Shown: piece after piece, positions 1 to 64,000 of the stretch | How positions within the stretch are numbered: position 1 is the first letter of the stretch | How the letters are laid out: each line of letters begins with the position of its first letter | Source of the DNA: Bdellovibrionales bacterium | GTDB lineage: Bacteria > Bdellovibrionota > Bdellovibrionia > Bdellovibrionales > JAUICD01 | Length of the DNA stretch: 64,000 nt | Assembly: GCA_965262715.1 (NCBI GenBank) | Contig: OZ253553.1 | Coordinates: forward strand, 416,001-480,000 | Direction of reading: 5' to 3' | Notes under the pieces: model-generated | Database searches by the model: none | What the model saw: only the letters and a program-made list of their open reading frames with translations | What the model was told of the DNA's origin: nothing | Program-made: the position numbers and the translations under genes

Positions 1-1
1 A

Positions 2-1393
2 CGGAAACCAATCAATGGAGTCTGTAACAATAACCAAAAATATAGTTGTTCTACAGGAACTTCCAATGCTTCAGCTATCGCAGATACAAATACTTTTTAT
101 AAATGGCATTGTGAGGGGCTGCATGGTGGTACAGCTGCAACAAACTGTCAGATAAGAAAGCCAATAAATGGAGCTTGTAATAATAGTCAAAGAAATGCTT
201 GTTCTGCTGGTGATTCTGATGATGCAGCTGTAGCAGATACAGCTACTCTTTATAAATGGCACTGCGTAGGTGAACATGGTGGCACAACAGCAAGAAATTG
301 TCAAAAAGCCATACCTATCAATGGAGTTTGTGATAACAATCAAAGAAATAGTTGTTCTGCTGGTACAGCTAATGATGCAGCTATCGCAGATACAAATACT
401 CTTTATAAATGGCACTGTGTAGGCTTAAATGGTGGTACAACAGTAAGAAATTGCCAAAAAGCTATACCTATCAATGGAGTTTGTGATAATAGCAAACAAA
501 ATGGCTGTACAACTGGCACTCCAAGTGATGCTGCGGCAGATGATACCAGCACTCATTATAAATGGTACTGTTTAGGCAGTAATGGAGGCACAATAGCAAC
601 AGATTGTGAAAAAGCTAAACCTGTTAATGGAATTTGTGATAACACTAGAAGAAATGGTTGTTCTGCTGGTACAGCTAATGCTTCAGCTATCGCAGATACA
701 AATACTCTTTATAAATGGCACTGCGAAGGTCTGCATGGTGGCGCGACAGTAACAGATTGTGAAAAAACAAGATCTACAGATGGTGCTTGTGATAATAGTA
801 GGATTAATAGATGTCGGAATGGGACTACTTTAAATGATATAGATGATACGGATACTCTATACAAGTGGCAGTGTGTAGGCTTAAATGGAGGCAGAACACT
901 TACTTGTTCAAAGTCTAAGGCAGATTGTTCATTCCATAAATACTTCTGTGATGAAGGCTCTGAAGAAGATACAGGTGAAGGTTCTCCAGTACCTCCTGTA
1001 CCTGAATCTGGAGAAGCAACCCATTACACATGTCCATGTGTAAGTGATGATCGTAAAGCAGTCGCTTCTTGTAGAACACTTAAAAAAACAGCATGGTGTG
1101 GTGGAGATGTTGGTGCCATTGAGGGAAAGGATGTTGACGTGTATCTTGTTCGTATCAATACATGTCTGATAGGTACACCTAGTGATATTACAGATACAGA
1201 AGATATGCATAAATGGAAGTGTGATTGGTATGAATCTGTAGCTTTTTGTTCTGTTGTTAAACATGCAGAGTGTAGGCCATCTTCTGTAAAACTTTGTAAT
1301 AATGGTGCAACACGCACTTCTTATAGTCAAGAGGCAGGTACATGGAACTGTGCAGGTGGTACAACTAGCGTTAGTTGTTCAAGAGACGAATAA
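2..1393 (+). CDS. Cys-rich repeat protein, 3' part (5' end lies outside the window); six ~51-aa repeats, probably an extracellular/surface protein
   Basis: Manual translation of frame +2 is open from base 2 to TAA at 1391-1393. Repeats resemble PINGVCxxxxxxxCxxGxxxxxxxxDTxTxYKWHCxGxxGGxxxxxC. The ORF track reports only the last 84 aa (1139..1393, same frame). Confidence 0.85.
   Translation, partial: RKPINGVCNNNQKYSCSTGTSNASAIADTNTFYKWHCEGLHGGTAATNCQIRKPINGACNNSQRNACSAGDSDDAAVADTATLYKWHCVGEHGGTTARNCQKAIPINGVCDNNQRNSCSAGTANDAAIADTNTLYKWHCVGLNGGTTVRNCQKAIPINGVCDNSKQNGCTTGTPSDAAADDTSTHYKWYCLGSNGGTIATDCEKAKPVNGICDNTRRNGCSAGTANASAIADTNTLYKWHCEGLHGGATVTDCEKTRSTDGACDNSRINRCRNGTTLNDIDDTDTLYKWQCVGLNGGRTLTCSKSKADCSFHKYFCDEGSEEDTGEGSPVPPVPESGEATHYTCPCVSDDRKAVASCRTLKKTAWCGGDVGAIEGKDVDVYLVRINTCLIGTPSDITDTEDMHKWKCDWYESVAFCSVVKHAECRPSSVKLCNNGATRTSYSQEAGTWNCAGGTTSVSCSRDE
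5..920 (+). repeat. 153-bp coding tandem repeat, 6 units
   Basis: Units begin near 5, 158, 311, 464, 617 and 770; tataaatggcac/tacaagtggcag recurs every 153 bp. Confidence 0.9.
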
Positions 1394-1470
1394 ATAAAAT
1401 AGCAGATATCCTTGATTAAGCTATTGAAAAATGGAACTCAAGTGTTGATAAGCAGATTTTTTAGACAAAT

Positions 1471-1727
1471 GATTTCCATAATACTCTATAAAAAGAGGAT
1501 CTTTCTTACTCAAAATAAATAACTGACCTTAAGCGGGACACTTTAAGAAGTTGAAATCAAGTTTCAAGTATTTTTACACAATTTATATAGAAAAGCTCCA
1601 AGTTTATCTGCCTGTTTTGCTAAGTCAACGTGGCCTATCATATTCAATATAGCTTGAGCTTTTTCATTCAAAATGAACTGGCCTCTTGAGGCGAGCCTCT
1701 CGAGGTTGATTTATTTTGAGTGAAACG
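1471..1727 (+). repeat. Divergent member of the structured non-coding element family (family 1), with a different interior
   Basis: Starts gatttcc..taa..gaggat, has outer stem ACTCAAAATAAAT/ATTTATTTTGAGT and ends gaaac like other copies. Confidence 0.5.
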
Positions 1728-1734
1728 AATTAGG

Positions 1735-1800
1735 TGCAAAAATTTAAAGCAGATCCCTGTTACCTGATACTGATGCCAGATTGCCGGACTGCCAGATCCC
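1735..1800 (+). repeat. Dispersed ~65-bp repeat, second copy at 26270-26335
   Basis: agatccctgttacctgatactgatgccagattgccggactgccagatccc versus agatccctgttacctgatactgaggccagagtgccggtttgccagatccc. Confidence 0.8.
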
Positions 1801-1851
1801 GGAATAGAGATGTTGTAAAATGCAAATATTTATTTTTGAGAGGGCTTCTAA

Positions 1852-1940
1852 ATTTTCTAGGTATTAGCCATTTTTGAAAGCGACAAGCCTTCAGGCTAAT
1901 ACCAGAAAGTTACTAAAAGTGGATTTATTTTGAGTGAAAC
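1852..1940 (+). repeat. Family 1 structured element, 3' half
   Basis: ttttctag-GTATTAGCC...GGCTAATAC-cagaaag...tttattttgagtgaaac. Confidence 0.7.
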
Positions 1941-2052
1941 AAAGACAGCCAAAATACTAGTTTTTCAGAAGTATTGAAAAATACACCTGTTTATCTTTTT
2001 AGACCCTATTGAGATATTTTTAAAACCAAAATAAAATATAAAGAGAACACTT

Positions 2053-4272
2053 ATGTCAAACTTATGTTTTTACCTTCATAGATTGATTTTTTATAGTTTA
2101 AACGGGATGTTTTTACTACTTGTTAGCTGTGTGTCTATCTCTGATTCTGAATTTCAAAGTCAAAGCAGAGATGCTAGTGGTATATTATCTTTACCTGATG
2201 ATATTGAAGGGCTAGATAAGGAAAGTATTCAAAATTATTTACAAAAATTTTCTGAAAAGAATGAAGACATCTCTTCTCAATGGTGGGTGAACTATCAAAG
2301 GGCGAGACTATGGGAGGATAAAGATAATGAAAAGGCTTGTCTTGCATTTAAGGAGTTATCTGAGAAAAAAGACTTTCCTCTTCATAAATTAGCATCTATT
2401 AAAAAGAAGAGTGTTTGTCGTGTTACTGAAGATGATCTGATAGAGCTTAAACAAGTTTTAGAAAATAAAGAGGATAAATGGTTACATCATTTAGCGGCAG
2501 AGGTGGGAGCAGCTCAAGCCTTATATCTTTCTCTACCATCTTACTTATCCTACTTCCAATATAAGCTTTCTTATCATACACCGGTTTCTTCAAAGAAAAT
2601 AGACCTTTTAGAGCAATCTGTAGCTCATGCTCAAAATGCTAAAGATCAAGAACAAGAAGTATTATCATCTAAAAGACTTTATAAAGTAGCTCCGAGATTG
2701 ATGCCAAATAGTAAAATCTCTCCATTTAAATTGGCCTATGATTATAGAAAGGCTAGGCAATTTGATAAAGCTATTTCTATTTATAAATCTATTATAAGAA
2801 ATAATAAATCGTCTCTTTATGAAGTGTATCTATCTTTAAAACACTTGCGGACAGTCAGTAAACTTATGAATAATAAAAAAGATGTATTAAAATATTCTTT
2901 TCAAGTCTCACAAGTTACTAGGAACGGATTTTTACAAACTTTAAAGAGAAAACAAAATCGATGTCACAGAGAAAGGAGCAGGCTTTATCATGATGGTTCC
3001 CTGCTTTATGCAAAAACCTTATGGACACAAAACAAGAGGGCGCAAGCTCAAGAAGTACTACAAACCGCACAACAAAGCCTAAAAAAGTGTAGAACTTCAG
3101 GTCATATTTATTGGGTTTTAACTCAAATGAAAGAAGAGGCTAGGGACTTTGAGGGTGCTATTTCCTGGGCTCAAAAAGGTTTAGCAGTGGCAAGGTTTAA
3201 ATCGACCATCTGGAAAAAACTCAAGTGGAGGCTTGCGTGGAATTTTAGAAAGAAATTGGAATTTCAAGAAGCCATTGATCAGTTCAAAGAAATTGTTAAA
3301 ATAACTAAAGATGATTTCCTGCGTTCAAAATACACTTACTGGATGGCTCGAACTTTTGAAGACATGGGCAATAAATCACAAGCAGAGTTAGAATTTCAGA
3401 AACTCACTGAAACAAACGCTTTGGGTTATTATGGTCTTTTAGCTTATAGAAGCTTAAAAAAACCTATACCTGCTTTTAACAATCAACAAGATATAATTCC
3501 TAAACGCTTTCTAGCAAGCACATCTAAAACAACTATTATAGATGAAAATCTTGTGAATTGGTTAATTTCTGTAAATGAAAAAGAGCTTGCAAAGAATTAT
3601 TTAAGAACGAAAAAAGTGAAAATATCAAAAACAAGCGCAGAGATGAAAAATATCATTGATTATTTTTCTATTGTAGGGGATCACATTCAGGTATTTTCAT
3701 ATTTATCAAAACTTTCCTTTGACCCTAAAGATGAGGCATTTTCACAGCTTCTTTTTCCAACTCCTTATTTAAGGCAAATCACAGAACTTTCTTATAAATA
3801 CACTGTTCCAAAAGAGCTTATTTATTCTATTATTCGACAAGAGTCAGCATTTGATAGATATGCGCGTAGTCCAGCAGATGCTTTTGGTTTAATGCAGCTC
3901 CTTCCACGAGTGGCTCAAGAAACATCTGATTTGTCTGATGTGCCTTACTCTTCTGTAGAAGATTTATATCATCCAAAAACAAATTTATCTTTAGGTATTT
4001 TTCATTTGAGGCAATTGCTTGATAAATTTGATAACCAATTTATTATGGCAGTTGCTTCTTATAATGCCCCAGAAGAGGCTGTTAGAAATTGGGTTAAGCA
4101 TAGGTTCCATGACAACCCGGTAGAGTTTATTGAGGATATTCCTTATAGAGAGACAAGGCTTTATATAAAGCTCGTTATACGTAACTTGATATTTTACCAA
4201 AGTCTTTTTTCAGATAAAGAAATCTCCTTCCCTGAATGGTGTTTAAGCGGTTTACAATCTTTTAAATCTTAG
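2053..4272 (+). CDS. slt: Soluble lytic murein transglycosylase (TPR-like superhelix plus C-terminal SLT domain), probable lipoprotein
   Basis: SLT motifs IIRQESAF, AFGLMQL, ASYNA and EDIPYRETRLY; N-terminal hydrophobic stretch ending in LVSC. Confidence 0.9.
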   Translation: MSNLCFYLHRLIFYSLNGMFLLLVSCVSISDSEFQSQSRDASGILSLPDDIEGLDKESIQNYLQKFSEKNEDISSQWWVNYQRARLWEDKDNEKACLAFKELSEKKDFPLHKLASIKKKSVCRVTEDDLIELKQVLENKEDKWLHHLAAEVGAAQALYLSLPSYLSYFQYKLSYHTPVSSKKIDLLEQSVAHAQNAKDQEQEVLSSKRLYKVAPRLMPNSKISPFKLAYDYRKARQFDKAISIYKSIIRNNKSSLYEVYLSLKHLRTVSKLMNNKKDVLKYSFQVSQVTRNGFLQTLKRKQNRCHRERSRLYHDGSLLYAKTLWTQNKRAQAQEVLQTAQQSLKKCRTSGHIYWVLTQMKEEARDFEGAISWAQKGLAVARFKSTIWKKLKWRLAWNFRKKLEFQEAIDQFKEIVKITKDDFLRSKYTYWMARTFEDMGNKSQAELEFQKLTETNALGYYGLLAYRSLKKPIPAFNNQQDIIPKRFLASTSKTTIIDENLVNWLISVNEKELAKNYLRTKKVKISKTSAEMKNIIDYFSIVGDHIQVFSYLSKLSFDPKDEAFSQLLFPTPYLRQITELSYKYTVPKELIYSIIRQESAFDRYARSPADAFGLMQLLPRVAQETSDLSDVPYSSVEDLYHPKTNLSLGIFHLRQLLDKFDNQFIMAVASYNAPEEAVRNWVKHRFHDNPVEFIEDIPYRETRLYIKLVIRNLIFYQSLFSDKEISFPEWCLSGLQSFKS

Positions 4273-4286
4273 CAAATAACAGGTTA

Positions 4287-4653
4287 TGGCCTTAATGGAA
4301 TGAATACGTCTCTTTCATTTTAGGCATCTAAATCTTTTGATGGATTATGTACCTTAAATGTTGTTAAGTTTTATAACTGTAATAGGTCTTGCTGCACAAA
4401 CATGTATGAGAGTTATGTAGGCACCTTCACTAGCAGTAGAGGGCCTCCGTGCCTTCTACCGCTTTCATTTTTTGATTTTATATAATCCTTTCTCCTAAGC
4501 CGCTAGCCTGAGGTGGCTCGCCACAACTAGATCAGATACCTACCATAACTTTCTAACATTTATATACCTGCTTTAAATCAATATTTGTGCAACAAAGCCA
4601 CTGTAATAATTAATTTAACAAGTAAGGGGGACAGATTCATTCCATTAAGGTCA
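4287..4653. mobile_element. MITE-like element with 16-bp perfect terminal inverted repeats, containing a nested second MITE
   Basis: CCTTAATGGAATGAAT (4290-4305) and ATTCATTCCATTAAGG (4635-4650); no ORF inside. Confidence 0.6.
4385..4599. mobile_element. Non-autonomous MITE of IS5 family (IS903-like ends) with 9-bp target site duplication
   Basis: Ends GGTCTTGCTGCACAAA and TTTGTGCAACAAAGCC (reverse GGCTTTGTTGCACAAA); direct repeat ACTGTAATA at 4376-4384 and 4600-4608. Confidence 0.8.
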
Positions 4654-4829
4654 CAAGAAAACATAAATAAAAAGCTTAAGATTATGCTAAAAACTATGGG
4701 TTTCTAGGTTCTTTTTGACTTTTTCCTGCTTTGCCTATACACTGAAAGTACAATAAAAATTTTAAAAAAGAGGTTAATTCATAAACAAACCTTTAAAAAA
4801 CTAAAAAACCTATATAGGAACAATATAGT

Positions 4830-5060
4830 ATGTCTACGGTTAAAAAAAAGATTTCTCTTACAGTGGATTATAAATTCTATGATGAACTCAAAAGGTTACA
4901 ACAAACTAAAGGTAAGTCGTCACTATCTTCTACCGTTTTAGAGCTAACAAAAGAAGCTTTAGAGCTTGAAGAAGATATTTACTTTGATAAAATTGCATCT
5001 CAAAGGGAGCGTGAAGGTACAATTTCTCATAAATCTATTTGGAAAAAAAGTAAATTATAA
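4830..5060 (+). CDS. Antitoxin, RHH/CopG-like (RelB-type)
   Basis: 76 aa, RHH-like N-terminus (KISLTVD) and ALELEED...ISH C-terminus; abuts the toxin gene. Confidence 0.75.
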   Translation: MSTVKKKISLTVDYKFYDELKRLQQTKGKSSLSSTVLELTKEALELEEDIYFDKIASQREREGTISHKSIWKKSKL

Positions 5061-5336
5061 ATGTGGAAAATCTCTTATAAACGTTCTGTTAAAAAAGATC
5101 TTAAAGAAATTCCCAAAAACATGAGAGATACTTTAGAGAAAGCGATTGAAACAAAGCTTATGGTCGATTCTATTCAATTCGGCTTTCCACTTAAAAAGAA
5201 TTTAAAAGAACTGATGAAACTACGAGTAGGAAATTATCGTATTGTTTATTCTGTTCAAAAGAAAACTATTATGGTCTTTGTTATTAAAATAGGACACAGA
5301 AAAGAAGTCTATAAAAAGGCTAGTAAATCTCAATAG
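5061..5336 (+). CDS. relE: RelE/ParE family toxin
   Basis: Basic 91-aa protein with KLRVGNYRIVY and KIGHRKEVY motifs. Confidence 0.9.
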   Translation: MWKISYKRSVKKDLKEIPKNMRDTLEKAIETKLMVDSIQFGFPLKKNLKELMKLRVGNYRIVYSVQKKTIMVFVIKIGHRKEVYKKASKSQ

Positions 5337-6116
5337 ATGTAAAATAAGGGAAAGGATTTCCTTAACATGATGTTAAACAACGGAGGGAGTCTCCCTAGTA
5401 AAATGCATCTTTCTTTCTAGGCAGTCAGCATTTTCTTGAAGGGGACACATCCCGTAACGTGAGCCTTCAGGCTGACTAGTAAATAATAACAGTTTCCCTA
5501 ACATAATGTAAGAGAATAAGGAGAGTCTCCCTACTAAAATGCATCTTTCTTTCTAGGCGATAACCATTTTCTGATGGAGCCATCAGGGTTATCGCCAGAA
5601 AGTAGCCAGAGTTAAAAGGTGTGTTGTTTTTTTAGAAAAAACAAGGAAAAAATCTTTGGAGCAATGACTTGATGTTTTAAGCTAAGCCTCGAAGTCCTCG
5701 AGTGATCGCTTGTGTAGCGATCACTCTGCGGAATATCTCGTCTTTAGCTTAAAACATCAATTCTCAAGCTGCTATGAAAAGATTTGGGTGATTTGTAAGG
5801 AGAAGGATATAGCAGAGAAGATGTAAAATAAGGGAAAGGATTTCCTTAACATGATGTTAAACAACGGAGGGAGTCTCTCTACTCAAAATAAACGGATTTT
5901 CTAGGCAGTCAGCATTTTCTTGAAGGGGACACATCCCGTAACGTGAGTCTTCAGGCTGACTAGTAAATAATAACAGTTTCCCTAACATAATGTAAGAGAA
6001 TGAGGAGAGTCTCCCTACTAAAATGCATCTTTCTTTCTAGGCGATAACCATTTTCTGATGGAGCCATCAGGGTTATCGCCAGAAAGTAGCCAGAGGCTAG
6101 ATGCATTTTAGTGAAA
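5335..6116 (+). repeat. Cluster of four family 1 structured elements, arranged as a ~277-bp duplication (5335-5611 and 5819-6095)
   Basis: Near-identical direct repeat at offset 484; each half has two ttcc(t)taacat..ggag.gtctc.ct..ttctag-stem units. Confidence 0.85.
5669..5760. repeat. RPE-1-like palindromic element (family 2)
   Basis: Outer stem TTGATGTTTTAAGCTAA/TTAGCTTAAAACATCAA; core gtcctc-GAGTGATCGCT..AGCGATCACTC-tgcgg; related copy at 22555-22630. Confidence 0.7.
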
Positions 6117-6300
6117 CAGAGGCAGGTTTATTTTTAGGGAAACATTGACTTTTAGGATTTTTTATATTAAGTTTAATCTTTAATTATTTAAGAAGTATTC
6201 TACTAATAATTGGGAGGCATAAGATGTATACTAAAGCATTGTACATTGTATCCAAATCACAAAGCCAATTTGTTTTACAGGTAGCTCTTTGTAATTTGAT

Positions 6301-8409
6301 ATGGTGCTTAATACATCGTGTTATCCTAATCCATCAACAACTAAATTACCAGTTCTAAATGAAGATTCTGTAAAACCAAACCCAGAAGATATCTCTACTG
6401 ATACGGGTATACCTTCAACTAGTTCTTCTGTCACAGAAGAAGCTTTAGTATCTGAAGGTCCAATAGGAGAGATCGCAAAAGATATTACATCAGATGATGT
6501 CAAAGGGTCTCTTGATGAAGAAGTTCCCCTACGGCTTGAATTTGAAGAATTTGTGGATGATCTTGCAGAAGATCCAAAGTCTGCTTTTCTTAAACAGATG
6601 TTTCTTTTAGATTATCAAGAAATTAAATATGCTTATTCTAATGATCCTCAAATGAGGCTTGAGATTTCTTTTTTTAGAGAGGCTCTTGTGAAGATCATGG
6701 AAACAGAATTTTATTTAACGTTGATTTTAGGACGAAGAACATTCAAACGGATATATTCTGAAATTCCATCTCATTATAAGGTGAATGGGCATAACTTTTA
6801 TGAAGGAGTGAGGCAATACCACGACCGTTTGCAACAAAACTTGGATCAAAGCTCTCTTGAAATAAAACAAGTAATGACAATCATACTCTTAGACACTGCT
6901 ATAAAACTTTCTTTAATTGAACAGAGAGAAAAGAATATAAAGCAAAGTATCTTAGATGCAGAAAATCCAGATCAGCATTTATTAGAGAAAATGCAACAAG
7001 TGATGAGAGATAAGAGTCAAATTTTTGCAAACGAATCTTGGGCGATGATTCTTTTTGAGGATGTTGAAGATCATAGAGGTAATACCCTACTTTTAAAAGA
7101 TATTATAATGAAAATTTATAAAGATCATTTATCATTAGGTGATATTGATCCAGAAGATGATTTGATAAATCTCTCAGAAAAAGCACAGGAATTCTTAGGT
7201 CACATTCATACAGAAATACAACCTTCATTACGTCAAGCATCTCAGCAAGTGCTTAAGATGATTTCAGGTAGAGTAAATCTTTACAGAGATAAGCGAACAA
7301 TTTTATTTGTACATAACTTAATCCAACAAGAAACTTTAAAACACTTGGAAGATATTCAAGATAATGATGCTTTAACTGTTTATAATGGGTTTATCAATCA
7401 AAGAAGTCGGCCCGTAACTGTTGGTGGTGTGGCTATAGCTGCTGGTCGTCTTTTAATATGTAATATGAGTAGAGTAGTGAGTGTATCATCTACTATTTTA
7501 ATTGCTACTGTGGGCCTTTTAGATTCAGTTTCTCTTAAACAAACATTTTATAGAGGGGCAATCTTTGGTTTAAATAATTATTTGCAGTATGACTTGTATG
7601 ATAATGCTGACTTCTCAGAATTTGTTGTAAATGCGTCTTTATCAGCTGTGGCTATGGCCTTCATGTGCTCAAAGTCAAGATCATTGCCTGTCACCAGTCT
7701 ATTCATGTCAAATCCAGTTTATACCAGAAGTTTATCGACAGTAATAAATTCATTTTCAAAAATGGATATAAGCCTTCAACAGTTAAGGGAAGGTGGTCGA
7801 CAGCTTTTAAAAAAACTAAAAGAAGGAGTGTTTGATGTCAATGCACTTCCATCAGCAATTGCTTCTTTAGCTACTTTTTACTTCATTGGACGTTTAGAAG
7901 AATGTGATGAAATACTGACTTTAGAATGTCATAAAAGGTGGGATGAAGAATTCGTGCTTTTACTGAGTATTACTTTTGTGGTAGAGTTTGTATTTGTATT
8001 TAAATCTTTAAATTCTGGAAAAGTATGGTTTTCTGATCAGCATTTCCAAGCTATGCAAGATATCGCAAGAACTGTGTTTGGAATTTCACTAGGTACACAA
8101 GCTGCTTTAAACCTTATCAATGGTAAAGATTTTTTTGATATTAACTATAGACTTGCATTTTTTGAAGTTATTTTCGGTTCATTAATTAGTCTGTCAACAA
8201 CTAAGTTTGTACTTCTTAAAATGGTTGATCCTTTTTCTGGTTGGTTGCAGAGGCAGGGAAGCTATTTTGGAAAACCATCAGCAACTTTTTTCTTAATGTT
8301 GTTAAAGAATATATTTGGTAATTATTTATATTTACAAATTGGACATGGCTTACTTGATGATGAACAAATAACTAATGATGAAGATAATGATAATCAAGAA
8401 GAGGAGTAA
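6301..8409 (+). CDS. Hypothetical membrane-associated protein, possibly a lipoprotein with a frameshifted signal peptide
   Basis: 702-aa ORF with hydrophobic C-terminal half. An RBS (GGGAGG) and ATG at 6224 lie out of frame upstream of VLNTSC. Confidence 0.7.
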   Translation: MVLNTSCYPNPSTTKLPVLNEDSVKPNPEDISTDTGIPSTSSSVTEEALVSEGPIGEIAKDITSDDVKGSLDEEVPLRLEFEEFVDDLAEDPKSAFLKQMFLLDYQEIKYAYSNDPQMRLEISFFREALVKIMETEFYLTLILGRRTFKRIYSEIPSHYKVNGHNFYEGVRQYHDRLQQNLDQSSLEIKQVMTIILLDTAIKLSLIEQREKNIKQSILDAENPDQHLLEKMQQVMRDKSQIFANESWAMILFEDVEDHRGNTLLLKDIIMKIYKDHLSLGDIDPEDDLINLSEKAQEFLGHIHTEIQPSLRQASQQVLKMISGRVNLYRDKRTILFVHNLIQQETLKHLEDIQDNDALTVYNGFINQRSRPVTVGGVAIAAGRLLICNMSRVVSVSSTILIATVGLLDSVSLKQTFYRGAIFGLNNYLQYDLYDNADFSEFVVNASLSAVAMAFMCSKSRSLPVTSLFMSNPVYTRSLSTVINSFSKMDISLQQLREGGRQLLKKLKEGVFDVNALPSAIASLATFYFIGRLEECDEILTLECHKRWDEEFVLLLSITFVVEFVFVFKSLNSGKVWFSDQHFQAMQDIARTVFGISLGTQAALNLINGKDFFDINYRLAFFEVIFGSLISLSTTKFVLLKMVDPFSGWLQRQGSYFGKPSATFFLMLLKNIFGNYLYLQIGHGLLDDEQITNDEDNDNQEEE

Positions 8410-8577
8410 AGGTTTTATCTTAAGCTAAATGTGAAACTATTTTCATAAATAAAACCTAGTCCTTTTGTTTAATTTTGAAATTTTAACAGCGTTTAATCAT
8501 CTTTCAGTTGATCTTTCTATTTCTATTTGGTTCTCTCTTTAAATTAAGGATTATTTAACAATCTTGAAATATTGAAA

Positions 8578-8766
8578 TTATTCTGTACTGCTTTCAGCAT
8601 TACTTTCAGCTTCTTCAATGGTTGTAATAGTTATCTGCTCTGTTTTGAGTTTTGTGAAAAAGTTAGTCTGAGCATTTATCATGATTTGTGAACGGCGTTC
8701 CATTTCAGAAGTAGAAAGTGTATCAAGTAAATGACTTACTTTTTTCAAAAATGATATGCTCATCAT
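8578..8766 (-). pseudogene. C-terminal fragment of the zincin-like paralog family
   Basis: LDTLSTSEMERR matches the C-terminal motif of the paralogs. Confidence 0.55.
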
Positions 8767-10154
8767 GGCCTGACTGTTTCTAAGATTTGTTCAAAGTTAA
8801 TATCCTCATATCTATCAGGTTTATCAGAAATAACTTCAAGAGCTCGTTCTAAAGTATGGAGACGACGGGTCATTTCAGAAGTAGAGAGTGTACCAAATGA
8901 ATAGATAGTGTTTATAATAAATTCAGGAATTTTGTTCATTCTAATAAATTCTAAGATTTGTCTTGTTAAGCGATTTTCAATTGAATTAAAATCTAATGAT
9001 CTTTCCTTATGTAGAGCATGTATTTTATTTGCTAACATCTCTGAGATTCTTAGATTTTCATAATTGCGCCTCCATGAATCTTTAAGACCTTCTGTAAACC
9101 CTGCCTCTAAAACAGGGCTTTCTGAAGTTTTTTGGAAGAGTTCAGAAACATCATTAGGTACACTTTGAAATCTGAAATCACTAGTAAGTAAACCAAATTT
9201 TCTAAGTAAATCATTAGTTTGAATTTCAAAAAGATTGTTTATTTCAATAATCTTCCTTCTTTGAGAAGGGTCTACTCCCATAATTTTATCCAAAGCTTCA
9301 AAGCGGTGAGCATACCTTCTTGTCACGTTAGGGTAATAAAGTCCACCGTTTGTCATTATATAAAGTTGCATGGCTTCAGCAAAATCCTCTTCAATTTTTT
9401 CATTCCCATATTTAGAAACACTTGTATTATCTGCTAAAATAGCATCTTGATATTTTTGATCAGGAGTAGCTGTGTCATTATTGTATGTATGACGTGCAAT
9501 AACATGTCCCAATTCATGTGGCATTGTCATCTCTGCATGATAGAGGCCTTGTAGCATTACATCTTTCAGATCAAGGTCTTTTCTGTCAGCTGGATGATTT
9601 TGAAAAATTCCAAAATAAATTATGATGTAATCCTCTTGAGATTCATTTCTTCCTGATTGACCTCCTATTACTCTGTCATCATCAGGGTTTTTTATAATGG
9701 GAGGATTCTTTTTGATGTAAATGGTATCAGCAAAACTCAAAGCTCTTCCTGGCAAATGACCGAAAACATTCTTAAGCCTTTTCAAAACTTCTGTGTCATT
9801 AAGAAGTATAATCTCGTCAGATGAAAGCCCACCAACTCTAAGGTGAATATTTTTGATTTGTCCATCCAAAAGGAATGAAACATTATAAGATAAGTAATAT
9901 AAGCGCATGTATTTTCCAGGTGTATTTAGTTGTTCCTCATATACTACTGGTGTTATAGGGCCATTTTCAATATGGATATTTGATACTCCAACTTTTTTGA
10001 ATGCGTCTGGTAATGTGAATGTATCTAATGCGCTTGATAATGCATTTGCACATCCTGCTTTATGTGTTTTTAAATTAGATATCTCATTAGATATGGATTC
10101 ATTAGGGATGAAAAAGCTGAAAAAACAGCATAAAAAAAGAATGAAATACTGCAT
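8763..10154 (-). CDS. Secreted zinc metallopeptidase-like protein with intact HExxH
   Basis: Signal peptide; MPHELGHV and downstream SVSKYG...EEDFAEAM (third zinc ligand). Confidence 0.8.
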   Translation of the reverse strand: MQYFILFLCCFFSFFIPNESISNEISNLKTHKAGCANALSSALDTFTLPDAFKKVGVSNIHIENGPITPVVYEEQLNTPGKYMRLYYLSYNVSFLLDGQIKNIHLRVGGLSSDEIILLNDTEVLKRLKNVFGHLPGRALSFADTIYIKKNPPIIKNPDDDRVIGGQSGRNESQEDYIIIYFGIFQNHPADRKDLDLKDVMLQGLYHAEMTMPHELGHVIARHTYNNDTATPDQKYQDAILADNTSVSKYGNEKIEEDFAEAMQLYIMTNGGLYYPNVTRRYAHRFEALDKIMGVDPSQRRKIIEINNLFEIQTNDLLRKFGLLTSDFRFQSVPNDVSELFQKTSESPVLEAGFTEGLKDSWRRNYENLRISEMLANKIHALHKERSLDFNSIENRLTRQILEFIRMNKIPEFIINTIYSFGTLSTSEMTRRLHTLERALEVISDKPDRYEDINFEQILETVRP

Positions 10155-10325
10155 TATAAACCTTTATTTTTTTATGAAGTTTTTTTTTGAGATTAAGATA
10201 AGTGAAAATACTTTGAGAAAAATACTTTGTCAAGAAGTCTTTGAGGGCATTGAAAATAATGAAAAAGCGTATAAGAACTTTAGAGCAAGTGCGGTATGAA
10301 TACTTCTGATGAAGTTTCTAGGAGG

Positions 10326-10879
10326 TTACCTTAAAGCTTCTTCAAAAACGATATAATCACTTTCTTCTGCTGTTCTTATTAAAAAGCGGTTGGCTTCTTC
10401 TAAAGTATGGAGACGCCGTTTCATATCAAAAATAGAAAGCTTATCAAGCAAATAAATATTTTTTATAACAAATTCAGGTATCTTGTGATCTCTCCAAACA
10501 TATTTTACGTACTTTAAAGTCTCTCTTGTTGAACCATTTTCAATGGAAGTGAAATCTAATAACTTATCTCTTGGTATTGTATTTATCTTATTCAATAATG
10601 CTTTTATAATTTTTATATTATGAAGCCTTGTTTTCCAAGATTCTATAAGATAAGCAACAAACTCTTTATCCTGTCTTGTGAGGTTTTTAATCTTAGTCTT
10701 TGTAGCTGTTGAGTTGGTTCTAGCATTTGTAATGAATTTTGGTAAATGGGGTTTTGTCTCCAAGGGGGTCTTCTTAGGGTTCTTTCAGCTTGTGATGTTT
10801 TAGGAATTAAAGAAAGTATAAATAGAATCAAAATAAAGTATTCTTTATCTCTATGAACATTCAAGCAGTAAGTATCCAA
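10326..10879 (-). pseudogene. Frameshifted short paralog (signal peptide plus C-terminal domain only)
   Basis: ORF 10643..10879 has a signal-like stretch; ORF 10326..10763 has LDFTSIEN...KIPEFVI...LDKLS..MKRRLHTLE, matching the C-terminus of 8763..10154. Confidence 0.6.
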
Positions 10880-11080
10880 TTTATTCTATTTCCCTTGTAG
10901 ATATCGATTCTATAAATAAAATGGAAAATAATTAAAAAGAATGTTTTTGTCAAATAACATTAAAAATATTTAGCAAGATAGACTCAATTATTCATAGTAT
11001 AGTTGACATAAATGAGTATTTTATGACTTATTGAGTCTGACATATTATATGTTTTAAAGTTGATCAAACTTAAAAAGCTG

Positions 11081-13690
11081 TTATCTGTCTGAAATTCTTT
11101 GCTGAGCGATGAGTTGGTTGATTTCGATTCTAACCTGATCTGTTGTTTGTATTTTTGGGATCATATTAGAAATATTATTAAGGAGTTCTTGATTGATGGC
11201 ATCTTGTCTGAGTGCAAATCTCAACATATTCAATTCTATTGGATCGAGAGGCCCGGACCAAATGATGGTATTCAGTTTAATACTGTCTATAATGCCAGAA
11301 AGACCCTTGACGTCCATCTTGTTATCACAACGTGAATATATCAGTTCAAGCTTCTGTGGGGTGTTAGAGATTGTAGGTATATAATATTGAGAATTAGGAC
11401 TGGAGTTATTTGTGATAGTATGAGCTGCTGCTGCACAAGCTTCAGTAATATATGGATTGTTTGTTATTAATTGAAAAATATTCGTCATTCTAGAAGGGTC
11501 ATCATAATATTTAATAAAGGATATAGCAGCTCTAATGACACTCTTCTGATCAGCCTTTTCATGATTTATTGTTGTTGAGAGAAATTGATCAAAATCTTCA
11601 TCTTCAAAGTTTTCACTGTATTGAATAAGGCTATAAGTTATAAGACTAAAAGTTTGAGAGTTAGTCTGAGGACTTTCTATGATAGATTGTAACATCTCTT
11701 TAAAATCTGAATTTTGAGCATAGTTTTCTATAAGAACCTCTGCCATCTTGCCAAGGTGTTCGCCATTAAGTTTACGATCATTTATGAGAGGATTTGATAT
11801 TTCTCTAGCATTGGAGATATTGTTATAGTCTTCTATTATATTAAGAAAGGTGTATTTAATAACAGTGCCATTACATCTTTCATGATTAAGAATCTCACCT
11901 AAAAGTTCCTTAAAGTGAGGTAGTTTTTGACGATATCGAATAATATCATCGTTAACAATATTTATGAGATCTATTTCTGTGATTTTTTCACTATCTATGA
12001 GCATTCTTGTAAAAAGCTCAGGGTCAGAAAGTTTGTCAAGGTTATGAGAGATGGCCAGTGTAGGGAGCGGGGCATTTTCATGATTTATTACATATCTTAA
12101 AATATCTTCTGCATTAGAAATTTTATTAAAATTATCTGTAATAATATCATTAACAACAGAAAAAACAGAAGCATCAGCATTATTGTGGTGTATGGCTTTT
12201 GTTAATATTCCCTCAAGGTTTGGAATATCTTCATAATATTGCAAGATATCTTGAAGAGATTTTAAGGCTGTTGCCAGGAGTTCGCTTCGCATATTCCTAT
12301 CATCCAATATAGGCATAATGATTTGACTAAGGTTTTCTTTAGAAATGGCATGCTTGAGAAGCAAGTCATAATCTTGGTCTACAATCATGTTGTGAATAAT
12401 ATCTTCATCTGACATATCTAGCCTTTCAGCTAATCCTTTGTAAAACTCTGCATGTTTTGTCAGGCCACTTTCTTTTTTAATACAAGAGATAATTTGCCAA
12501 AACCTTTTATCTGAAGAGTCTAAGAAGGCTATTTGTCTAAGTCTTTTTAAAGTACTATGTTTATCTTCACAAGTCGCGCTATCTGAAAGTATATTATTTT
12601 CAGAGAAACAATAAGGAAATGCATTTTGCGCATCTCTAATGGTTGTTTCCTTGTCTTCTTCTAAGTGAAATTTATAGGTACTATCAAGGTTGAGATGAGA
12701 AGAAATGCATCTACTATGTTTATTTTTATCGTATTGATCGTTTTGACAAATTTCTTTTAACTTAAAGCCCACTTCTCCAATCTTATAAGCATTGAGTATG
12801 CCATGACCCATGCTATTTGAAGAGGGTAGGTTTGGAAAATGTATAGCTGTCTTTTTAAGAAGATGTTCTGCTTGTTTTGTGTTCAAAAGATGACTGGTTA
12901 TAACTGTAAAAGATGTTAAAGTTCCTTTTGTTAGAGGAGCTGCTCCGCTAGTTCCTCCAAAATTGAGTGGGATTCCTTCGAAGTTATAGCTTCTGATCAT
13001 GTTATCAGCCGGTGCTGAAACAGTTGTGTTTATCGAATAGTTAGAAAAATGTGATGGATTTCCAAGGGGATCAAGGCTTGCAACAACAATAAGGCGGTTA
13101 AATTTTTCTAAGCCTCCTTTGGACTTAGACAGATACTGAGCGTCATTACCTGCTGATGTGACAATGACTGTTCCTTGTCTTTTATTCATCACATAAAAAA
13201 TTTCTTTTGTAAGGTTTGTTGTATTGTTGCCTGGCAAGAGCATAAACCAGTGCAAAGAATTATTTATATAGCGAGGGCAGTTATTTTCTTTTTGACATTG
13301 TTTATAGAGATGTTCATAGCCATTGGTACCTGGAATTACTGTGACATCAATAGGTTGAGATTGTGGGATAACTGCTGATGGAAAAGGGCCAGCAATGATC
13401 TGACTCACAGGTTCCCCATGAAGATGGCTATAATCCCAGATTTGAACAAGATCATGAGTTATTTTTTCAATACCATCTATAGTTTCAAGTCTTTTTCTTA
13501 ATAGATCTGCCCCTATATATTCTTGTGCCCAAAAGGCATCAAGACCTGTTACTCTTTCTTCCTCTAAATGAATATCAGGAAGGACAGGTTCTATTGGTTT
13601 TGGGAAAACACAATCTTGATAAGTATGGGCTTGTAAACTGAAAGAGAATATCAATAAAGCGATACCTAAAGTTATCCTACTTAATAGCAT
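11081..13690 (-). CDS. Secreted S8 (subtilisin-like) serine peptidase with long helical-repeat C-terminal region
   Basis: Signal peptide, HGEPVS (His), SAGND oxyanion motif and GTSGAAP catalytic Ser motif. Confidence 0.85.
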   Translation of the reverse strand: MLLSRITLGIALLIFSFSLQAHTYQDCVFPKPIEPVLPDIHLEEERVTGLDAFWAQEYIGADLLRKRLETIDGIEKITHDLVQIWDYSHLHGEPVSQIIAGPFPSAVIPQSQPIDVTVIPGTNGYEHLYKQCQKENNCPRYINNSLHWFMLLPGNNTTNLTKEIFYVMNKRQGTVIVTSAGNDAQYLSKSKGGLEKFNRLIVVASLDPLGNPSHFSNYSINTTVSAPADNMIRSYNFEGIPLNFGGTSGAAPLTKGTLTSFTVITSHLLNTKQAEHLLKKTAIHFPNLPSSNSMGHGILNAYKIGEVGFKLKEICQNDQYDKNKHSRCISSHLNLDSTYKFHLEEDKETTIRDAQNAFPYCFSENNILSDSATCEDKHSTLKRLRQIAFLDSSDKRFWQIISCIKKESGLTKHAEFYKGLAERLDMSDEDIIHNMIVDQDYDLLLKHAISKENLSQIIMPILDDRNMRSELLATALKSLQDILQYYEDIPNLEGILTKAIHHNNADASVFSVVNDIITDNFNKISNAEDILRYVINHENAPLPTLAISHNLDKLSDPELFTRMLIDSEKITEIDLINIVNDDIIRYRQKLPHFKELLGEILNHERCNGTVIKYTFLNIIEDYNNISNAREISNPLINDRKLNGEHLGKMAEVLIENYAQNSDFKEMLQSIIESPQTNSQTFSLITYSLIQYSENFEDEDFDQFLSTTINHEKADQKSVIRAAISFIKYYDDPSRMTNIFQLITNNPYITEACAAAAHTITNNSSPNSQYYIPTISNTPQKLELIYSRCDNKMDVKGLSGIIDSIKLNTIIWSGPLDPIELNMLRFALRQDAINQELLNNISNMIPKIQTTDQVRIEINQLIAQQRISDR

Positions 13691-15166
13691 GGTGTTTCCA
13701 ATCTCTTTGGATGATATCTTATGAAAATATTATGTTCTTTTCTGTTTAGGCGCAAGCAAAAGTAGGACAATAAGCTATAGAGTTGATAAGGGTTTGTTTT
13801 TTAAGGGTTAGGAGAAGTTAAAAAGATAGTATTGCACTTTATCTTATGTAATAATTACGAGGAGGTTGTACTTAGAGCTTTTTTTCTTATCTGCTCTTTA
13901 ATCTTGCCCCGGAATGATTTTATAGATTGTTGGAGTCCTTAAGCAGTGAAAGAGAATTTTATTGTAAAGTTAGCAAAATATTATAAGTGCTGGCTTTGCC
14001 TTTTATTTATAATCATTCATGGGACTAGTTATTTTGCTTTTAGTTGGGAGATATTAAAAGACCAGGAAGCTTTTGCTAACAGGTTAGGACAATTTAAATA
14101 TGTCTCTATAGTTTTTGCCAGTCAAAATTTGAAAATTCCTATTTCTTTTTTTGGACATACCCTTTTAATTTTTCATAATGAGACAACTCCTGAACCTAAT
14201 AGCATTGTCTTTGAGTATCTCGGTGATAGAGAAGTTTCACATTATGTTATTAAAGGATTGTTTTGGAGTATACCAGGAAGATTCCATCTTCTTCCATGGA
14301 GCCAAAAACGTTGGATATATGAACAAGAAGACAGGGATATTTGGGCTGTTCGTTTAAATTTTAAAAAGCATGAAAGAGAAAAACTTGAAGCCAAAATCAA
14401 AACTTCTTTATCTGAAGAAGAGTCTTATAATTTTTTCTTTTATAACTGCTCTTGGTATATTTTTGAGATTGTAAAAAAGAGTATGGATGATATGGAGTGC
14501 TTTGTTAAGCCTTATGTTCCCCCAATAGAAACTCTTAATGCTCTGTATAAGTGTCAAAAAACAGGTGAATCTGTTTATATCCCAGCTCATGCGACTCGTT
14601 TGAAAGAGGCCTTTAAAAATCTAAATCGAAAGGAGAAAACTATTTTAAAGAAATTAAATTTGCAAGAAGACATTCATCATGAAAATGTGTCCCCCGAATT
14701 GAAAACGGCCATTACAGAATGGATTGATTATAAAATTCCAAGAACAGATAGAGAAGACCATCGAGATAAGCTTTTCAAACTTAAAGAAACATATCATCAT
14801 CCTATCCAAATAAAAAATAAAAAATTAGAAGAATTAAGCAGACCTAGAAGTGGTCGTGTGACTTTATCCTATTTAACAAAATGGCGATCAACAACACTAA
14901 CCGTCTCACCAGCTCAAGTGAGATTTTTAAATGCGTTAGATGATCCTTTTTGGGCAGATCGATTTGAATTTCTGACTATAGGTTTGACATTTATCCCTAA
15001 AAAGCTTTTTCTTTCTAAATTCAACATTATAGATATAAATACGAATACTTCGGGGCATGTGCTTAAATTTCCTTTCGTGAGAGATATTTATGCAGGTTAT
15101 CAAAAATATGCTATTGATTCAGAGCAATATTGGAGTGAGCTTTTAGCTCGGGTAGGTACTGGCCTT

Positions 15167-16573
15167 GAGGATGTCCCACGTTTCGGTGAAATTGAAGTTA
15201 AGCAGAGCTTGATGTTTTGCTACGCCTGTTTCTATTGTTAGTCAATAGGTTTAAATTTTCTTCCATTGTATTTAAATCTTTATACCCTTTAATAGCTCTA
15301 AACTTTTTTTCAGCTTCAACTAAAGAAGCAGCAGCCCATCTCATAACCTGATCTGGAGAACTTCTCCAGTTCTTAACCCTGCTGACTTTATCTCTTACAA
15401 TAGAAAAAGCAGACTCAATAGGATTTGTAGAAGATAAGGTTCTCCTTAGCAGTGGAGATACCTTCAACTTGATAACTGTCAGTGTCTCCTCCTTTGCTTC
15501 CTTAAGTGAAGCCAATGCTGCATAATTAATCCTGCTTAACCAACTCAGTAACTTATTGTATTCTCTCTGAGAAGAATCATAATCATTAAAACCATGCACC
15601 ATCTTCCAGCGACGCTTAAACTCTAAATGACGTTCCTGAGGTAAATAACTTAAAACATTCCTCTCCTTGTGGTGAATACAGCGTTGAACTACTGCTCTCT
15701 TACCAAAAACTCTATTAATAGCTGTCCTTAAAGATCTGCTACCATCAATTACAAAAAGGTAAGGCTTATCTGAACAAAGACCTCTTGCTATTAAACTCTC
15801 TAATAAGTCCTTGCAAACTTCCCAGTTCTCTGTATGACCCTCTCTAAGACCCAGAACTAACTTCTTACCTTCAACTGTGATGCCAAGAGCTACAACCACT
15901 GTCCTTGATCCAAAAACAACACCATCAATCATAATTGATGAAAACTTATCCTTACTCAGATCACGACCATTTAAAGATTCAAGAAACTTCCTAGATGACT
16001 TATTAAAGACTCTGCTCACTGTACTCTTAGAAAGACCCGTCCCTCCTACAATATCATCAAGAAGTTCATTGTAATTACGACAAGATACCCCTCTCATAGC
16101 ATGACTCAAAACTTTATCACAAAGTATGTCATACTTTTGAAGCACTGAATAAGACCGCAGCTTAATATCAGAACCTCCCTTCTCCTTCACCCTAGGCTTC
16201 CTCACCTGAAGCCTTTGACCTTGTGCAAGAACACTCCCAGAATCACTACCCGCTCTGTAATATCTTGTATCACGACCACGAACATGACGCTTACCACACA
16301 GTGATAATAACTCATCCTCAAAGAAATCATGGATCATATTAATAACCATTGATCTCATGCGATGCTCTAGGATCTCTCGAATCTCATTTGACTCAGATGA
16401 TAAAACTTGAATTGAATAACCATTCTTACTACTCTTCATAATAGCTCCTTTCTGTTATCTATTTCCTGATAAAATAAAAACAGTAAACAACGGCTAGACC
16501 ACTTAGGATAGCCGGGAGCTCTACTTTCTTCTAATTTCTATAAGAAAATTTCACCGATCTATGGGACAACCTC
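15167..16573 (-). mobile_element. IS256-family insertion sequence
   Basis: Inverted ends GAGGATGTCCCACGTTTCGGTGAAATT and GAGGTTGTCCCATAGATCGGTGAAATT; ctggcctt occurs on both flanks. Confidence 0.93.
15198..16439 (-). CDS. IS256-family transposase
   Basis: Motifs IDG, VIDG, QRCIHHKERN and STNPIES. Confidence 0.95.
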   Translation of the reverse strand: MKSSKNGYSIQVLSSESNEIREILEHRMRSMVINMIHDFFEDELLSLCGKRHVRGRDTRYYRAGSDSGSVLAQGQRLQVRKPRVKEKGGSDIKLRSYSVLQKYDILCDKVLSHAMRGVSCRNYNELLDDIVGGTGLSKSTVSRVFNKSSRKFLESLNGRDLSKDKFSSIMIDGVVFGSRTVVVALGITVEGKKLVLGLREGHTENWEVCKDLLESLIARGLCSDKPYLFVIDGSRSLRTAINRVFGKRAVVQRCIHHKERNVLSYLPQERHLEFKRRWKMVHGFNDYDSSQREYNKLLSWLSRINYAALASLKEAKEETLTVIKLKVSPLLRRTLSSTNPIESAFSIVRDKVSRVKNWRSSPDQVMRWAAASLVEAEKKFRAIKGYKDLNTMEENLNLLTNNRNRRSKTSSSA

Positions 16574-16932
16574 ACTGGCTGGCCTTGTTTAGGATTTTCA
16601 TGACCACTGGAAACTCTCTATTTTAGCGTTTTTAGAGGCTGGTAGAAGTGCAGATAGGCAAAGAAGTTATTTTTTAGCTCGATTTGGTTTAGGGGCAGTG
16701 ATGAGTGTAAGGTTGTTGAGTTGGTTGCGTTCAAAAATAGAAGTTCGTCAGATGATAGGATATAATTCTTTAATTGGCCAAGTAGGTAAAGGGCAACTAG
16801 TTTTTCTAGATAAAAGACCTTTTGTAGGTGCATTGGAGTATCTTTTTTTCTCCACAGTTAAAGATCGAAAGTTTCATCATTCTTTAGGTCTATCTTTAAG
16901 TTATTTATTTTAAGTTCATAGTATGTGAAAAC

Positions 16933-18426
16933 TTAGTCTTTTGGACCTCTTGGGCGTTCACCAAACAATTGATTGAATTTCCCATCTACAAATTGATAGA
17001 GTTTTGCAATCCTATTTGAATTATCTTTTGCCTTTTCAATCCAAACAAGAGTTCTTTTATAAAAAGATTTTGTGCATTCCACATCTGAAAAAGCAGGAGA
17101 CCATGTTCCACTATTTAAATGTTCAATATCTTCAAAGTTTTTGTGCATCCACACATGAGTGTGTCCATATACAATGCGTTTGATCCTAGTGATTTGTGAG
17201 GCTGTTTGGAAAATTCTTAACTTGGGAGACCTGTAATTTACAACTTGTGACTGAAAAGCGTGAGAGTAAAAAATAAAAAATGGTATCAATAAAGCTAGTG
17301 GAATAAACATCCAAAAAAGTGAAATGCCAAAGAAGATATTAATACTGACAAATATCAAATAAGTATTAAAAAACATAATTAAAACAATGAAGGCTTTATC
17401 GATCCACAGCTCTCTGGCAATCAGTAAGGGATTAAAGGCCGCAGGATGAACAGCTAATTCCTTCATTTCTCTGACCATGCGAGGTGTGGCATTTGCATTT
17501 TTAGCAATTGACTCAATGCGTCCTTCAATAGTTAATGGGTCTTTCATGGCAGGAAGTAGTGTGTAAACAAAGGAATCTATAACAGTCATTACAGAGCTTA
17601 CAAACCATGTCACCAATAAGAGCGGCTGTGCTTTTGCCATGTACTTGAAAAAAAATCGTACATATTCCTTAACTGTCATGATGAAATTAGATTCTGCATG
17701 AGGGTTAAAGAACCCCATTTGATTTGTGAGATAGCGGCAAGCCAGGTTACCAAAAGGGATGCGAATTTCCATTCCATGAAGCCTTTGAACCATGGGCGAA
17801 ATAGGGTTTTGACAAAGGCAGTAAGGGTCATATTGGTTACCATGCTCAATGAGGGTGTCTTTGTTACTAATATAAAACCAAGAACAAAATCGAATACGCT
17901 CTTGATCTTCCTTTGATATATTTAAGCTTTCTAGGATGTTGTTTTGTACGATTTGATAATGCATCTCTAGATCATGATTTCCAATAATAAAAATAACTCG
18001 ATGACCGTTGAGTATAAAACTTCTTAGAGCTTCTACCCATTCTTGATGGTCTTCAAGTATCTTACGTATTTTATAAGCAGATTTTAATTCTTGAGGGAAC
18101 ATACCACATTTTCTTTCTATCCAAGAAATTTTATAAGGAGGGTTTTCTGGAATAGCCATACAGGAATCAAAGTCAAAAATATCTCCGTTGAGAATGAGTT
18201 CTATCTTTTTGTCTTCTGCCTTCTTTTCTATATGTTCTAAAAAGCTTTTGAACTCTTTATCAAAGAAAAACTCTCTAGTTTTGAATTTTTTCCAAAGGGG
18301 ATATTTAGGATTTGGTTTTTCTGCTTCACATAAGTGCAGATCAGAAATCACAACTGTACAAGAAGCGTTAGTGAAATCTTCAGGTTCCATTGTAGGTTGT
18401 AGGGAAGGTGTTATATTTTCAGCCAT
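16933..18426 (-). CDS. Calcineurin-like metallophosphoesterase with C-terminal transmembrane segments
   Basis: Motifs SDLH, NGDIFD, GNHD, EHG and GHTH. Confidence 0.85.
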   Translation of the reverse strand: MAENITPSLQPTMEPEDFTNASCTVVISDLHLCEAEKPNPKYPLWKKFKTREFFFDKEFKSFLEHIEKKAEDKKIELILNGDIFDFDSCMAIPENPPYKISWIERKCGMFPQELKSAYKIRKILEDHQEWVEALRSFILNGHRVIFIIGNHDLEMHYQIVQNNILESLNISKEDQERIRFCSWFYISNKDTLIEHGNQYDPYCLCQNPISPMVQRLHGMEIRIPFGNLACRYLTNQMGFFNPHAESNFIMTVKEYVRFFFKYMAKAQPLLLVTWFVSSVMTVIDSFVYTLLPAMKDPLTIEGRIESIAKNANATPRMVREMKELAVHPAAFNPLLIARELWIDKAFIVLIMFFNTYLIFVSINIFFGISLFWMFIPLALLIPFFIFYSHAFQSQVVNYRSPKLRIFQTASQITRIKRIVYGHTHVWMHKNFEDIEHLNSGTWSPAFSDVECTKSFYKRTLVWIEKAKDNSNRIAKLYQFVDGKFNQLFGERPRGPKD

Positions 18427-18585
18427 TGTTTTTTATATAATGAGTTTTCTAATGGAGGTTATTTTAAAAGTAAGCTTTTTTATTATGTCTATTATATAAT
18501 AGTTATCCTAACAAAGTCATTTACAATCTTTAAAGATTTTTTTGATGTCCTAAACCAAACTTTACCTTGTATGTTCTTGAATCAT

Positions 18586-18938
18586 TGCCAGAAAGTGACC
18601 AGAGGTCAGACTATTTTTAGGGATAAGGCCTGATTTCCTTAACATTTTGTAAAGAGAGGAGGAGAGTCTCCCTCCTAAAGATAGTCAGGCTTTCTAGGCA
18701 TTGCTCTATTTGCCAAACGGCGTGAGCCAGTTTGGGAGCAATGCCAGAAAGTGACCAGAGGTCAGACTATTTTTAGGGATAAGGCCTGATTTCCTTAACA
18801 TTTTGTAAAGAGAGGAGGAGAGTCTCCCTCCTAAAGATAGTCAGGCTTTCTAGGCATTGCTCTATTTGCCAAACGGCGTGAGCCAGTTTGGGAGCAATGC
18901 CAGAAAGTGACCAGAGGTCAGACTATTTTTAGGGATAA
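18586..18938 (+). repeat. Perfect 156-bp tandem repeat (~2.3 units) of the family 1 structured element
   Basis: tgccagaaagtgaccagaggtcagac at 18586, 18742 and 18898. Confidence 0.93.
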
Positions 18939-19498
18939 AGCCTCCAAATAACATCAGGATTTTTTTGTAAATAATTGATATAACGGGATAAAACGAATAA
19001 ATAGTCACTCATACGATTAAGATATATTAAAATAACAGGCTTAATATCTTCTTGGCAGCTCAAATCAACACAGACACATTCTGTTCTCCTACAGACCACA
19101 CGACAAATATGTGCTTGAGAGGCAGCCTTTGAGCCTCCGGGTATGATAAAATTTTTTAAGGGTGAAAGATTGTTTGTCATACTGTCAATTTGTTCTTCTA
19201 GGTGTTTTATCCATATTTCTTGCAAAGCGGGAAGTTCATTTAACAGTTTTTGACTGGTGCATGCCAAATGGCTGCCAATATGAAATAATTGAAATTGCAG
19301 GTTTTGTAAGAAGTCCAAGATACTTTGTCTTTTTGCTGATTGAGGGACGTCTTTGATATAAGCTGTTAAAAGCCCGATGTTTGAATTGAGTTCATCAACA
19401 TGACCGTAAGCTCTTATACGCAGTTCAGATTTTAAAATATGAGTAGCACCTAATAAGCTGGTTGTACCCTTATCACCTTTTTTTGTATAAACCTTCAT
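18929..19498 (-). CDS. pduO: ATP:cob(I)alamin adenosyltransferase (PduO/MMAB type)
   Basis: Motifs KVYTKKGDKGTT, AYGHVDELNS, CRRTE and YLNRMSDYLF. Confidence 0.92.
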   Translation of the reverse strand: MKVYTKKGDKGTTSLLGATHILKSELRIRAYGHVDELNSNIGLLTAYIKDVPQSAKRQSILDFLQNLQFQLFHIGSHLACTSQKLLNELPALQEIWIKHLEEQIDSMTNNLSPLKNFIIPGGSKAASQAHICRVVCRRTECVCVDLSCQEDIKPVILIYLNRMSDYLFVLSRYINYLQKNPDVIWRLYP

Positions 19499-19581
19499 AT
19501 TATATCCTTGCTGATTTCATTTGCTTTTATTAAAACCTTATTTATTGATATTGTATATACTTTAGATGGAAAATCCATTAA

Positions 19582-21018
19582 GTGGGAATAATGCTTTCAG
19601 TAAAAATAAAATTTCTAGCAAAACGTCTTTTTCTTTTTTTAGCTTCTATAAAGCTAGCGGTTATTATTATTATAGCACTTATAGCTCTTAGCACTTGGGG
19701 CACTATTGTAGAGTCTAATTATGATGCCAGAACAGCGCAAGAGATTGTCTTTTACTCACCTTTAATGTCTTTTATTTTGTTTTTACTAGTGATCAATTTG
19801 CTGTTTTCTATGATCAAAAAATTTCCTTGGCAAAAAAAACATCTACCATTTTTATTGGCGCATATAGGTATTTTAGTTGTAATTTTAGGGTCTTATGTCA
19901 CTCAAAAGTGGGGCATAGATGGTTCAATGGCTTTTCGCATAGGTCAAAAGCGTAACTGGATGTCCACTACAGAAACTTTTATTCATATCTACTTAGCTAA
20001 GAATGATCAGATTTTTCTTCCTCACAGAATCCTAAGCCAAAAAGTGCATTTTTTAAGAAATCCTCCAAAAAATTTAAAATTAAAAGTTCAAGATCATATT
20101 TTAGTGATTGATAAGTTTCATCCCTACACGCGTCCTGAGACACAAATAACAGCTTCTGATAAACCTTTTGCTAAACCTGCCATTCATTTTGTCATACAAA
20201 ATGCATTTGCATCCATCTCTGAATGGTTGACTTTGGAGGACAAACTGACAGCTTACAAAGATTTTGGCCCTTTGAGAGTTGTTTTAACTTCGCAAAAAGA
20301 AACTCCAAAAGAAGTTAAGGGCAATACTATTTTACTGTCGTCGCCTTCTTCACTCGAGTTAAAAGAAGATATCAATTATGTCTTGTTTTCTAAAGAGAAG
20401 TTGATTGAAGAAGGAGTGATGAGTGCTGGTGATGTTCTTGATACACCATGGATGCGGGGTCGAATGATATCAAAAGAGGGAAGTTCAACAAATGTAAAGA
20501 TGCGTCTTTTGAAACTACTCCCAAAGGCTTTGAGAGAAACAAAATACAATGTTCGAAAACGCCCTACTGATCTTACTATTCCTGCTATACATGTCCGTTT
20601 GCAAGATCAATCCTCTTGGATTGGTCTTAATTCTTTCAGCAGGCTTTCTGTAAACAATAAAACATATATTGTATCCTATGCAGAAAATAAACTGGGTATT
20701 GGTTTTGATATGCAATTAACACAATTTAAGGTTAAGCATTACCCAGGGAGTTTAAAGGCGGCATCTTATGAGAGTGAGGTGTTAGTAGATGGCCAGAAAC
20801 ACATTATTTCTATGAACAATCCTTTTAAAAAAAATGGCTTTACATTTTATCAGGCAAGTTTTCAGAAGGATGAAAATGGCGATCCTTTTATGTCTATTTT
20901 ATCTGTGAACCGTGATCAAGGAAGGTTCTTAAAGTACTTTGGATCATTTTTATTAGTTTTTGGCATCATTCTTTTATTTCAAAAACGCAATAAAAAAATA
21001 GCATTAACTTCTCGTTAA
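19582..21018 (+). CDS. resB: Cytochrome c biogenesis protein ResB/CcsB (system II)
   Basis: LASIKLAV, GTIVES, AHIG, ISMNNP...FYQAS and SVNRD motifs; three N-terminal TMs and one C-terminal TM. Confidence 0.85.
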   Translation: MGIMLSVKIKFLAKRLFLFLASIKLAVIIIIALIALSTWGTIVESNYDARTAQEIVFYSPLMSFILFLLVINLLFSMIKKFPWQKKHLPFLLAHIGILVVILGSYVTQKWGIDGSMAFRIGQKRNWMSTTETFIHIYLAKNDQIFLPHRILSQKVHFLRNPPKNLKLKVQDHILVIDKFHPYTRPETQITASDKPFAKPAIHFVIQNAFASISEWLTLEDKLTAYKDFGPLRVVLTSQKETPKEVKGNTILLSSPSSLELKEDINYVLFSKEKLIEEGVMSAGDVLDTPWMRGRMISKEGSSTNVKMRLLKLLPKALRETKYNVRKRPTDLTIPAIHVRLQDQSSWIGLNSFSRLSVNNKTYIVSYAENKLGIGFDMQLTQFKVKHYPGSLKAASYESEVLVDGQKHIISMNNPFKKNGFTFYQASFQKDENGDPFMSILSVNRDQGRFLKYFGSFLLVFGIILLFQKRNKKIALTSR

Positions 21019-21083
21019 GTTTTGTTTTATAGTTAAATATTTATGAAATAAGCCTGTTTGCCTTTGTTTTTCAGTGATTTTAC

Positions 21084-21112
21084 TTGACTTTCATTAAAAA
21101 GCTTATTATGTT
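21084..21112 (+). promoter_or_regulatory. Sigma70-like promoter conserved upstream of the zincin-like paralogs (also near 26409, 28222 and 29340)
   Basis: TTGACT-N17-TATGTT here and at 29340; TTGACT-N17-CATACT at 28222. Confidence 0.55.
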
Positions 21113-22554
21113 CGGTTTTTCTTATCCTAAGAATTGTACATATAGATGATGCAGAGGTAAACAATGAAGATCAACAAGTTTTATAATTTTTTAGTTTTTA
21201 TAACAGTAATGAGCTTAAGCTTTTATTTATTGACTCAAAAATTATATGCAGGCGAAACGGATGAATTAAATGGATCAGATGAGTGTGGAGATGTTTTAAG
21301 TGTTGTAGAGGCACTGTCGCCGCCGGCATTAAAAAAAGTTGGAGCATCAAATTCAGAAATAGTAGCAGCTCCTATGAGTAATGTTCAGGGTGTTATGAAA
21401 GGTATATTTTCGTTTCTTGTAAATGAACAAAAACAAGAAATTGAAATTGAGTATAAGCTTGACGGTGACATTGACAAAAGGTTTCTTTCTCGAGTAAATT
21501 TTGGATTCTTGGGGAAAGTTCTTGATGAAATGCCAGCTGGTCCTTTAAGTAAGGTGAGTAAAATAACTGTTGTAATTACAAAGGATCCTGAGATTTTAAT
21601 TCATTCAGGAAGAGCATTTGATATTACTCGTCCTACTTCTGAAAGAAAAGAGATATTACAGCTAGAAGAAACTTACTATAATCCTGTGGCTGGTGACATA
21701 ACTCTTGTGATTCCCTATTTATTTAATGTGCCTCATTTGCGTGATGTGTTGTCTTTACGTCGCGTGAGCAGTTTCTATTTTGGTTTTCTTCAGAAGTATT
21801 TGATCCGTAACATGCGACATAAATTAGGACATGTTATGGCCTACTACTACGAATATGGAAGGTTTGAGCCTGATCAAGAATGGCATGATGCGATTTTAGC
21901 AGATAACCGAAGTGTTTCTAAATATGGTGATAAAAATCCAGAGGAGGATTTTGCTGAAGCCATGAAGGTTTATCTAGAGACGAATGCTGGACTTAATCGT
22001 CCAGACATTGTAAGACAATATGCTCATCGTTTTGAGATTTTAGATGAAATTGTAGGTGTAAGCTCTTTTCAAAGAAGGATAATTGCAGAAGGGAATCGCT
22101 GACTTGAAGAACAAATTCATGAAATCAATTATCTTCAAAAATAAAAGAGTTCTTGTTAGAATATTCTAAAGGAATGAGACTGATAAGAGTTTTAGCAAGT
22201 AAAGCACTTACTTTGGGTAGAAATAAACCACTGGATTTTACTTCATTGAGTACATCTTCAGTGAGAGAAAACTTAATAAGGAAATTAGTTTGGCCTGGCT
22301 TATTATATATTCCTGATCCTGATGATATAGCAAACACTCCTGGGTTTATTAGAGATACTATTGACTCACTAGATACACTTTCTATTTCTGAAATGGAGCG
22401 TCGTCTTTATATTTCGTAACTTCAAATCGCAAGTGCAACTCTTTTGTGTTTATAGATATTTTTAAAAGTTGTATCACTTTAGGATTAATATTCCAACAAA
22501 GTTTTAATTATCATGAAAGATTATTGTAAATTATTTAATTTGAATGAATGTATT

Positions 22555-22630
22555 TTGATGTTTATGGCAAAGTCTCGTAGTCCTCAAGCTAAAGCTCTGC
22601 GGAAGAACGATCCTTTGCCATAAACATCAA
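22555..22630. repeat. RPE-1-like palindromic element (family 2) inside IS30
   Basis: TTGATGTTTATGGCAAAG/CTTTGCCATAAACATCAA stem with a gtcctc...ctgcgg core. Confidence 0.7.
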
Positions 22631-22699
22631 GCTGTCAAATAAGCATCTTCAGAAGTTATTATATATAAGTAAAATTAAATGGATAAACTATGAATAACT

Positions 22700-23653
22700 T
22701 CAGCAAACCATCTTTTGTCTATGAAACTCATTAGGAGTTAGAAAACCTAAACTCTTTCGAGGGCGATGGTTTAAAAGAGACTCAACCTTTTTTACATCCT
22801 TAGAGGCGATTTCTCTAAAATCTGTCTTCTTTGGAAAATACTGACGGATTAAACCATTCGTGTTCTCATTTAAACCTCTCTGATATGAACTGTAAGGATG
22901 TGCAAAATAAACTTTACATCCAGTATATTCACTGATCTTCTCATGACACGAAAATTCTTTACCATTATCCAAAGTCATTGTATGAACAACCTCTCCTTTA
23001 AGAGCTTTAGAAATAGCATGAAAAACTGCCTCAGATCTCTTAGATGCTATTTTGACAATCCTCGTCTTCTTAGAACATCTATCTACCAGCGTGACTAAAG
23101 CTCCTTTATGATGTCTACCTATCATTAGATCACCTTCCCAGTCTCCTATCCGAAGCTTCTTATCTACTATCTTAGGCCTTTTATCAATGCTCACTCTATT
23201 CTTTATCTGACCCCTTTTATCAAATCTACTTGTACCATATCGCTTCTTCCGTTGCCTCTGATATCTTAAAAATTTGTAGAGATCTCCTCCTGATTGCTTA
23301 TCTCCAAGAATATGCTGATAAATACTCTCATGACTTATAGACAAACCTTCTCGTTTAAGAAAACCGGATATCTGTTCCGGACTCAAACGATCACGAAGAA
23401 ACCTCTCAAGCTTATTAATGACTTTTTGTGTTATCTTTATATGTCTATGAGAGTTTTGAAGACGATCGACTGCTTTTTCATGGGCTTGTTGAGGACGATA
23501 ACCTCGCAAACCTTTGTTGCGATTCAATTCCCTATATATGGTGCTTTTATCTCGACCTACCTGAGTAGCAATTGAACTTATTGATTTTCCACTTTGCAAA
23601 AAAGCTAAAATCTGGTATCTCTCATGTTGGGTTAGATGAGTGTAATTGCTCAT
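22700..23653 (-). CDS. IS30-family transposase
   Basis: N-terminal HTH and motifs GDWEGD, DNGKEF and QRGLNENTNGLIRQYFPK. Confidence 0.96.
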   Translation of the reverse strand: MSNYTHLTQHERYQILAFLQSGKSISSIATQVGRDKSTIYRELNRNKGLRGYRPQQAHEKAVDRLQNSHRHIKITQKVINKLERFLRDRLSPEQISGFLKREGLSISHESIYQHILGDKQSGGDLYKFLRYQRQRKKRYGTSRFDKRGQIKNRVSIDKRPKIVDKKLRIGDWEGDLMIGRHHKGALVTLVDRCSKKTRIVKIASKRSEAVFHAISKALKGEVVHTMTLDNGKEFSCHEKISEYTGCKVYFAHPYSSYQRGLNENTNGLIRQYFPKKTDFREIASKDVKKVESLLNHRPRKSLGFLTPNEFHRQKMVC

Positions 23654-23810
23654 GGAATACTCCTTTCATTATTTAAAGAGATTGATTAGAGTATTCCTCT
23701 AACCCGCTTTAAATAACTATGCAAGGAGTTGCACTTGCAACTTGAATCCACCTTTTTAATGAAGGTAGTAAATTCATAGAAGAAATGGAAGAAGAAGATG
23801 CAGCTGATGA

Positions 23811-24061
23811 ACATCCATATACTCTGTTTGAGAGAGTTGTTAGAGAAGTTCAAAGCAGGCCAGAATAGGAATAGATTTCTATAAACAAGATGTTTCCATC
23901 TACTAGGTATAGGTGAAAAGCAAAAGCCAACTTTTATGATTTTTATCAAACTTTTATAATCAAAAAACAAATTTAGGTTTGTACAATACTGTACTTTTTT
24001 AAGGCTCATATCTCTTGAGCCGTAAGGCGATGGTAACTAATGGCGTAGGAGGAAACTTTTT
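23811..24061 (+). repeat. 251-bp target duplication of IS1634 (second copy 26016-26266)
   Basis: acatccatatact...ggaggaaacttttt on both sides, with a few substitutions. Confidence 0.9.
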
Positions 24062-26015
24062 CCTGACTTCGTCATTTTCGTTTACTTTTGATATTGATAA
24101 GTACGTTTTGAGTTCTTAGGAAGCTTATCAATTCGGGATTTTCATTTTTTTTAATTTTTGTTGTTTCTTGTAGTGTCCCTTGCTATTGACAGAGCTTTTT
24201 AATATTGCGATCTTGTTTTTATGAGCATGTTTGTCCGCCTTGTAAAAAGACCAAATGACCATGTTTCCGTAAGGATCGTTGAGAATAAACGGATCAATGG
24301 AAAGATGAAACAAAAGAATGTCTGCTGCATAGGACACACTCATAAGGATAAGGTCAAAGAGATTTCAAGATTTCAAAAGATAGGCGAGGAAATGATTATA
24401 AAGATAAAGAATGAAATCAATCCTGCATTTGAAGGTTTGGAGTCAGTCCATACACCTCAGAAAAGGAAACAAGGTGTTCCTGATAATATGATATGTTTAG
24501 AGACATTGAAAGAGAAGGCTCGTGTTCATCAAGGAATAGAAGATGTATTTGGTAAGTCATTTGAGCAATTAGAGCTTCATAAGATTATAGGAGATGGTTA
24601 TAAGACAGGAGAGTTTAATACGCTTTTAAAAGAGATTGTTCTTGCTCGCTTAAGTGATCCATCAAGTAAGAGAAAAAGTGTTAAAGATATAGAGAGACAT
24701 CGTTATCAGCAATTTGATTTAAATAAAGTGTATCGGATGATGGATAAGCTGTATAAGAGAGAGGATGAGATAAAAGCAAGGATGTTTCGTAGGACATTGA
24801 GTTTATTAGAGGAAGAAGTACATGTTTTATTTTTTGATGTGACGACATTATATTTTGAGAGTTTTGATCCGGATACACTTCGGTTATGTGGTTATAGCAA
24901 AGACAATAAGGTGAAAGAGACTCAAGTGGTACTAGCTCTTATGACAAGTGTAGAAGGTCTTCCTGTAGGTTATGAGCTTTTCCCGGGTAATACGTATGAA
25001 GGTAAGACATTGATCAGAGTTATAGAAAAGATTGAGAAGACATATAGTATTTTAGATGTATCCATAGTAGCAGATAGGGCGATGTTTACAAGGCAAAACT
25101 TACAAGCACTAAATGAGAAGGGGACTAAGTTTATAGTAGCTGCTAAGCTAAAGACAATGTCTAGAGTTATGAAGTCCCAAATAGTTACAGATGTACAAGA
25201 GAGTCGGAAGCAGATGCCTAACAAGTCTTTTTTTAGTAAGAGTTATGAATATGAGAATCAGAGATTAATTATAAGTTATAGTAAGGATAGAGCTTATCAA
25301 GATGAGAAGAATCGTTTAAATCTTATTGAGAGGCTTAAAAAACAGATGCATGGAGATAAGATATCTTTATCGAGTCTTATAAAGAATACAGGGACTAAGA
25401 AGTATCTTAAGATTGACAAAAAAAATAAACAAGAGGCAACTTTAAATCAAAAGAAAATAGATGAAGAAGCTCGATGGGATGGTATTCACGGAGTTATCAC
25501 TAATCATAAACCAGAGGATTTAAAACCATCAGAGATCTTAGAAAGATACAAGGGTTTATGGCAGATAGAGAATGCTTTTAGAGTTAATAAGCATGACCTT
25601 AAGATGCGTCCTATCTACCATTGGACACCGAGAAGAATTAGGGCTCATATATTAATTTGTTATATAGCATATAGTGTACTGACCTTTATTAAATTTCAAT
25701 TAAAACAGAAGAACATTGATCTTAGCTTCAAGAGACTTAGGGATGAGTTAAAGATTATACAATATAGTATTGTATTAGATAAGACGACGAACAAGAGATT
25801 CATTTTACCTTCAAACATCACAAGTCTTCATAAACAAATTTATGAAGCTCTTAATATCAAATTCACTCAAGCAAGATTCTTAGGAGAAAAAGAGTTTCTA
25901 ACAAGTTAAATACAACTATAAAACTCTCTCAAATAAACAAAAGGTGTAGTGACCCCTGAACTACCTAAACTATTGTAATCATTACATGACGCATGCGCAA
26001 TATGACGAAGTCAGG
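24062..26015 (+). mobile_element. IS1634-family insertion sequence
   Basis: Terminal inverted repeats CCTGACTTCGTCAT/ATGACGAAGTCAGG and a long flanking direct repeat. Confidence 0.93.
24221..25909 (+). CDS. IS1634-family transposase
   Basis: Motifs FFDVTTLYFES, GYSKD, VADRAM and WQIENAFRVNKHDLKMRPIYHW. Confidence 0.95.
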   Translation: MSMFVRLVKRPNDHVSVRIVENKRINGKMKQKNVCCIGHTHKDKVKEISRFQKIGEEMIIKIKNEINPAFEGLESVHTPQKRKQGVPDNMICLETLKEKARVHQGIEDVFGKSFEQLELHKIIGDGYKTGEFNTLLKEIVLARLSDPSSKRKSVKDIERHRYQQFDLNKVYRMMDKLYKREDEIKARMFRRTLSLLEEEVHVLFFDVTTLYFESFDPDTLRLCGYSKDNKVKETQVVLALMTSVEGLPVGYELFPGNTYEGKTLIRVIEKIEKTYSILDVSIVADRAMFTRQNLQALNEKGTKFIVAAKLKTMSRVMKSQIVTDVQESRKQMPNKSFFSKSYEYENQRLIISYSKDRAYQDEKNRLNLIERLKKQMHGDKISLSSLIKNTGTKKYLKIDKKNKQEATLNQKKIDEEARWDGIHGVITNHKPEDLKPSEILERYKGLWQIENAFRVNKHDLKMRPIYHWTPRRIRAHILICYIAYSVLTFIKFQLKQKNIDLSFKRLRDELKIIQYSIVLDKTTNKRFILPSNITSLHKQIYEALNIKFTQARFLGEKEFLTS

Positions 26016-26269
26016 ACATCCATATACTGTGTTTGAGAGAGTTGTTAGAGAAGTTCAAAGCAGGCCAGAATAGGAATAGATTTCTATAAACAAGATGTTT
26101 CCCTCTACTAGGTATAGGTGAAAAGCAAAAGCCAACTTTTATGATTTTTATCAAACTTTTATAATCAAAAAACAAATTTAGGTTTGTATAATACTGTACT
26201 TTTTTAAGGCTCATATCTCTTGAGCCGTAAGGCGATGGCTACTAATAGCGTAGGAGGAAACTTTTTAGG

Positions 26270-26335
26270 CGTAAAAGTTTAAAGTAGATCCCTGTTACCT
26301 GATACTGAGGCCAGAGTGCCGGTTTGCCAGATCCC
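26270..26335 (+). repeat. Dispersed ~65-bp repeat, copy of 1735-1800
   Basis: Direct sequence match with a few substitutions. Confidence 0.8.
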
Positions 26336-26480
26336 AGAAAAAAAGGATGCTTAAGTAGTTATGAACCTACTTAAAGGTTATTTCTCCTTAAACTTCAAAT
26401 GGTTTAATTTGACTTTCATTAAAAAGGTATTTATTGATCTCTTATTAATTATTAATGACTAGATGAAGAAATGATGGGGG

Positions 26481-27956
26481 ATGAGAATCAGTAAATATTA
26501 TAAATCTTTAGTTTTTATGGCATCAGTAAGCTTGGCCCTTTGTTTATTTGTTCGAAATTTACATGCAAATAAAGTCAGTAAATGTGAAGATGCTTTAATG
26601 ACTATACCTTCAGTGTTAGAACTGGCTAATTCGTCTTCAAATACAGAAATGATAGAAGTTTCTACGATCAATAATTTTAACTCTATGGAGGGTATATTTT
26701 CCTTTCCTATAAACGATCAACAAAAAAAAGAAATTAAAATTGAATATAAGCTTTATAGCGTTGATGTTGATATGTATTTTCTTTCTCAGGTGAGTTTTAA
26801 ATTTTTAAAAAGGGTTCTTGATGAAATGCCAGCAAGCCTCTTAAGCAAGGTGGATAAAATTACTGTTTTATTTACAGAGAAGTTCAGATTAGAAGCTTTG
26901 CCTAATCCTAGTAGGAGAGAAACATTAAAGTTAGAAGAAATCTCTTACCCTCGTACTGAAGCCAATGAAATAACTCTTGTGATTCCTTATTTATACCTTC
27001 ATAAATATTATTCACCTTATCTTTTTAAAAATTATTCTGATAATATCTACTTTGGTTTTCTCTCCGAGCATCTTAATTTGTATCTTCATGAATATTATTC
27101 GTCTTATCTTTTTAAAAATTATTCTGATAATATCTACTTTGGTTTTCTCCACGAGCATCTTATCTATAGAATGCGGCATAAACTAGGGCATGTTATGGCC
27201 TATCACAGGTATAGAGAGCTCACCTCTGATCAAAGGTGGCATGATGCTATTGCACAAGATAATGAGAGTGTTTCTCAATATGGTGATGTAAATATGGCAG
27301 AAGATTTTGCTGAAGCCATGAGGGTTTATCTAGAGACGAATGCTGGACTTAATCATCCAGACATTGCAAAAAAATACTCTCATCGCTTTGCAATTTTGGA
27401 TGAGGTTGTGGGTCTGGATTCTTCTGAAAGGAAAAGAATTTCTGAAAGAAACCATTTATTTGAAAAACAAATTCAAGAAGTGAATTACTTATTTAGACAA
27501 TTGGGCATAGTTGATAATAATGGAGCAGTTATAGTGTATTATAAAGGCGAAGGTGAAGTTATAAATGAAGATACTCCTAGAGAAATAATAGAGGTTTTGC
27601 CGGGAAACCCTGATTGGATAGTCACGATGAGGATTCTAGCAAATAAGGCACTTGCTTTACATAGAAATAAGCCATTGAATTTTACATCGTTGGACACATC
27701 TTCCGTGAGAGAAATTTTAATAAGAAAATTAATTTGGCCTGGTCTACTATTTTTACCTCGAAATAATGGAGAAAACACATCTCAATTTATTAGAGACACT
27801 ATTGACTCACTAGATGCGCTCTCCACTTCTGAAATAGAACATCGTCTTTATGTCTTTGAAAAAGTTTTCAAGATCATGGTATCGAAAAACTCAAATGAAG
27901 AAGCAGATGTTATGTTTGAGAAAGCCATTGAGGAAGTTCAAAGTAGAGCAGATTAA
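26481..27956 (+). CDS. Full-length secreted zincin-like paralog with HKLGH (predicted catalytically inactive) and a 29-aa internal duplication
   Basis: Signal peptide; RHKLGHV...AEDFAEAM; LYLHxYYSxYLFKNYSDNIYFGFLxEHL present twice. Confidence 0.85.
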   Translation: MRISKYYKSLVFMASVSLALCLFVRNLHANKVSKCEDALMTIPSVLELANSSSNTEMIEVSTINNFNSMEGIFSFPINDQQKKEIKIEYKLYSVDVDMYFLSQVSFKFLKRVLDEMPASLLSKVDKITVLFTEKFRLEALPNPSRRETLKLEEISYPRTEANEITLVIPYLYLHKYYSPYLFKNYSDNIYFGFLSEHLNLYLHEYYSSYLFKNYSDNIYFGFLHEHLIYRMRHKLGHVMAYHRYRELTSDQRWHDAIAQDNESVSQYGDVNMAEDFAEAMRVYLETNAGLNHPDIAKKYSHRFAILDEVVGLDSSERKRISERNHLFEKQIQEVNYLFRQLGIVDNNGAVIVYYKGEGEVINEDTPREIIEVLPGNPDWIVTMRILANKALALHRNKPLNFTSLDTSSVREILIRKLIWPGLLFLPRNNGENTSQFIRDTIDSLDALSTSEIEHRLYVFEKVFKIMVSKNSNEEADVMFEKAIEEVQSRAD

Positions 27957-28303
27957 TTCTTTCTCACCAGCGGCAGAGAAGCCCTAACTGCTGAACCTTT
28001 ATGGCTTTATAAGTTGATGAAAGAATAAAACTTTTTTAAAGTCTATATTTCATTATATTGTGGTTTAAGTGTATAGGCATGTTATAAGTTTTCTATATTA
28101 TAGATTCCTATATAATGTAAATTCTCCAAAGTTGACTTTGGTAATTTTTAAGAATATAAGTCATTTTCCCTTTTGATATGTACTCGTGTTACCGTGTTAG
28201 CTCATAATAAGTTGATTTTACTTGACTTTTGTTAAAAGACTGGCCATACTCAATTTTTCTCATATCAGCAATAATGATGAAGTGGAAAGGTGAAAGGTGA
28301 AAG

Positions 28304-29209
28304 GTGAAGATAAATAGGTGTTATAGACTCTTAATTTTTATCGTGTTTATGGGTTTGGCCCCTTGGTTTTTATTTGTTGAAAATGCGTATGCAATGGAGC
28401 ATAAGTGTGAAGACGCTGTAATAAGAGCACCTTTAATAAGTGTACCTTTAATAAGTGTACCTTCAATATTAAAACCAGTTGGCACATCATCAAATACGGA
28501 AATAACAAGTACTTTTATAGTTGATACTCCTGGCGTTTCTATTGTTAAAAGAGGTACATTTTTCTTTGTTGCGGATCAACAAAAACAAGAAATCGAAATT
28601 GAACATAGAAGGTCTCATGATTTACATTTTCTTAACAAATATCTTTTTGAGCTAGAGTTTAAACTTGTAAAGAGAATCCTTGATCAAATGCCGGCTGTTT
28701 TCTTAAGTAAGGTAAATAAAGTGACTGTTTTGTTCTCGGGGAGATTCGAATTATCAATCCCATTTGCTAATGATGGTACACATGAAACACTACAATTAGA
28801 GGAGGCTGATTATAGTCCTATGGCTAATGAAATAACTCTTGTCATTCCTTACTTTCATACATTTTCCTCACCTTCTTCTCCTGACTCATTAGATATCTAT
28901 CCTGGTAGTTATTTTGTTTCTCTTTATCATCATCTTATTCACAGAATGCGACATAAATTAGGACATATTGTGGCTTACCACAAATATGGACAGATCACTC
29001 CTGATCAAAGGTGGCGTGATGCGATTTTAGCAGATAACCAAAGTATTTCTCAAGGTGATATAAATATGGCAGAGAACTTTGCTGAAGCTATGGAGCTTTA
29101 TTTAAGAACGAATGCGGGGCTTGACTATCCAGATATTGCAAGAGAGTATGCCCATCGGTTTAAAGTTTTAGATGAAATTATAGGACTAGATTCTTCTCAA
29201 AGAAGGTAA
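28304..29209 (+). CDS. Zincin-like paralog (HKLGH), C-terminally truncated
   Basis: RHKLGHI...ENFAEAM; ends just before a duplicated resB 3' fragment. Confidence 0.75.
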   Translation: MKINRCYRLLIFIVFMGLAPWFLFVENAYAMEHKCEDAVIRAPLISVPLISVPSILKPVGTSSNTEITSTFIVDTPGVSIVKRGTFFFVADQQKQEIEIEHRRSHDLHFLNKYLFELEFKLVKRILDQMPAVFLSKVNKVTVLFSGRFELSIPFANDGTHETLQLEEADYSPMANEITLVIPYFHTFSSPSSPDSLDIYPGSYFVSLYHHLIHRMRHKLGHIVAYHKYGQITPDQRWRDAILADNQSISQGDINMAENFAEAMELYLRTNAGLDYPDIAREYAHRFKVLDEIIGLDSSQRR

Positions 29210-29221
29210 ACAGCCTCTAGC

Positions 29222-29395
29222 TTTGGGTATCATTACTTTTGTTCCAAAAACGCAATAAAAAAATAGCATTAGCTTCTCGCTAAGTCCTGTTTTTATAGCT
29301 ATTTAAAGGTTGTTTGGCTGTTCTTTTACTTGACTTCATTTGACTTTTATTAAAAAGCCCATTATGTTCGGCTTTTCTTATCTTAAATTGTACAT
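29222..29395 (+). repeat. Duplicated resB 3' end and downstream promoter region (copy of ~20958-21140)
   Basis: caaaaacgcaataaaaaaatagcatta.cttctcg.taag and ttgacttt.attaaaaagc..attatgttcgg occur in both places. Confidence 0.8.
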
Positions 29396-29404
29396 GGTGT
29401 ATAG

Positions 29405-30837
29405 ATGATGAAGAAGCAAAAAATAAAAATCAACAAGTGTTATAAATCCTTAGTTTTTATAACAGTAATAAGTTTAAGCTTTTATTTATCTGCCAAAAAT
29501 GTACATGCAGCAGATGAAAATGCAGATAGAGCAAATGAATGTGAAAATGCTTTAATAAGTGTGCCATCAATATTAAAACCAGTTGGCGCATCAAATAATA
29601 CAGAAGTAATAGAGACTTCTACAATTGATATTCCTGGTGTTATGAAAGGTATATTTTCTTTTCCTATAGATGCTGAACGGAAGAAACAAATTGAAGTTGA
29701 GTATAGATTTGGTGACATTGATGATATATATTTTATTTCTCGAGTAAATCTCAAATTTTTGAAAAAGATTCTTGATGCGATGCCAGCGGTTCTCCTGGAT
29801 AAAGTGGATAAAATAACTATTTTATTCAGAAGAGCTATATTTCGACCTCCACTGGTGATATTCGGAAGCACTCCTAATAAAGAAGAAGGATCACAATTAG
29901 AGGAAGCTCAAGATAAGTTTCTGGCTAATGAAATAGCTCTTGTTATCCCTTATTTTCCTCAAGCTCATGAGAGTGCTGCTTTTAATACCTTCTACAGTTT
30001 TCTTATCTATCAAATGCGATATCAACTAGGACATATTATGGCTTATCATAGATATGGAGATATAATTCCTGGCCATGAGTGGCGTGATGCTATTCTAAGA
30101 GATAATAAGAATCTTTCTAGTGATGCAGATGTAGCAGAAGATAATGAGAATGCTCCTAGTGATATAGATATAGCAAAAGATTTTGCTAGTACTATGGAGC
30201 TTTATTTAAAGACCTATGCAGGGCTTGATCATCCAGACATTACAAGAAAGTATGCTCGTCGCTTTGAAATTTTGGATGAGATTATGGGCTTAGATATTTA
30301 TCAAAGAGCAAAAATTATTGAAAGAAATCTTTTCATTGAAAGGCAACTCTATGAAATACGATGATTTACTCAAACAATTGGGCATAATTAATGATGAAGG
30401 TGTGGTATGAGGGTATAAATGAAGATACCCCTAGAGCAATAAAAGCCTTCTTACTAAGAGACCCTAATAGTTTGAGAATGATGAGAAGATTAGCAGATAA
30501 GGCACTTACTTTACAGAACAATGGACAACTGAATTTTACTTCAGTAGAGGCATCTTCAGTAAGAGAAAATTTAATAAGAAGATTAGTTTGGCCTGGTCTA
30601 CTCCTTATACCTATATCTCAAAGTGATGAGGCGAACACACCTCAATTTATTACAGACACTGTTGACTTGCTAGACACACTTTCTACTTCTGAAATAGCAC
30701 ATCGTCTTTATATCTTTAACGAAGCTATTAAATTCATATTCATAGAGCAGCAAATCAATAATCGATCTTTATTAAATCAAGAAAGTTATATTATTTTTGA
30801 TAGAGCCATTAAGGAAGTTCAAAACAGAGCAGAATGA
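29405..30837 (+). pseudogene. Zincin-like paralog (YQLGH) split by frameshifts near 30358-30410
   Basis: ORFs 29405..30364 and 30391..30837 together align with 26481..27956. Confidence 0.8.
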
Positions 30838-30918
30838 ACTTTTTATAAGCAACATCTCTTCACCTATAGTCTGCGTATAAATTTTAGGCTCACTGCTTCT
30901 GGTCTGTTAAAATAATTT

Positions 30919-31821
30919 CTAATGTTTATTTTTTATAAGTTGAAATAATGTGGTAGGTCTATCTGTTATAATGCCATCAACACCAAGCTCAATTAACCGC
31001 TGCATATCCTTTCGTTCATTAATTGTCCATACAAATACAGGTTTTTCTCTACGGTGCATTTCCTTTAAGAGTCTTTTAGATAGTACGGGTATAAACATGC
31101 TGACTTCAGGAATAGAGTAGATATCAGCGTTCATAGGATCAATAGGTTCTAAAAACATATTTAATAAGATCAATGATTTGTATATTTCAGTAGGTGTCAC
31201 CAGGAATATCCAATCTCTTCGAGATCTCATATAATCTATAGCCTGATGAGAATAACTGGCTATAGCAATATATTCAAAGGCTTTAAATTCTTCAATGACA
31301 TCTATAAGCTTTTGAGCAGCTTTAGTGGAAAGAGATTTTAATTCAATAATCATTTTTTGACGAGGGTATCTTTCCAGCACTTGTCTTAAAGAAGGTATTC
31401 GAATGCCTTGAGATCGATAAATATATTTGTCTTCGTCATTTTGGTAATGCCAACCAGCATCTAATTTTTGTAGTTGTTTTAGAGTCATGTTGGCAACGGT
31501 ACCTTGACCGTTTGTTGTTCTGTCTACTGTATCATCATGGATAACAACCAAGTGATCATCTTTTGTCAGATGTATATCCATTTCTAAAATAAAATGAGGG
31601 GATATCTTAATGGCCTGATCAAAAGCTATCAAAGTATTTTCTGGAGCTTCTAGTGCGCCTCCTCTATGGGCAATCATTTCAATAGAATTTCTTTTAAACT
31701 GATGATAGGAAGCTTTGTGCTTTATTTGAAATCCAAAATGTCTGATGATAATGATCACAACAGTAAAGAAAATAAGAACTCCAGTAAGGAGTAGAAAGAA
31801 TTTTAATAATGTCTTTTTCAC
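30919..31821 (-). CDS. Glycerophosphodiester phosphodiesterase (GDPD)
   Basis: Motifs AHRGG, PENT, EMD, HD.TVDRTTNG and GVDGIITD. Confidence 0.93.
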   Translation of the reverse strand: MKKTLLKFFLLLTGVLIFFTVVIIIIRHFGFQIKHKASYHQFKRNSIEMIAHRGGALEAPENTLIAFDQAIKISPHFILEMDIHLTKDDHLVVIHDDTVDRTTNGQGTVANMTLKQLQKLDAGWHYQNDEDKYIYRSQGIRIPSLRQVLERYPRQKMIIELKSLSTKAAQKLIDVIEEFKAFEYIAIASYSHQAIDYMRSRRDWIFLVTPTEIYKSLILLNMFLEPIDPMNADIYSIPEVSMFIPVLSKRLLKEMHRREKPVFVWTINERKDMQRLIELGVDGIITDRPTTLFQLIKNKH

Positions 31822-32140
31822 GTATCTCTCAAATATAAATTAGGAATTGTTTGTATGCTTCTATTATCTTAATTATAAGATTCATAATAAAAAATAAGAA
31901 TGTAAAAAAAATAACGCATCGCATGCTATCTTTATGACAGTCCCACAGCTAGCTTAAATACAGTGAATTTCAAGTGGTTTTAAGATTTCGCCTATTTTTT
32001 AAGAGAGTTAAAGAATTTTTTCAGTAGAAAAGATCATATTAGTGCCAAAGATCATGGCCTTAAGTGTCTTTACTTCAGTGTTTTTATAGGTTAAATGAAA
32101 TAAAATGTATTTCTACTAAAATCAAATAAAGGAGCATTTT

Positions 32141-33160
32141 ATGGTCAAACAGTATTTTAAATCATATCTAACAGTATTATCTTTGTTATTTTTTATTGTT
32201 GCCACTTATAGTCTTTCTCTTCACAGTCAGGCAAAAAAAGCGAGGACACAATTTGTTACAATTGGAACAGGTGGTATCACTGGAGTTTATTATCCAACAG
32301 GTGGAGCTATTTCAAAAATTATTAATAAGAAAAGAGATAGAGATAAAATACGCGCAAGTGTTGAATCTACTCCTGGATCTGTTTTTAATGTCAATGCTGT
32401 TGTTTCCAATGATTTAGAATTTGGTATTGTTCAATCAGACAGGCAATATCAGGCTGTTAAAGGTTTATCAGAGTGGAAAAGACGGGGCGGACAGAAAACT
32501 CTGAGGTCTGTACTTAGTCTTCACTCAGAGGTTGTCACCTTAGTGGCCTCTGTGGACAGTAAAATTCAAGAAATAAAAGACTTAAAAGGTAAAAGAGTAA
32601 ATGTTGGGAATTTTGGCTCGGGACAACGTCAAAATGCGATGGATGTTTTAAAGGTCTCTGGTCTTGATTGGCAAAAGGATTTTAAAGCTGAAGCTTTAAA
32701 GTCAGCTGAATCTCCTAAGATGCTGCAAGATAGTCGTATAGATGCTTTTTTCTTCACAGTAGGTCATCCAAGTGGAACTATAACAGAAGCGACCTCAGGA
32801 AAAACAAAAGTGCGATTTGTTCCTATTATTAATGACAAGTTGTTAAAGCAATTTCCTTATTATACAAAGGCAAGTATTAAAAGAGCTACGTACCCGATGG
32901 CCCAAAATAAAAAGGATATATCCTCTATTGGAATGAAGGCGACTCTAATTACATCATCAGATGTATCAGAGGATGTTGTCTACAAGGTGACTAAGGCTAT
33001 TTTTGAAAACTTAGATGAGTTTAAAAAGAGTCATCCAGCTTTATCTGGTTTAAAAAAACAAGGTATGTTTTTAGGTTTATCAGCTCCACTTCATAAAGGT
33101 GCTGTTAAGTATTATAAAGAGGCTAAACTAGATAAACATATTCCTAAAGAGCTGTTATAA
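32141..33160 (+). CDS. TAXI-family TRAP transporter solute-binding protein
   Basis: Motifs IGTGGITGVYYPTGG, GSVFN and PLHKGAVKYY. Confidence 0.93.
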   Translation: MVKQYFKSYLTVLSLLFFIVATYSLSLHSQAKKARTQFVTIGTGGITGVYYPTGGAISKIINKKRDRDKIRASVESTPGSVFNVNAVVSNDLEFGIVQSDRQYQAVKGLSEWKRRGGQKTLRSVLSLHSEVVTLVASVDSKIQEIKDLKGKRVNVGNFGSGQRQNAMDVLKVSGLDWQKDFKAEALKSAESPKMLQDSRIDAFFFTVGHPSGTITEATSGKTKVRFVPIINDKLLKQFPYYTKASIKRATYPMAQNKKDISSIGMKATLITSSDVSEDVVYKVTKAIFENLDEFKKSHPALSGLKKQGMFLGLSAPLHKGAVKYYKEAKLDKHIPKELL

Positions 33161-33288
33161 ACCACATAGACACTTTATTTTTTGGACTGATATTAGCAAA
33201 TAGTCTGGTTGTTGGGGGTGTATGTGAAGAGGAAGACAACAGAGGCAACAAAAGTCTCATATAACTTATTCTTCAGAGCAACAAAAAG

Positions 33289-35433
33289 ATGAAAAGTAGA
33301 ACTTTATCAATCATTTTTGTTACTGGGTGCTGGTTCTTATTTTCATTGTTTCAACTCACTTTACCTCAATTTATTCTTTTAAATCCAGAGTACATGAAAT
33401 TCATTCATTTAGGGTTTGCCACCATTTTAGTTTGTCTGCTTCCTATCAGGTTTTTAATTCCTTTTGTTGCTGGTTGCTGGTCATTATTTCAGCTAGCTCT
33501 GCCTAAATTTATTCTTTTAAATTCAGAATATATTCGAAGTATTCATTTAGGGTTTGCTATCTTTTTAGTTTATCTAAGCTTTCCTCTTGTCAAGAATTCT
33601 TTCCTTGTTAAGAAACTAAAACAGGCTCCTAAATTTCTACAATTTTTATATGTAAAAGAGCCAGGTTTTTTACGTCTTTTTCTTGCAATCATTTCATCTG
33701 CTTGTGCTCTGTATCTATTTTTTGATTACATAGGTATTGGGGAGCGTTCAGGTATCCCTAGTACAAGAGACATTGTCATAGGTAGTTTACTGATTATACT
33801 TCTTTTAGAAGCAGCTAGAAGATCACTAGGCCCTTCACTGCCTATCATTGCCGGCGCTTTTTTAGTTTATAGTTTTTTTAGTGAATACATGCCGGAGGTG
33901 ATCGCCTTTAAAAATGCGACTTTAGCTAAAGTGATCTCTAAGATTGCTATGGGAAGTGAGGGTATCTATGGTATTCCGCTTGATGTGTCAGCTTCTACTG
34001 TGTTTTTATTTGTTCTTTTTGGAACTATGTTAGAAAAAAGTGGTGGTGGGCAATACTTCATTCAGATCGCTTTCAGTTTGCTAGGTAAATTTAGAGGAGG
34101 GCCAGCAAAGGCTGCTGTTTTGGCTAGTGGCCTTACAGGGATGGTTTCAGGCTCTAGTATTGCAAATACAGTGACAACAGGGACATTCACTATTCCTCTT
34201 ATGAAAAAAGCGGGGTTTCCAGGATACAAAGCAGCAGCTGTGGAGGTGGCTGCTAGCACGAACGGTCAATTGATGCCTCCTATTATGGGAGCTGCTGCTT
34301 TTATCATTGCTGAATATTGTAGCATTTCTTATTTTGAAGTTTTAAAAGCAGCTATTATACCTGCCTTTGTATCTTATATTGCACTTATTTATATTGTTGA
34401 TTTAGAAGCTAAAAAAATGCAGCTACGTCCTGTTCCAAAAGAGCAGCTTCCTAAGTTCTGGCCCACATTTTTATCGGGCATACATTTTTTTATTCCTTTA
34501 GGATTTCTTATTTATCAATTGATTATTTTAAGAAGATCAGCATCTCTATCAGCTTATTATGCGATAACGGCTTTGATGGTCTTAATACTTGTGCGCAATC
34601 TTATTGTAGATTGTAAGAATGAGAGAAGAGGCAAACAAGTTGTTTCATCAATTTATCAGAGTTTTCGAGGGATATGGCACACCTTAGTAGCTGGCGCCTA
34701 TAATATGATGAGCATCAGTGTAGCTGTAGCCACGGCTGGTATTATTGTAGGAATTGTTACTTTAGGATTAGGCGGTGTTATGACAGATGTGATTGACTTG
34801 GTTGCAGGCGGTCATCTTATGCCGATGTTGTTGGTCACTGCAGGAGTGAGTCTACTTTTAGGTCTTGGTCTTCCAACGACAGCCAACTATATTGTTATGG
34901 CTTCACTGACTGCTCCTGCTATGGTAGCTCTTTCTGGAGACTTAGGGTTAGTAGTTCCTCTCATCGCAGCCCATTTATTTTGTTTTTATTTTGGTATTTT
35001 GGCAGATGATACACCACCTGTTGGTTTAGCTGCTTATGCTGCTGCTGCTATAGCAAAAGAAAACCCTATTAAAGTTGGAATACAAAGCTTTAAATATGAT
35101 ATGAGGACAGCTATTTTGCCTTTTATGTTTATATTTAATACAGAGATTCTCTTAGTAGGAGTTGATTCTATTTTATATGGATCTTTTATATTTATAACAA
35201 CTCTCATTGCTATGTTTGCATTTGTTTCTTGTGCGCAAGGCATCTTTTTTGTGAAATGTACTTGGTATGAAAGAGCTGTTTTGATATTACCTACATTGAT
35301 TTTATTTCGACCTGATCTGTTTATGGACTTATATCAAGATTGGAATATAAATGTATGGAGAGTTATTGGCATATTGTTATTTTTTGGAATTTACTCTTTT
35401 CAAAGGTTAAGAGTTTTAGCTTATAGTAGATAA
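33289..35433 (+). CDS. TRAP transporter fused 4TM/12TM permease
   Basis: Motifs GGPAKAAV, SGSSIAN, GQLMPPIMGAAAF, GLPTTANY and ADDTPPV. Confidence 0.93.
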   Translation: MKSRTLSIIFVTGCWFLFSLFQLTLPQFILLNPEYMKFIHLGFATILVCLLPIRFLIPFVAGCWSLFQLALPKFILLNSEYIRSIHLGFAIFLVYLSFPLVKNSFLVKKLKQAPKFLQFLYVKEPGFLRLFLAIISSACALYLFFDYIGIGERSGIPSTRDIVIGSLLIILLLEAARRSLGPSLPIIAGAFLVYSFFSEYMPEVIAFKNATLAKVISKIAMGSEGIYGIPLDVSASTVFLFVLFGTMLEKSGGGQYFIQIAFSLLGKFRGGPAKAAVLASGLTGMVSGSSIANTVTTGTFTIPLMKKAGFPGYKAAAVEVAASTNGQLMPPIMGAAAFIIAEYCSISYFEVLKAAIIPAFVSYIALIYIVDLEAKKMQLRPVPKEQLPKFWPTFLSGIHFFIPLGFLIYQLIILRRSASLSAYYAITALMVLILVRNLIVDCKNERRGKQVVSSIYQSFRGIWHTLVAGAYNMMSISVAVATAGIIVGIVTLGLGGVMTDVIDLVAGGHLMPMLLVTAGVSLLLGLGLPTTANYIVMASLTAPAMVALSGDLGLVVPLIAAHLFCFYFGILADDTPPVGLAAYAAAAIAKENPIKVGIQSFKYDMRTAILPFMFIFNTEILLVGVDSILYGSFIFITTLIAMFAFVSCAQGIFFVKCTWYERAVLILPTLILFRPDLFMDLYQDWNINVWRVIGILLFFGIYSFQRLRVLAYSR

Positions 35434-35618
35434 TCAATAGAAATATCTCGATCCATAACAGTTTTTCGGCCATTCGACTTAGCACTTTCAATACCTTTCT
35501 TACATAGGATTTCAACGGCTTTAGAAAGTTGCTCTAGACTTTTAGCAGATGCTTGAAGATCACCGGTATCTTTAATGTATTTTTTAACTTTGCTTGCTAC
35601 GACTAATAGTTCTGCCAT
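35421..35618 (-). CDS. Bacterial histone-fold protein (Bd0055-like)
   Basis: 65 aa MAELLVVASKVKKYIK...AKSNGRKTVMDRDI with the histone-fold RKTV...D motif; GGAGGG RBS. Confidence 0.9.
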   Translation of the reverse strand: MAELLVVASKVKKYIKDTGDLQASAKSLEQLSKAVEILCKKGIESAKSNGRKTVMDRDISIDYLL

Positions 35619-35979
35619 GTCGACCCTCCATATTTTATTGTTGTTAATAATATCGTATGAGTCATTTTTTAGATAGGCAATATAATGGCAATATATCCTA
35701 GTCCCTTGTCCTAATTGAAATGTCTTTTGTTGAAAAAACAGTTGAATGAAGTGAAAAAAGAACTTATTGAGGTAATTCCATTTGAATATAGGAATAAATC
35801 ATGATAAAAACAATAGATATCAACCATAGTCAAGGTTTTAAAGGTTTTGATACAAAAGAGCTAACAGATTAACAATCTCTTGTTGCAAAAATATGCCCCC
35901 ACCTCTTGTAGTTACCTATTCAGAAAAATAAGCCTTTTCTAACTGTTTATTTAAAAAAGTAGGTGTATAAATAAAAAAG

Positions 35980-37275
35980 ATGAACTATGTAAAGCAAAAT
36001 CCATTCAATCCTAATTCAATAGTAAGTCCTAATTTATTTACTGGACGCGCTACACAAATTTCTCAGGTCATTAGAAGGCTTGCTCAAACGAGAGAAGGAA
36101 TATTAGCAAACTTTATTATTCAAGATGAAAGAGGTATTGGTAAGACAGCTTTTGCTAAGTTTTCTATGTTTTTAGCTCAAAAACAAGATCCAAAATTGGA
36201 AAATTTAAGTTTTTTAACAACATATTATGCTATTGAAAAAGATCAATCTTTTCAATCTGTATTACAGTCATCATTAAACCTTTTGACAGACCAGCTTCCA
36301 GAAACGTCCATCGATCGGTTAAAGACTCGCTTAGGTGATTTTTTTAGAAATGGAAAGTTTAATGTTGGAGCATTTGGAGATAGAGCTATTGTTGATCAGA
36401 CGATAAAGACTACCCAAGAATTCTTTATGGTAAAAGATCAGGTTATTTCTATTTTAACTAATATCATCAAAGGAATTCAAGAAGATAAAAAGACTAATAA
36501 GAAAAAGATGTATGATGGAATATTAATTGTCTTAGATGATATTCATAATACAAAAGAACTTAATGCTATTGCCCAGATACTTCGCAACATATCTACAATT
36601 TTAGATATAAATGGTCTTAGCAATATTTCATTTATGATTATAGGTCATGAAGAGGGAATTCAACAATTTTTTGATGGAGATCCGTCTGCTAAACACAATT
36701 TTGATTTTATTCCACTAGGAGTCATGTCTGGTATTGAAGCAGAAGAGATATTAAAAAAAGGTTTTAAACAAGCGCAAGTGGGATATAATAAATCCGTTTT
36801 AACAGAAATGGTTAAGAATGTAGGAGGATATCCTTACTCTATAAAAACTCTAGGGCGCAACCTCATTGACACAGATAAAGATAATTACATTGATCAGAAG
36901 GATTGGAAAGAGGCGATATCTAAAACGCTCGATGAATTACAATCAAAGGATTTCTCTGATATGTACAACTTTGAGAGGCCAGTGACGTTGCGTGAGAAAG
37001 TATTAAACTTTTTAGCGTTCCGATCTGAACCCATTTCAAAAAAAGAGCTTGCAGAGTTTTTTAATGGGATAAATATCTATACGAGATCATGTCTTCCAAA
37101 ACTAAAAAGTTTAGGAGCTATAAAAGAAAATAAAGAGACAGGTTACTTAGATATGCAATCAACATTATTTAAGTCAGTTGTTAGGTTGCATTTAATTTCT
37201 AAATCCCTAGAAGAGAAAAAATATCCAATGTATATAAAACAAGTAGGAAAAAGTAAAATAGTTATAAACCCTTAA
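35980..37275 (+). CDS. P-loop ATPase (AAA/STAND-like, NPF...FTGR type) with C-terminal winged-helix-like region
   Basis: NPFNP, FTGR, Walker A variant DERGIGKT, Walker B IVLDD and GGYPY. Confidence 0.8.
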   Translation: MNYVKQNPFNPNSIVSPNLFTGRATQISQVIRRLAQTREGILANFIIQDERGIGKTAFAKFSMFLAQKQDPKLENLSFLTTYYAIEKDQSFQSVLQSSLNLLTDQLPETSIDRLKTRLGDFFRNGKFNVGAFGDRAIVDQTIKTTQEFFMVKDQVISILTNIIKGIQEDKKTNKKKMYDGILIVLDDIHNTKELNAIAQILRNISTILDINGLSNISFMIIGHEEGIQQFFDGDPSAKHNFDFIPLGVMSGIEAEEILKKGFKQAQVGYNKSVLTEMVKNVGGYPYSIKTLGRNLIDTDKDNYIDQKDWKEAISKTLDELQSKDFSDMYNFERPVTLREKVLNFLAFRSEPISKKELAEFFNGINIYTRSCLPKLKSLGAIKENKETGYLDMQSTLFKSVVRLHLISKSLEEKKYPMYIKQVGKSKIVINP

Positions 37276-37287
37276 TGAGTATGAACT

Positions 37288-37603
37288 TCATGATTTTTTG
37301 GATTTTAAATGTGATCGGTGAACAAAAGTCACAGTACAAACATAAAGCCAATGTAATAGCACAAAGCCTGAGACGTACTCGATCCCACCTCCTCCAAATC
37401 CATAAGAGTGCAAGCCAGCACCTAATACAAAGTTAACTCCGTACCAGGCCATCAATACCAATGAGAAACAAATACCACTCCAAGCCAGAAACCCAAAGTT
37501 TCCAAGCCATCCAGAAAGCCTGCCATGTATGACTGCAATATATCCTAAAAGGGCAATTAGAGCCCATGTCTCTTTAGGGTCCCAGCCCCAAAATCGTCCT
37601 CAT
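37288..37603 (-). pseudogene. Diverged duplicate of the ccsA 3' end (~313 bp, direct repeat of 53251-53563)
   Basis: About 13 mismatches by manual count, nearly all synonymous; encodes [12 protein letters not shown]...HLKSKKS*. Confidence 0.92.
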
Positions 37604-37680
37604 TAGATATGCAATCCACATTATTTAAGTCAGTTGTTAGACTACATTTAATTTCTAAATCACTAAAAGAAAAATATTAA
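37603..37680 (+). repeat. Diverged duplicate of the ATPase 3' end (copy of 37147-37222)
   Basis: Encodes LDMQSTLFKSVVRLHLISKSLKEKY* with mostly synonymous differences. Confidence 0.88.
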
Positions 37681-38133
37681 ACCTCAAGTAAAAATAACAA
37701 ACATTTGTAGTGATCTTTAAAGCACATAACTTATTGAAATTATTGAATGAGTCATGTGTAATATGTTGAAGTTTGGGAAAAGATTTTGCTTTCAAGAAGG
37801 ACAGGCTCAATAGATATAAGATACATTTTTTAAATGAAGATCATTTAGTCATTTTGGATCAGTTAGTCCTGTGAAAAAAGTGTAACCTATGTCTCAATAT
37901 GTACAGTAGTTTGTAAAAATTCAAGTTCAATTTTGATATTCACTTCATAATTGAAGTTGGCCTCTTTTCTTGAGGTTTATTAAAGCTTGAAGATTTCTGC
38001 TTAAAATCAAGAGAGACAGATGCTGAAAACCAGCATTTCATGGCTATAATAAAAAAACTGAGCTTAAAATCATACAGATAGTTTATTTTTATGGTAAAAA
38101 TCCGAAATATTAAAAATATGGGGTCATAAATCT

Positions 38134-40338
38134 ATGGACAATAATGATCAGCAAACATTTAGAGATATAACAAATCAGCTAAAGTTTGAATCTTCTAGAG
38201 ATAACATTCTTAATGATTTTTACGTACCTATTTTAAAAAGAGCCAAAAAATATGATCGCATGGCAGGTTTTTTCAGTTCATCGTCATTAGCTATAGCAGT
38301 TAATGGATTCTCAGAATTTTTTATCAAATCAGGGCAAATGCGGATGATTTGTTGTGCAAAAATCGACCAAAAAGATATTGAAAGTATAAATGCTAAAAAT
38401 TTACAAGTATCTGAAATTATAGATCAATTTAGCAATCTTTCAATTAAAGAAATAAAAGATGAGATCATTCAAAATAGAATGAAAATTCTGTGTTGGTTAG
38501 TGAAAACTGGCAGGCTGCAAATAAAAATTGCATTTTTCAGAGATATATCTGGGAAGATCATACCTTCTTCAAAGTCTAAGGCCCTGCAACATTCTAAGGT
38601 AGGTGTTATGGAAGATGAATTTGGGAATAAAATATCATTTAGTGGTTCTGTCAACGAATCTGCAATGGGTTGGGGGAAAAATATAGAAGAATTTAAGGTT
38701 TTTAGAAATTGGATACCTATTCAAAGTGATTACTTTGAGTTAGATGAAAAAAAGTTTGAACAATATTGGAATGGAGAAATAAAATCTATAGCATTGATAG
38801 ATATTCCTGAAGCTGTAAAAGAGAATTTGATTGAATTTGCACCAAAAGATGAAATGGAATTGCATGAAGAAATTGCAAAGTTGAAAGGAGAAGCACTTAG
38901 AGATAAAAGTAGTGATAGCATTTCAGGGCCATCTCTTCCAAAAGAATTAAAGTTAAGAGGTTATCAAAGAAAAGCTATTGACAAATGGATCAATCAAAAT
39001 GGAAAAGGTGTGTTTAAAATGGCTACAGGGACAGGCAAAACAAAAACTGCTCTAGGGTCTCTTTTAAAACTCTATGAAATTTTAGACACAACTAAAAAGC
39101 TTCCTCTTGTAGTGATTATCGTATGTCCATATCAACATCTTGTAAGACAATGGGAAGAAGAATGTTCCAGCTTTGGTTTTAAGCCTTTACTTTGTTTTAA
39201 AAGTAGACGTACATGGGAGAAAAAGTTGGCTAAAGGAAGATATGAAGTCAATACTGGAATGACAAATTTTTTATCACTAATTGTGACAAATTCCACATTT
39301 ATCAGAACTGACTTTCAGAGTGAAATCTCTAATATAAGAAAAAATATTCTTTTGATCTGTGATGAGGCTCATAATTTAGGAGCTGAAAGAACAAAAGATA
39401 AACTTCCTGATAAAGCGGCGTTTAGGTTAGCACTTTCTGCTACTTTTGAAAGACATCTTGATGAGGAAGGGACAGAAGACCTTAGAAAATATTTTGGACA
39501 CACTTGTATAGATTTTGGCCTTAAAGAAGCTATTGAAAGTGGTTGCCTCTCTGAATATCATTATTATCCTCAGTTAGTTGAATTGACAAATGAAGAAAAT
39601 AGAGAGTATGAAGAAATTTCAAAATCAATAGCTCGATTAAATAAAGGAAAAGAGAAATTAGATTTTAATAATCCTCAGATAAAGAGCTTACTGTTAAAAA
39701 GAGCTAGAATTATTGGCAAGGCAGAAAATAAATATCAAAAGTTAGATGAAATGTTTTCTAAGATTGAAGATCTTAAGAGTGTAAAAAACACTTTGATATT
39801 TTGTGGTGATGGAATGGTCGAAGATGAAACAGATCAAAACAAAACAGGAAGCCATTTTATTAGGCAAGTAGAAAGAATCACAAAACTTTTAGGAGACAAG
39901 TTTCAGCTTAAGGTCAGATCATATACTGCCGAAAACTCTTATGAAAGCAGAAAATTGATCACAGACTCATTTAAGCGAAAGGAGACTCAAGTTGTTGTAG
40001 CTATAAGATGTTTAGATGAGGGTGTAGATATTCCTTCTGCAGAATGTGCCTATTTTTTAGCAAGCAGCCAAAATCCAAAACAATTTATTCAAAGAAGGGG
40101 GCGGATTTTAAGGAAAGATCCTCAAAATCCTAACAAAGTAGCAAAAATCTATGATTTTATTGTGATCCCCTCTTTTATAGAGAGATATAATGATAGAACT
40201 TTTTCTATTGAGAGGAATTTAATTAAAAAAGAGTTTAAGAGAGCAATGGAGTTTGCAAAGTATGCTCGCAATGCACACGCATCAAGAGCTATTCTTTTGG
40301 AATTGCAAAGTAAATATCATTTATTGGGTATGGAGTGA
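38134..40338 (+). CDS. pbeA: PLD-like nuclease plus SF2 DEAH helicase, phosphorothioation-associated (PbeA-like)
   Basis: HSKVGVMED (HKD-like), FSGSVNES, MATGTGKT, DEAH, LSAT, LDEGVDIP and QRRGRILR; dnd context. Confidence 0.85.
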   Translation: MDNNDQQTFRDITNQLKFESSRDNILNDFYVPILKRAKKYDRMAGFFSSSSLAIAVNGFSEFFIKSGQMRMICCAKIDQKDIESINAKNLQVSEIIDQFSNLSIKEIKDEIIQNRMKILCWLVKTGRLQIKIAFFRDISGKIIPSSKSKALQHSKVGVMEDEFGNKISFSGSVNESAMGWGKNIEEFKVFRNWIPIQSDYFELDEKKFEQYWNGEIKSIALIDIPEAVKENLIEFAPKDEMELHEEIAKLKGEALRDKSSDSISGPSLPKELKLRGYQRKAIDKWINQNGKGVFKMATGTGKTKTALGSLLKLYEILDTTKKLPLVVIIVCPYQHLVRQWEEECSSFGFKPLLCFKSRRTWEKKLAKGRYEVNTGMTNFLSLIVTNSTFIRTDFQSEISNIRKNILLICDEAHNLGAERTKDKLPDKAAFRLALSATFERHLDEEGTEDLRKYFGHTCIDFGLKEAIESGCLSEYHYYPQLVELTNEENREYEEISKSIARLNKGKEKLDFNNPQIKSLLLKRARIIGKAENKYQKLDEMFSKIEDLKSVKNTLIFCGDGMVEDETDQNKTGSHFIRQVERITKLLGDKFQLKVRSYTAENSYESRKLITDSFKRKETQVVVAIRCLDEGVDIPSAECAYFLASSQNPKQFIQRRGRILRKDPQNPNKVAKIYDFIVIPSFIERYNDRTFSIERNLIKKEFKRAMEFAKYARNAHASRAILLELQSKYHLLGME

Positions 40339-40343
40339 TTTAG

Positions 40344-40523
40344 ATGGAAAGTATGCAGAATGAAAGAAAAAAAGAATTAAAAAATCAGTCTGATAATTTT
40401 TCAGATGATGAGAACAAGATTATAAAGGAGATTCTTGAGATTCATAGAAAGACAGCGCATATCGTCAATCCAAGTCAAATAGATGAAATTAAGGAGATCA
40501 TAGAAGGAAGGATTAAAAAATGA
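40344..40523 (+). CDS. pbeB: Small 59-aa protein, PbeB-like (absent from the ORF track)
   Basis: MESMQNERKK...IDEIKEIIEGRIKK*; starts 5 nt after the helicase stop and overlaps the next gene as ATGA. Confidence 0.65.
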   Translation: MESMQNERKKELKNQSDNFSDDENKIIKEILEIHRKTAHIVNPSQIDEIKEIIEGRIKK

Positions 40524-42628
40524 TTCTTAAGGAGATCACTCTTTATAATTTTAGACAGTTTTATGATGAGTATACTTTAAAATTTAACACATCAACAAAT
40601 CCAGGGAAAAATGTAACCCTTGTTATTGGGCAGAATGGAAGTGGAAAAACAGCACTACTAAATTCTATCTGGTGGTGTTTGTATGGTAAAACCACTGAAA
40701 GTTTTAAAGGCTCAGAAAAGATAATTAGCCTTAAAGCTATTGCAGAATCTCAAGTTGATCAACAAGTTAGTTGTAAAGTTTCTATTATCTTTGAGCATAA
40801 TGATGGTTTAGAATATGCCATTACAAGACAGAGGATAGGAAGAGTTAGTGATAATTTAAATTTAAAAGAAAAAGATGAAAAACTTACTTTTAAGAAGGGT
40901 AATGAAGAAGAAGATCAAAATCCTTCAAAACAAAAGCAAGAGACTTATCAAGAACAAATTGAAAAATTATTACCAATAGCTTTGGCCCCTTATTTCTTCT
41001 TTGATGGGGAGTCTTTACAATATATGACTAGTAAAAATGAAAAAACGGCAACAGCTATAAGACTGATTATGGGAATAATAGTACTTACAAGATCTGCTAA
41101 TGATTTAAAAGAGATATCTAAAAAGTTTATGCATCGATGGAGAAATAATTCAGAAAATAAAAAGCTCGAGATCCAAACAGAAAAATTAGACAACATGATT
41201 GAGAAATTAAGAAAAGATGAAAAGCAATTAGAACTTGAAAATAAAGAGATTAAAGCCATTGGGGAGCGCATATCTTCTATAGAAAAAAGACTTGAAGAAG
41301 ATGAATTTACAAGACAAAGTCAAAAGGAGTTGAAAGAGGTTGAAGAAAAAATTAAGGATATAAAAAATAAACAAACTGAAAATCAAAAGAATAAAGCTGA
41401 AGCTCTATCCTCTATAGGGTGTCTTATATTCCTTGAAGATATGATAAAAAACGTTGAAAAACTGATAAAAAAATCTAAAAAAGCGGGACTTATTCCTAAA
41501 CCTTATCAAAAGGCATTTATAGAAGATTTATTAAATAGAAAAAAATGTATTTGTGGAAGTGATATTACTCAAGGGACAGAGGTATTTAATAAAATCCATC
41601 AATTAAGAGATCAAGGTAGTGATGATGATGTTGATCAGAAAGTAGCAGAACTCAATGGAAAGGTTGAGGATTACAAAGATAAAACAGAAAGTTTTAAGAA
41701 TGATTTGGATCATTATTTAAATCAGGAAGGACAACTAGAAAGTAGCCTTCTAGAATTTCAAGAAAGAGAAACTGTTATTTCAAAGAAATTAGGAAAACAA
41801 GCTAGGCAAATTGAAGAGAGTGAAAACCTTGCAGAAATAGCCGAAAGACTTAAGAAAGAAAAAGAGGAAAAAAATAAAGAAGTAAATCGTCTTGAAAATG
41901 AAATCAAAAATAATAAAAATGATCAAGATAAACTAAGAAATGAATTAAAAAAATTGACTGAAAAGGACAGAAAAGGAAAGCTTGCTAAACAAAGAATGGA
42001 GGTTGCAGAAAAAATTGGTAGCTTTTTAGAAAGCTTTGCAGAATGGCAAGAACAACAGATTCATAAAGAGTTACAAGAAGGTATAAATGAAACCTTCAAA
42101 AAAATTGCTATAAAGCCTTTTAAGATTGAATTATCTTCTTCCTATAAGTTCAAGGTTTTAAATGAATTTGGTCAAAACCATATAGAAATTGGAGAATCTG
42201 CTGGTGAATCCCAAATGCTATCACTTGCTTTTATTGGCAATCTATTACAATTAGCAAAGAAACCTAAAAATCCGCTTGCTCAAATGTTTTCAGAAGGTAT
42301 TGGTGGTCATTATCCTTTGGTGATAGACTCTCCTTTTGGGCCATTAGATGATAACTACCGTCCACAAATTATAGAAGCTGAGATAAATCTAGCACCTCAA
42401 GTGATTATTTTTGCTTCTGGCTCTCAATGGGATGATGCAATTGATAAGAAAGTCAGGCCTTATATTAATTCCCAATATTTCATCAAATATTTTAAACCTG
42501 AACATCAATGGAAGGATGAAGATAATAAGGGTTATATTTTGAAAATAAATAACAAAGAATATAAATTTCTAGAGAAAACAAGTGAATGTTTTGAGTTTTC
42601 AAAATTGGAAAAAATTAGAAATGAATAA
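40520..42628 (+). CDS. pbeC: SMC/Rad50-like ABC ATPase (PbeC-like)
   Basis: GQNGSGKT, FFFDGE, coiled coils with central CICG, SAGE and IDSPFGPLD. Confidence 0.8.
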   Translation: MILKEITLYNFRQFYDEYTLKFNTSTNPGKNVTLVIGQNGSGKTALLNSIWWCLYGKTTESFKGSEKIISLKAIAESQVDQQVSCKVSIIFEHNDGLEYAITRQRIGRVSDNLNLKEKDEKLTFKKGNEEEDQNPSKQKQETYQEQIEKLLPIALAPYFFFDGESLQYMTSKNEKTATAIRLIMGIIVLTRSANDLKEISKKFMHRWRNNSENKKLEIQTEKLDNMIEKLRKDEKQLELENKEIKAIGERISSIEKRLEEDEFTRQSQKELKEVEEKIKDIKNKQTENQKNKAEALSSIGCLIFLEDMIKNVEKLIKKSKKAGLIPKPYQKAFIEDLLNRKKCICGSDITQGTEVFNKIHQLRDQGSDDDVDQKVAELNGKVEDYKDKTESFKNDLDHYLNQEGQLESSLLEFQERETVISKKLGKQARQIEESENLAEIAERLKKEKEEKNKEVNRLENEIKNNKNDQDKLRNELKKLTEKDRKGKLAKQRMEVAEKIGSFLESFAEWQEQQIHKELQEGINETFKKIAIKPFKIELSSSYKFKVLNEFGQNHIEIGESAGESQMLSLAFIGNLLQLAKKPKNPLAQMFSEGIGGHYPLVIDSPFGPLDDNYRPQIIEAEINLAPQVIIFASGSQWDDAIDKKVRPYINSQYFIKYFKPEHQWKDEDNKGYILKINNKEYKFLEKTSECFEFSKLEKIRNE

Positions 42629-42660
42629 TAATCTAACTTTTAAAAAGTGAGTTTTTAAAT

Positions 42661-43134
42661 ATGGAAAGAGGCATTAAAAGACCTTTAGAATTTAAAACGC
42701 TGATTGAATCTTTAAGAACAGATAAAGATGATGTGTTAAAAGAATCTCCTTTTAGAACTTATGCAGAGATTATGGCCTTTTCTGCAAGTGTTGGAGCAAA
42801 GCTATCTCCAGAAGGCTTTAAAAATAATTATAAACCTGATGGTGAACCTATAAAATATTATACTTTCAAAAATGAGGGTTTTGATGGAATTATAAATATT
42901 TTAGCAGTGTATAAAACGAATAATTTAAATGTACTGACATCTGAAGGAGAACAAAAAGATAAGAAAATTGCTATCTTTGAGGGGTATGCTTATGCAGGAC
43001 TAAAAAAACTACAGTCTGTTCTTAATCGCCCTGGTATGACCCTTGATAACTTAGTAGAATTTGTGAAAGAACATATAGAAGAGAAGAAAGAAAATCAAAA
43101 AGGAGAGATAGATTTACAATCACTTTTATCTTGA
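42661..43134 (+). CDS. pbeD: DNA phosphorothioation-associated protein 4-like (PbeD-like)
   Basis: FRTYAEIMAFSASVG...IFEGYAYAGL pattern; last gene of the operon. Confidence 0.7.
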   Translation: MERGIKRPLEFKTLIESLRTDKDDVLKESPFRTYAEIMAFSASVGAKLSPEGFKNNYKPDGEPIKYYTFKNEGFDGIINILAVYKTNNLNVLTSEGEQKDKKIAIFEGYAYAGLKKLQSVLNRPGMTLDNLVEFVKEHIEEKKENQKGEIDLQSLLS

Positions 43135-43209
43135 CCTTAGAGCAGAAAAATATCTAATTTTTATTATAATTTTTATAAAAAACTTTTAGTGAAAAAGGGA
43201 ATTTAAAAT

Positions 43210-44499
43210 ATGAGTTTCAAAGGAATTGAAGTGAAAAATCTTTTAATTAATACAGAAAATCCCCGATTTGCTCCTGTTGAAAATCAACAATCTGCTATTG
43301 ATACTATGCTTACAGACAAGAGGTCAAATCTAAAAAACTTAGCCAAAAATATAGCAGAAAAGGGTTTGAACCCTGGAGAGCTGTTATATGTTACAAAGGA
43401 AAACAAAAAATATATTGTTCTTGAAGGTAATCGTAGAGTGACAGCTATAAAATTAATCACTGATCCTCAGCTTGTAAGAAATAACGCAAAGAATAAAAAG
43501 TTTTTTCAGGATTTAAGCAATAAATACATAGATAATTTATCATTGAAATTAAATTGTGTGGTTTTTAATAATAAAAAAGATGCAGAACATTGGGTTAAGC
43601 AAAGACATACTGGCGAGAATAAGGGTATTGGAACGGTTGCATGGAGTACTGAACAACAAGAACGGTATCGATCTCAAGTCACTGGATCACCGTCCAAACT
43701 TGTTCAAGTTCTTGATTTTATAAGAAAACACAATATTAGACATAGTAGTAAAAAAGATACAATTATTCAAAAAGTACTTAGCACTCCTTATGTGCGAAAG
43801 CAAATAGGCATAGACTTCAGAAAGGGAAAACTAATATTAGTTCAAGATGAAAAAAGTGTTGTTAGAAATTTTGAAAAAGTTATAAATAAAATAGATGCTT
43901 CTAATTTTAGTCCTAGAGATACTATTGATTCAAAAGAGAAAAGAAGAATATGGATAGATAACGTTTTAGGAGATCAAACTCCTAAAAAGACATCTAAGGC
44001 AGAAAGAGAAAGAAATAATAAAAAAATAAAGAAACAAACATCGATCAACAATAGAAGTAGAAAAACATTAATCCCTTCAGATTTTATACTTAATATCACT
44101 CAAGAAAGGATTAACTTAATTTATGAGGAATTAAAGTCTTTGGAGATCAAGAAGTATAACAATGCTGTAGCTGTTCTCTTTCGTGTTTTTTTAGAATTAA
44201 GCTTAGATCATTTTATTGATGAGAATAAAGAAAGAATAAAGCTAAGATCAGAAAAAAATACGAGACCACCTACACTTAAGGATAAATTAGAAGGCATTGT
44301 TAAATATATGGAAGAGGAGAAGATTTTAACAAAACATGAGCTAAAACCTATTCGCACAAGTATATCAGATAACGACTCTCTATTCTCTGTTGATACATTT
44401 AATTCTTATGTCCATAATCGAGACCATAATCCCATTACTGAATATTTAGAGAAAACTTGGAGCAATTATAGTAAGTTTATTCCAAAATTATGGGAATAA
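43210..44499 (+). CDS. ParB/Srx-like N-terminal domain protein with HEPN-like C-terminal domain
   Basis: ENPRF and VLEGNRR in the N-terminus; AVLFRVFLE...FNSYVHN in the C-terminus. Confidence 0.65.
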   Translation: MSFKGIEVKNLLINTENPRFAPVENQQSAIDTMLTDKRSNLKNLAKNIAEKGLNPGELLYVTKENKKYIVLEGNRRVTAIKLITDPQLVRNNAKNKKFFQDLSNKYIDNLSLKLNCVVFNNKKDAEHWVKQRHTGENKGIGTVAWSTEQQERYRSQVTGSPSKLVQVLDFIRKHNIRHSSKKDTIIQKVLSTPYVRKQIGIDFRKGKLILVQDEKSVVRNFEKVINKIDASNFSPRDTIDSKEKRRIWIDNVLGDQTPKKTSKAERERNNKKIKKQTSINNRSRKTLIPSDFILNITQERINLIYEELKSLEIKKYNNAVAVLFRVFLELSLDHFIDENKERIKLRSEKNTRPPTLKDKLEGIVKYMEEEKILTKHELKPIRTSISDNDSLFSVDTFNSYVHNRDHNPITEYLEKTWSNYSKFIPKLWE

Positions 44500-44638
44500 C
44501 TCGAAAAATAAAATCAAACCTAGTATGTGTTACATTTTGAAAAACAGATTATTCCTTTTCTAAAGAGATTTTCATTTCCTTTTAGCCTCAAATATCTTTC
44601 CAAATAATTTGAAAATGTTGATTTAATATAAGGTCAAT

Positions 44639-45766
44639 TTAATGAATAAAGTGCTTGAGTTCTTTGGCAATTTGAGAGGCTTCTTTTTGGCTTATGCTAT
44701 AACCAATAGATAATCGAATGGAGGATAAACTCTCTTCATCTGTCAGCCCAATAGCTTTTAAAACATGGCTGGGTTGATAATCATGAGAAGTGCAAGCAGA
44801 GCCATTGCTCAAAGCAAGCTCTTTAAGCCTTAAAAATAAAGCTTCTGACCTCACTCCCTGTATTCTAAAACTTAAAGTAGTGGCAAGCTTGGAGTCTATC
44901 TCTACATTGAATTGAATCAATGGAGATTGTGTTAGCTCTGACTTAATAGAGTTTAAAATAGATAAAAGTTTTTTTTTGTTGACCCTAGAGTGCAGCTTTT
45001 GACAAACCTCTGATGCTTTTGCAAATCCTGCAATTAAAGGAGTGGGGAGTGTACCAGATCTAAGTCCTCCTTCATGTCCTCCACCAAAAATAATAGGACT
45101 TAATGGTTTTCGTGATTTTCTACCATTAATAAAAAGACAACCAATGCCCTTTGGACCATAAATTTTATGAGCCGAAGCTGTATAATAGTCAATACTCTGA
45201 TTCAAGTTTAAAGGGACTTTACAAAATCCTTGAGCTCCATCCACATGAACAAAAGCTCCTGCCTCTTTTGCTAAACTCGCCACATCTTGCACAGGTTGAA
45301 TTGTACCAAGTTCATTGTTGACATGCATTAATGAAACAAGGCCTGTTTTTTCATCTAGAACTTTAGCAAAGTCTTCAGGGCAAACATAACCTGTCTTCTT
45401 TGGCTTTATATAGATGATTTCAAATCCTTCTTCTTGCAAGTGATTTAAAGGGTCTAAGACAGACTTATGTTCAAACTCTGAAGTAATGATTTTTGTCCTG
45501 CCTATTTCTTTAAGGTGTTTTTTAATTCCCAAAATGACTAAATTATTAGCTTCAGTCGCTCCGGAAGTGAAAATAACGTATTTTGACTCTAAGCTAAATA
45601 AAGAAGCTAATTTTGATCTGCACTCAGAGATCACTTTATGGGTTTGTCTGCCTGGTTCGTGAGTTCTTGAAGCTGGATTAGCAAATTTTTCAGAAAAATA
45701 AGGAAGCATTGCATCTAGCACTTCATGATGGACAGGCGTTGTGGCATTGTAATCAAGATAAATCAT
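44639..45766 (-). CDS. dndA: Cysteine desulfurase DndA
   Basis: YLDYNATTP, SAHKIYGPKG and SNGSAC; overlaps dndE. Confidence 0.9.
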   Translation of the reverse strand: MIYLDYNATTPVHHEVLDAMLPYFSEKFANPASRTHEPGRQTHKVISECRSKLASLFSLESKYVIFTSGATEANNLVILGIKKHLKEIGRTKIITSEFEHKSVLDPLNHLQEEGFEIIYIKPKKTGYVCPEDFAKVLDEKTGLVSLMHVNNELGTIQPVQDVASLAKEAGAFVHVDGAQGFCKVPLNLNQSIDYYTASAHKIYGPKGIGCLFINGRKSRKPLSPIIFGGGHEGGLRSGTLPTPLIAGFAKASEVCQKLHSRVNKKKLLSILNSIKSELTQSPLIQFNVEIDSKLATTLSFRIQGVRSEALFLRLKELALSNGSACTSHDYQPSHVLKAIGLTDEESLSSIRLSIGYSISQKEASQIAKELKHFIH

Positions 45767-46158
45767 AAGTTTTGTTCTTTTATGAGATAAAGAATATCTT
45801 CCTGATTTTTAACTCTTGCAGAAAGTGCTATTACACCTCTATTAATGTGAGCCACCATATAAGACGTAATCTCTTTAGAAGTCATCGAGTTTTCTTTTTG
45901 AGAGTTGTTTTTTTTATAAAGTCCTCTCTCCTTCAACATACACATATAAATAGGGTCATATTCACCAAATAGGGTTAAACGATTAAATTCCATACCGTCC
46001 TCTCTGTAGAAATCTTTTTGAGGGGGTCTATCATCTTCAAGAGATAATGCTAAAGCTATTCTGGCAATAGGATAGAGTGATTCTGTTTTAAGACGCATCT
46101 TTAATTGCCTCATCTTATCAGTAGCTTCTTGTGAAACTTTAATTCTATTTGTTATCAT
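45763..46158 (-). CDS. dndE: DNA sulfur modification protein DndE
   Basis: RIKVS, ARIALALSL, GMEFNRLTLFGEY and HINRG; position after dndD. Confidence 0.9.
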   Translation of the reverse strand: MITNRIKVSQEATDKMRQLKMRLKTESLYPIARIALALSLEDDRPPQKDFYREDGMEFNRLTLFGEYDPIYMCMLKERGLYKKNNSQKENSMTSKEITSYMVAHINRGVIALSARVKNQEDILYLIKEQNL

Positions 46159-48173
46159 TGCATACCATCCATAGAAATTTGATCTGGAAAAAGATAGCCT
46201 TTATGAATATTTGAATAGCCCTTTTGAAGATTAAAGTTAATGCTGTAAGAGTGAGAAATATGTTTTTGCATTTTATCAAAGTAACTTTTGTGAATCTCTG
46301 TATCAGTAGAGAGGATAACAACTTGATGACTTGCCTTAGGAAAGAAGTTTTTAATTAGCTGATCTCTATGATGGGCATCTAATCGCCCTAAAGGAGTATC
46401 AATAATCATGGGTAATGCTTTACCTGATGTTTTAGCTAAAGCCCATAAAACAGAAATAGCATAGATTTGTTTTTCTCCAGCAGATAACATATCAACAGGA
46501 ATGACTTTTTGATTCTTGTCAAGCATAGTGACCTCAAAACAAGATGGGTCAATTTTTACACTTTTAATAAATCCTGATTTACCATGAACTTGAGAATAAC
46601 AATCATAGATTGCACCTTCTAATTGTTTTAATTTTTGCTGAGTTAATTCCTTTTCAAACTGAAAGAGCACTTTTTTTATATTGTCAATTCTTGCATAACA
46701 GTCTTTTTGTTCCTTATTTTTTTCAAGGTCATCATGTAATTTTTTTTGTCTTTTAGAAAGCAGCTCAAGTTCTCTTTTATTTTTACCTAATTCTTTATCA
46801 TACAACTGAACTTCTTTTTCTTGTGAACCAAGTATTTGGTTTTGTGTACTGATTTCTTTATGAAGTTGTATTACAGTATCACTTTCAAGAGTGCGCTCTA
46901 TTTGGCTTTCTACTTTCTTAATATGACGACTTAACTTTTCCAATTCCTTAAATAGTTCAACTAATTCATTTTTTTCCTCTTTTGTGTTATTTAACAGATC
47001 AAGACATTGATAAGCAGAACGAACATCTAACTCATATTTAATATCCTCTTTAGAAAAATCAGAAAGCCAAGTACTAGTATAACCAGAGAGTTGATCGGAA
47101 AGAGATTGAGCAATGTTGTGTTTGATTTTAAGCTCTTTCGCAATACGTTTGACAGTTTTGTCTAATTCTATTCTTTTCTTGGCAAGAACATCATTAGAAA
47201 TTTTAATTTCTAAAGCTTGAATTTCTTTTTTAAGTTGAAGTGAAACTTTTTTAATCAAAGAGGGAGCTAACATAAAAGGAATATGACTTTCACACTTATA
47301 TGCCACTGCTTGTCTCGTTTGATCAATTTTTATATTATCTTCTTTTTGATATTCTTTTAATTTATCTCGTTTTTCGTAATATTCTCCTCCCTCCTTTTTT
47401 AGTTTTTCTTCTAGTCGTTTTATATATGATTTTGTAGAGCTTACTTTACTATTTGAAGAGGCATGAGATGACTGGCATTTATCAAACTCTTTTTTAAGAA
47501 CAGATATTTTATTAGAAATATTTTTTAACTCCTTAGAAGTGAGAACCCCTTTAGAGGTTTCTATATGTTTTTTATAGATCATTTGAAGGTCTGTTGAAAG
47601 ACTTGGGATAATTGATAAGTTTAAAAGGGACTTTACAGAATAGGCTAAATTTTGATTTGAGCCTTCAGCAAGGGTTTGAATTTTTTCACCATCAAAGAAG
47701 AACAAATCAATCACACCTTGAGGGATAAGGTCTTCTATAAAATCTTGCCAAAAAGAAGGATCTAAGTTTAAAAGCTGTCCATCTTGTTCGATTGATAGAT
47801 CTTCCTTAATGGAGTGACCTGATAAATACCACTTACGAACAATATTGTATTCATATTCTCTTGACTTTGTAGGATGATCACCTTCTCTGAAAGCTTTGAA
47901 CTTCAGTTGAACAAAAGTCATTTCATCTTTTTTTGTAAACCAATTGATTCGAGACTTGAGGTAAGATAAATATTCTGACGTTGATATCCTTTCATTAAGT
48001 GACTTAGAACCATATAAACATAACTTAATAGCTTCAAATAGAGTTGATTTTCCAGCTCCATTTTTTCCGCCAATGAGTAAAACACTTTTCTTTTGTGTTT
48101 TTGGGGTTAAATCTAAATTATGGCATCCATTATAAATACCAAAGTTTTGTAACTTAATAGCAGATATTAGCAT
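46155..48173 (-). CDS. dndD: DNA sulfur modification protein DndD (SMC-like ATPase)
   Basis: GGKNGAGKST, LFFFDGEKI, LSAGEKQ, IDTPLGRLD, FPKASHQV and STDTEI. Confidence 0.95.
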   Translation of the reverse strand: MLISAIKLQNFGIYNGCHNLDLTPKTQKKSVLLIGGKNGAGKSTLFEAIKLCLYGSKSLNERISTSEYLSYLKSRINWFTKKDEMTFVQLKFKAFREGDHPTKSREYEYNIVRKWYLSGHSIKEDLSIEQDGQLLNLDPSFWQDFIEDLIPQGVIDLFFFDGEKIQTLAEGSNQNLAYSVKSLLNLSIIPSLSTDLQMIYKKHIETSKGVLTSKELKNISNKISVLKKEFDKCQSSHASSNSKVSSTKSYIKRLEEKLKKEGGEYYEKRDKLKEYQKEDNIKIDQTRQAVAYKCESHIPFMLAPSLIKKVSLQLKKEIQALEIKISNDVLAKKRIELDKTVKRIAKELKIKHNIAQSLSDQLSGYTSTWLSDFSKEDIKYELDVRSAYQCLDLLNNTKEEKNELVELFKELEKLSRHIKKVESQIERTLESDTVIQLHKEISTQNQILGSQEKEVQLYDKELGKNKRELELLSKRQKKLHDDLEKNKEQKDCYARIDNIKKVLFQFEKELTQQKLKQLEGAIYDCYSQVHGKSGFIKSVKIDPSCFEVTMLDKNQKVIPVDMLSAGEKQIYAISVLWALAKTSGKALPMIIDTPLGRLDAHHRDQLIKNFFPKASHQVVILSTDTEIHKSYFDKMQKHISHSYSINFNLQKGYSNIHKGYLFPDQISMDGMQ

Positions 48174-48191
48174 TTGTTTCTCTCTTTGGTT

Positions 48192-49703
48192 TTATTTTAA
48201 GAGTTGATAAATTTTATGAGTTTGTATGTTTTCGGTTTTAAGTCTTTTCTTTCGAGACTTTATAATTTCAGATGTCGCTCTCCATTCCTCTGTAATAACA
48301 TTTTCTAGGTCGTGAATGACTTTAGTTCTTCTTTTAAGGCCATCATAGGACCTTGCTGTATCAAGCAGTTTTGCAACGAGTTGCGTAGGCACATTGTTTT
48401 CCTGACATATATGATCAAGTAGACGATAATCTAATCCATTAAATCCACCTCCTTTTATATTTTTAAGAGGATATTCTTTTTGCATAATCTCTTCATAAAT
48501 CTGAGGAACACTATCATCCCAGTCTTGAAGTTCAATTCGCCAAAGCTTTCTGATTTCCTCTAACTCTGCCATTGAGATTAGTTCAAAATATTCTTTTGTA
48601 GTGTTTTTTGCATTGACCTTTTTTTCAGTCAAAAGAAGTTTTTTTAAAAAATCTTTTAAGTATTTAAACTTATAAGGCCCATAAGATAACTGTGAAGAGG
48701 TACGCTCTTTTTCTTTTCGACTGCTCTTTTCATTATTTGTTTTTCGAGTTAACCAGTGAGCTTGTCCAGATCTTCTTTTATGATCTCGATATTTCTTTTT
48801 ACCTTCTGGGGTTTGTGTTTCTGCTAACATATCCCGAAAATCAAGCAGTGGTTCCAACCATCCTTCACCATTTTCTACCATAGCTGTAAGCGCTTTGTCT
48901 TGTTTAACTACAGTGCATGTCCAGCAACCAAAACGGCTATTTCCACAGGAAGCTGTTGAAGTATCTATCACAAGAGGGCATTCTCCTGCATTGGCTGATT
49001 TATAAAGTGACAAAAGAGAGTGATTGTCAAATCCCCAAGGACAGTCATATTGTAATAAGAAAGCCCAAACATCATCTGTTGAAAAGTCTTTGATTGGAGG
49101 ATAAACGTATGCGCCGCTTAGTGTAGAGTGTCTTGAAAGTAATGCATTAGGGTTGTATTTATCCTTATTTTTTTTGAATGTGCTAGCACGAGCAGTAGAC
49201 TCATTTGCTCTTACACCTAGTACCATAATAACTTCACCATACCGTGAAACTTGATCTGCTATAAATTTATTAGCAGGTTTGATCTTCATTCGGTCAGTGC
49301 ACCAACGAAATTGTTGGGATGGGGCAGGATAACCTCTTCCTAATAAATTCACCCAGAAAGTATTTGTAACTTCTGGCTCTACTTTGACTGCTTTAATGGG
49401 CAAGTTATCTTTTTTTGCAGCTTTTTCGATAAGTGCTAAATTGATATCTACATGATTTACAATTGCTGGAGTTTCTACTTTTGTATCTGATGAAAGAACA
49501 TAAACTGTTTTATTAAGTTCCTTCAGTGGCAAGTCAAGTAGAGATAGGTAAATAAGTTGTGTGATAGCTGTAGAATCTTTTCCTCCAGAGTAGCCAATAA
49601 TCCATGGAGTGTTGTTTTTAAGGTATAGATCCTGAATTTCTTGTTTCAAACTGTGAAGTTTTCTTCCTCCAAAACTATTTAAAGATGTTTTTGTTGTTGT
49701 CAT
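48192..49703 (-). CDS. dndC: Phosphorothioation sulfurtransferase DndC (PAPS reductase-like)
   Basis: PWIIGYSGGKDS, GRGYPAP, RWCTDRMKI, ECP...SCGNSRFGCWTCTVV. Confidence 0.96.
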   Translation of the reverse strand: MTTTKTSLNSFGGRKLHSLKQEIQDLYLKNNTPWIIGYSGGKDSTAITQLIYLSLLDLPLKELNKTVYVLSSDTKVETPAIVNHVDINLALIEKAAKKDNLPIKAVKVEPEVTNTFWVNLLGRGYPAPSQQFRWCTDRMKIKPANKFIADQVSRYGEVIMVLGVRANESTARASTFKKNKDKYNPNALLSRHSTLSGAYVYPPIKDFSTDDVWAFLLQYDCPWGFDNHSLLSLYKSANAGECPLVIDTSTASCGNSRFGCWTCTVVKQDKALTAMVENGEGWLEPLLDFRDMLAETQTPEGKKKYRDHKRRSGQAHWLTRKTNNEKSSRKEKERTSSQLSYGPYKFKYLKDFLKKLLLTEKKVNAKNTTKEYFELISMAELEEIRKLWRIELQDWDDSVPQIYEEIMQKEYPLKNIKGGGFNGLDYRLLDHICQENNVPTQLVAKLLDTARSYDGLKRRTKVIHDLENVITEEWRATSEIIKSRKKRLKTENIQTHKIYQLLK

Positions 49704-49760
49704 TTCTATCTAACCTTTTTTAATTTTTAAAACACACAATCTTTAGCAAAACTTATTTTT

Positions 49761-50840
49761 TTAAAGAGTTCTTGTATTTATATACTGTTTATCTTCATTA
49801 GTCAGTGGAATCTTTAACTGTTGTTTGATCACAATCGAAGTACGCTTCACACTATCTGCTGATTTAGATACTCGTCCGTTGATCAGAGCATTTCCCTCCC
49901 AAAGCTTTGTATTTGATCTAGCCCAATCAATGCCACTAAGACCTTTTAGATAGCTCTGCCATTTCTTGGTGTATCTTTTTGTTATATCATAACCTACATT
50001 ACCAATAGCTTGCAGGGCAACCCCATGCCCATGAACATATTCTTCTCTTAACAAAGCTGAAGAAATCTTACGTGCTTTAGCTGCCTTCCACTGGTGCATA
50101 TTTTTTGTCACATGATTCCAGAAAGTTATAGCTTTTTCTCTGTCTAATTCTGTAATAAGATCATCTTTCTTACGGCTATCTAATAAAACTTTTGTTGCGT
50201 TATAGATAGAAGAAAGAGTGAATAGTTTTGTCGAGCGGTTGGAAATAGAGCTTTTTTCTTTCTCAGTTAATCCATTGAAAATATTGTTTTTTTCGATGAT
50301 ATCCCTTGTCAACTGGCTCAAAGGGCTTCGGTGATCATATAAAATACCTATTGATTGAGTTGGACGCACTGCATGCCTATTCAAATCTGCAAAAAGTTGT
50401 TGAGATCGTTTAAGCCCTTCATCAACAAGAAAAACAACAGATATTGACTCGCCGCCCAATTCAGGTATAGTTTTAAGAGCTTCTTCTATTGCTGCCCTGC
50501 GGTGTTGTCCATCGTTTATGATAAATTTACAGTCCATAGATATAGAGAGCATGCCAATATTTGGATTGTCATTATGAGCTTTAAAATCATATTCGGAGTC
50601 AATGGAAGCAGTAATGGATGAGAAGACATAATTTTTTGGATTATAAATCAAATAGTTTGTCATTTCTGGAATACGGGCTTTATTAAGCACTCTCTGAGCA
50701 CGCAATTCGGGTCTTAATTCTTCATCAATAAAAGTAAAGATTTTAGGGACAAGCCGCAGTGGACACATCACAGTGAAATATTCCTTACAAGCCTGTATAC
50801 CCCTAATTGCTGGAAAAGAAAATGCATTTGTGATGGCCAT
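49761..50840 (-). CDS. dndB: DNA sulfur modification regulator DndB
   Basis: FPAIRGIQA, RAQR.LN..R, INDGQHRRAAI and FADLN. Confidence 0.95.
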   Translation of the reverse strand: MAITNAFSFPAIRGIQACKEYFTVMCPLRLVPKIFTFIDEELRPELRAQRVLNKARIPEMTNYLIYNPKNYVFSSITASIDSEYDFKAHNDNPNIGMLSISMDCKFIINDGQHRRAAIEEALKTIPELGGESISVVFLVDEGLKRSQQLFADLNRHAVRPTQSIGILYDHRSPLSQLTRDIIEKNNIFNGLTEKEKSSISNRSTKLFTLSSIYNATKVLLDSRKKDDLITELDREKAITFWNHVTKNMHQWKAAKARKISSALLREEYVHGHGVALQAIGNVGYDITKRYTKKWQSYLKGLSGIDWARSNTKLWEGNALINGRVSKSADSVKRTSIVIKQQLKIPLTNEDKQYINTRTL

Positions 50841-50878
50841 AATTATCCTCCTTTATGATTTGATCTGATTTCACACTG

Positions 50879-50922
50879 TGGAAGTTAAAAAATAAACTTC
50901 CAAAGTAAAAAAATAAACTTCC
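50879..50922. promoter_or_regulatory. Candidate operator upstream of dndB
   Basis: Inverted repeat TGGAAGTT-N8-AACTTCCA, followed by a second aaaaaataaacttcc direct repeat. Confidence 0.45.
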
Positions 50923-51000
50923 TTTATAAGAAGAATAGACAAAATTTAACAAAGTACAATATCGGGAGATGCAGATAAAGTCTTAGGTCTAGGATGGTTT

Positions 51001-51963
51001 TTAATATTCAGATTGAACTAGTTCAAAAGAACTCAGTGGCATTTTTGAAATGCATTCAGATTTAATCATAGATAGAAGTCTTTGCCGATCTACAAATAAG
51101 CAGTTTTCTACCGGTTTTTCTTTAATAAAATCATTATTGTCATTTCTATAAGAGGCAGGTATAAAAAACATATTGATGGGATTATTTGAGAAGGTCATAT
51201 AACGGTTAAAATTAATGGGATGAGCCTCAAGGACTTCTTTTTCAAAATCTTGGCTTTTAGCTTTACATTGTCCAAAAATTACAATACCGCCCTGTTGTCC
51301 ATCAGAAAGTCTTCTAACTCCAACAAGATCAAGTCCTTTGTCACCAGCAGCATGTAGTTTATTAATTTGCTTCTCGTGTGGTTCTTCACCTATAAAGTTT
51401 GCTAATTTTACAAGAGCACCTCTTAAATTTGTATCAAAACAATCTCTCCGGTCATCAGATTGTAGACTGAATAGTTTAAAATCGAAGCCAGGCAGCCATT
51501 CTGCAGTAGCAATCCTGCAGATTTCTTCAAAATTATATGCAAGAGTAAGCCGTGAAGACCGATTCACGTGCTTTAGTCTGCTTGCTATTAAAAGATTGAG
51601 GTATAATTTGTATTCAGGTTTATCTTTCCAATTTTCTTTTAGAATTAATCTACTTTCTTTAAAATCAAATGGATAGTATGTAGACAGTAATGCTGTATTT
51701 ACTCTCATCTGAAAATGAGGCAAAGCTGAGTTCCATATCTTATCAGTTTTTTCTATATCTTTTTCGTCATTATCACTGTTATCTTCATTTTCATCACCAT
51801 TCCCTTCATTTATATTATTTTCGCTTATAATTAATGATTCTATTTCAGATCTTGATAAAAAATCTTCATTACTTAGCAAAAGCCTTAATTCTAATTCATC
51901 TGTCAAAATGTAGGGCTTACGTATTTCAAATTCATTAAAGGAAAGGGAAACTGATATATTCAT
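51001..51963 (-). CDS. Putative PD-(D/E)xK restriction-endonuclease-like protein
   Basis: FEEIC...GDKGLDLVG...FGQCK...DRQRL (Mrr-like D-QxK signature). Confidence 0.65.
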   Translation of the reverse strand: MNISVSLSFNEFEIRKPYILTDELELRLLLSNEDFLSRSEIESLIISENNINEGNGDENEDNSDNDEKDIEKTDKIWNSALPHFQMRVNTALLSTYYPFDFKESRLILKENWKDKPEYKLYLNLLIASRLKHVNRSSRLTLAYNFEEICRIATAEWLPGFDFKLFSLQSDDRRDCFDTNLRGALVKLANFIGEEPHEKQINKLHAAGDKGLDLVGVRRLSDGQQGGIVIFGQCKAKSQDFEKEVLEAHPINFNRYMTFSNNPINMFFIPASYRNDNNDFIKEKPVENCLFVDRQRLLSMIKSECISKMPLSSFELVQSEY

Positions 51964-53057
51964 TAATCATCTATCTTCTTTAGTCTTTCTTCTATTACTT
52001 TTAATCTTTCTTTTATAATTTCAATAACTTCATCAATTTCTTTCTTATTATCTATTACAGATGTTTCTTGTATGTTGTTTTGAGCATCACCTAATATGTT
52101 TTTAGCTTTATACAAATTGCTAACAAACTCTTTTGCAGCTGAGTTCAATATTCTTAAAGCTTCTTTTATGGAGTTAGTTTGTCTTAATTTTTTCACAGCT
52201 TCAGATTCAGTAACAATTTCTGCCAAGTCATTTAAATGCCTAGGATTACCAAGAATTGTACGCCCTTTATCATCTCTTTCGCAGATAACTTTTACGATAA
52301 GTTTTAAATTTTTCATCTTCATTTTATCTGCAAAATCTAATCGAAAGTCATTTGGGATACCAACAAAATCTCTAATATCAAGATTTGATATGGCTCTATA
52401 AAAAACATAAGATTGAAAGGTTTTTTCACTAACTTCGTTTAACTCAAAAAAATCATTATCTTTAACGATATTGTAAATATATAAAGTTAATAAATTTCTT
52501 CTGATATAGTCAGATTTACTTCCTATAGATCGTGTCACACTCAAAACTCTTTCATTTATATCCAATGATTCATCAGTTTTATCGAATAACTTTCTGATAT
52601 ACCTTGCTTTGGCTATAAGATCCCAGCTTTTAACTCCACTAATATGCCTTAAGCCTAGATAAGAAAGCACTTTTCCTCTGTTATCAAATTTAACACATGG
52701 AATTTTTTTAGGCTTATGTTCTGCATCTTCAGCTTTTTTGGCCAAATTTCTAAGATGATATTTTTTAGCTAAGTTAGGATTGTTTAAAACCTTTAAAGCT
52801 GATAGTCTTCTGTTCCCTTCTACAACTGTATATTTCTCAGAATCTTCTTTAGATGGAATGACAATCAGAGGTTCTCCTGCAAAATAGTCGTTTTCACCTA
52901 TTGCTTGAACTAACTCATCAATATCATATTGTTCAATGATGTGTTCAAAGGCTTGTTCTTGATTGCTTACAGCAATATCCTCTGGAAGCCTTGGATTGTC
53001 TAAGTCTAGTAGTAAGTTGTTAATTCTAATTTTTTCAATATTTCGACCATCAGTCAT
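51963..53057 (-). CDS. ParB/Srx-like N-terminal domain protein
   Basis: LDLDNPRL, VVEGNRRLSALK and RHISGVKSW; translationally coupled (TAATG) to the nuclease-like gene. Confidence 0.75.
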   Translation of the reverse strand: MTDGRNIEKIRINNLLLDLDNPRLPEDIAVSNQEQAFEHIIEQYDIDELVQAIGENDYFAGEPLIVIPSKEDSEKYTVVEGNRRLSALKVLNNPNLAKKYHLRNLAKKAEDAEHKPKKIPCVKFDNRGKVLSYLGLRHISGVKSWDLIAKARYIRKLFDKTDESLDINERVLSVTRSIGSKSDYIRRNLLTLYIYNIVKDNDFFELNEVSEKTFQSYVFYRAISNLDIRDFVGIPNDFRLDFADKMKMKNLKLIVKVICERDDKGRTILGNPRHLNDLAEIVTESEAVKKLRQTNSIKEALRILNSAAKEFVSNLYKAKNILGDAQNNIQETSVIDNKKEIDEVIEIIKERLKVIEERLKKIDD

Positions 53058-53244
53058 ATACTTTTACCCTTAGCAAAATAGATTCACAAACTAATAAATA
53101 AGAATCTAATTTTTCAAATGTTTCTTATCTATCTAACTTCTAACTAATTGTTAATAAATTTTACTTTTATATTTTAATGATATTTAATTATACTTTTTTC
53201 CAGAAGCAAGTAAAAAAACTGCCCTTTATCCTATAAATCTAAGT

Positions 53245-54942
53245 TTAAGCTGATTTTTTGGATTTTAAATGTGATCGGTGAATAAATGTAACGGTACAAA
53301 CATAAAGCCAATGTAATAGCACAAAGCCTGAGACGTACTCGATCCCACCTCCTCCAAATCCATAAGAGTGCAAGCCAGCGCCTAATACAAAGTTGACTCC
53401 GTACCAGGCCATCAATACCAATGAGAAACAAATACCACTCCAAGCCAGAAACCCAAAGTTTCCAAGCCATCCAGACAGTCTGCCATGTATGACTGCAATA
53501 TACCCTAAAAGGGCAATCAAAGCCCATGTCTCTTTGGGGTCCCAGCCCCAAAATCGTCCCCATGAGTAATCAGCCCACACTCCACCTAAAATGGTTCCAG
53601 CAGCCAGTAAAACTACACCTACTTGTATGGCGTAGTAGGAGGCATTGATGAAAGATAAAATAAGAGCTTTTTTTGAAGAAGGAAGTTTTTGAATGTCTTT
53701 GAAAAACCATCCAAGTCCTATATTAGATAAGACAAATGAGAGGAAGAAAGCAGAGTAACCTAATGTTATGGTCATAACATGCACAATGAGCCAGAGATTG
53801 CTGCGTAAGACAGGGACAAGAGGTTGCAGTGAAGGATCTAAGATTGTAGGTGCCATGTCTGCTGTGATAAGACAGAGAGTTGCTACAATGCAGGCAGAGA
53901 AAATATAATAGATGCGTTTTTGTCGCCATTCAAAAAGCATTGCAAAAAAGACAGCTCCCCATGCGACCCAAATGACAGATTCATACATATTTGAAACAGG
54001 AGGGCGTTCTGTTAAGTAAACTCGCAAAGCAAAACCATAGGTATGTAATAAAAATGCGAAGGCTAAATTAACAAGGCCGATATATGTTCCCCACTTCCAG
54101 CCTAAAAGAGCAATGAGGAAAAAAATAGCACCGAATATATAAAACACCCAGGCCCACTTAAAAGGTGATAGAAAGTTATAATGAAGTTCGATGGAGATTT
54201 TATCAAGATTTGGGTACTGAGAGGGGTTTTCAGCTCTTGCTGCTTGTATAAAATCTTCTAAAGATTTTTCTAGTTCTAGAGAGTTATTATCTTGTATTCC
54301 TTGAATAAAGCTTTTTGCAACTCTCTCAAATCTTGATTTCCAGGTTTCATTGAAATGGGATAAGGGTACCCATGACTCTGTATTTTCCTGAGGGATAAGG
54401 GCAAGCGCTTGTCCCGATGTGATGGCTTGAAAAGTTTGTATTTGCGCTTCTAGTCTTTGAATGGATTGAAAATAAGGGCTTAATTTGACGCGATCTTTTC
54501 TTAAAGCTTCTAGTTCTTGAAAAATGAGGGTTAATCTAGGGCTAGCTGCGAGGGCTTTAAAAGAAAAATGTTTTTTTTGAGCATCTAATTTAAGATTTTG
54601 TTTGAGATCTAAGCGAGTAATTTCAATGATATCAACTTGGGACCAATGTGTAGGTAATAGAAGCCATGTAAAAATGACTTCAGAAGGTGATTTATTTTCG
54701 TAATGGGATCTTCCATAAATAAGTTGTAGAGATTCTTTTGCAAATGTGCCAAAAGGTTTAACGCGTCCCCCAGATTGAATAGGTAGGGCGTCTAATAAGG
54801 ATGACATGTCTGCCATTGCTAAGGTTTGGCAAAAAATAATTATTAGTGAAGTTATAAGCTTGAGTTTCATAAATTTCTGATCCTCATAAAAAATGCCATT
54901 ATCAGTTAGCTGGACTTTAGAATATGTCATAGCCTTAGCCAA
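53245..54942 (-). CDS. ccsA: Cytochrome c biogenesis protein CcsA (true start probably ATG at 54870)
   Basis: GRVKP, PVSNMYES, WWD motif [18 protein letters not shown] and GLHSY. Confidence 0.93.
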   Translation of the reverse strand: MAKAMTYSKVQLTDNGIFYEDQKFMKLKLITSLIIIFCQTLAMADMSSLLDALPIQSGGRVKPFGTFAKESLQLIYGRSHYENKSPSEVIFTWLLLPTHWSQVDIIEITRLDLKQNLKLDAQKKHFSFKALAASPRLTLIFQELEALRKDRVKLSPYFQSIQRLEAQIQTFQAITSGQALALIPQENTESWVPLSHFNETWKSRFERVAKSFIQGIQDNNSLELEKSLEDFIQAARAENPSQYPNLDKISIELHYNFLSPFKWAWVFYIFGAIFFLIALLGWKWGTYIGLVNLAFAFLLHTYGFALRVYLTERPPVSNMYESVIWVAWGAVFFAMLFEWRQKRIYYIFSACIVATLCLITADMAPTILDPSLQPLVPVLRSNLWLIVHVMTITLGYSAFFLSFVLSNIGLGWFFKDIQKLPSSKKALILSFINASYYAIQVGVVLLAAGTILGGVWADYSWGRFWGWDPKETWALIALLGYIAVIHGRLSGWLGNFGFLAWSGICFSLVLMAWYGVNFVLGAGLHSYGFGGGGIEYVSGFVLLHWLYVCTVTFIHRSHLKSKKSA

Positions 54943-55204
54943 TGCTTATTTTCAAGCAATTTTATATTTATTTTTTGAAGAAGTAGGACCAAGGTACTTA
55001 AGATCTTATAATTTCTTAAGAATCAAGATTAAATGCACTTAAAAATTCAAGTTAGAAAATATGATATACCGATAAATTTTTAAGTTTGGTTTATTATTAA
55101 GCCATTTAAAGTGTCACATAATTTAATGTGTAGCTCATTTTTTTGACTCATACCTAAACAAAGTCAGCTTGCGGGCACTTCACTTAGGCGGGAGGAGGAT
55201 TAAA

Positions 55205-55996
55205 GTGATATTAAAAAATCGATTTAAAGCAAAGAAAGCTTTACTTCTCATTTGCTCTCCCCTTTATATTATTTTTCTTCAAGGTTGTACAGATAACCTT
55301 AATAATAATAATACAGGATTTTTTGATTCTGGCAGTTGTCCTATTGAATCAGTTCCTGCTTTAACAGATAAATCTTTATGTATTAGCATAAATGATTGTC
55401 CGTTTCAATTTTGTTCAGCAGGTTCAGGTGGTGATTTTGAAGTTATTATAGGGCATCGAGATGGAGGTGTCAATCAGTTGCAATGTAATAGAAGATTAGT
55501 AAATTTATCTTTACATTCTTGTTCTTTTGGAGTTGGTAGTAGCAACAAAGCTAAGATTAAGTCTCTTGAGGTCGTGCGTGAAGATGATGGGACTAATAGG
55601 ATTCATCTGTCAATGGCAAAAGGGGCCATTATAGAGCCAGAAAAAGAAGATGATGGCGAAGGTGATGATAATAATGATAACAACAATGACACAGGCAATA
55701 AAAATGATAAAGGACTGCGTTTGGTGAGTTTTTATTCTTTAAGATGCGGTGGATATATCAATCAAAATTCTCTTTTAACATCAGGCTCGTTATATAAAGC
55801 GAGGCTAGATAAAGATAAAGGAAGTATGATCATTTCAGATAGTAACATTATATGTGGAAAGGTTGAGGAAGGAGCATCAGAAGCAACACTTGAATGTACT
55901 TACAATGCCAACTCAGGTTGTATTTTTACCCTCTCTTTATGGGGTTATGACTCTCGAAATAACTTTTCTAATCGTAAAACTATTGAAATTAGGTAA
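55205..55996 (+). CDS. Hypothetical Cys-rich lipoprotein
   Basis: GGAGG RBS before GTG at 55205; lipobox FLQGC. Confidence 0.65.
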   Translation: MILKNRFKAKKALLLICSPLYIIFLQGCTDNLNNNNTGFFDSGSCPIESVPALTDKSLCISINDCPFQFCSAGSGGDFEVIIGHRDGGVNQLQCNRRLVNLSLHSCSFGVGSSNKAKIKSLEVVREDDGTNRIHLSMAKGAIIEPEKEDDGEGDDNNDNNNDTGNKNDKGLRLVSFYSLRCGGYINQNSLLTSGSLYKARLDKDKGSMIISDSNIICGKVEEGASEATLECTYNANSGCIFTLSLWGYDSRNNFSNRKTIEIR

Positions 55997-56017
55997 AATC
56001 AGTGAGAGTTTGTATGG

Positions 56018-57370
56018 GTGAAAAAGCAATCCTCTTTTTATAGTCATAGCAATTCCTTTAAGGCAGCGATCTTAGGATCTCCTAATGTAGGTAAATCAAC
56101 TCTTTTTAATATTATGACAGATAGCAGGGATGCCTTAGTCAAAGACCAGCCGGGTGTGACTCGTGATATTCATATAGGCCAAGTTCATTGGGAGCATCAT
56201 CAATTTGAAGTGATAGATACAGGTGGTTTGACAGAGCAAAAGGATGATGGCTTTTCTATTTTAATCAAAAATAAAATACAAGAAGTGATTTCTTTTGTAG
56301 ATTGTTTGATCATTGTGATGGACGGAAGGGCTGGTTTATGCCCAGAGGACATTTTTGTAGTAGAGCTTGCAAGACAAGCAAATAAGCCTTTTTTGATTGT
56401 AGTGAATAAGATCGATAGTATTAAGAGTTGGGACTTAGTGCAAGTGGACTTTTGTCAATTAGGATGCCTTGTTTATCCATCTGCTTTTGAAAGAAGGATG
56501 GGTGTTTCAGAAGTTTTAGATTGGATTGTTTCTCATTTCTCTCCCTGTAAGTTAGGTGCCAAAAAGGCTTCATTTGTGATCAAGCCTGCTTTAGCACTTA
56601 TTGGCAAGCCTAATGTGGGGAAAAGTTCTCTCTGTAATCGGTTGCATGCTTTAGAGCGTATGTTAGTGACAGAAAAACCTGGCACAACAACAGATAGTAT
56701 ACAGAGCCTCATAGAATATAAAGGAAAATCTTATACTTTAATTGATACAGCAGGGATGAGAAGGAAGTCTAAGCAAGCAAAAGAAGGCTTAGAGGTCTTA
56801 GCAAGTTATAAAACAAAACATTCTATGGGCTTCGCAGATATAAATTTATTGCTCATTGATGGTCTTCAAGGACCTAGTCATCAAGATGCTAAGTTGGTTG
56901 ATGAGTCTTTAAAGTTGCAAAAACCTGTTATATTACTCGTGAACAAGACAGATTTAGGGCAAAATGGATTTCGTAAAAAATTAAGGGAGCAGATCAAAGA
57001 TTGCTTTCATTTTATCACTGATATACCCATTGTGTTTATCAGTGCAAAAACAGGGTTAGGCTTAGATGCTCTTTTTGTCAAGATAGAAGAGATATGGAAA
57101 AAGCTGCACTTTCACATTCCAACCTCTCAATTAAATAAATTTTTTACAAATACTATAACTCAAGCTCCTTCACCTTTTGTGGGGTCCAAGCCTGTTAAGT
57201 TTTATTATTTAACACAGACAAAACAGGTACCTCCTAGTTTTATTGCTTTTATGAATGAGCCTAAGGGACTTACTACTTCTTATGAAAGATTTCTTATACG
57301 TAAGATCAAGCAGGAATGGTCTTTGTTCGAGATTCCTATTCGTATTTTTCCTCTTAAAAAGGGATCTTAA
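56018..57370 (+). CDS. der: Ribosome biogenesis GTPase Der (EngA)
   Basis: Two GTPase domains (GSPNVGKS/DTGG/NKID and GKPNVGKS/DTAG/NKTD) plus a KH-like C-terminus. Confidence 0.96.
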   Translation: MKKQSSFYSHSNSFKAAILGSPNVGKSTLFNIMTDSRDALVKDQPGVTRDIHIGQVHWEHHQFEVIDTGGLTEQKDDGFSILIKNKIQEVISFVDCLIIVMDGRAGLCPEDIFVVELARQANKPFLIVVNKIDSIKSWDLVQVDFCQLGCLVYPSAFERRMGVSEVLDWIVSHFSPCKLGAKKASFVIKPALALIGKPNVGKSSLCNRLHALERMLVTEKPGTTTDSIQSLIEYKGKSYTLIDTAGMRRKSKQAKEGLEVLASYKTKHSMGFADINLLLIDGLQGPSHQDAKLVDESLKLQKPVILLVNKTDLGQNGFRKKLREQIKDCFHFITDIPIVFISAKTGLGLDALFVKIEEIWKKLHFHIPTSQLNKFFTNTITQAPSPFVGSKPVKFYYLTQTKQVPPSFIAFMNEPKGLTTSYERFLIRKIKQEWSLFEIPIRIFPLKKGS

Positions 57371-58173
57371 AAATTGACACCAAGGATGCCAATCCCTTTA
57401 AAGACATGAGTTGGACTACGAAGGTTAAATTGCTCTCCACCTAGACCTATAGTAGGGAATTTAACAAATTGATATTGTACTTCAAGTCCAAAAAAAATCT
57501 TATTGAGTGTGAGTGGAAACTCTATACCTATTCCTCCATGAAACCCAAAGATTCTTTTAAGATCAGCAACAGTACCTTCATTTCTAAATTTTATCCTTCG
57601 GGTGATGCTGCTTCCTCCAATCATGAAATAAGGATTGAAAGAGGCTAGGCCTTCTGTGATGTTTTGAGTATTTAGGTAATATTTTAAGTCGAAACCTATT
57701 TGTGAAAGCAACATTTCACTTACAAAACGTTCTCTGTTTGGATCGTTTATTTCTACCTCCAAGCTTCTAAAAGGGTGTATACCTGTGGTGTAGTGAAATT
57801 GTATGGCAATTCTCATGTTGAAGAAGAAAGAGAAAAAGCCTCCTATTATAAATCCTTGCCTTGTATGTTGCCCCAACTTCTGTGTGAGCATTCTCATGCC
57901 TCCTAATAATCCTATAGATAGCAAACGTCCATGTTTGAAAAAGTAAATATCAGCTTCTTCTGTAGTAGTATCTTGAAACTCTGAATAATCTGTAAAAGGA
58001 TCATAGGTATCACTTGGATCTGAGTATTGTTGTTGTGCTAAATAAGTGTCCTTTTGTTCAAAGGAGAGGGTGTTTTCAGAGGCATTTGCGAAAGGGATCG
58101 CTAAAAAAGATAAAAAAGCGATAAAATAGCTTTTTTGTATAATAATGAGATAAAATCGATGGTTAAATAGCAC
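57367..58173 (-). CDS. Outer-membrane beta-barrel protein
   Basis: Signal peptide, alternating beta strands and C-terminal Phe (ILGVNF). Confidence 0.7.
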   Translation of the reverse strand: MLFNHRFYLIIIQKSYFIAFLSFLAIPFANASENTLSFEQKDTYLAQQQYSDPSDTYDPFTDYSEFQDTTTEEADIYFFKHGRLLSIGLLGGMRMLTQKLGQHTRQGFIIGGFFSFFFNMRIAIQFHYTTGIHPFRSLEVEINDPNRERFVSEMLLSQIGFDLKYYLNTQNITEGLASFNPYFMIGGSSITRRIKFRNEGTVADLKRIFGFHGGIGIEFPLTLNKIFFGLEVQYQFVKFPTIGLGGEQFNLRSPTHVFKGIGILGVNF

Positions 58174-58446
58174 TTTCTTCTCTTTAATTATTTATTTTGT
58201 TAAGTTTAAGTTCTCATATTTCAATTCATAAAGGTGTATAGGTTTTATAATATAGACCTGCTTATATATCTTTCGTCATTTTAACTGTGATATTTAATAT
58301 TTTAGTTATAAAATGAATCAATTGATAAAAGATAGAGAGATATACTTTGCTAGATAACGCCTTTATTATTAGATCAAATGATTTGTTTTTAGCTATTTAC
58401 TTGTTATAGTTGTTGTAAGTCAATTCTCGTGTTGTGAATCAGGGGG

Positions 58447-60695
58447 ATGCTATTAACAGTGGGACGTCTTGAGATATTTCATGTTATTCTGTTGTTATGC
58501 TTATTCTTTACAAGCTCAGCTTTGTTAGCCCGTCAATATGAGACAAATTCATTGATTTTTTTAGATAGAGATATTTTATCCAGTGATGATATATTAAGCT
58601 GTTCTACTCAACAGGATATGCAAAATATTTTATCGCAGAGTCAGAATTTAAGTTCATCAAATAGCTTAATAAATGATCGGCGAGCGAATGTAAAAGCAAA
58701 TTGGTTAGCGGATGACCTACTTGGATTTCCTTTAACAAGGTTAAATCAATCAATAATCATTCGTGGGGTTGTAACTCATTTGCCAGATAATGGTGAGACT
58801 CCCTTAGATCGCATGAATCGAAAAAATGTGCTTGCAGGATATAGGTAAGCAATATAACAAATAGAGTACAAGCTAGAGTTACTTCTGATGATGAGAGTTG
58901 TTTTTTAACTTTAGTTTATTGTAACCAAGGAGGTGATTGCCTTAATGAAGAGGGTCGGCTTAATATCTATACGCAATTTCCTATTTTAGGTTTCTCTAAA
59001 AAGCATCAGGTTATAATAATTGACCCTTCTTTGTTTGGTAGATATTTGAGTGATCAAATAACTAGTTTTCCTATAAGGCATCCTCTTATTAATGAACCAC
59101 AGTTTATATCTAAAGTTCTTACAGGGGATTCTCAATCCTCTATTGTAGATTTTTCTCAAGAAACTTTGATTTTTGATGTCACATCGACAATTAACTGGTC
59201 GAAAGTACATTTTGAAGAGGATGGATTAATATTTAGAGATGATTTTAGGGAAGGCATTTCTGATGAATATCTTTCAGAGATAACTTCTCGTTGGGCTATA
59301 AAATTTAATAAAGATGTAACAGAAAACAACTTTATTACCAGAGTTCCAATAGATGGAATTGAGACCATAAATGTATATTCAACTTTATATGGTAAACCTG
59401 TTATTCAGAAGTGGAGGCTTGTTGATGATAGTGGCAACCCTCGTTTTATAAATTATTATGTAAAAAATGTACCTGAAATGTGGCAAAGTTCTTTTCGAGA
59501 AGGTTTTGAATATTGGAATTCTATTTCTATGGAACTTAGAGGAAGTCCTATTTTTACTTACAAATTTATTCAAGGCGACTATGATGGTCAGCAGGAAGTT
59601 ATCACAGGAGATATAAGGTTTAATGTATTGGAATGGGACACTCAGTACAAACAGAGATATTTAGGTACAGCATCTGGTTCCTATGACAACGCAGGAGAGG
59701 TTTTACACTCAAGTATTTTGGTACAGGGGCCTCGATTGGTGGATGAGTATCAAAGATGGTTTCGATACAGTCAAATGATCAGGTCAGGTGAGCCTATAGA
59801 AGATATACCCTTGTCTGCAAATCGTTTTGAAAGAGATATGATGAAAATAGTCTCTCAAGTGAATTTACAAGACCAGAGAAAAACTCACTTGCAAGTCTTA
59901 CAGCTAGCTCCGGCAAGTGAAACCTTTGAAGATTATATGTCAGGATTTTTTAGACTCTTAGTTGCTCATGAATTAGGACATCCATTAGGGCTTGGTCACT
60001 ATTATATGGCTAACATTTACGCGCAAGATGGCTATGTCGGCAATTCTGTTATGGACCTTGCAGGAAGAGTTGATGGATATAAACTAAGTTCAAGACATTA
60101 TGACCGAAAGGCCATTGCCTATATCTATCTAGGTATATTACCTGATTTTAATCAAAAAGTTGTATCTTGTTCAAGAAGAAATTTAATCACACTTGATCGT
60201 ATTGATAAAAATATGTTTCCAGAATGTTCTGATATAGATGCCACTAACAATCCTCTTGAAAGTTTTGCGCGAGAATTGCAAGAAACTTTTGATTTATTAA
60301 CGGAAAGGAGAAATATTCAAGCGAATCCTTATCTTATCTGGAATGATCAAGTTGAAATATATATTAGAAGTCGTATTTTAGGCATTATGTCTTATTATGT
60401 TTCAGCAGATTTTAGTTATGATAAGGTTCAAAGTGTTTTAATAGAAGGTCGCAGTCCAGTAAGTCCTCAAGAACTTAAGCAGGTTGTTTTAGAAAAATAT
60501 ATCACACCTATAGTTTGTCAAGCCAGTAGTATGATGATAAAAAATAGTTTTCAAAACCAAGATCATCCTCAAACTTTTTCTGATAGGCTTATTCAAACAA
60601 ATTCTACTCATTTTCAGAGGATTGTCAGGTCCGGCGCACTTCCCTATTTAGATGAATCGCTACAATGTCCAAGTGTAGAGATAACAACACATTAG
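58447..60695 (+). pseudogene. Secreted metzincin-type Zn metalloprotease split by a frameshift near 58840
   Basis: Signal peptide in 58447..58848; the second frame is open from ~58844 to 60695 with HELGHPLGLGH and Met-turn NSVMD. Confidence 0.75.
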
Positions 60696-60742
60696 AAAAG
60701 CAGTTCTTTATACCTTTTTACCATCCGTGCATGGGCGCAGTT

Positions 60743-60891
60743 GTTTCCCTAAAAATGCTCTGGCCTCTGGCCACTTTTTGACAACCAGCCTGACTAGCTC
60801 TCGCTGTCAGGCAAATAGCTGGTTGTCTAAAAAGATTGAGCATTTTCAAGAGGGAGAATCCTCTTATTTTTTTTAAACGATGTTAAGAAAA
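60743..60891 (-). repeat. Family 1 structured element on the minus strand, flanked by 13-bp CCGTGCATGGGCG repeats
   Basis: Reverse complement: ttcttaacat..gaggattctccct-CTTGAAAATGCTC..ctttttaGACAACCAG..agcGAGAgct..CTGGTTGTCaaaaag-TGGCCagaGGCCA-GAGCATTTTTAGG-gaaac. Confidence 0.8.
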
Positions 60892-60955
60892 TGAGAGCTT
60901 TCTATTGCCCGTGCATGGGCGTAACAACTAACTTTAGAAATATCCATAACTTATT

Positions 60956-61462
60956 TTATAATGGAGAAAGCTCCATGATGTTGAACTCGTTTTCAATTAT
61001 ATTAGAATAATTATCTTTATTTTCCCCTACAAATTCAGAACTGGATGCCATTTGAGAGGCTAAGCTTATTATTTTAGCTCCAATAGTTTCAAAAGTATCT
61101 TCACTGGATATTAATGGTAAATGCTCAGCAAACAAAATTACTATGTCTTTTTTATTTACATCTGAATGGGTATATATTTTATGCCAGATTCCTGCATAAA
61201 CTTTAAAGCCCATAACATGCCTATTCCCTGGAAGTCCATAGTCCCCACAATTTTCAAAAACTTGTTTAGCAGTATCCTCACCATCATCGCAAGGATAATT
61301 GCTAAACTTTTTACTAAAAGGATGTATATATAGGTCTTTATCGGGACTAATGAGATAAGCATGAAATTCAGCTTGGCCTTCATTAATAGCAGCAATACAA
61401 CCTTTATATGTATTACAACATATACTCTCAGACAAAACTCTTTTACATTCTTTTTGTGTAGA
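60956..61462 (-). pseudogene. 3' portion of a hypothetical gene cut by IS1634
   Basis: The frame is open up to the IS end at 61463; part of it is duplicated beyond the IS. Confidence 0.6.
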
Positions 61463-63418
61463 CCTGAGTTTGACAGTTGCGAAAATAAAGTTAAGTTATT
61501 TTAGTTAGTTACAGTGGATGTGTGATTTTGTACCACTACATTTTGATTTTGTGGTAGAGATTTAAGAGATTGTTTGTAGGTCTAAGTAGATTCTACTTTA
61601 AGTTGTTTTGATGGGATCTTTGCTCCAATAGCTTTAAATACATCAGCATTGTTACCGTTAATATCTGTTCTGATCCAAAGTGTCTTATCCTTTACCCTCA
61701 CAGGTATAGCTCGTACTTCTTTCAGCTTTGACATAGCTTCTGCCACACTCAATGGCCTTGACTTTATTCTCTTGTCTGTAATTGCTTTATCTTTTAATGT
61801 GATGTTTCTCTGATGTAACTTCTTTGAAAAATAAGCCTCACATAAGTAAGATAAAAAACACACAACTAAATGTCCTAAGATCCTCTTATCTGTCCAGTGG
61901 AACATAGGACGTGTCTTTAATGTACCTTTCAATTCTCTAAATGAATTCTCTACCTTCCATAATTGCTTATAGTTCGTTATAATCTCTTCAGAACTTAAAC
62001 TATCTGTATTTGTAATGATTCCAAAAAAACCATCTGTCCTCTCTGATTGTTCTATGGCTGACTTATTTAAAGTAGGCTTGCCTTTACTCTTAGGATGAAT
62101 AATATACTTCTTATAATTGCTATTAGATACAAAATCCTTTGTGCTTGATGACGATTTTGAAAGCTTATCTTCTAACTTAGATAGAATATCTTCTCTTACT
62201 TTCTTATCTCGTTCTGCTCTCTTTCTTGACCAGGTAATTATACAACGATTATCATTATAACTCGTCTCGTATATAGCTAAATTTTCATTTATAAATTTAA
62301 AATTCTTTAAATTGTATATCTCTGCATGACGATCCTTTAATAAACCTAGCTTTAATCCTACTATAAATTCATCTCCCTTTGCTTTTACAGATTGTAAATT
62401 CTCATTAGAAAATAAACCTCTATCTCCTACTAATATAAATCTTCTGATCTTAAACTTCTTTTTTAGTTTCTCCATAACTGAAGGTATGGTTTTACCTTCA
62501 AAGGTATTTCCAGGATAAACATCAAAGCCTAAGGGCATACCTTCTCTATCTACTAAAAGTCCAAATACCACCTGGGTACAATCACTCCTCTTCTCTTTGC
62601 TATAACCAAATCTTCGAAGATTATCTAAATCCTCTCGGGTACTCTCAAATCTCAATGTCGTTAAATCATACAAAATAACATCACACTCATTGAAAAAACT
62701 TAACTGAGACTTACCTTGTGTATAAAGAGTCTTCTCTATATCTTCCTTATGCTTACTTAGAATATCTAAAGAACGATAAATGTCTTGAAGATGAAGCTCC
62801 TCTTCTAAAAAATCAGGGTAAAATAACTTCTGCCAGTGTGAAAATACTTTAAGCTTAGAACATGGCTCTACAAAACGGCTTATAACCAATGTAAAAATAA
62901 TCTTAACAAAATCAAATTGTACTTTAGGGTGCTTTTGTTTTAAATCTGTTAATAATTCATAGAGATTTAATTGTTTGAAAATAGCATCTATTATAAGTAA
63001 GGGACCTAATATAAAAGTGTCTTTAACATCAATCTCTTTTAATAACTTACTAGCAGGAATTATCTCTAACTCTTTAGATAATACTTCTAGAAGCTTCTTC
63101 AAGTTAACTTCCTTATCCGCGGCTTTACCTAAAGACATTAGAATCCTTTGCTTCACTTGAGAACCTAATCTGTAGCTCTCAACAAGATGATAATATATGT
63201 CTCCTCTCGGATTTCTTGTAGACCTTATGAACATAAAAATACATTACAAGAAAAATATAAAAAATAAAAGAAAATAAGGTATATGACGCGTAGTGTATGA
63301 TAAATAAGTACACTACACTTTTTGACCAAAATACAAACACAATAACCGCTAATGACTATAAATACAACATTCCTTGAAAAAAATATCACGAAAATTCAAA
63401 TTAAGTGTCAAACTCAGG
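61463..63418 (-). mobile_element. IS1634-family insertion sequence (second, distinct element)
   Basis: Terminal inverted repeats CCTGAGTTTGACA/TGTCAAACTCAGG; flank 61136-61288 is repeated at 63419-63571. Confidence 0.92.
61582..63234 (-). CDS. IS1634-family transposase
   Basis: Motifs YDLTTLRFES, GYSKEKRSD, GDRG and WKVENSFRELKGTLKTRPMFHW. Confidence 0.95.
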   Translation of the reverse strand: MFIRSTRNPRGDIYYHLVESYRLGSQVKQRILMSLGKAADKEVNLKKLLEVLSKELEIIPASKLLKEIDVKDTFILGPLLIIDAIFKQLNLYELLTDLKQKHPKVQFDFVKIIFTLVISRFVEPCSKLKVFSHWQKLFYPDFLEEELHLQDIYRSLDILSKHKEDIEKTLYTQGKSQLSFFNECDVILYDLTTLRFESTREDLDNLRRFGYSKEKRSDCTQVVFGLLVDREGMPLGFDVYPGNTFEGKTIPSVMEKLKKKFKIRRFILVGDRGLFSNENLQSVKAKGDEFIVGLKLGLLKDRHAEIYNLKNFKFINENLAIYETSYNDNRCIITWSRKRAERDKKVREDILSKLEDKLSKSSSSTKDFVSNSNYKKYIIHPKSKGKPTLNKSAIEQSERTDGFFGIITNTDSLSSEEIITNYKQLWKVENSFRELKGTLKTRPMFHWTDKRILGHLVVCFLSYLCEAYFSKKLHQRNITLKDKAITDKRIKSRPLSVAEAMSKLKEVRAIPVRVKDKTLWIRTDINGNNADVFKAIGAKIPSKQLKVEST

Positions 63419-63571
63419 AATTACTATGTCTTTTTTATTTACATCTGAATGGGTATATATTTTATGCCAGATTCCTGCATAAACTTTAAAGCCCATAACA
63501 TGCCTATTCCCTGGAAGTCCATAGTCCCCACAATTTTCAAAAACTTGTTTAGCAGTATCCTCACCATCATC

Positions 63572-64000
63572 GAGGTTGTCCCATAGATCGGTGAAATTTT
63601 CTTATAGGAATTAGAAGAAAGTAGAGCTCTCGGCTATCCTAAGTGGTCTAGCCGTTGTTTACTGTTTTTATTTTATCAGGAAATAGATAACAGAAAGGAG
63701 CTATTATGAAGAGTAGTAAGAATGGTTATTCAATTCAAGTTTTATCATCTGAGTCAAATGAGATTCGAGAGATCCTAGAGCATCGCATGAGATCAATGGT
63801 TATTAATATGATCCATGATTTCTTTGAGGATGAGTTATTATCACTGTGTGGTAAGCGTCATGTTCGTGGTCGTGATACAAGATATTACAGAGCGGGTAGT
63901 GATTCTGGGAGTGTTCTTGCACAAGGTCAAAGGCTTCAGGTGAGGAAGCCTAGGGTGAAGGAGAAGGGAGGTTCTGATATTAAGCTGCGGTCTTATTCAG
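63572..64000 (+). mobile_element. Second IS256 copy (partial; transposase starts at 63706), inserted in the IS1634 target duplication
   Basis: Nearly identical to the reverse complement of ~16145-16573. Confidence 0.93.

Follow-up and report, generated by a model that had tools for sequence, protein, structure and literature searches.

A folded non-coding repeat of one Bdellovibrionales genus that may spread as single-stranded DNA

The stretch of Bdellovibrionales DNA analyzed here (the window; 64,000 nt, contig OZ253553.1, positions 416,001 to 480,000) carries copies of a structured repeat whose stems differ in sequence and still pair, and the question is what such covariation marks. The first-pass annotation left the choice between a functional RNA and a structure-mobilized repeat; copy number, empty sites, nesting, truncations and tandem amplification favor the second, and the first is not supported. 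The best explanation, with a probability of roughly one half, is a non-coding, non-autonomous mobile element of a single genus that spreads as folded single-stranded DNA by means of a putative enzyme, with its 3' end joined at hairpin nicks, often in its own older copies. The strong covariation in this case is most likely the sign of a mobile element rather than of a gene. The comparison rests on two genomes of a single clade, that of the window (G000) and a same-genus sister (G001), together with ~80 kb of a third.

Copies in the window and distribution of the repeat

The element reads, in order, head, stem P1, stem P2 (with an apical hairpin), stem P3 and tail. The features of the window are (bits are covariance-model scores):

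1473..1520, plus strand: decayed head and left P1 arm alone (model)
1567..1656, minus strand: 3' fragment of a four-helix-bundle gene, residues 68-97 (tblastn E 1e-6; TIGR02436)
1665..1726, strand not assigned: two back-to-back tails sharing an expanded, palindromic P3
1851..1941, plus strand: 5'-truncated decayed copy, P2 to tail (model positions 54-147)
5358..5481, plus strand: 3'-truncated copy (model positions 1-109)
5494..5640, plus strand: copy intact as far as the beginning of P3, followed by an alternative, recurrent end unpaired with P1 (96.6 bits)
5669..5762, strand not assigned: palindromic repeat of a second kind, unrelated to the element, lying inside the cluster
5842..5962, plus strand: 3'-truncated copy, head to P2 (model positions 1-106)
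5978..6117, plus strand: complete copy with head, P1, P2 with short apical hairpin, P3 and tail (141.8 bits)
6118..6143, plus strand: extra tail of a different allele, P3 3' half and right P1 arm (sequence)
18581..18625, plus strand: 5'-truncated copy, right half of P2, P3 and tail (model positions 100-145)
18635..18782, plus strand: complete copy, first in a tandem pair (149.4 bits)
18791..18938, plus strand: complete copy, second in the tandem pair (149.4 bits; fold z -6.9)
60714..60737, minus strand: decayed copy of the last 24 nt of a CRISPR repeat, tail side of the element (target duplication)
60743..60890, minus strand: complete copy (138.1 bits)
60898..60921, minus strand: orphan decayed CRISPR-repeat copy, head side of the element (array at G000 482274-483078)

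The stems quoted in the first-pass annotation are present in the window sequence; of its eight or more copies of one architecture, only four are complete (5978-6117, 18635-18782, 18791-18938 and, on the minus strand, 60743-60890), the others being partial. The copy placed at 1471 is instead a head and P1-arm fragment with an unrelated interior and the two back-to-back tails at 1665-1726. The minus-strand tail of this pair continues into the four-helix-bundle gene fragment, and pieces of such genes lie behind an element tail at several further loci. The extra tail at 6118-6143 is read as the remnant of an older copy, whose left arm probably lies in 5842-5962. A truncated copy together with a full one seems to have been duplicated locally, giving 5339-5640 and 5820-6117. 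The second palindromic repeat has 43 loci in the genome, 36 of them within 200 nt of the element.

The family numbers hundreds of copies, not eight, and its boundaries take in a conserved, unpaired head of ~36 nt upstream of P1 (consensus TTTCCYTAACAT...) that had been omitted. G000 contains 454 matches to the ~145-nt repeat at 239 loci, 301 of them full length, which make up 2% of the genome and 8.7% of its non-coding DNA. Dispersed copies are almost all unique (median nearest-neighbor identity 86%, with 17/253 at 97% or above). The repeat is also abundant in G001, where copies are younger (median 95%). An autonomous long version with an ORF inside P1 was considered and rejected, as the long head-to-partner distances among 398 heads (judged on the first 110 nt plus known arrays) are nested copies, arrays or IS.

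In a search of 150 order-level and 150 phylum-level genomes, the repeat was found in no further clean genome. A second genus appeared to be represented by G004, but its contigs C1, C4 and C11 are re-read as mis-binned DNA of a close relative because they are 82-95% identical to G000 and accompany a second, distant rplN. Searches of plasmids and phages returned no match, and a pattern scan of viral contigs returned 0; a metagenome scan gave 5 matches, none of which scores with the covariance model. The same scan of genome contigs found at least 124 loci, all from one record among the matches listed. In contigs assembled from four runs of one sample, the unique flanks are covered and breaks fall at the repeats; the joints there look the same as those of other genomic copies, and these contigs were left aside. 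The first-pass annotation did not recognize the element as a named family, and Rfam gave 0 matches at gathering score for the window, and 13 chance-level matches of 17-23 bits, all far under cut-off, for 15 loci. No account of this repeat family was found in a literature search whose coverage mostly excludes subscription papers and does not include supplements.

Fold, covariation and reassortment of helices

The predicted fold of the plus strand is a three-way junction formed by the outer stem P1, a long interrupted P2 that contains a bulged A as well as a T-rich bulge, and a small hairpin P3 with an AGA loop. For the copy at 18791-18938 the folding energy has a z of -6.9, and 0/200 shuffles are equally stable. 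The junction fold and its covariation, first proposed from the window, hold across 32 copies of three genomes: double changes affect 29/40 pairs and 96.8% of cells pair, compared to 34-48% in slid controls, and 0/500 shuffles match the observed value (the alignment left out 3/20 regions, in which the copy was missed). The bulged A, which lies between covarying pairs, is 99% conserved and the AGA loop 96-98%; the T-rich bulge and the unpaired head are also conserved. The partner of the tail, both in pairing and in covariation, is the internal left P1 arm rather than the head.

Constraint on a single-stranded three-way-junction fold is supported by how alleles combine. A diagnostic base tracks its pairing partner better than it tracks the diagnostic bases that lie between them (11/11 in both genomes), and mispaired cross-states are rare (107 vs 808 expected in G000; 99 vs 1238 expected in G001). 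All four allele combinations are present in 75/81 (G000) and 57/69 (G001) comparisons of diagnostic pairs, a test run by columns on all copies in which the grouping placed a few within-P1 and within-P3 comparisons among the between-helix ones. Helices thus reassort freely while both arms of each stem stay matched. In G001 each helix has few allele types, mostly common to many copies (parsed in 122/241 copies, and in 76/149 of G000).

Two details of the initial description require revision. G-U pairs do not always fall on the same strand; there is a bias only (G-T vs A-C cells 107/61 in G000 and 134/65 in G001), which is weak once changes are scored as independent events (C>T 51 vs G>A 31, p=0.035; A>G 28 vs T>C 23). 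The apical loops were described as GNRA, which is indeed the commonest tetraloop (102/167 in G000, 122/211 in G001), but the class is GNNA, with GNYA in 24/167 and 83/211. GNNA loops are a stable class in DNA according to the part of the source drawn on here (PMC10085684). Since GNYA loops are common and no reverse transcriptase (RT) was found in G001, a copied-in single strand would more likely be DNA than RNA.

Junctions, nesting and a proposed route of insertion

Empty orthologous sites are found in a ~90%-identical relative, and empty sites are found in paralogous repeats as well. In these comparisons the tail junctions are sharp and the head side carries 0-200 nt of extra DNA, with one such stretch recurring at two distant loci; the 3' end is constant to within a few bases and the 5' junction is variable. 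The dinucleotide at the tail junction is AG (CT on the opposite strand) in about half of the G000 cases, and AA is about as common in G001. The 3' junctions are concentrated at the P3 loop of other copies: of the distinct junctions, 34/228 in G000 and 60/258 in G001 place the tail at this loop or at the P3/P1 junction, and 24/258 in G001 place it in the head loop of the opposite strand.

Copies with an extra tail carry a different allele in that tail in 29/36 (G000) and 63/67 (G001) cases, and their own tail fits their own left arm better in 27/29 and 58/63, respectively. The allele pairs are diverse (32 distinct in G000, 54 in G001), and truncated upstream fragments match the extra tail in only 13/25 (G000 4/7, G001 9/24 scored). 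A deletion joining two copies in tandem could also produce extra tails. The copies resident at orthologous sites differ in their stems.

Other sites are also used. In G000, a copy lies no more than 150 nt away from 12/38 tRNA genes, and for six of these the tail is within 8 nt of the tRNA end. The trailer repeat of the same CRISPR array holds a copy in both genomes, with 24 nt duplicated and stems specific to each species; spacer acquisition was rejected as the source because of the trailer-end location and the absence of the repeat's first 4 nt. Targets show no duplication, deletions, or duplications of 25-60 bp, with no fixed length. Long flanking duplications are a minority: 8/86 solo copies vs 0.8 expected in G000, including several of the CRISPR and tRNA cases, and a weak excess of 12/91 vs 5.8 expected in G001. 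At 4-8 nt, the longest word shared by the flanks is the same as in shuffled pairs.

In the proposed route, recognition would depend on the conserved head together with the fold, in which the bulged A and the AGA loop are near-invariant, so that mainly well-paired copies would act as donors. The target would receive a nick at a stem-loop or next to it, and joining or extension of the opposite strand would run from the tail to the head. On an older copy, homology would resolve the far end, and the old copy would be overwritten with its tail left behind; elsewhere, microhomology would do so, giving 25-60-bp duplications, small deletions or carried upstream DNA. Recombination between copies would make mosaics, and the donor filter would retain the matched ones. 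The process would resemble the processing of REP/BIME repeats by TnpA-REP, with the element itself outside that family. Counter-evidence to this route is that copies are oriented with neighboring genes, that the AG at the tail junction is not strict, that GNRA is the commonest loop, and that convergent and divergent gaps show no skew bias (41 vs 37; the genome skew is scrambled), though lagging-strand HUH insertion would predict one; long flanking duplications are also atypical of HUH transposition.

Candidate mobilizers, competing readings and known repeats

A linked RT, HUH/RAYT or TnpB gene was searched for, and none was found beside the copies or in G001. The RTs of G000 are a group II intron RT, a broken copy and a retron St85-type RT fusion; one copy of the element lies ~440 nt downstream of the retron RT, which is compatible with chance at this density. 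A motif scan of G000 ORFs added no RT to this set and yielded no other convincing HUH protein. The sole Y1 gene of G000 is an IS200 TnpA that has ends of its own, and the nearest 1.8 kb are free of the element. A profile made from four Y1/RAYT-like proteins gave no additional match in G000, and G001 (90% complete) has 0 Y1/RAYT matches. IS110-type DEDD recombinases number 0 in G000 and G001 and are present in G002 and 6 controls, while the IS91/ISCR Y2 transposase is found in 0/5 genomes and control genomes likewise lack a match. TnpB zinc-ribbon matches occur solely in Cas12-sized frames of 1343 and 1365 aa, and the best integron integrase score is 75.5 bits against a cut-off of 265. GIY-YIG, with only a single long frame of UvrC size in each case, yielded no candidate, and neither did DUF559, Ku or IS110; Cas1 is present in G000, G001 and G003. 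A likeness of the head to XerD sites, noted by eye, was dropped because positions that need TT vary.

Two gene families drew attention and do not track the element. Rpn nucleases are numerous in G000 (19 by Pfam; blast finds 43 ORFs, 12 with a copy within 400 nt vs a 17% background) and G001 (16), but are also expanded in the element-free G003 (16). Four-helix-bundle genes are strongly associated with the element (21/33 matches within 400 nt of a copy), but the element-free contigs of G004 are equally expanded (19). A more specific proposal, possible and put forward tentatively, is a new class of bacterial non-autonomous element that homes to stem-loops by target-primed copy-in, mostly into its own older copies. 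Its mobilizer would belong to none of the RT, Y1/RAYT, IS110, TnpB and integron integrase families and would instead be a previously undescribed structure-reading nickase/recombinase (or a novel activity within a host family that has expanded, for instance the Rpn nucleases, possibly with help from the four-helix-bundle proteins). Copy-in mainly into older copies would mean that the family is continually overwritten and evolves by whole-helix swaps.

SINEs and retrozymes have a fixed 3' end, a variable 5' end, variable duplications and tandem multimers, and the element resembles them in all four. A doubtful alternative is a SINE-like retroelement, in which a read-through transcript of the plus strand folds as RNA and is reverse transcribed from its 3' end by target priming with a borrowed RT. 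The microhomology at the 3' end, the DNA carried at the 5' end, the variable duplications and deletions, and the two RT types of G000 would suit it, as would the better folding of the plus strand in 135/149 copies (RNA parameters) and the orientation of copies with neighboring genes (63 vs 37, p=0.012). However, a terminator-like hairpin on the minus strand might account for the co-orientation through selection, GNYA loops are frequent, and 3'-truncated copies outnumber 5'-truncated ones (101 vs 44 and 106 vs 30 in the two genomes; short tails are under-detected). G001, which has the younger copies, has no RVT_1 or group II RT match, and the element, unlike retrozymes and SINEs, is bacterial and matches no Rfam ribozyme motif.

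It is unlikely that host replication and repair act without a dedicated enzyme and that strands stalled or nicked at hairpins switch template to a folded copy, with gene conversion shuffling the helices and folded-state mismatch correction re-matching the arms, so that part of the covariation would be mechanical rather than selected. The failure of any candidate mobilizer to track the element, the heterogeneous junctions, the snap-back-like expansions of a 14-nt unit in P3 and the plausibility of weak selection in an IS-rich genome are consistent with it. By contrast, hairpin correction would erase or ignore the conserved bulged A, T-rich bulge, AGA loop and head; the few, widely shared allele types of G001 differ from the private mutations expected of re-templating, and junctions fall at few exact positions.

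A functional structured ncRNA or cis-regulatory RNA (for stability, termination or as a protein sponge), amplified for host benefit, is improbable. It would account for the strong covariation, the prevalence of GNRA loops and the avoidance of coding DNA (19/214 single-strand loci in G000 overlap a long ORF, and no copy lies within IS ORFs), yet the element is confined to one genus, loci are gained and lost between ~90%-identical relatives, and G001 has no copy at rpsQ-rplN. Roughly one third of G000 matches are truncated, four-helix-bundle and Rpn genes are broken by copies, and all four gene-flank geometries are occupied (the upstream gene is co-oriented at 126/214 loci); loops often violate GNRA, and Rfam is empty at threshold. 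An ordinary MITE moved in trans by a resident DDE transposase, with an incidental fold, is very improbable and largely refuted here: the ends share a short imperfect inverted repeat and G000 is rich in IS (IS30, IS256 and what we take to be IS1634-like, IS5-like and IS3-like elements), but the ends of seven multi-copy IS families (IS1595, whose ends are not delimitable, stands outside the comparison) score only 3-8 matches against those of the element, target duplications have no fixed length, 5' junctions are heterogeneous, and the tail covaries with the internal P1 arm instead of the head.

Integron attC sites conserve structure over sequence, with extrahelical bases and one folding strand. 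The element shares these properties and differs in having no paired RYYYAAC/GTTRRRY ends (the tail lacks GTTRRRY), no cassette arrangement and no integron integrase. TnpB/IscB guide RNAs (reRNA, omega-RNA, HEARO), which go with a linked TnpB/IscB gene and IS200/605 ends, gave no Rfam match to the element at gathering score.

In its proposed behavior the element resembles the REP/BIME/REPIN repeats that TnpA-REP (RAYT) enzymes process. As described in the portions of the reports drawn on here, TnpA-REP needs a bulged single-strand hairpin, cuts at a variable distance and recombines BIMEs (PMC3333891; PMC8266576), and the repeats are present in hundreds of intergenic copies with variable yet paired stems, tandem units and variable linkers, and are proposed to integrate by recombination with targets already bearing a repeat. 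The element has the corresponding bulged A, 99% conserved in a stem of variable sequence. RAYT-mobilized repeats are further marked by cleavage and strand transfer at C^T in single-stranded DNA; tail junctions here show CT on the opposite strand in about half of the G000 cases only, with AA about as common as AG in G001. It differs from the 20-40-nt REP hairpin in being a 145-nt three-way junction with a separate head, and in having no conserved GTAG/GGAG at the foot of P1, P2 or P3 (column conservation), no inverted doublets, some long target duplications and no RAYT, repeat-flanked or otherwise, found in G000 or G001.

Two other families are similar in scale. In the sections of the account used here, bcr1 of the Bacillus cereus group (PMC3184786) is ~155 bp, mobile between close strains and without a known mobilizer, and keeps a branched fold by compensatory changes; it is transcribed and always flanked by 5-bp direct repeats, in contrast to the absent or 25-60-bp duplications here, and the element differs further in its modular reassortment of helices and in the nesting of copies at one fixed loop. 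This separation is by description, with no link emerging from Rfam or plasmid searches. Rickettsia palindromic elements (RPEs), as outlined in parts of two reports (PMC10969869, PMC3184786), are likewise structured repeats of ~105-150 bp in a mobile-element-rich, host-associated-type genome and likewise have no known mechanism, but are often in frame inside genes, whereas the element lies almost exclusively between genes and its covariation and self-nesting are much denser.

For such small structured repeats (bcr1, RPEs and many REP-like families), spread mostly has no known enzyme. The footprints here are readable (a fixed 3' junction, exact preferred sites in the element's own fold and overwritten orthologous copies), and near-saturating covariation within a single genome maps the bases that a protein must read; a new mobilizer would be a structure-guided DNA insertion enzyme. 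For ncRNA discovery, the caution is that strong covariation can accompany a mobile element. New here is the joining of a fixed 3' end at the P3 loop or the neighboring junction of older copies.

Architecture and covariation of the element

The repeat family of the 2.94-Mb genome that holds the window (G000) is a real, undescribed and genus-restricted structured element of about 145 nt, which is largely intergenic and is predicted to fold as a three-way junction. Its parts are: (i) a head of about 36 nt that starts with 12 near-invariant bases and in which a short inverted repeat occurs, as does a weak purine-pyrimidine hairpin, (ii) the outer stem P1, (iii) P2, interrupted by a bulged A and a T-rich bulge of 6-8 nt and topped by an apical hairpin, (iv) P3, a hairpin with the loop AGA, and (v) a tail that ends in GAAAC plus one or two purines. 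Outside the element, conservation falls to background within about 7 nt on the head side and 3 nt on the tail side. The plus strand folds better in 135 of 149 copies with RNA parameters and in 121 of 149 when DNA parameters are used. G-T pairs are favoured only modestly, and the bias becomes weak once counted by events. Of 167 apical tetraloops in G000, 102 fit GNRA and 24 fit GNYA; of 211 in a second genome of the genus (G001), 122 fit GNRA and 83 GNYA.

The stems quoted in the first-pass annotation are present in the window sequence, and no Rfam family matches the element. What had been taken as one copy at 1471 is instead a set of fragments; the window holds four complete copies and five that are truncated or have a non-pairing end. 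Literature searches returned nothing on this family. P3 is expanded in places by 14-nt unit repeats that hold their own reverse complement, as from snap-back synthesis:
G000 2566563-2566814, expanded P3
G000 2863524-2863711, expanded P3
window 1680-1710, expanded P3

In a 32-copy alignment from three genomes, 96.8% of the cells are paired and both sides are changed in 29 of 40 pairs; 0 of 500 shuffles match the real pairing, and slid controls pair at 34-48%. When column pairs are ranked by mutual information across 149 unique canonical copies of G000, each of the top 11 is a nested pair of the fold. Median pairwise identity of the canonical G000 copies is 68%, and nearly every dispersed copy is unique. 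Shared descent does not account for the covariation. A diagnostic base follows its partner more closely than it follows any diagnostic base located between the two (11/11 in G000 and in G001 alike), and mispaired cross-states number 107 versus 808 expected in G000 and 99 versus 1238 in G001. In 75 of 81 (G000) and 57 of 69 (G001) comparisons between diagnostic pairs, a few of them within one helix, every one of the four allele combinations is present; thus, the helices reassort.

Range and genomic placement

Among 151 genomes of the order searched with a covariance model, three (G000, G001 and G004) carry the element; a 151-genome sample of the phylum shows no carrier besides G000. G001 has hundreds of copies, with at least 268 of full length in 124 sampled loci. 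The element-bearing contigs of G004 (C1, C4 and C11) are small and 82-95% identical to G000, and their ribosomal-protein genes duplicate those on contig C14 of the same assembly, including a second rplN that is 76% identical. Because of this identity and duplication, the three contigs are likely mis-binned DNA of a close relative of G000. The element is known from a single genus. Searches of viral contigs, plasmids, phages and JGI metagenomes turned up no real match.

A profile search of the whole of G000 returns 481 matches, or 454 once antisense shadows are dropped; of these, 301 have both ends, 101 lack the 3' end, 44 lack the 5' end and 8 lack both. The matches group into 239 loci, and the element makes up 2.0% of the genome and 8.7% of its non-coding DNA. 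An ORF of at least 100 aa is overlapped by 19 of the 214 single-strand loci. The repeated unit of tandem arrays is mostly a copy with its upstream flank. In the rpsQ-rplN array (G000 2842700-2843535; extracted locus L190), the 3' end of rpsQ is duplicated in each spacer and two element types are mixed; the rpsQ-rplN gap holds no copy in G001 or in two element-free relatives (G002 and G003).

A second repeat of about 94 nt (window 5669-5762) is palindromic; it is bounded by terminal inverted repeats of its own and has an inner hairpin that varies. It occupies 43 G000 loci, 36 of them within 200 nt of an element (20% expected), and is present also on the presumed contaminant contigs of G004. Several IS families reach 10-27 copies each in G000, and 43 ORFs belong to the Rpn family. 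Other features of the window are:
15198-16439, 22700-23653, 24221-25909 and 61582-63234, IS256-, IS30- and two DDE_Tnp_1 transposases
21164-22102, 26481-27956 and 28304-30837, multi-copy ORFs whose starts resemble signal peptides and which match nothing in Pfam or NCBIfam
35980-50840, DNA phosphorothioation cluster (DndB, PAPS reductase, SMC-like ATPase, DndE, desulfurase), faced by a helicase/ATPase group that may be a restriction module

Junctions and targets

Comparison of G000 with the roughly 90%-identical G004 contigs reveals two intergenic regions with copies in G004 and none in G000, and three sites that are filled in both with different stems. The two share the site at G000 304937, rare head variants included, but differ there in P2 and P3. 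Further empty sites are given by paralogous repeats within G000. At these, target DNA is joined on the tail side within a few bases of GAAAC, while the head side carries 0-20 extra bases (identical at 497002 and at the distant locus 2507590), and about 0-20 nt of target are lost or, alternatively, duplicated. Long flanking direct repeats border 8 of 86 solo copies in G000 against an expectation of 0.8; one of these repeats is a perfect duplication, 31 bp long, of the 3' part of a tRNA, and one is 32 bp long; the excess in G001 is weak (12 of 91 versus 5.8 expected).

Of the distinct 3' junctions, 34 of 228 (G000) and 60 of 258 (G001) show a complete copy with a second tail behind it. The second tail starts at the P3 loop in 28 and 44 of them and at the P3/P1 junction in 6 and 16, respectively, and 24 more G001 junctions enter the head loop of an opposite-strand copy. 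It is a different allele in 29/36 (G000) and 63/67 (G001), the copy's own tail being the better fit to its own left arm in 27/29 and 58/63; the allele pairs of own and second tail are nearly all distinct (32 and 54). We read this arrangement as the probable result of new copies that landed in old ones and replaced the old 5' part. Deletion between two tandem copies is a possible alternative with the same product, but would also require breaks at the P3 loop. Truncated upstream fragments match the extra tail in only 13 of 31 cases (4/7 in G000, 9/24 in G001), which counts against a simple nesting picture.

Non-self targets are also structured. A copy lies within 150 nt of 12 of 38 tRNA genes, in six with the tail at most 8 nt from an end of the tRNA. 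A type I-Fv-like CRISPR array has, in both G000 and G001, a copy at its trailer repeat, and the last 24 nt of that repeat are duplicated behind the copy; each of these copies has stems typical of its species. The window copy at 60743-60890 is a displaced version of this CRISPR repeat-element unit. The CRISPR loci include:
G000 482274-489446 (extracted locus L224) and its G001 counterpart (L225), type I-Fv-like CRISPR-Cas locus with a 28-nt repeat, a split Cas3 and a Cas7fv at 89 bits, under the cut-off
G000 490431-490637 and window 60714-60921, orphan repeat-element-repeat units
G000 1355417-1366221, 2343919-2352470, 2450770-2460013 and 2589509-2604208, at least four further CRISPR-Cas loci

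In the further loci, Cas1 and a zinc-ribbon match are named by the search; a 1644-aa frame we take to be Cas9-like, and neighbouring 1334- and 1407-aa frames presumably are Cas12-like.

Four-helix-bundle genes (TIGR02436/PF05635) lie within 400 nt of an element in 21 of 33 matches (background 17%), and some are split. The family is expanded in G000 (33 tblastn matches, 19 Pfam matches) and also in G001, G004 and a few other genomes of the order. Members flanked by 8-nt tandem repeats are found at:
window 1567-1656
G000 157292, 2438232, 2622800 and others

Proposed mode of mobilisation and enzymes searched for

The element probably resembles REP/BIME in its way of working, but differs from REP in that it has no GTAG and that no RAYT (TnpA-REP, a Y1 transposase) was found. 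It also resembles RPE repeats (PMC10969869) and bcr1 of the Bacillus cereus group, described in PMC3184786 as a mobile repeat of about 155 bp with 5-bp flanking repeats and a fold kept by compensatory changes. MITE status is rejected, as none of the IS ends compared matches the ends of the element and there is no fixed TSD; membership tests likewise place it outside attC, retron RNA, TnpB guide RNA and IS110.

In the footprint of the element, the tail junction is fixed and the head junction loose, the targets are stem-loops, older copies are overwritten, and arms stay matched while helices reassort. Judged from this pattern and by analogy with TnpA-REP processing, we give a probability of about one half to one folded strand being copied in as DNA. 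On the simplest account, a single folded strand would be copied in at a nick, tail first and head last, and the fold and head would together be the recognition signal; matched copies would therefore serve as donors, and mismatched copies would be replaced or decay. The footprint is clear enough for direct testing. Two reports on TnpA-REP (PMC3333891; PMC8266576) describe a bulged single-strand hairpin that can direct cutting at a distance, together with repeat-repeat strand exchange and tandem amplification.

Copying of the folded strand as RNA is unlikely. The element commonly has GNNA loops, a stable DNA tetraloop class according to PMC10085684 (citing Nakano 2002), and no RT was found in G001, which has the younger copies and is 90% complete, so that a loss or gap is possible. 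DNA is favoured over RNA because of the loops and the missing RT, and because of the TnpA-REP precedent of a bulged single-strand hairpin. Counting against the DNA route, element orientation follows the neighbouring genes (63 versus 37) and, where genes are neutral, does not follow local skew (41 versus 37); selection on a minus-strand terminator-like hairpin could cause this co-orientation. Slightly less probable than an RNA copy is a host-only route that operates without a dedicated enzyme.

No mobiliser is named among the enzyme families searched in G000 and G001. Neither genome gave an IS110 or Ku match, TnpB-type matches are Cas12-sized frames, and an IS91 search gave no match in 5 genomes and none in the control genomes either. 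The Rpn, Cas1 and four-helix-bundle families are in both carriers, yet also in element-free relatives. The only TnpA of G000 belongs to an IS200 whose ends are its own, and two tyrosine recombinases are both under the integron-integrase cut-off. The RTs of G000 are that of a group II intron, which also occurs as a broken copy, and a retron RT fusion; G001 gave no match to an RT or to a Y1 transposase. The retron fusion (positions 1282-3054 of extracted locus L003; G000 2650522-2652294) is 590 aa long; its effector-like domain, of the retron St85 family, scores 96.8 bits against a cut-off of 100, and the retron St85 RT fused to it scores 248 bits.
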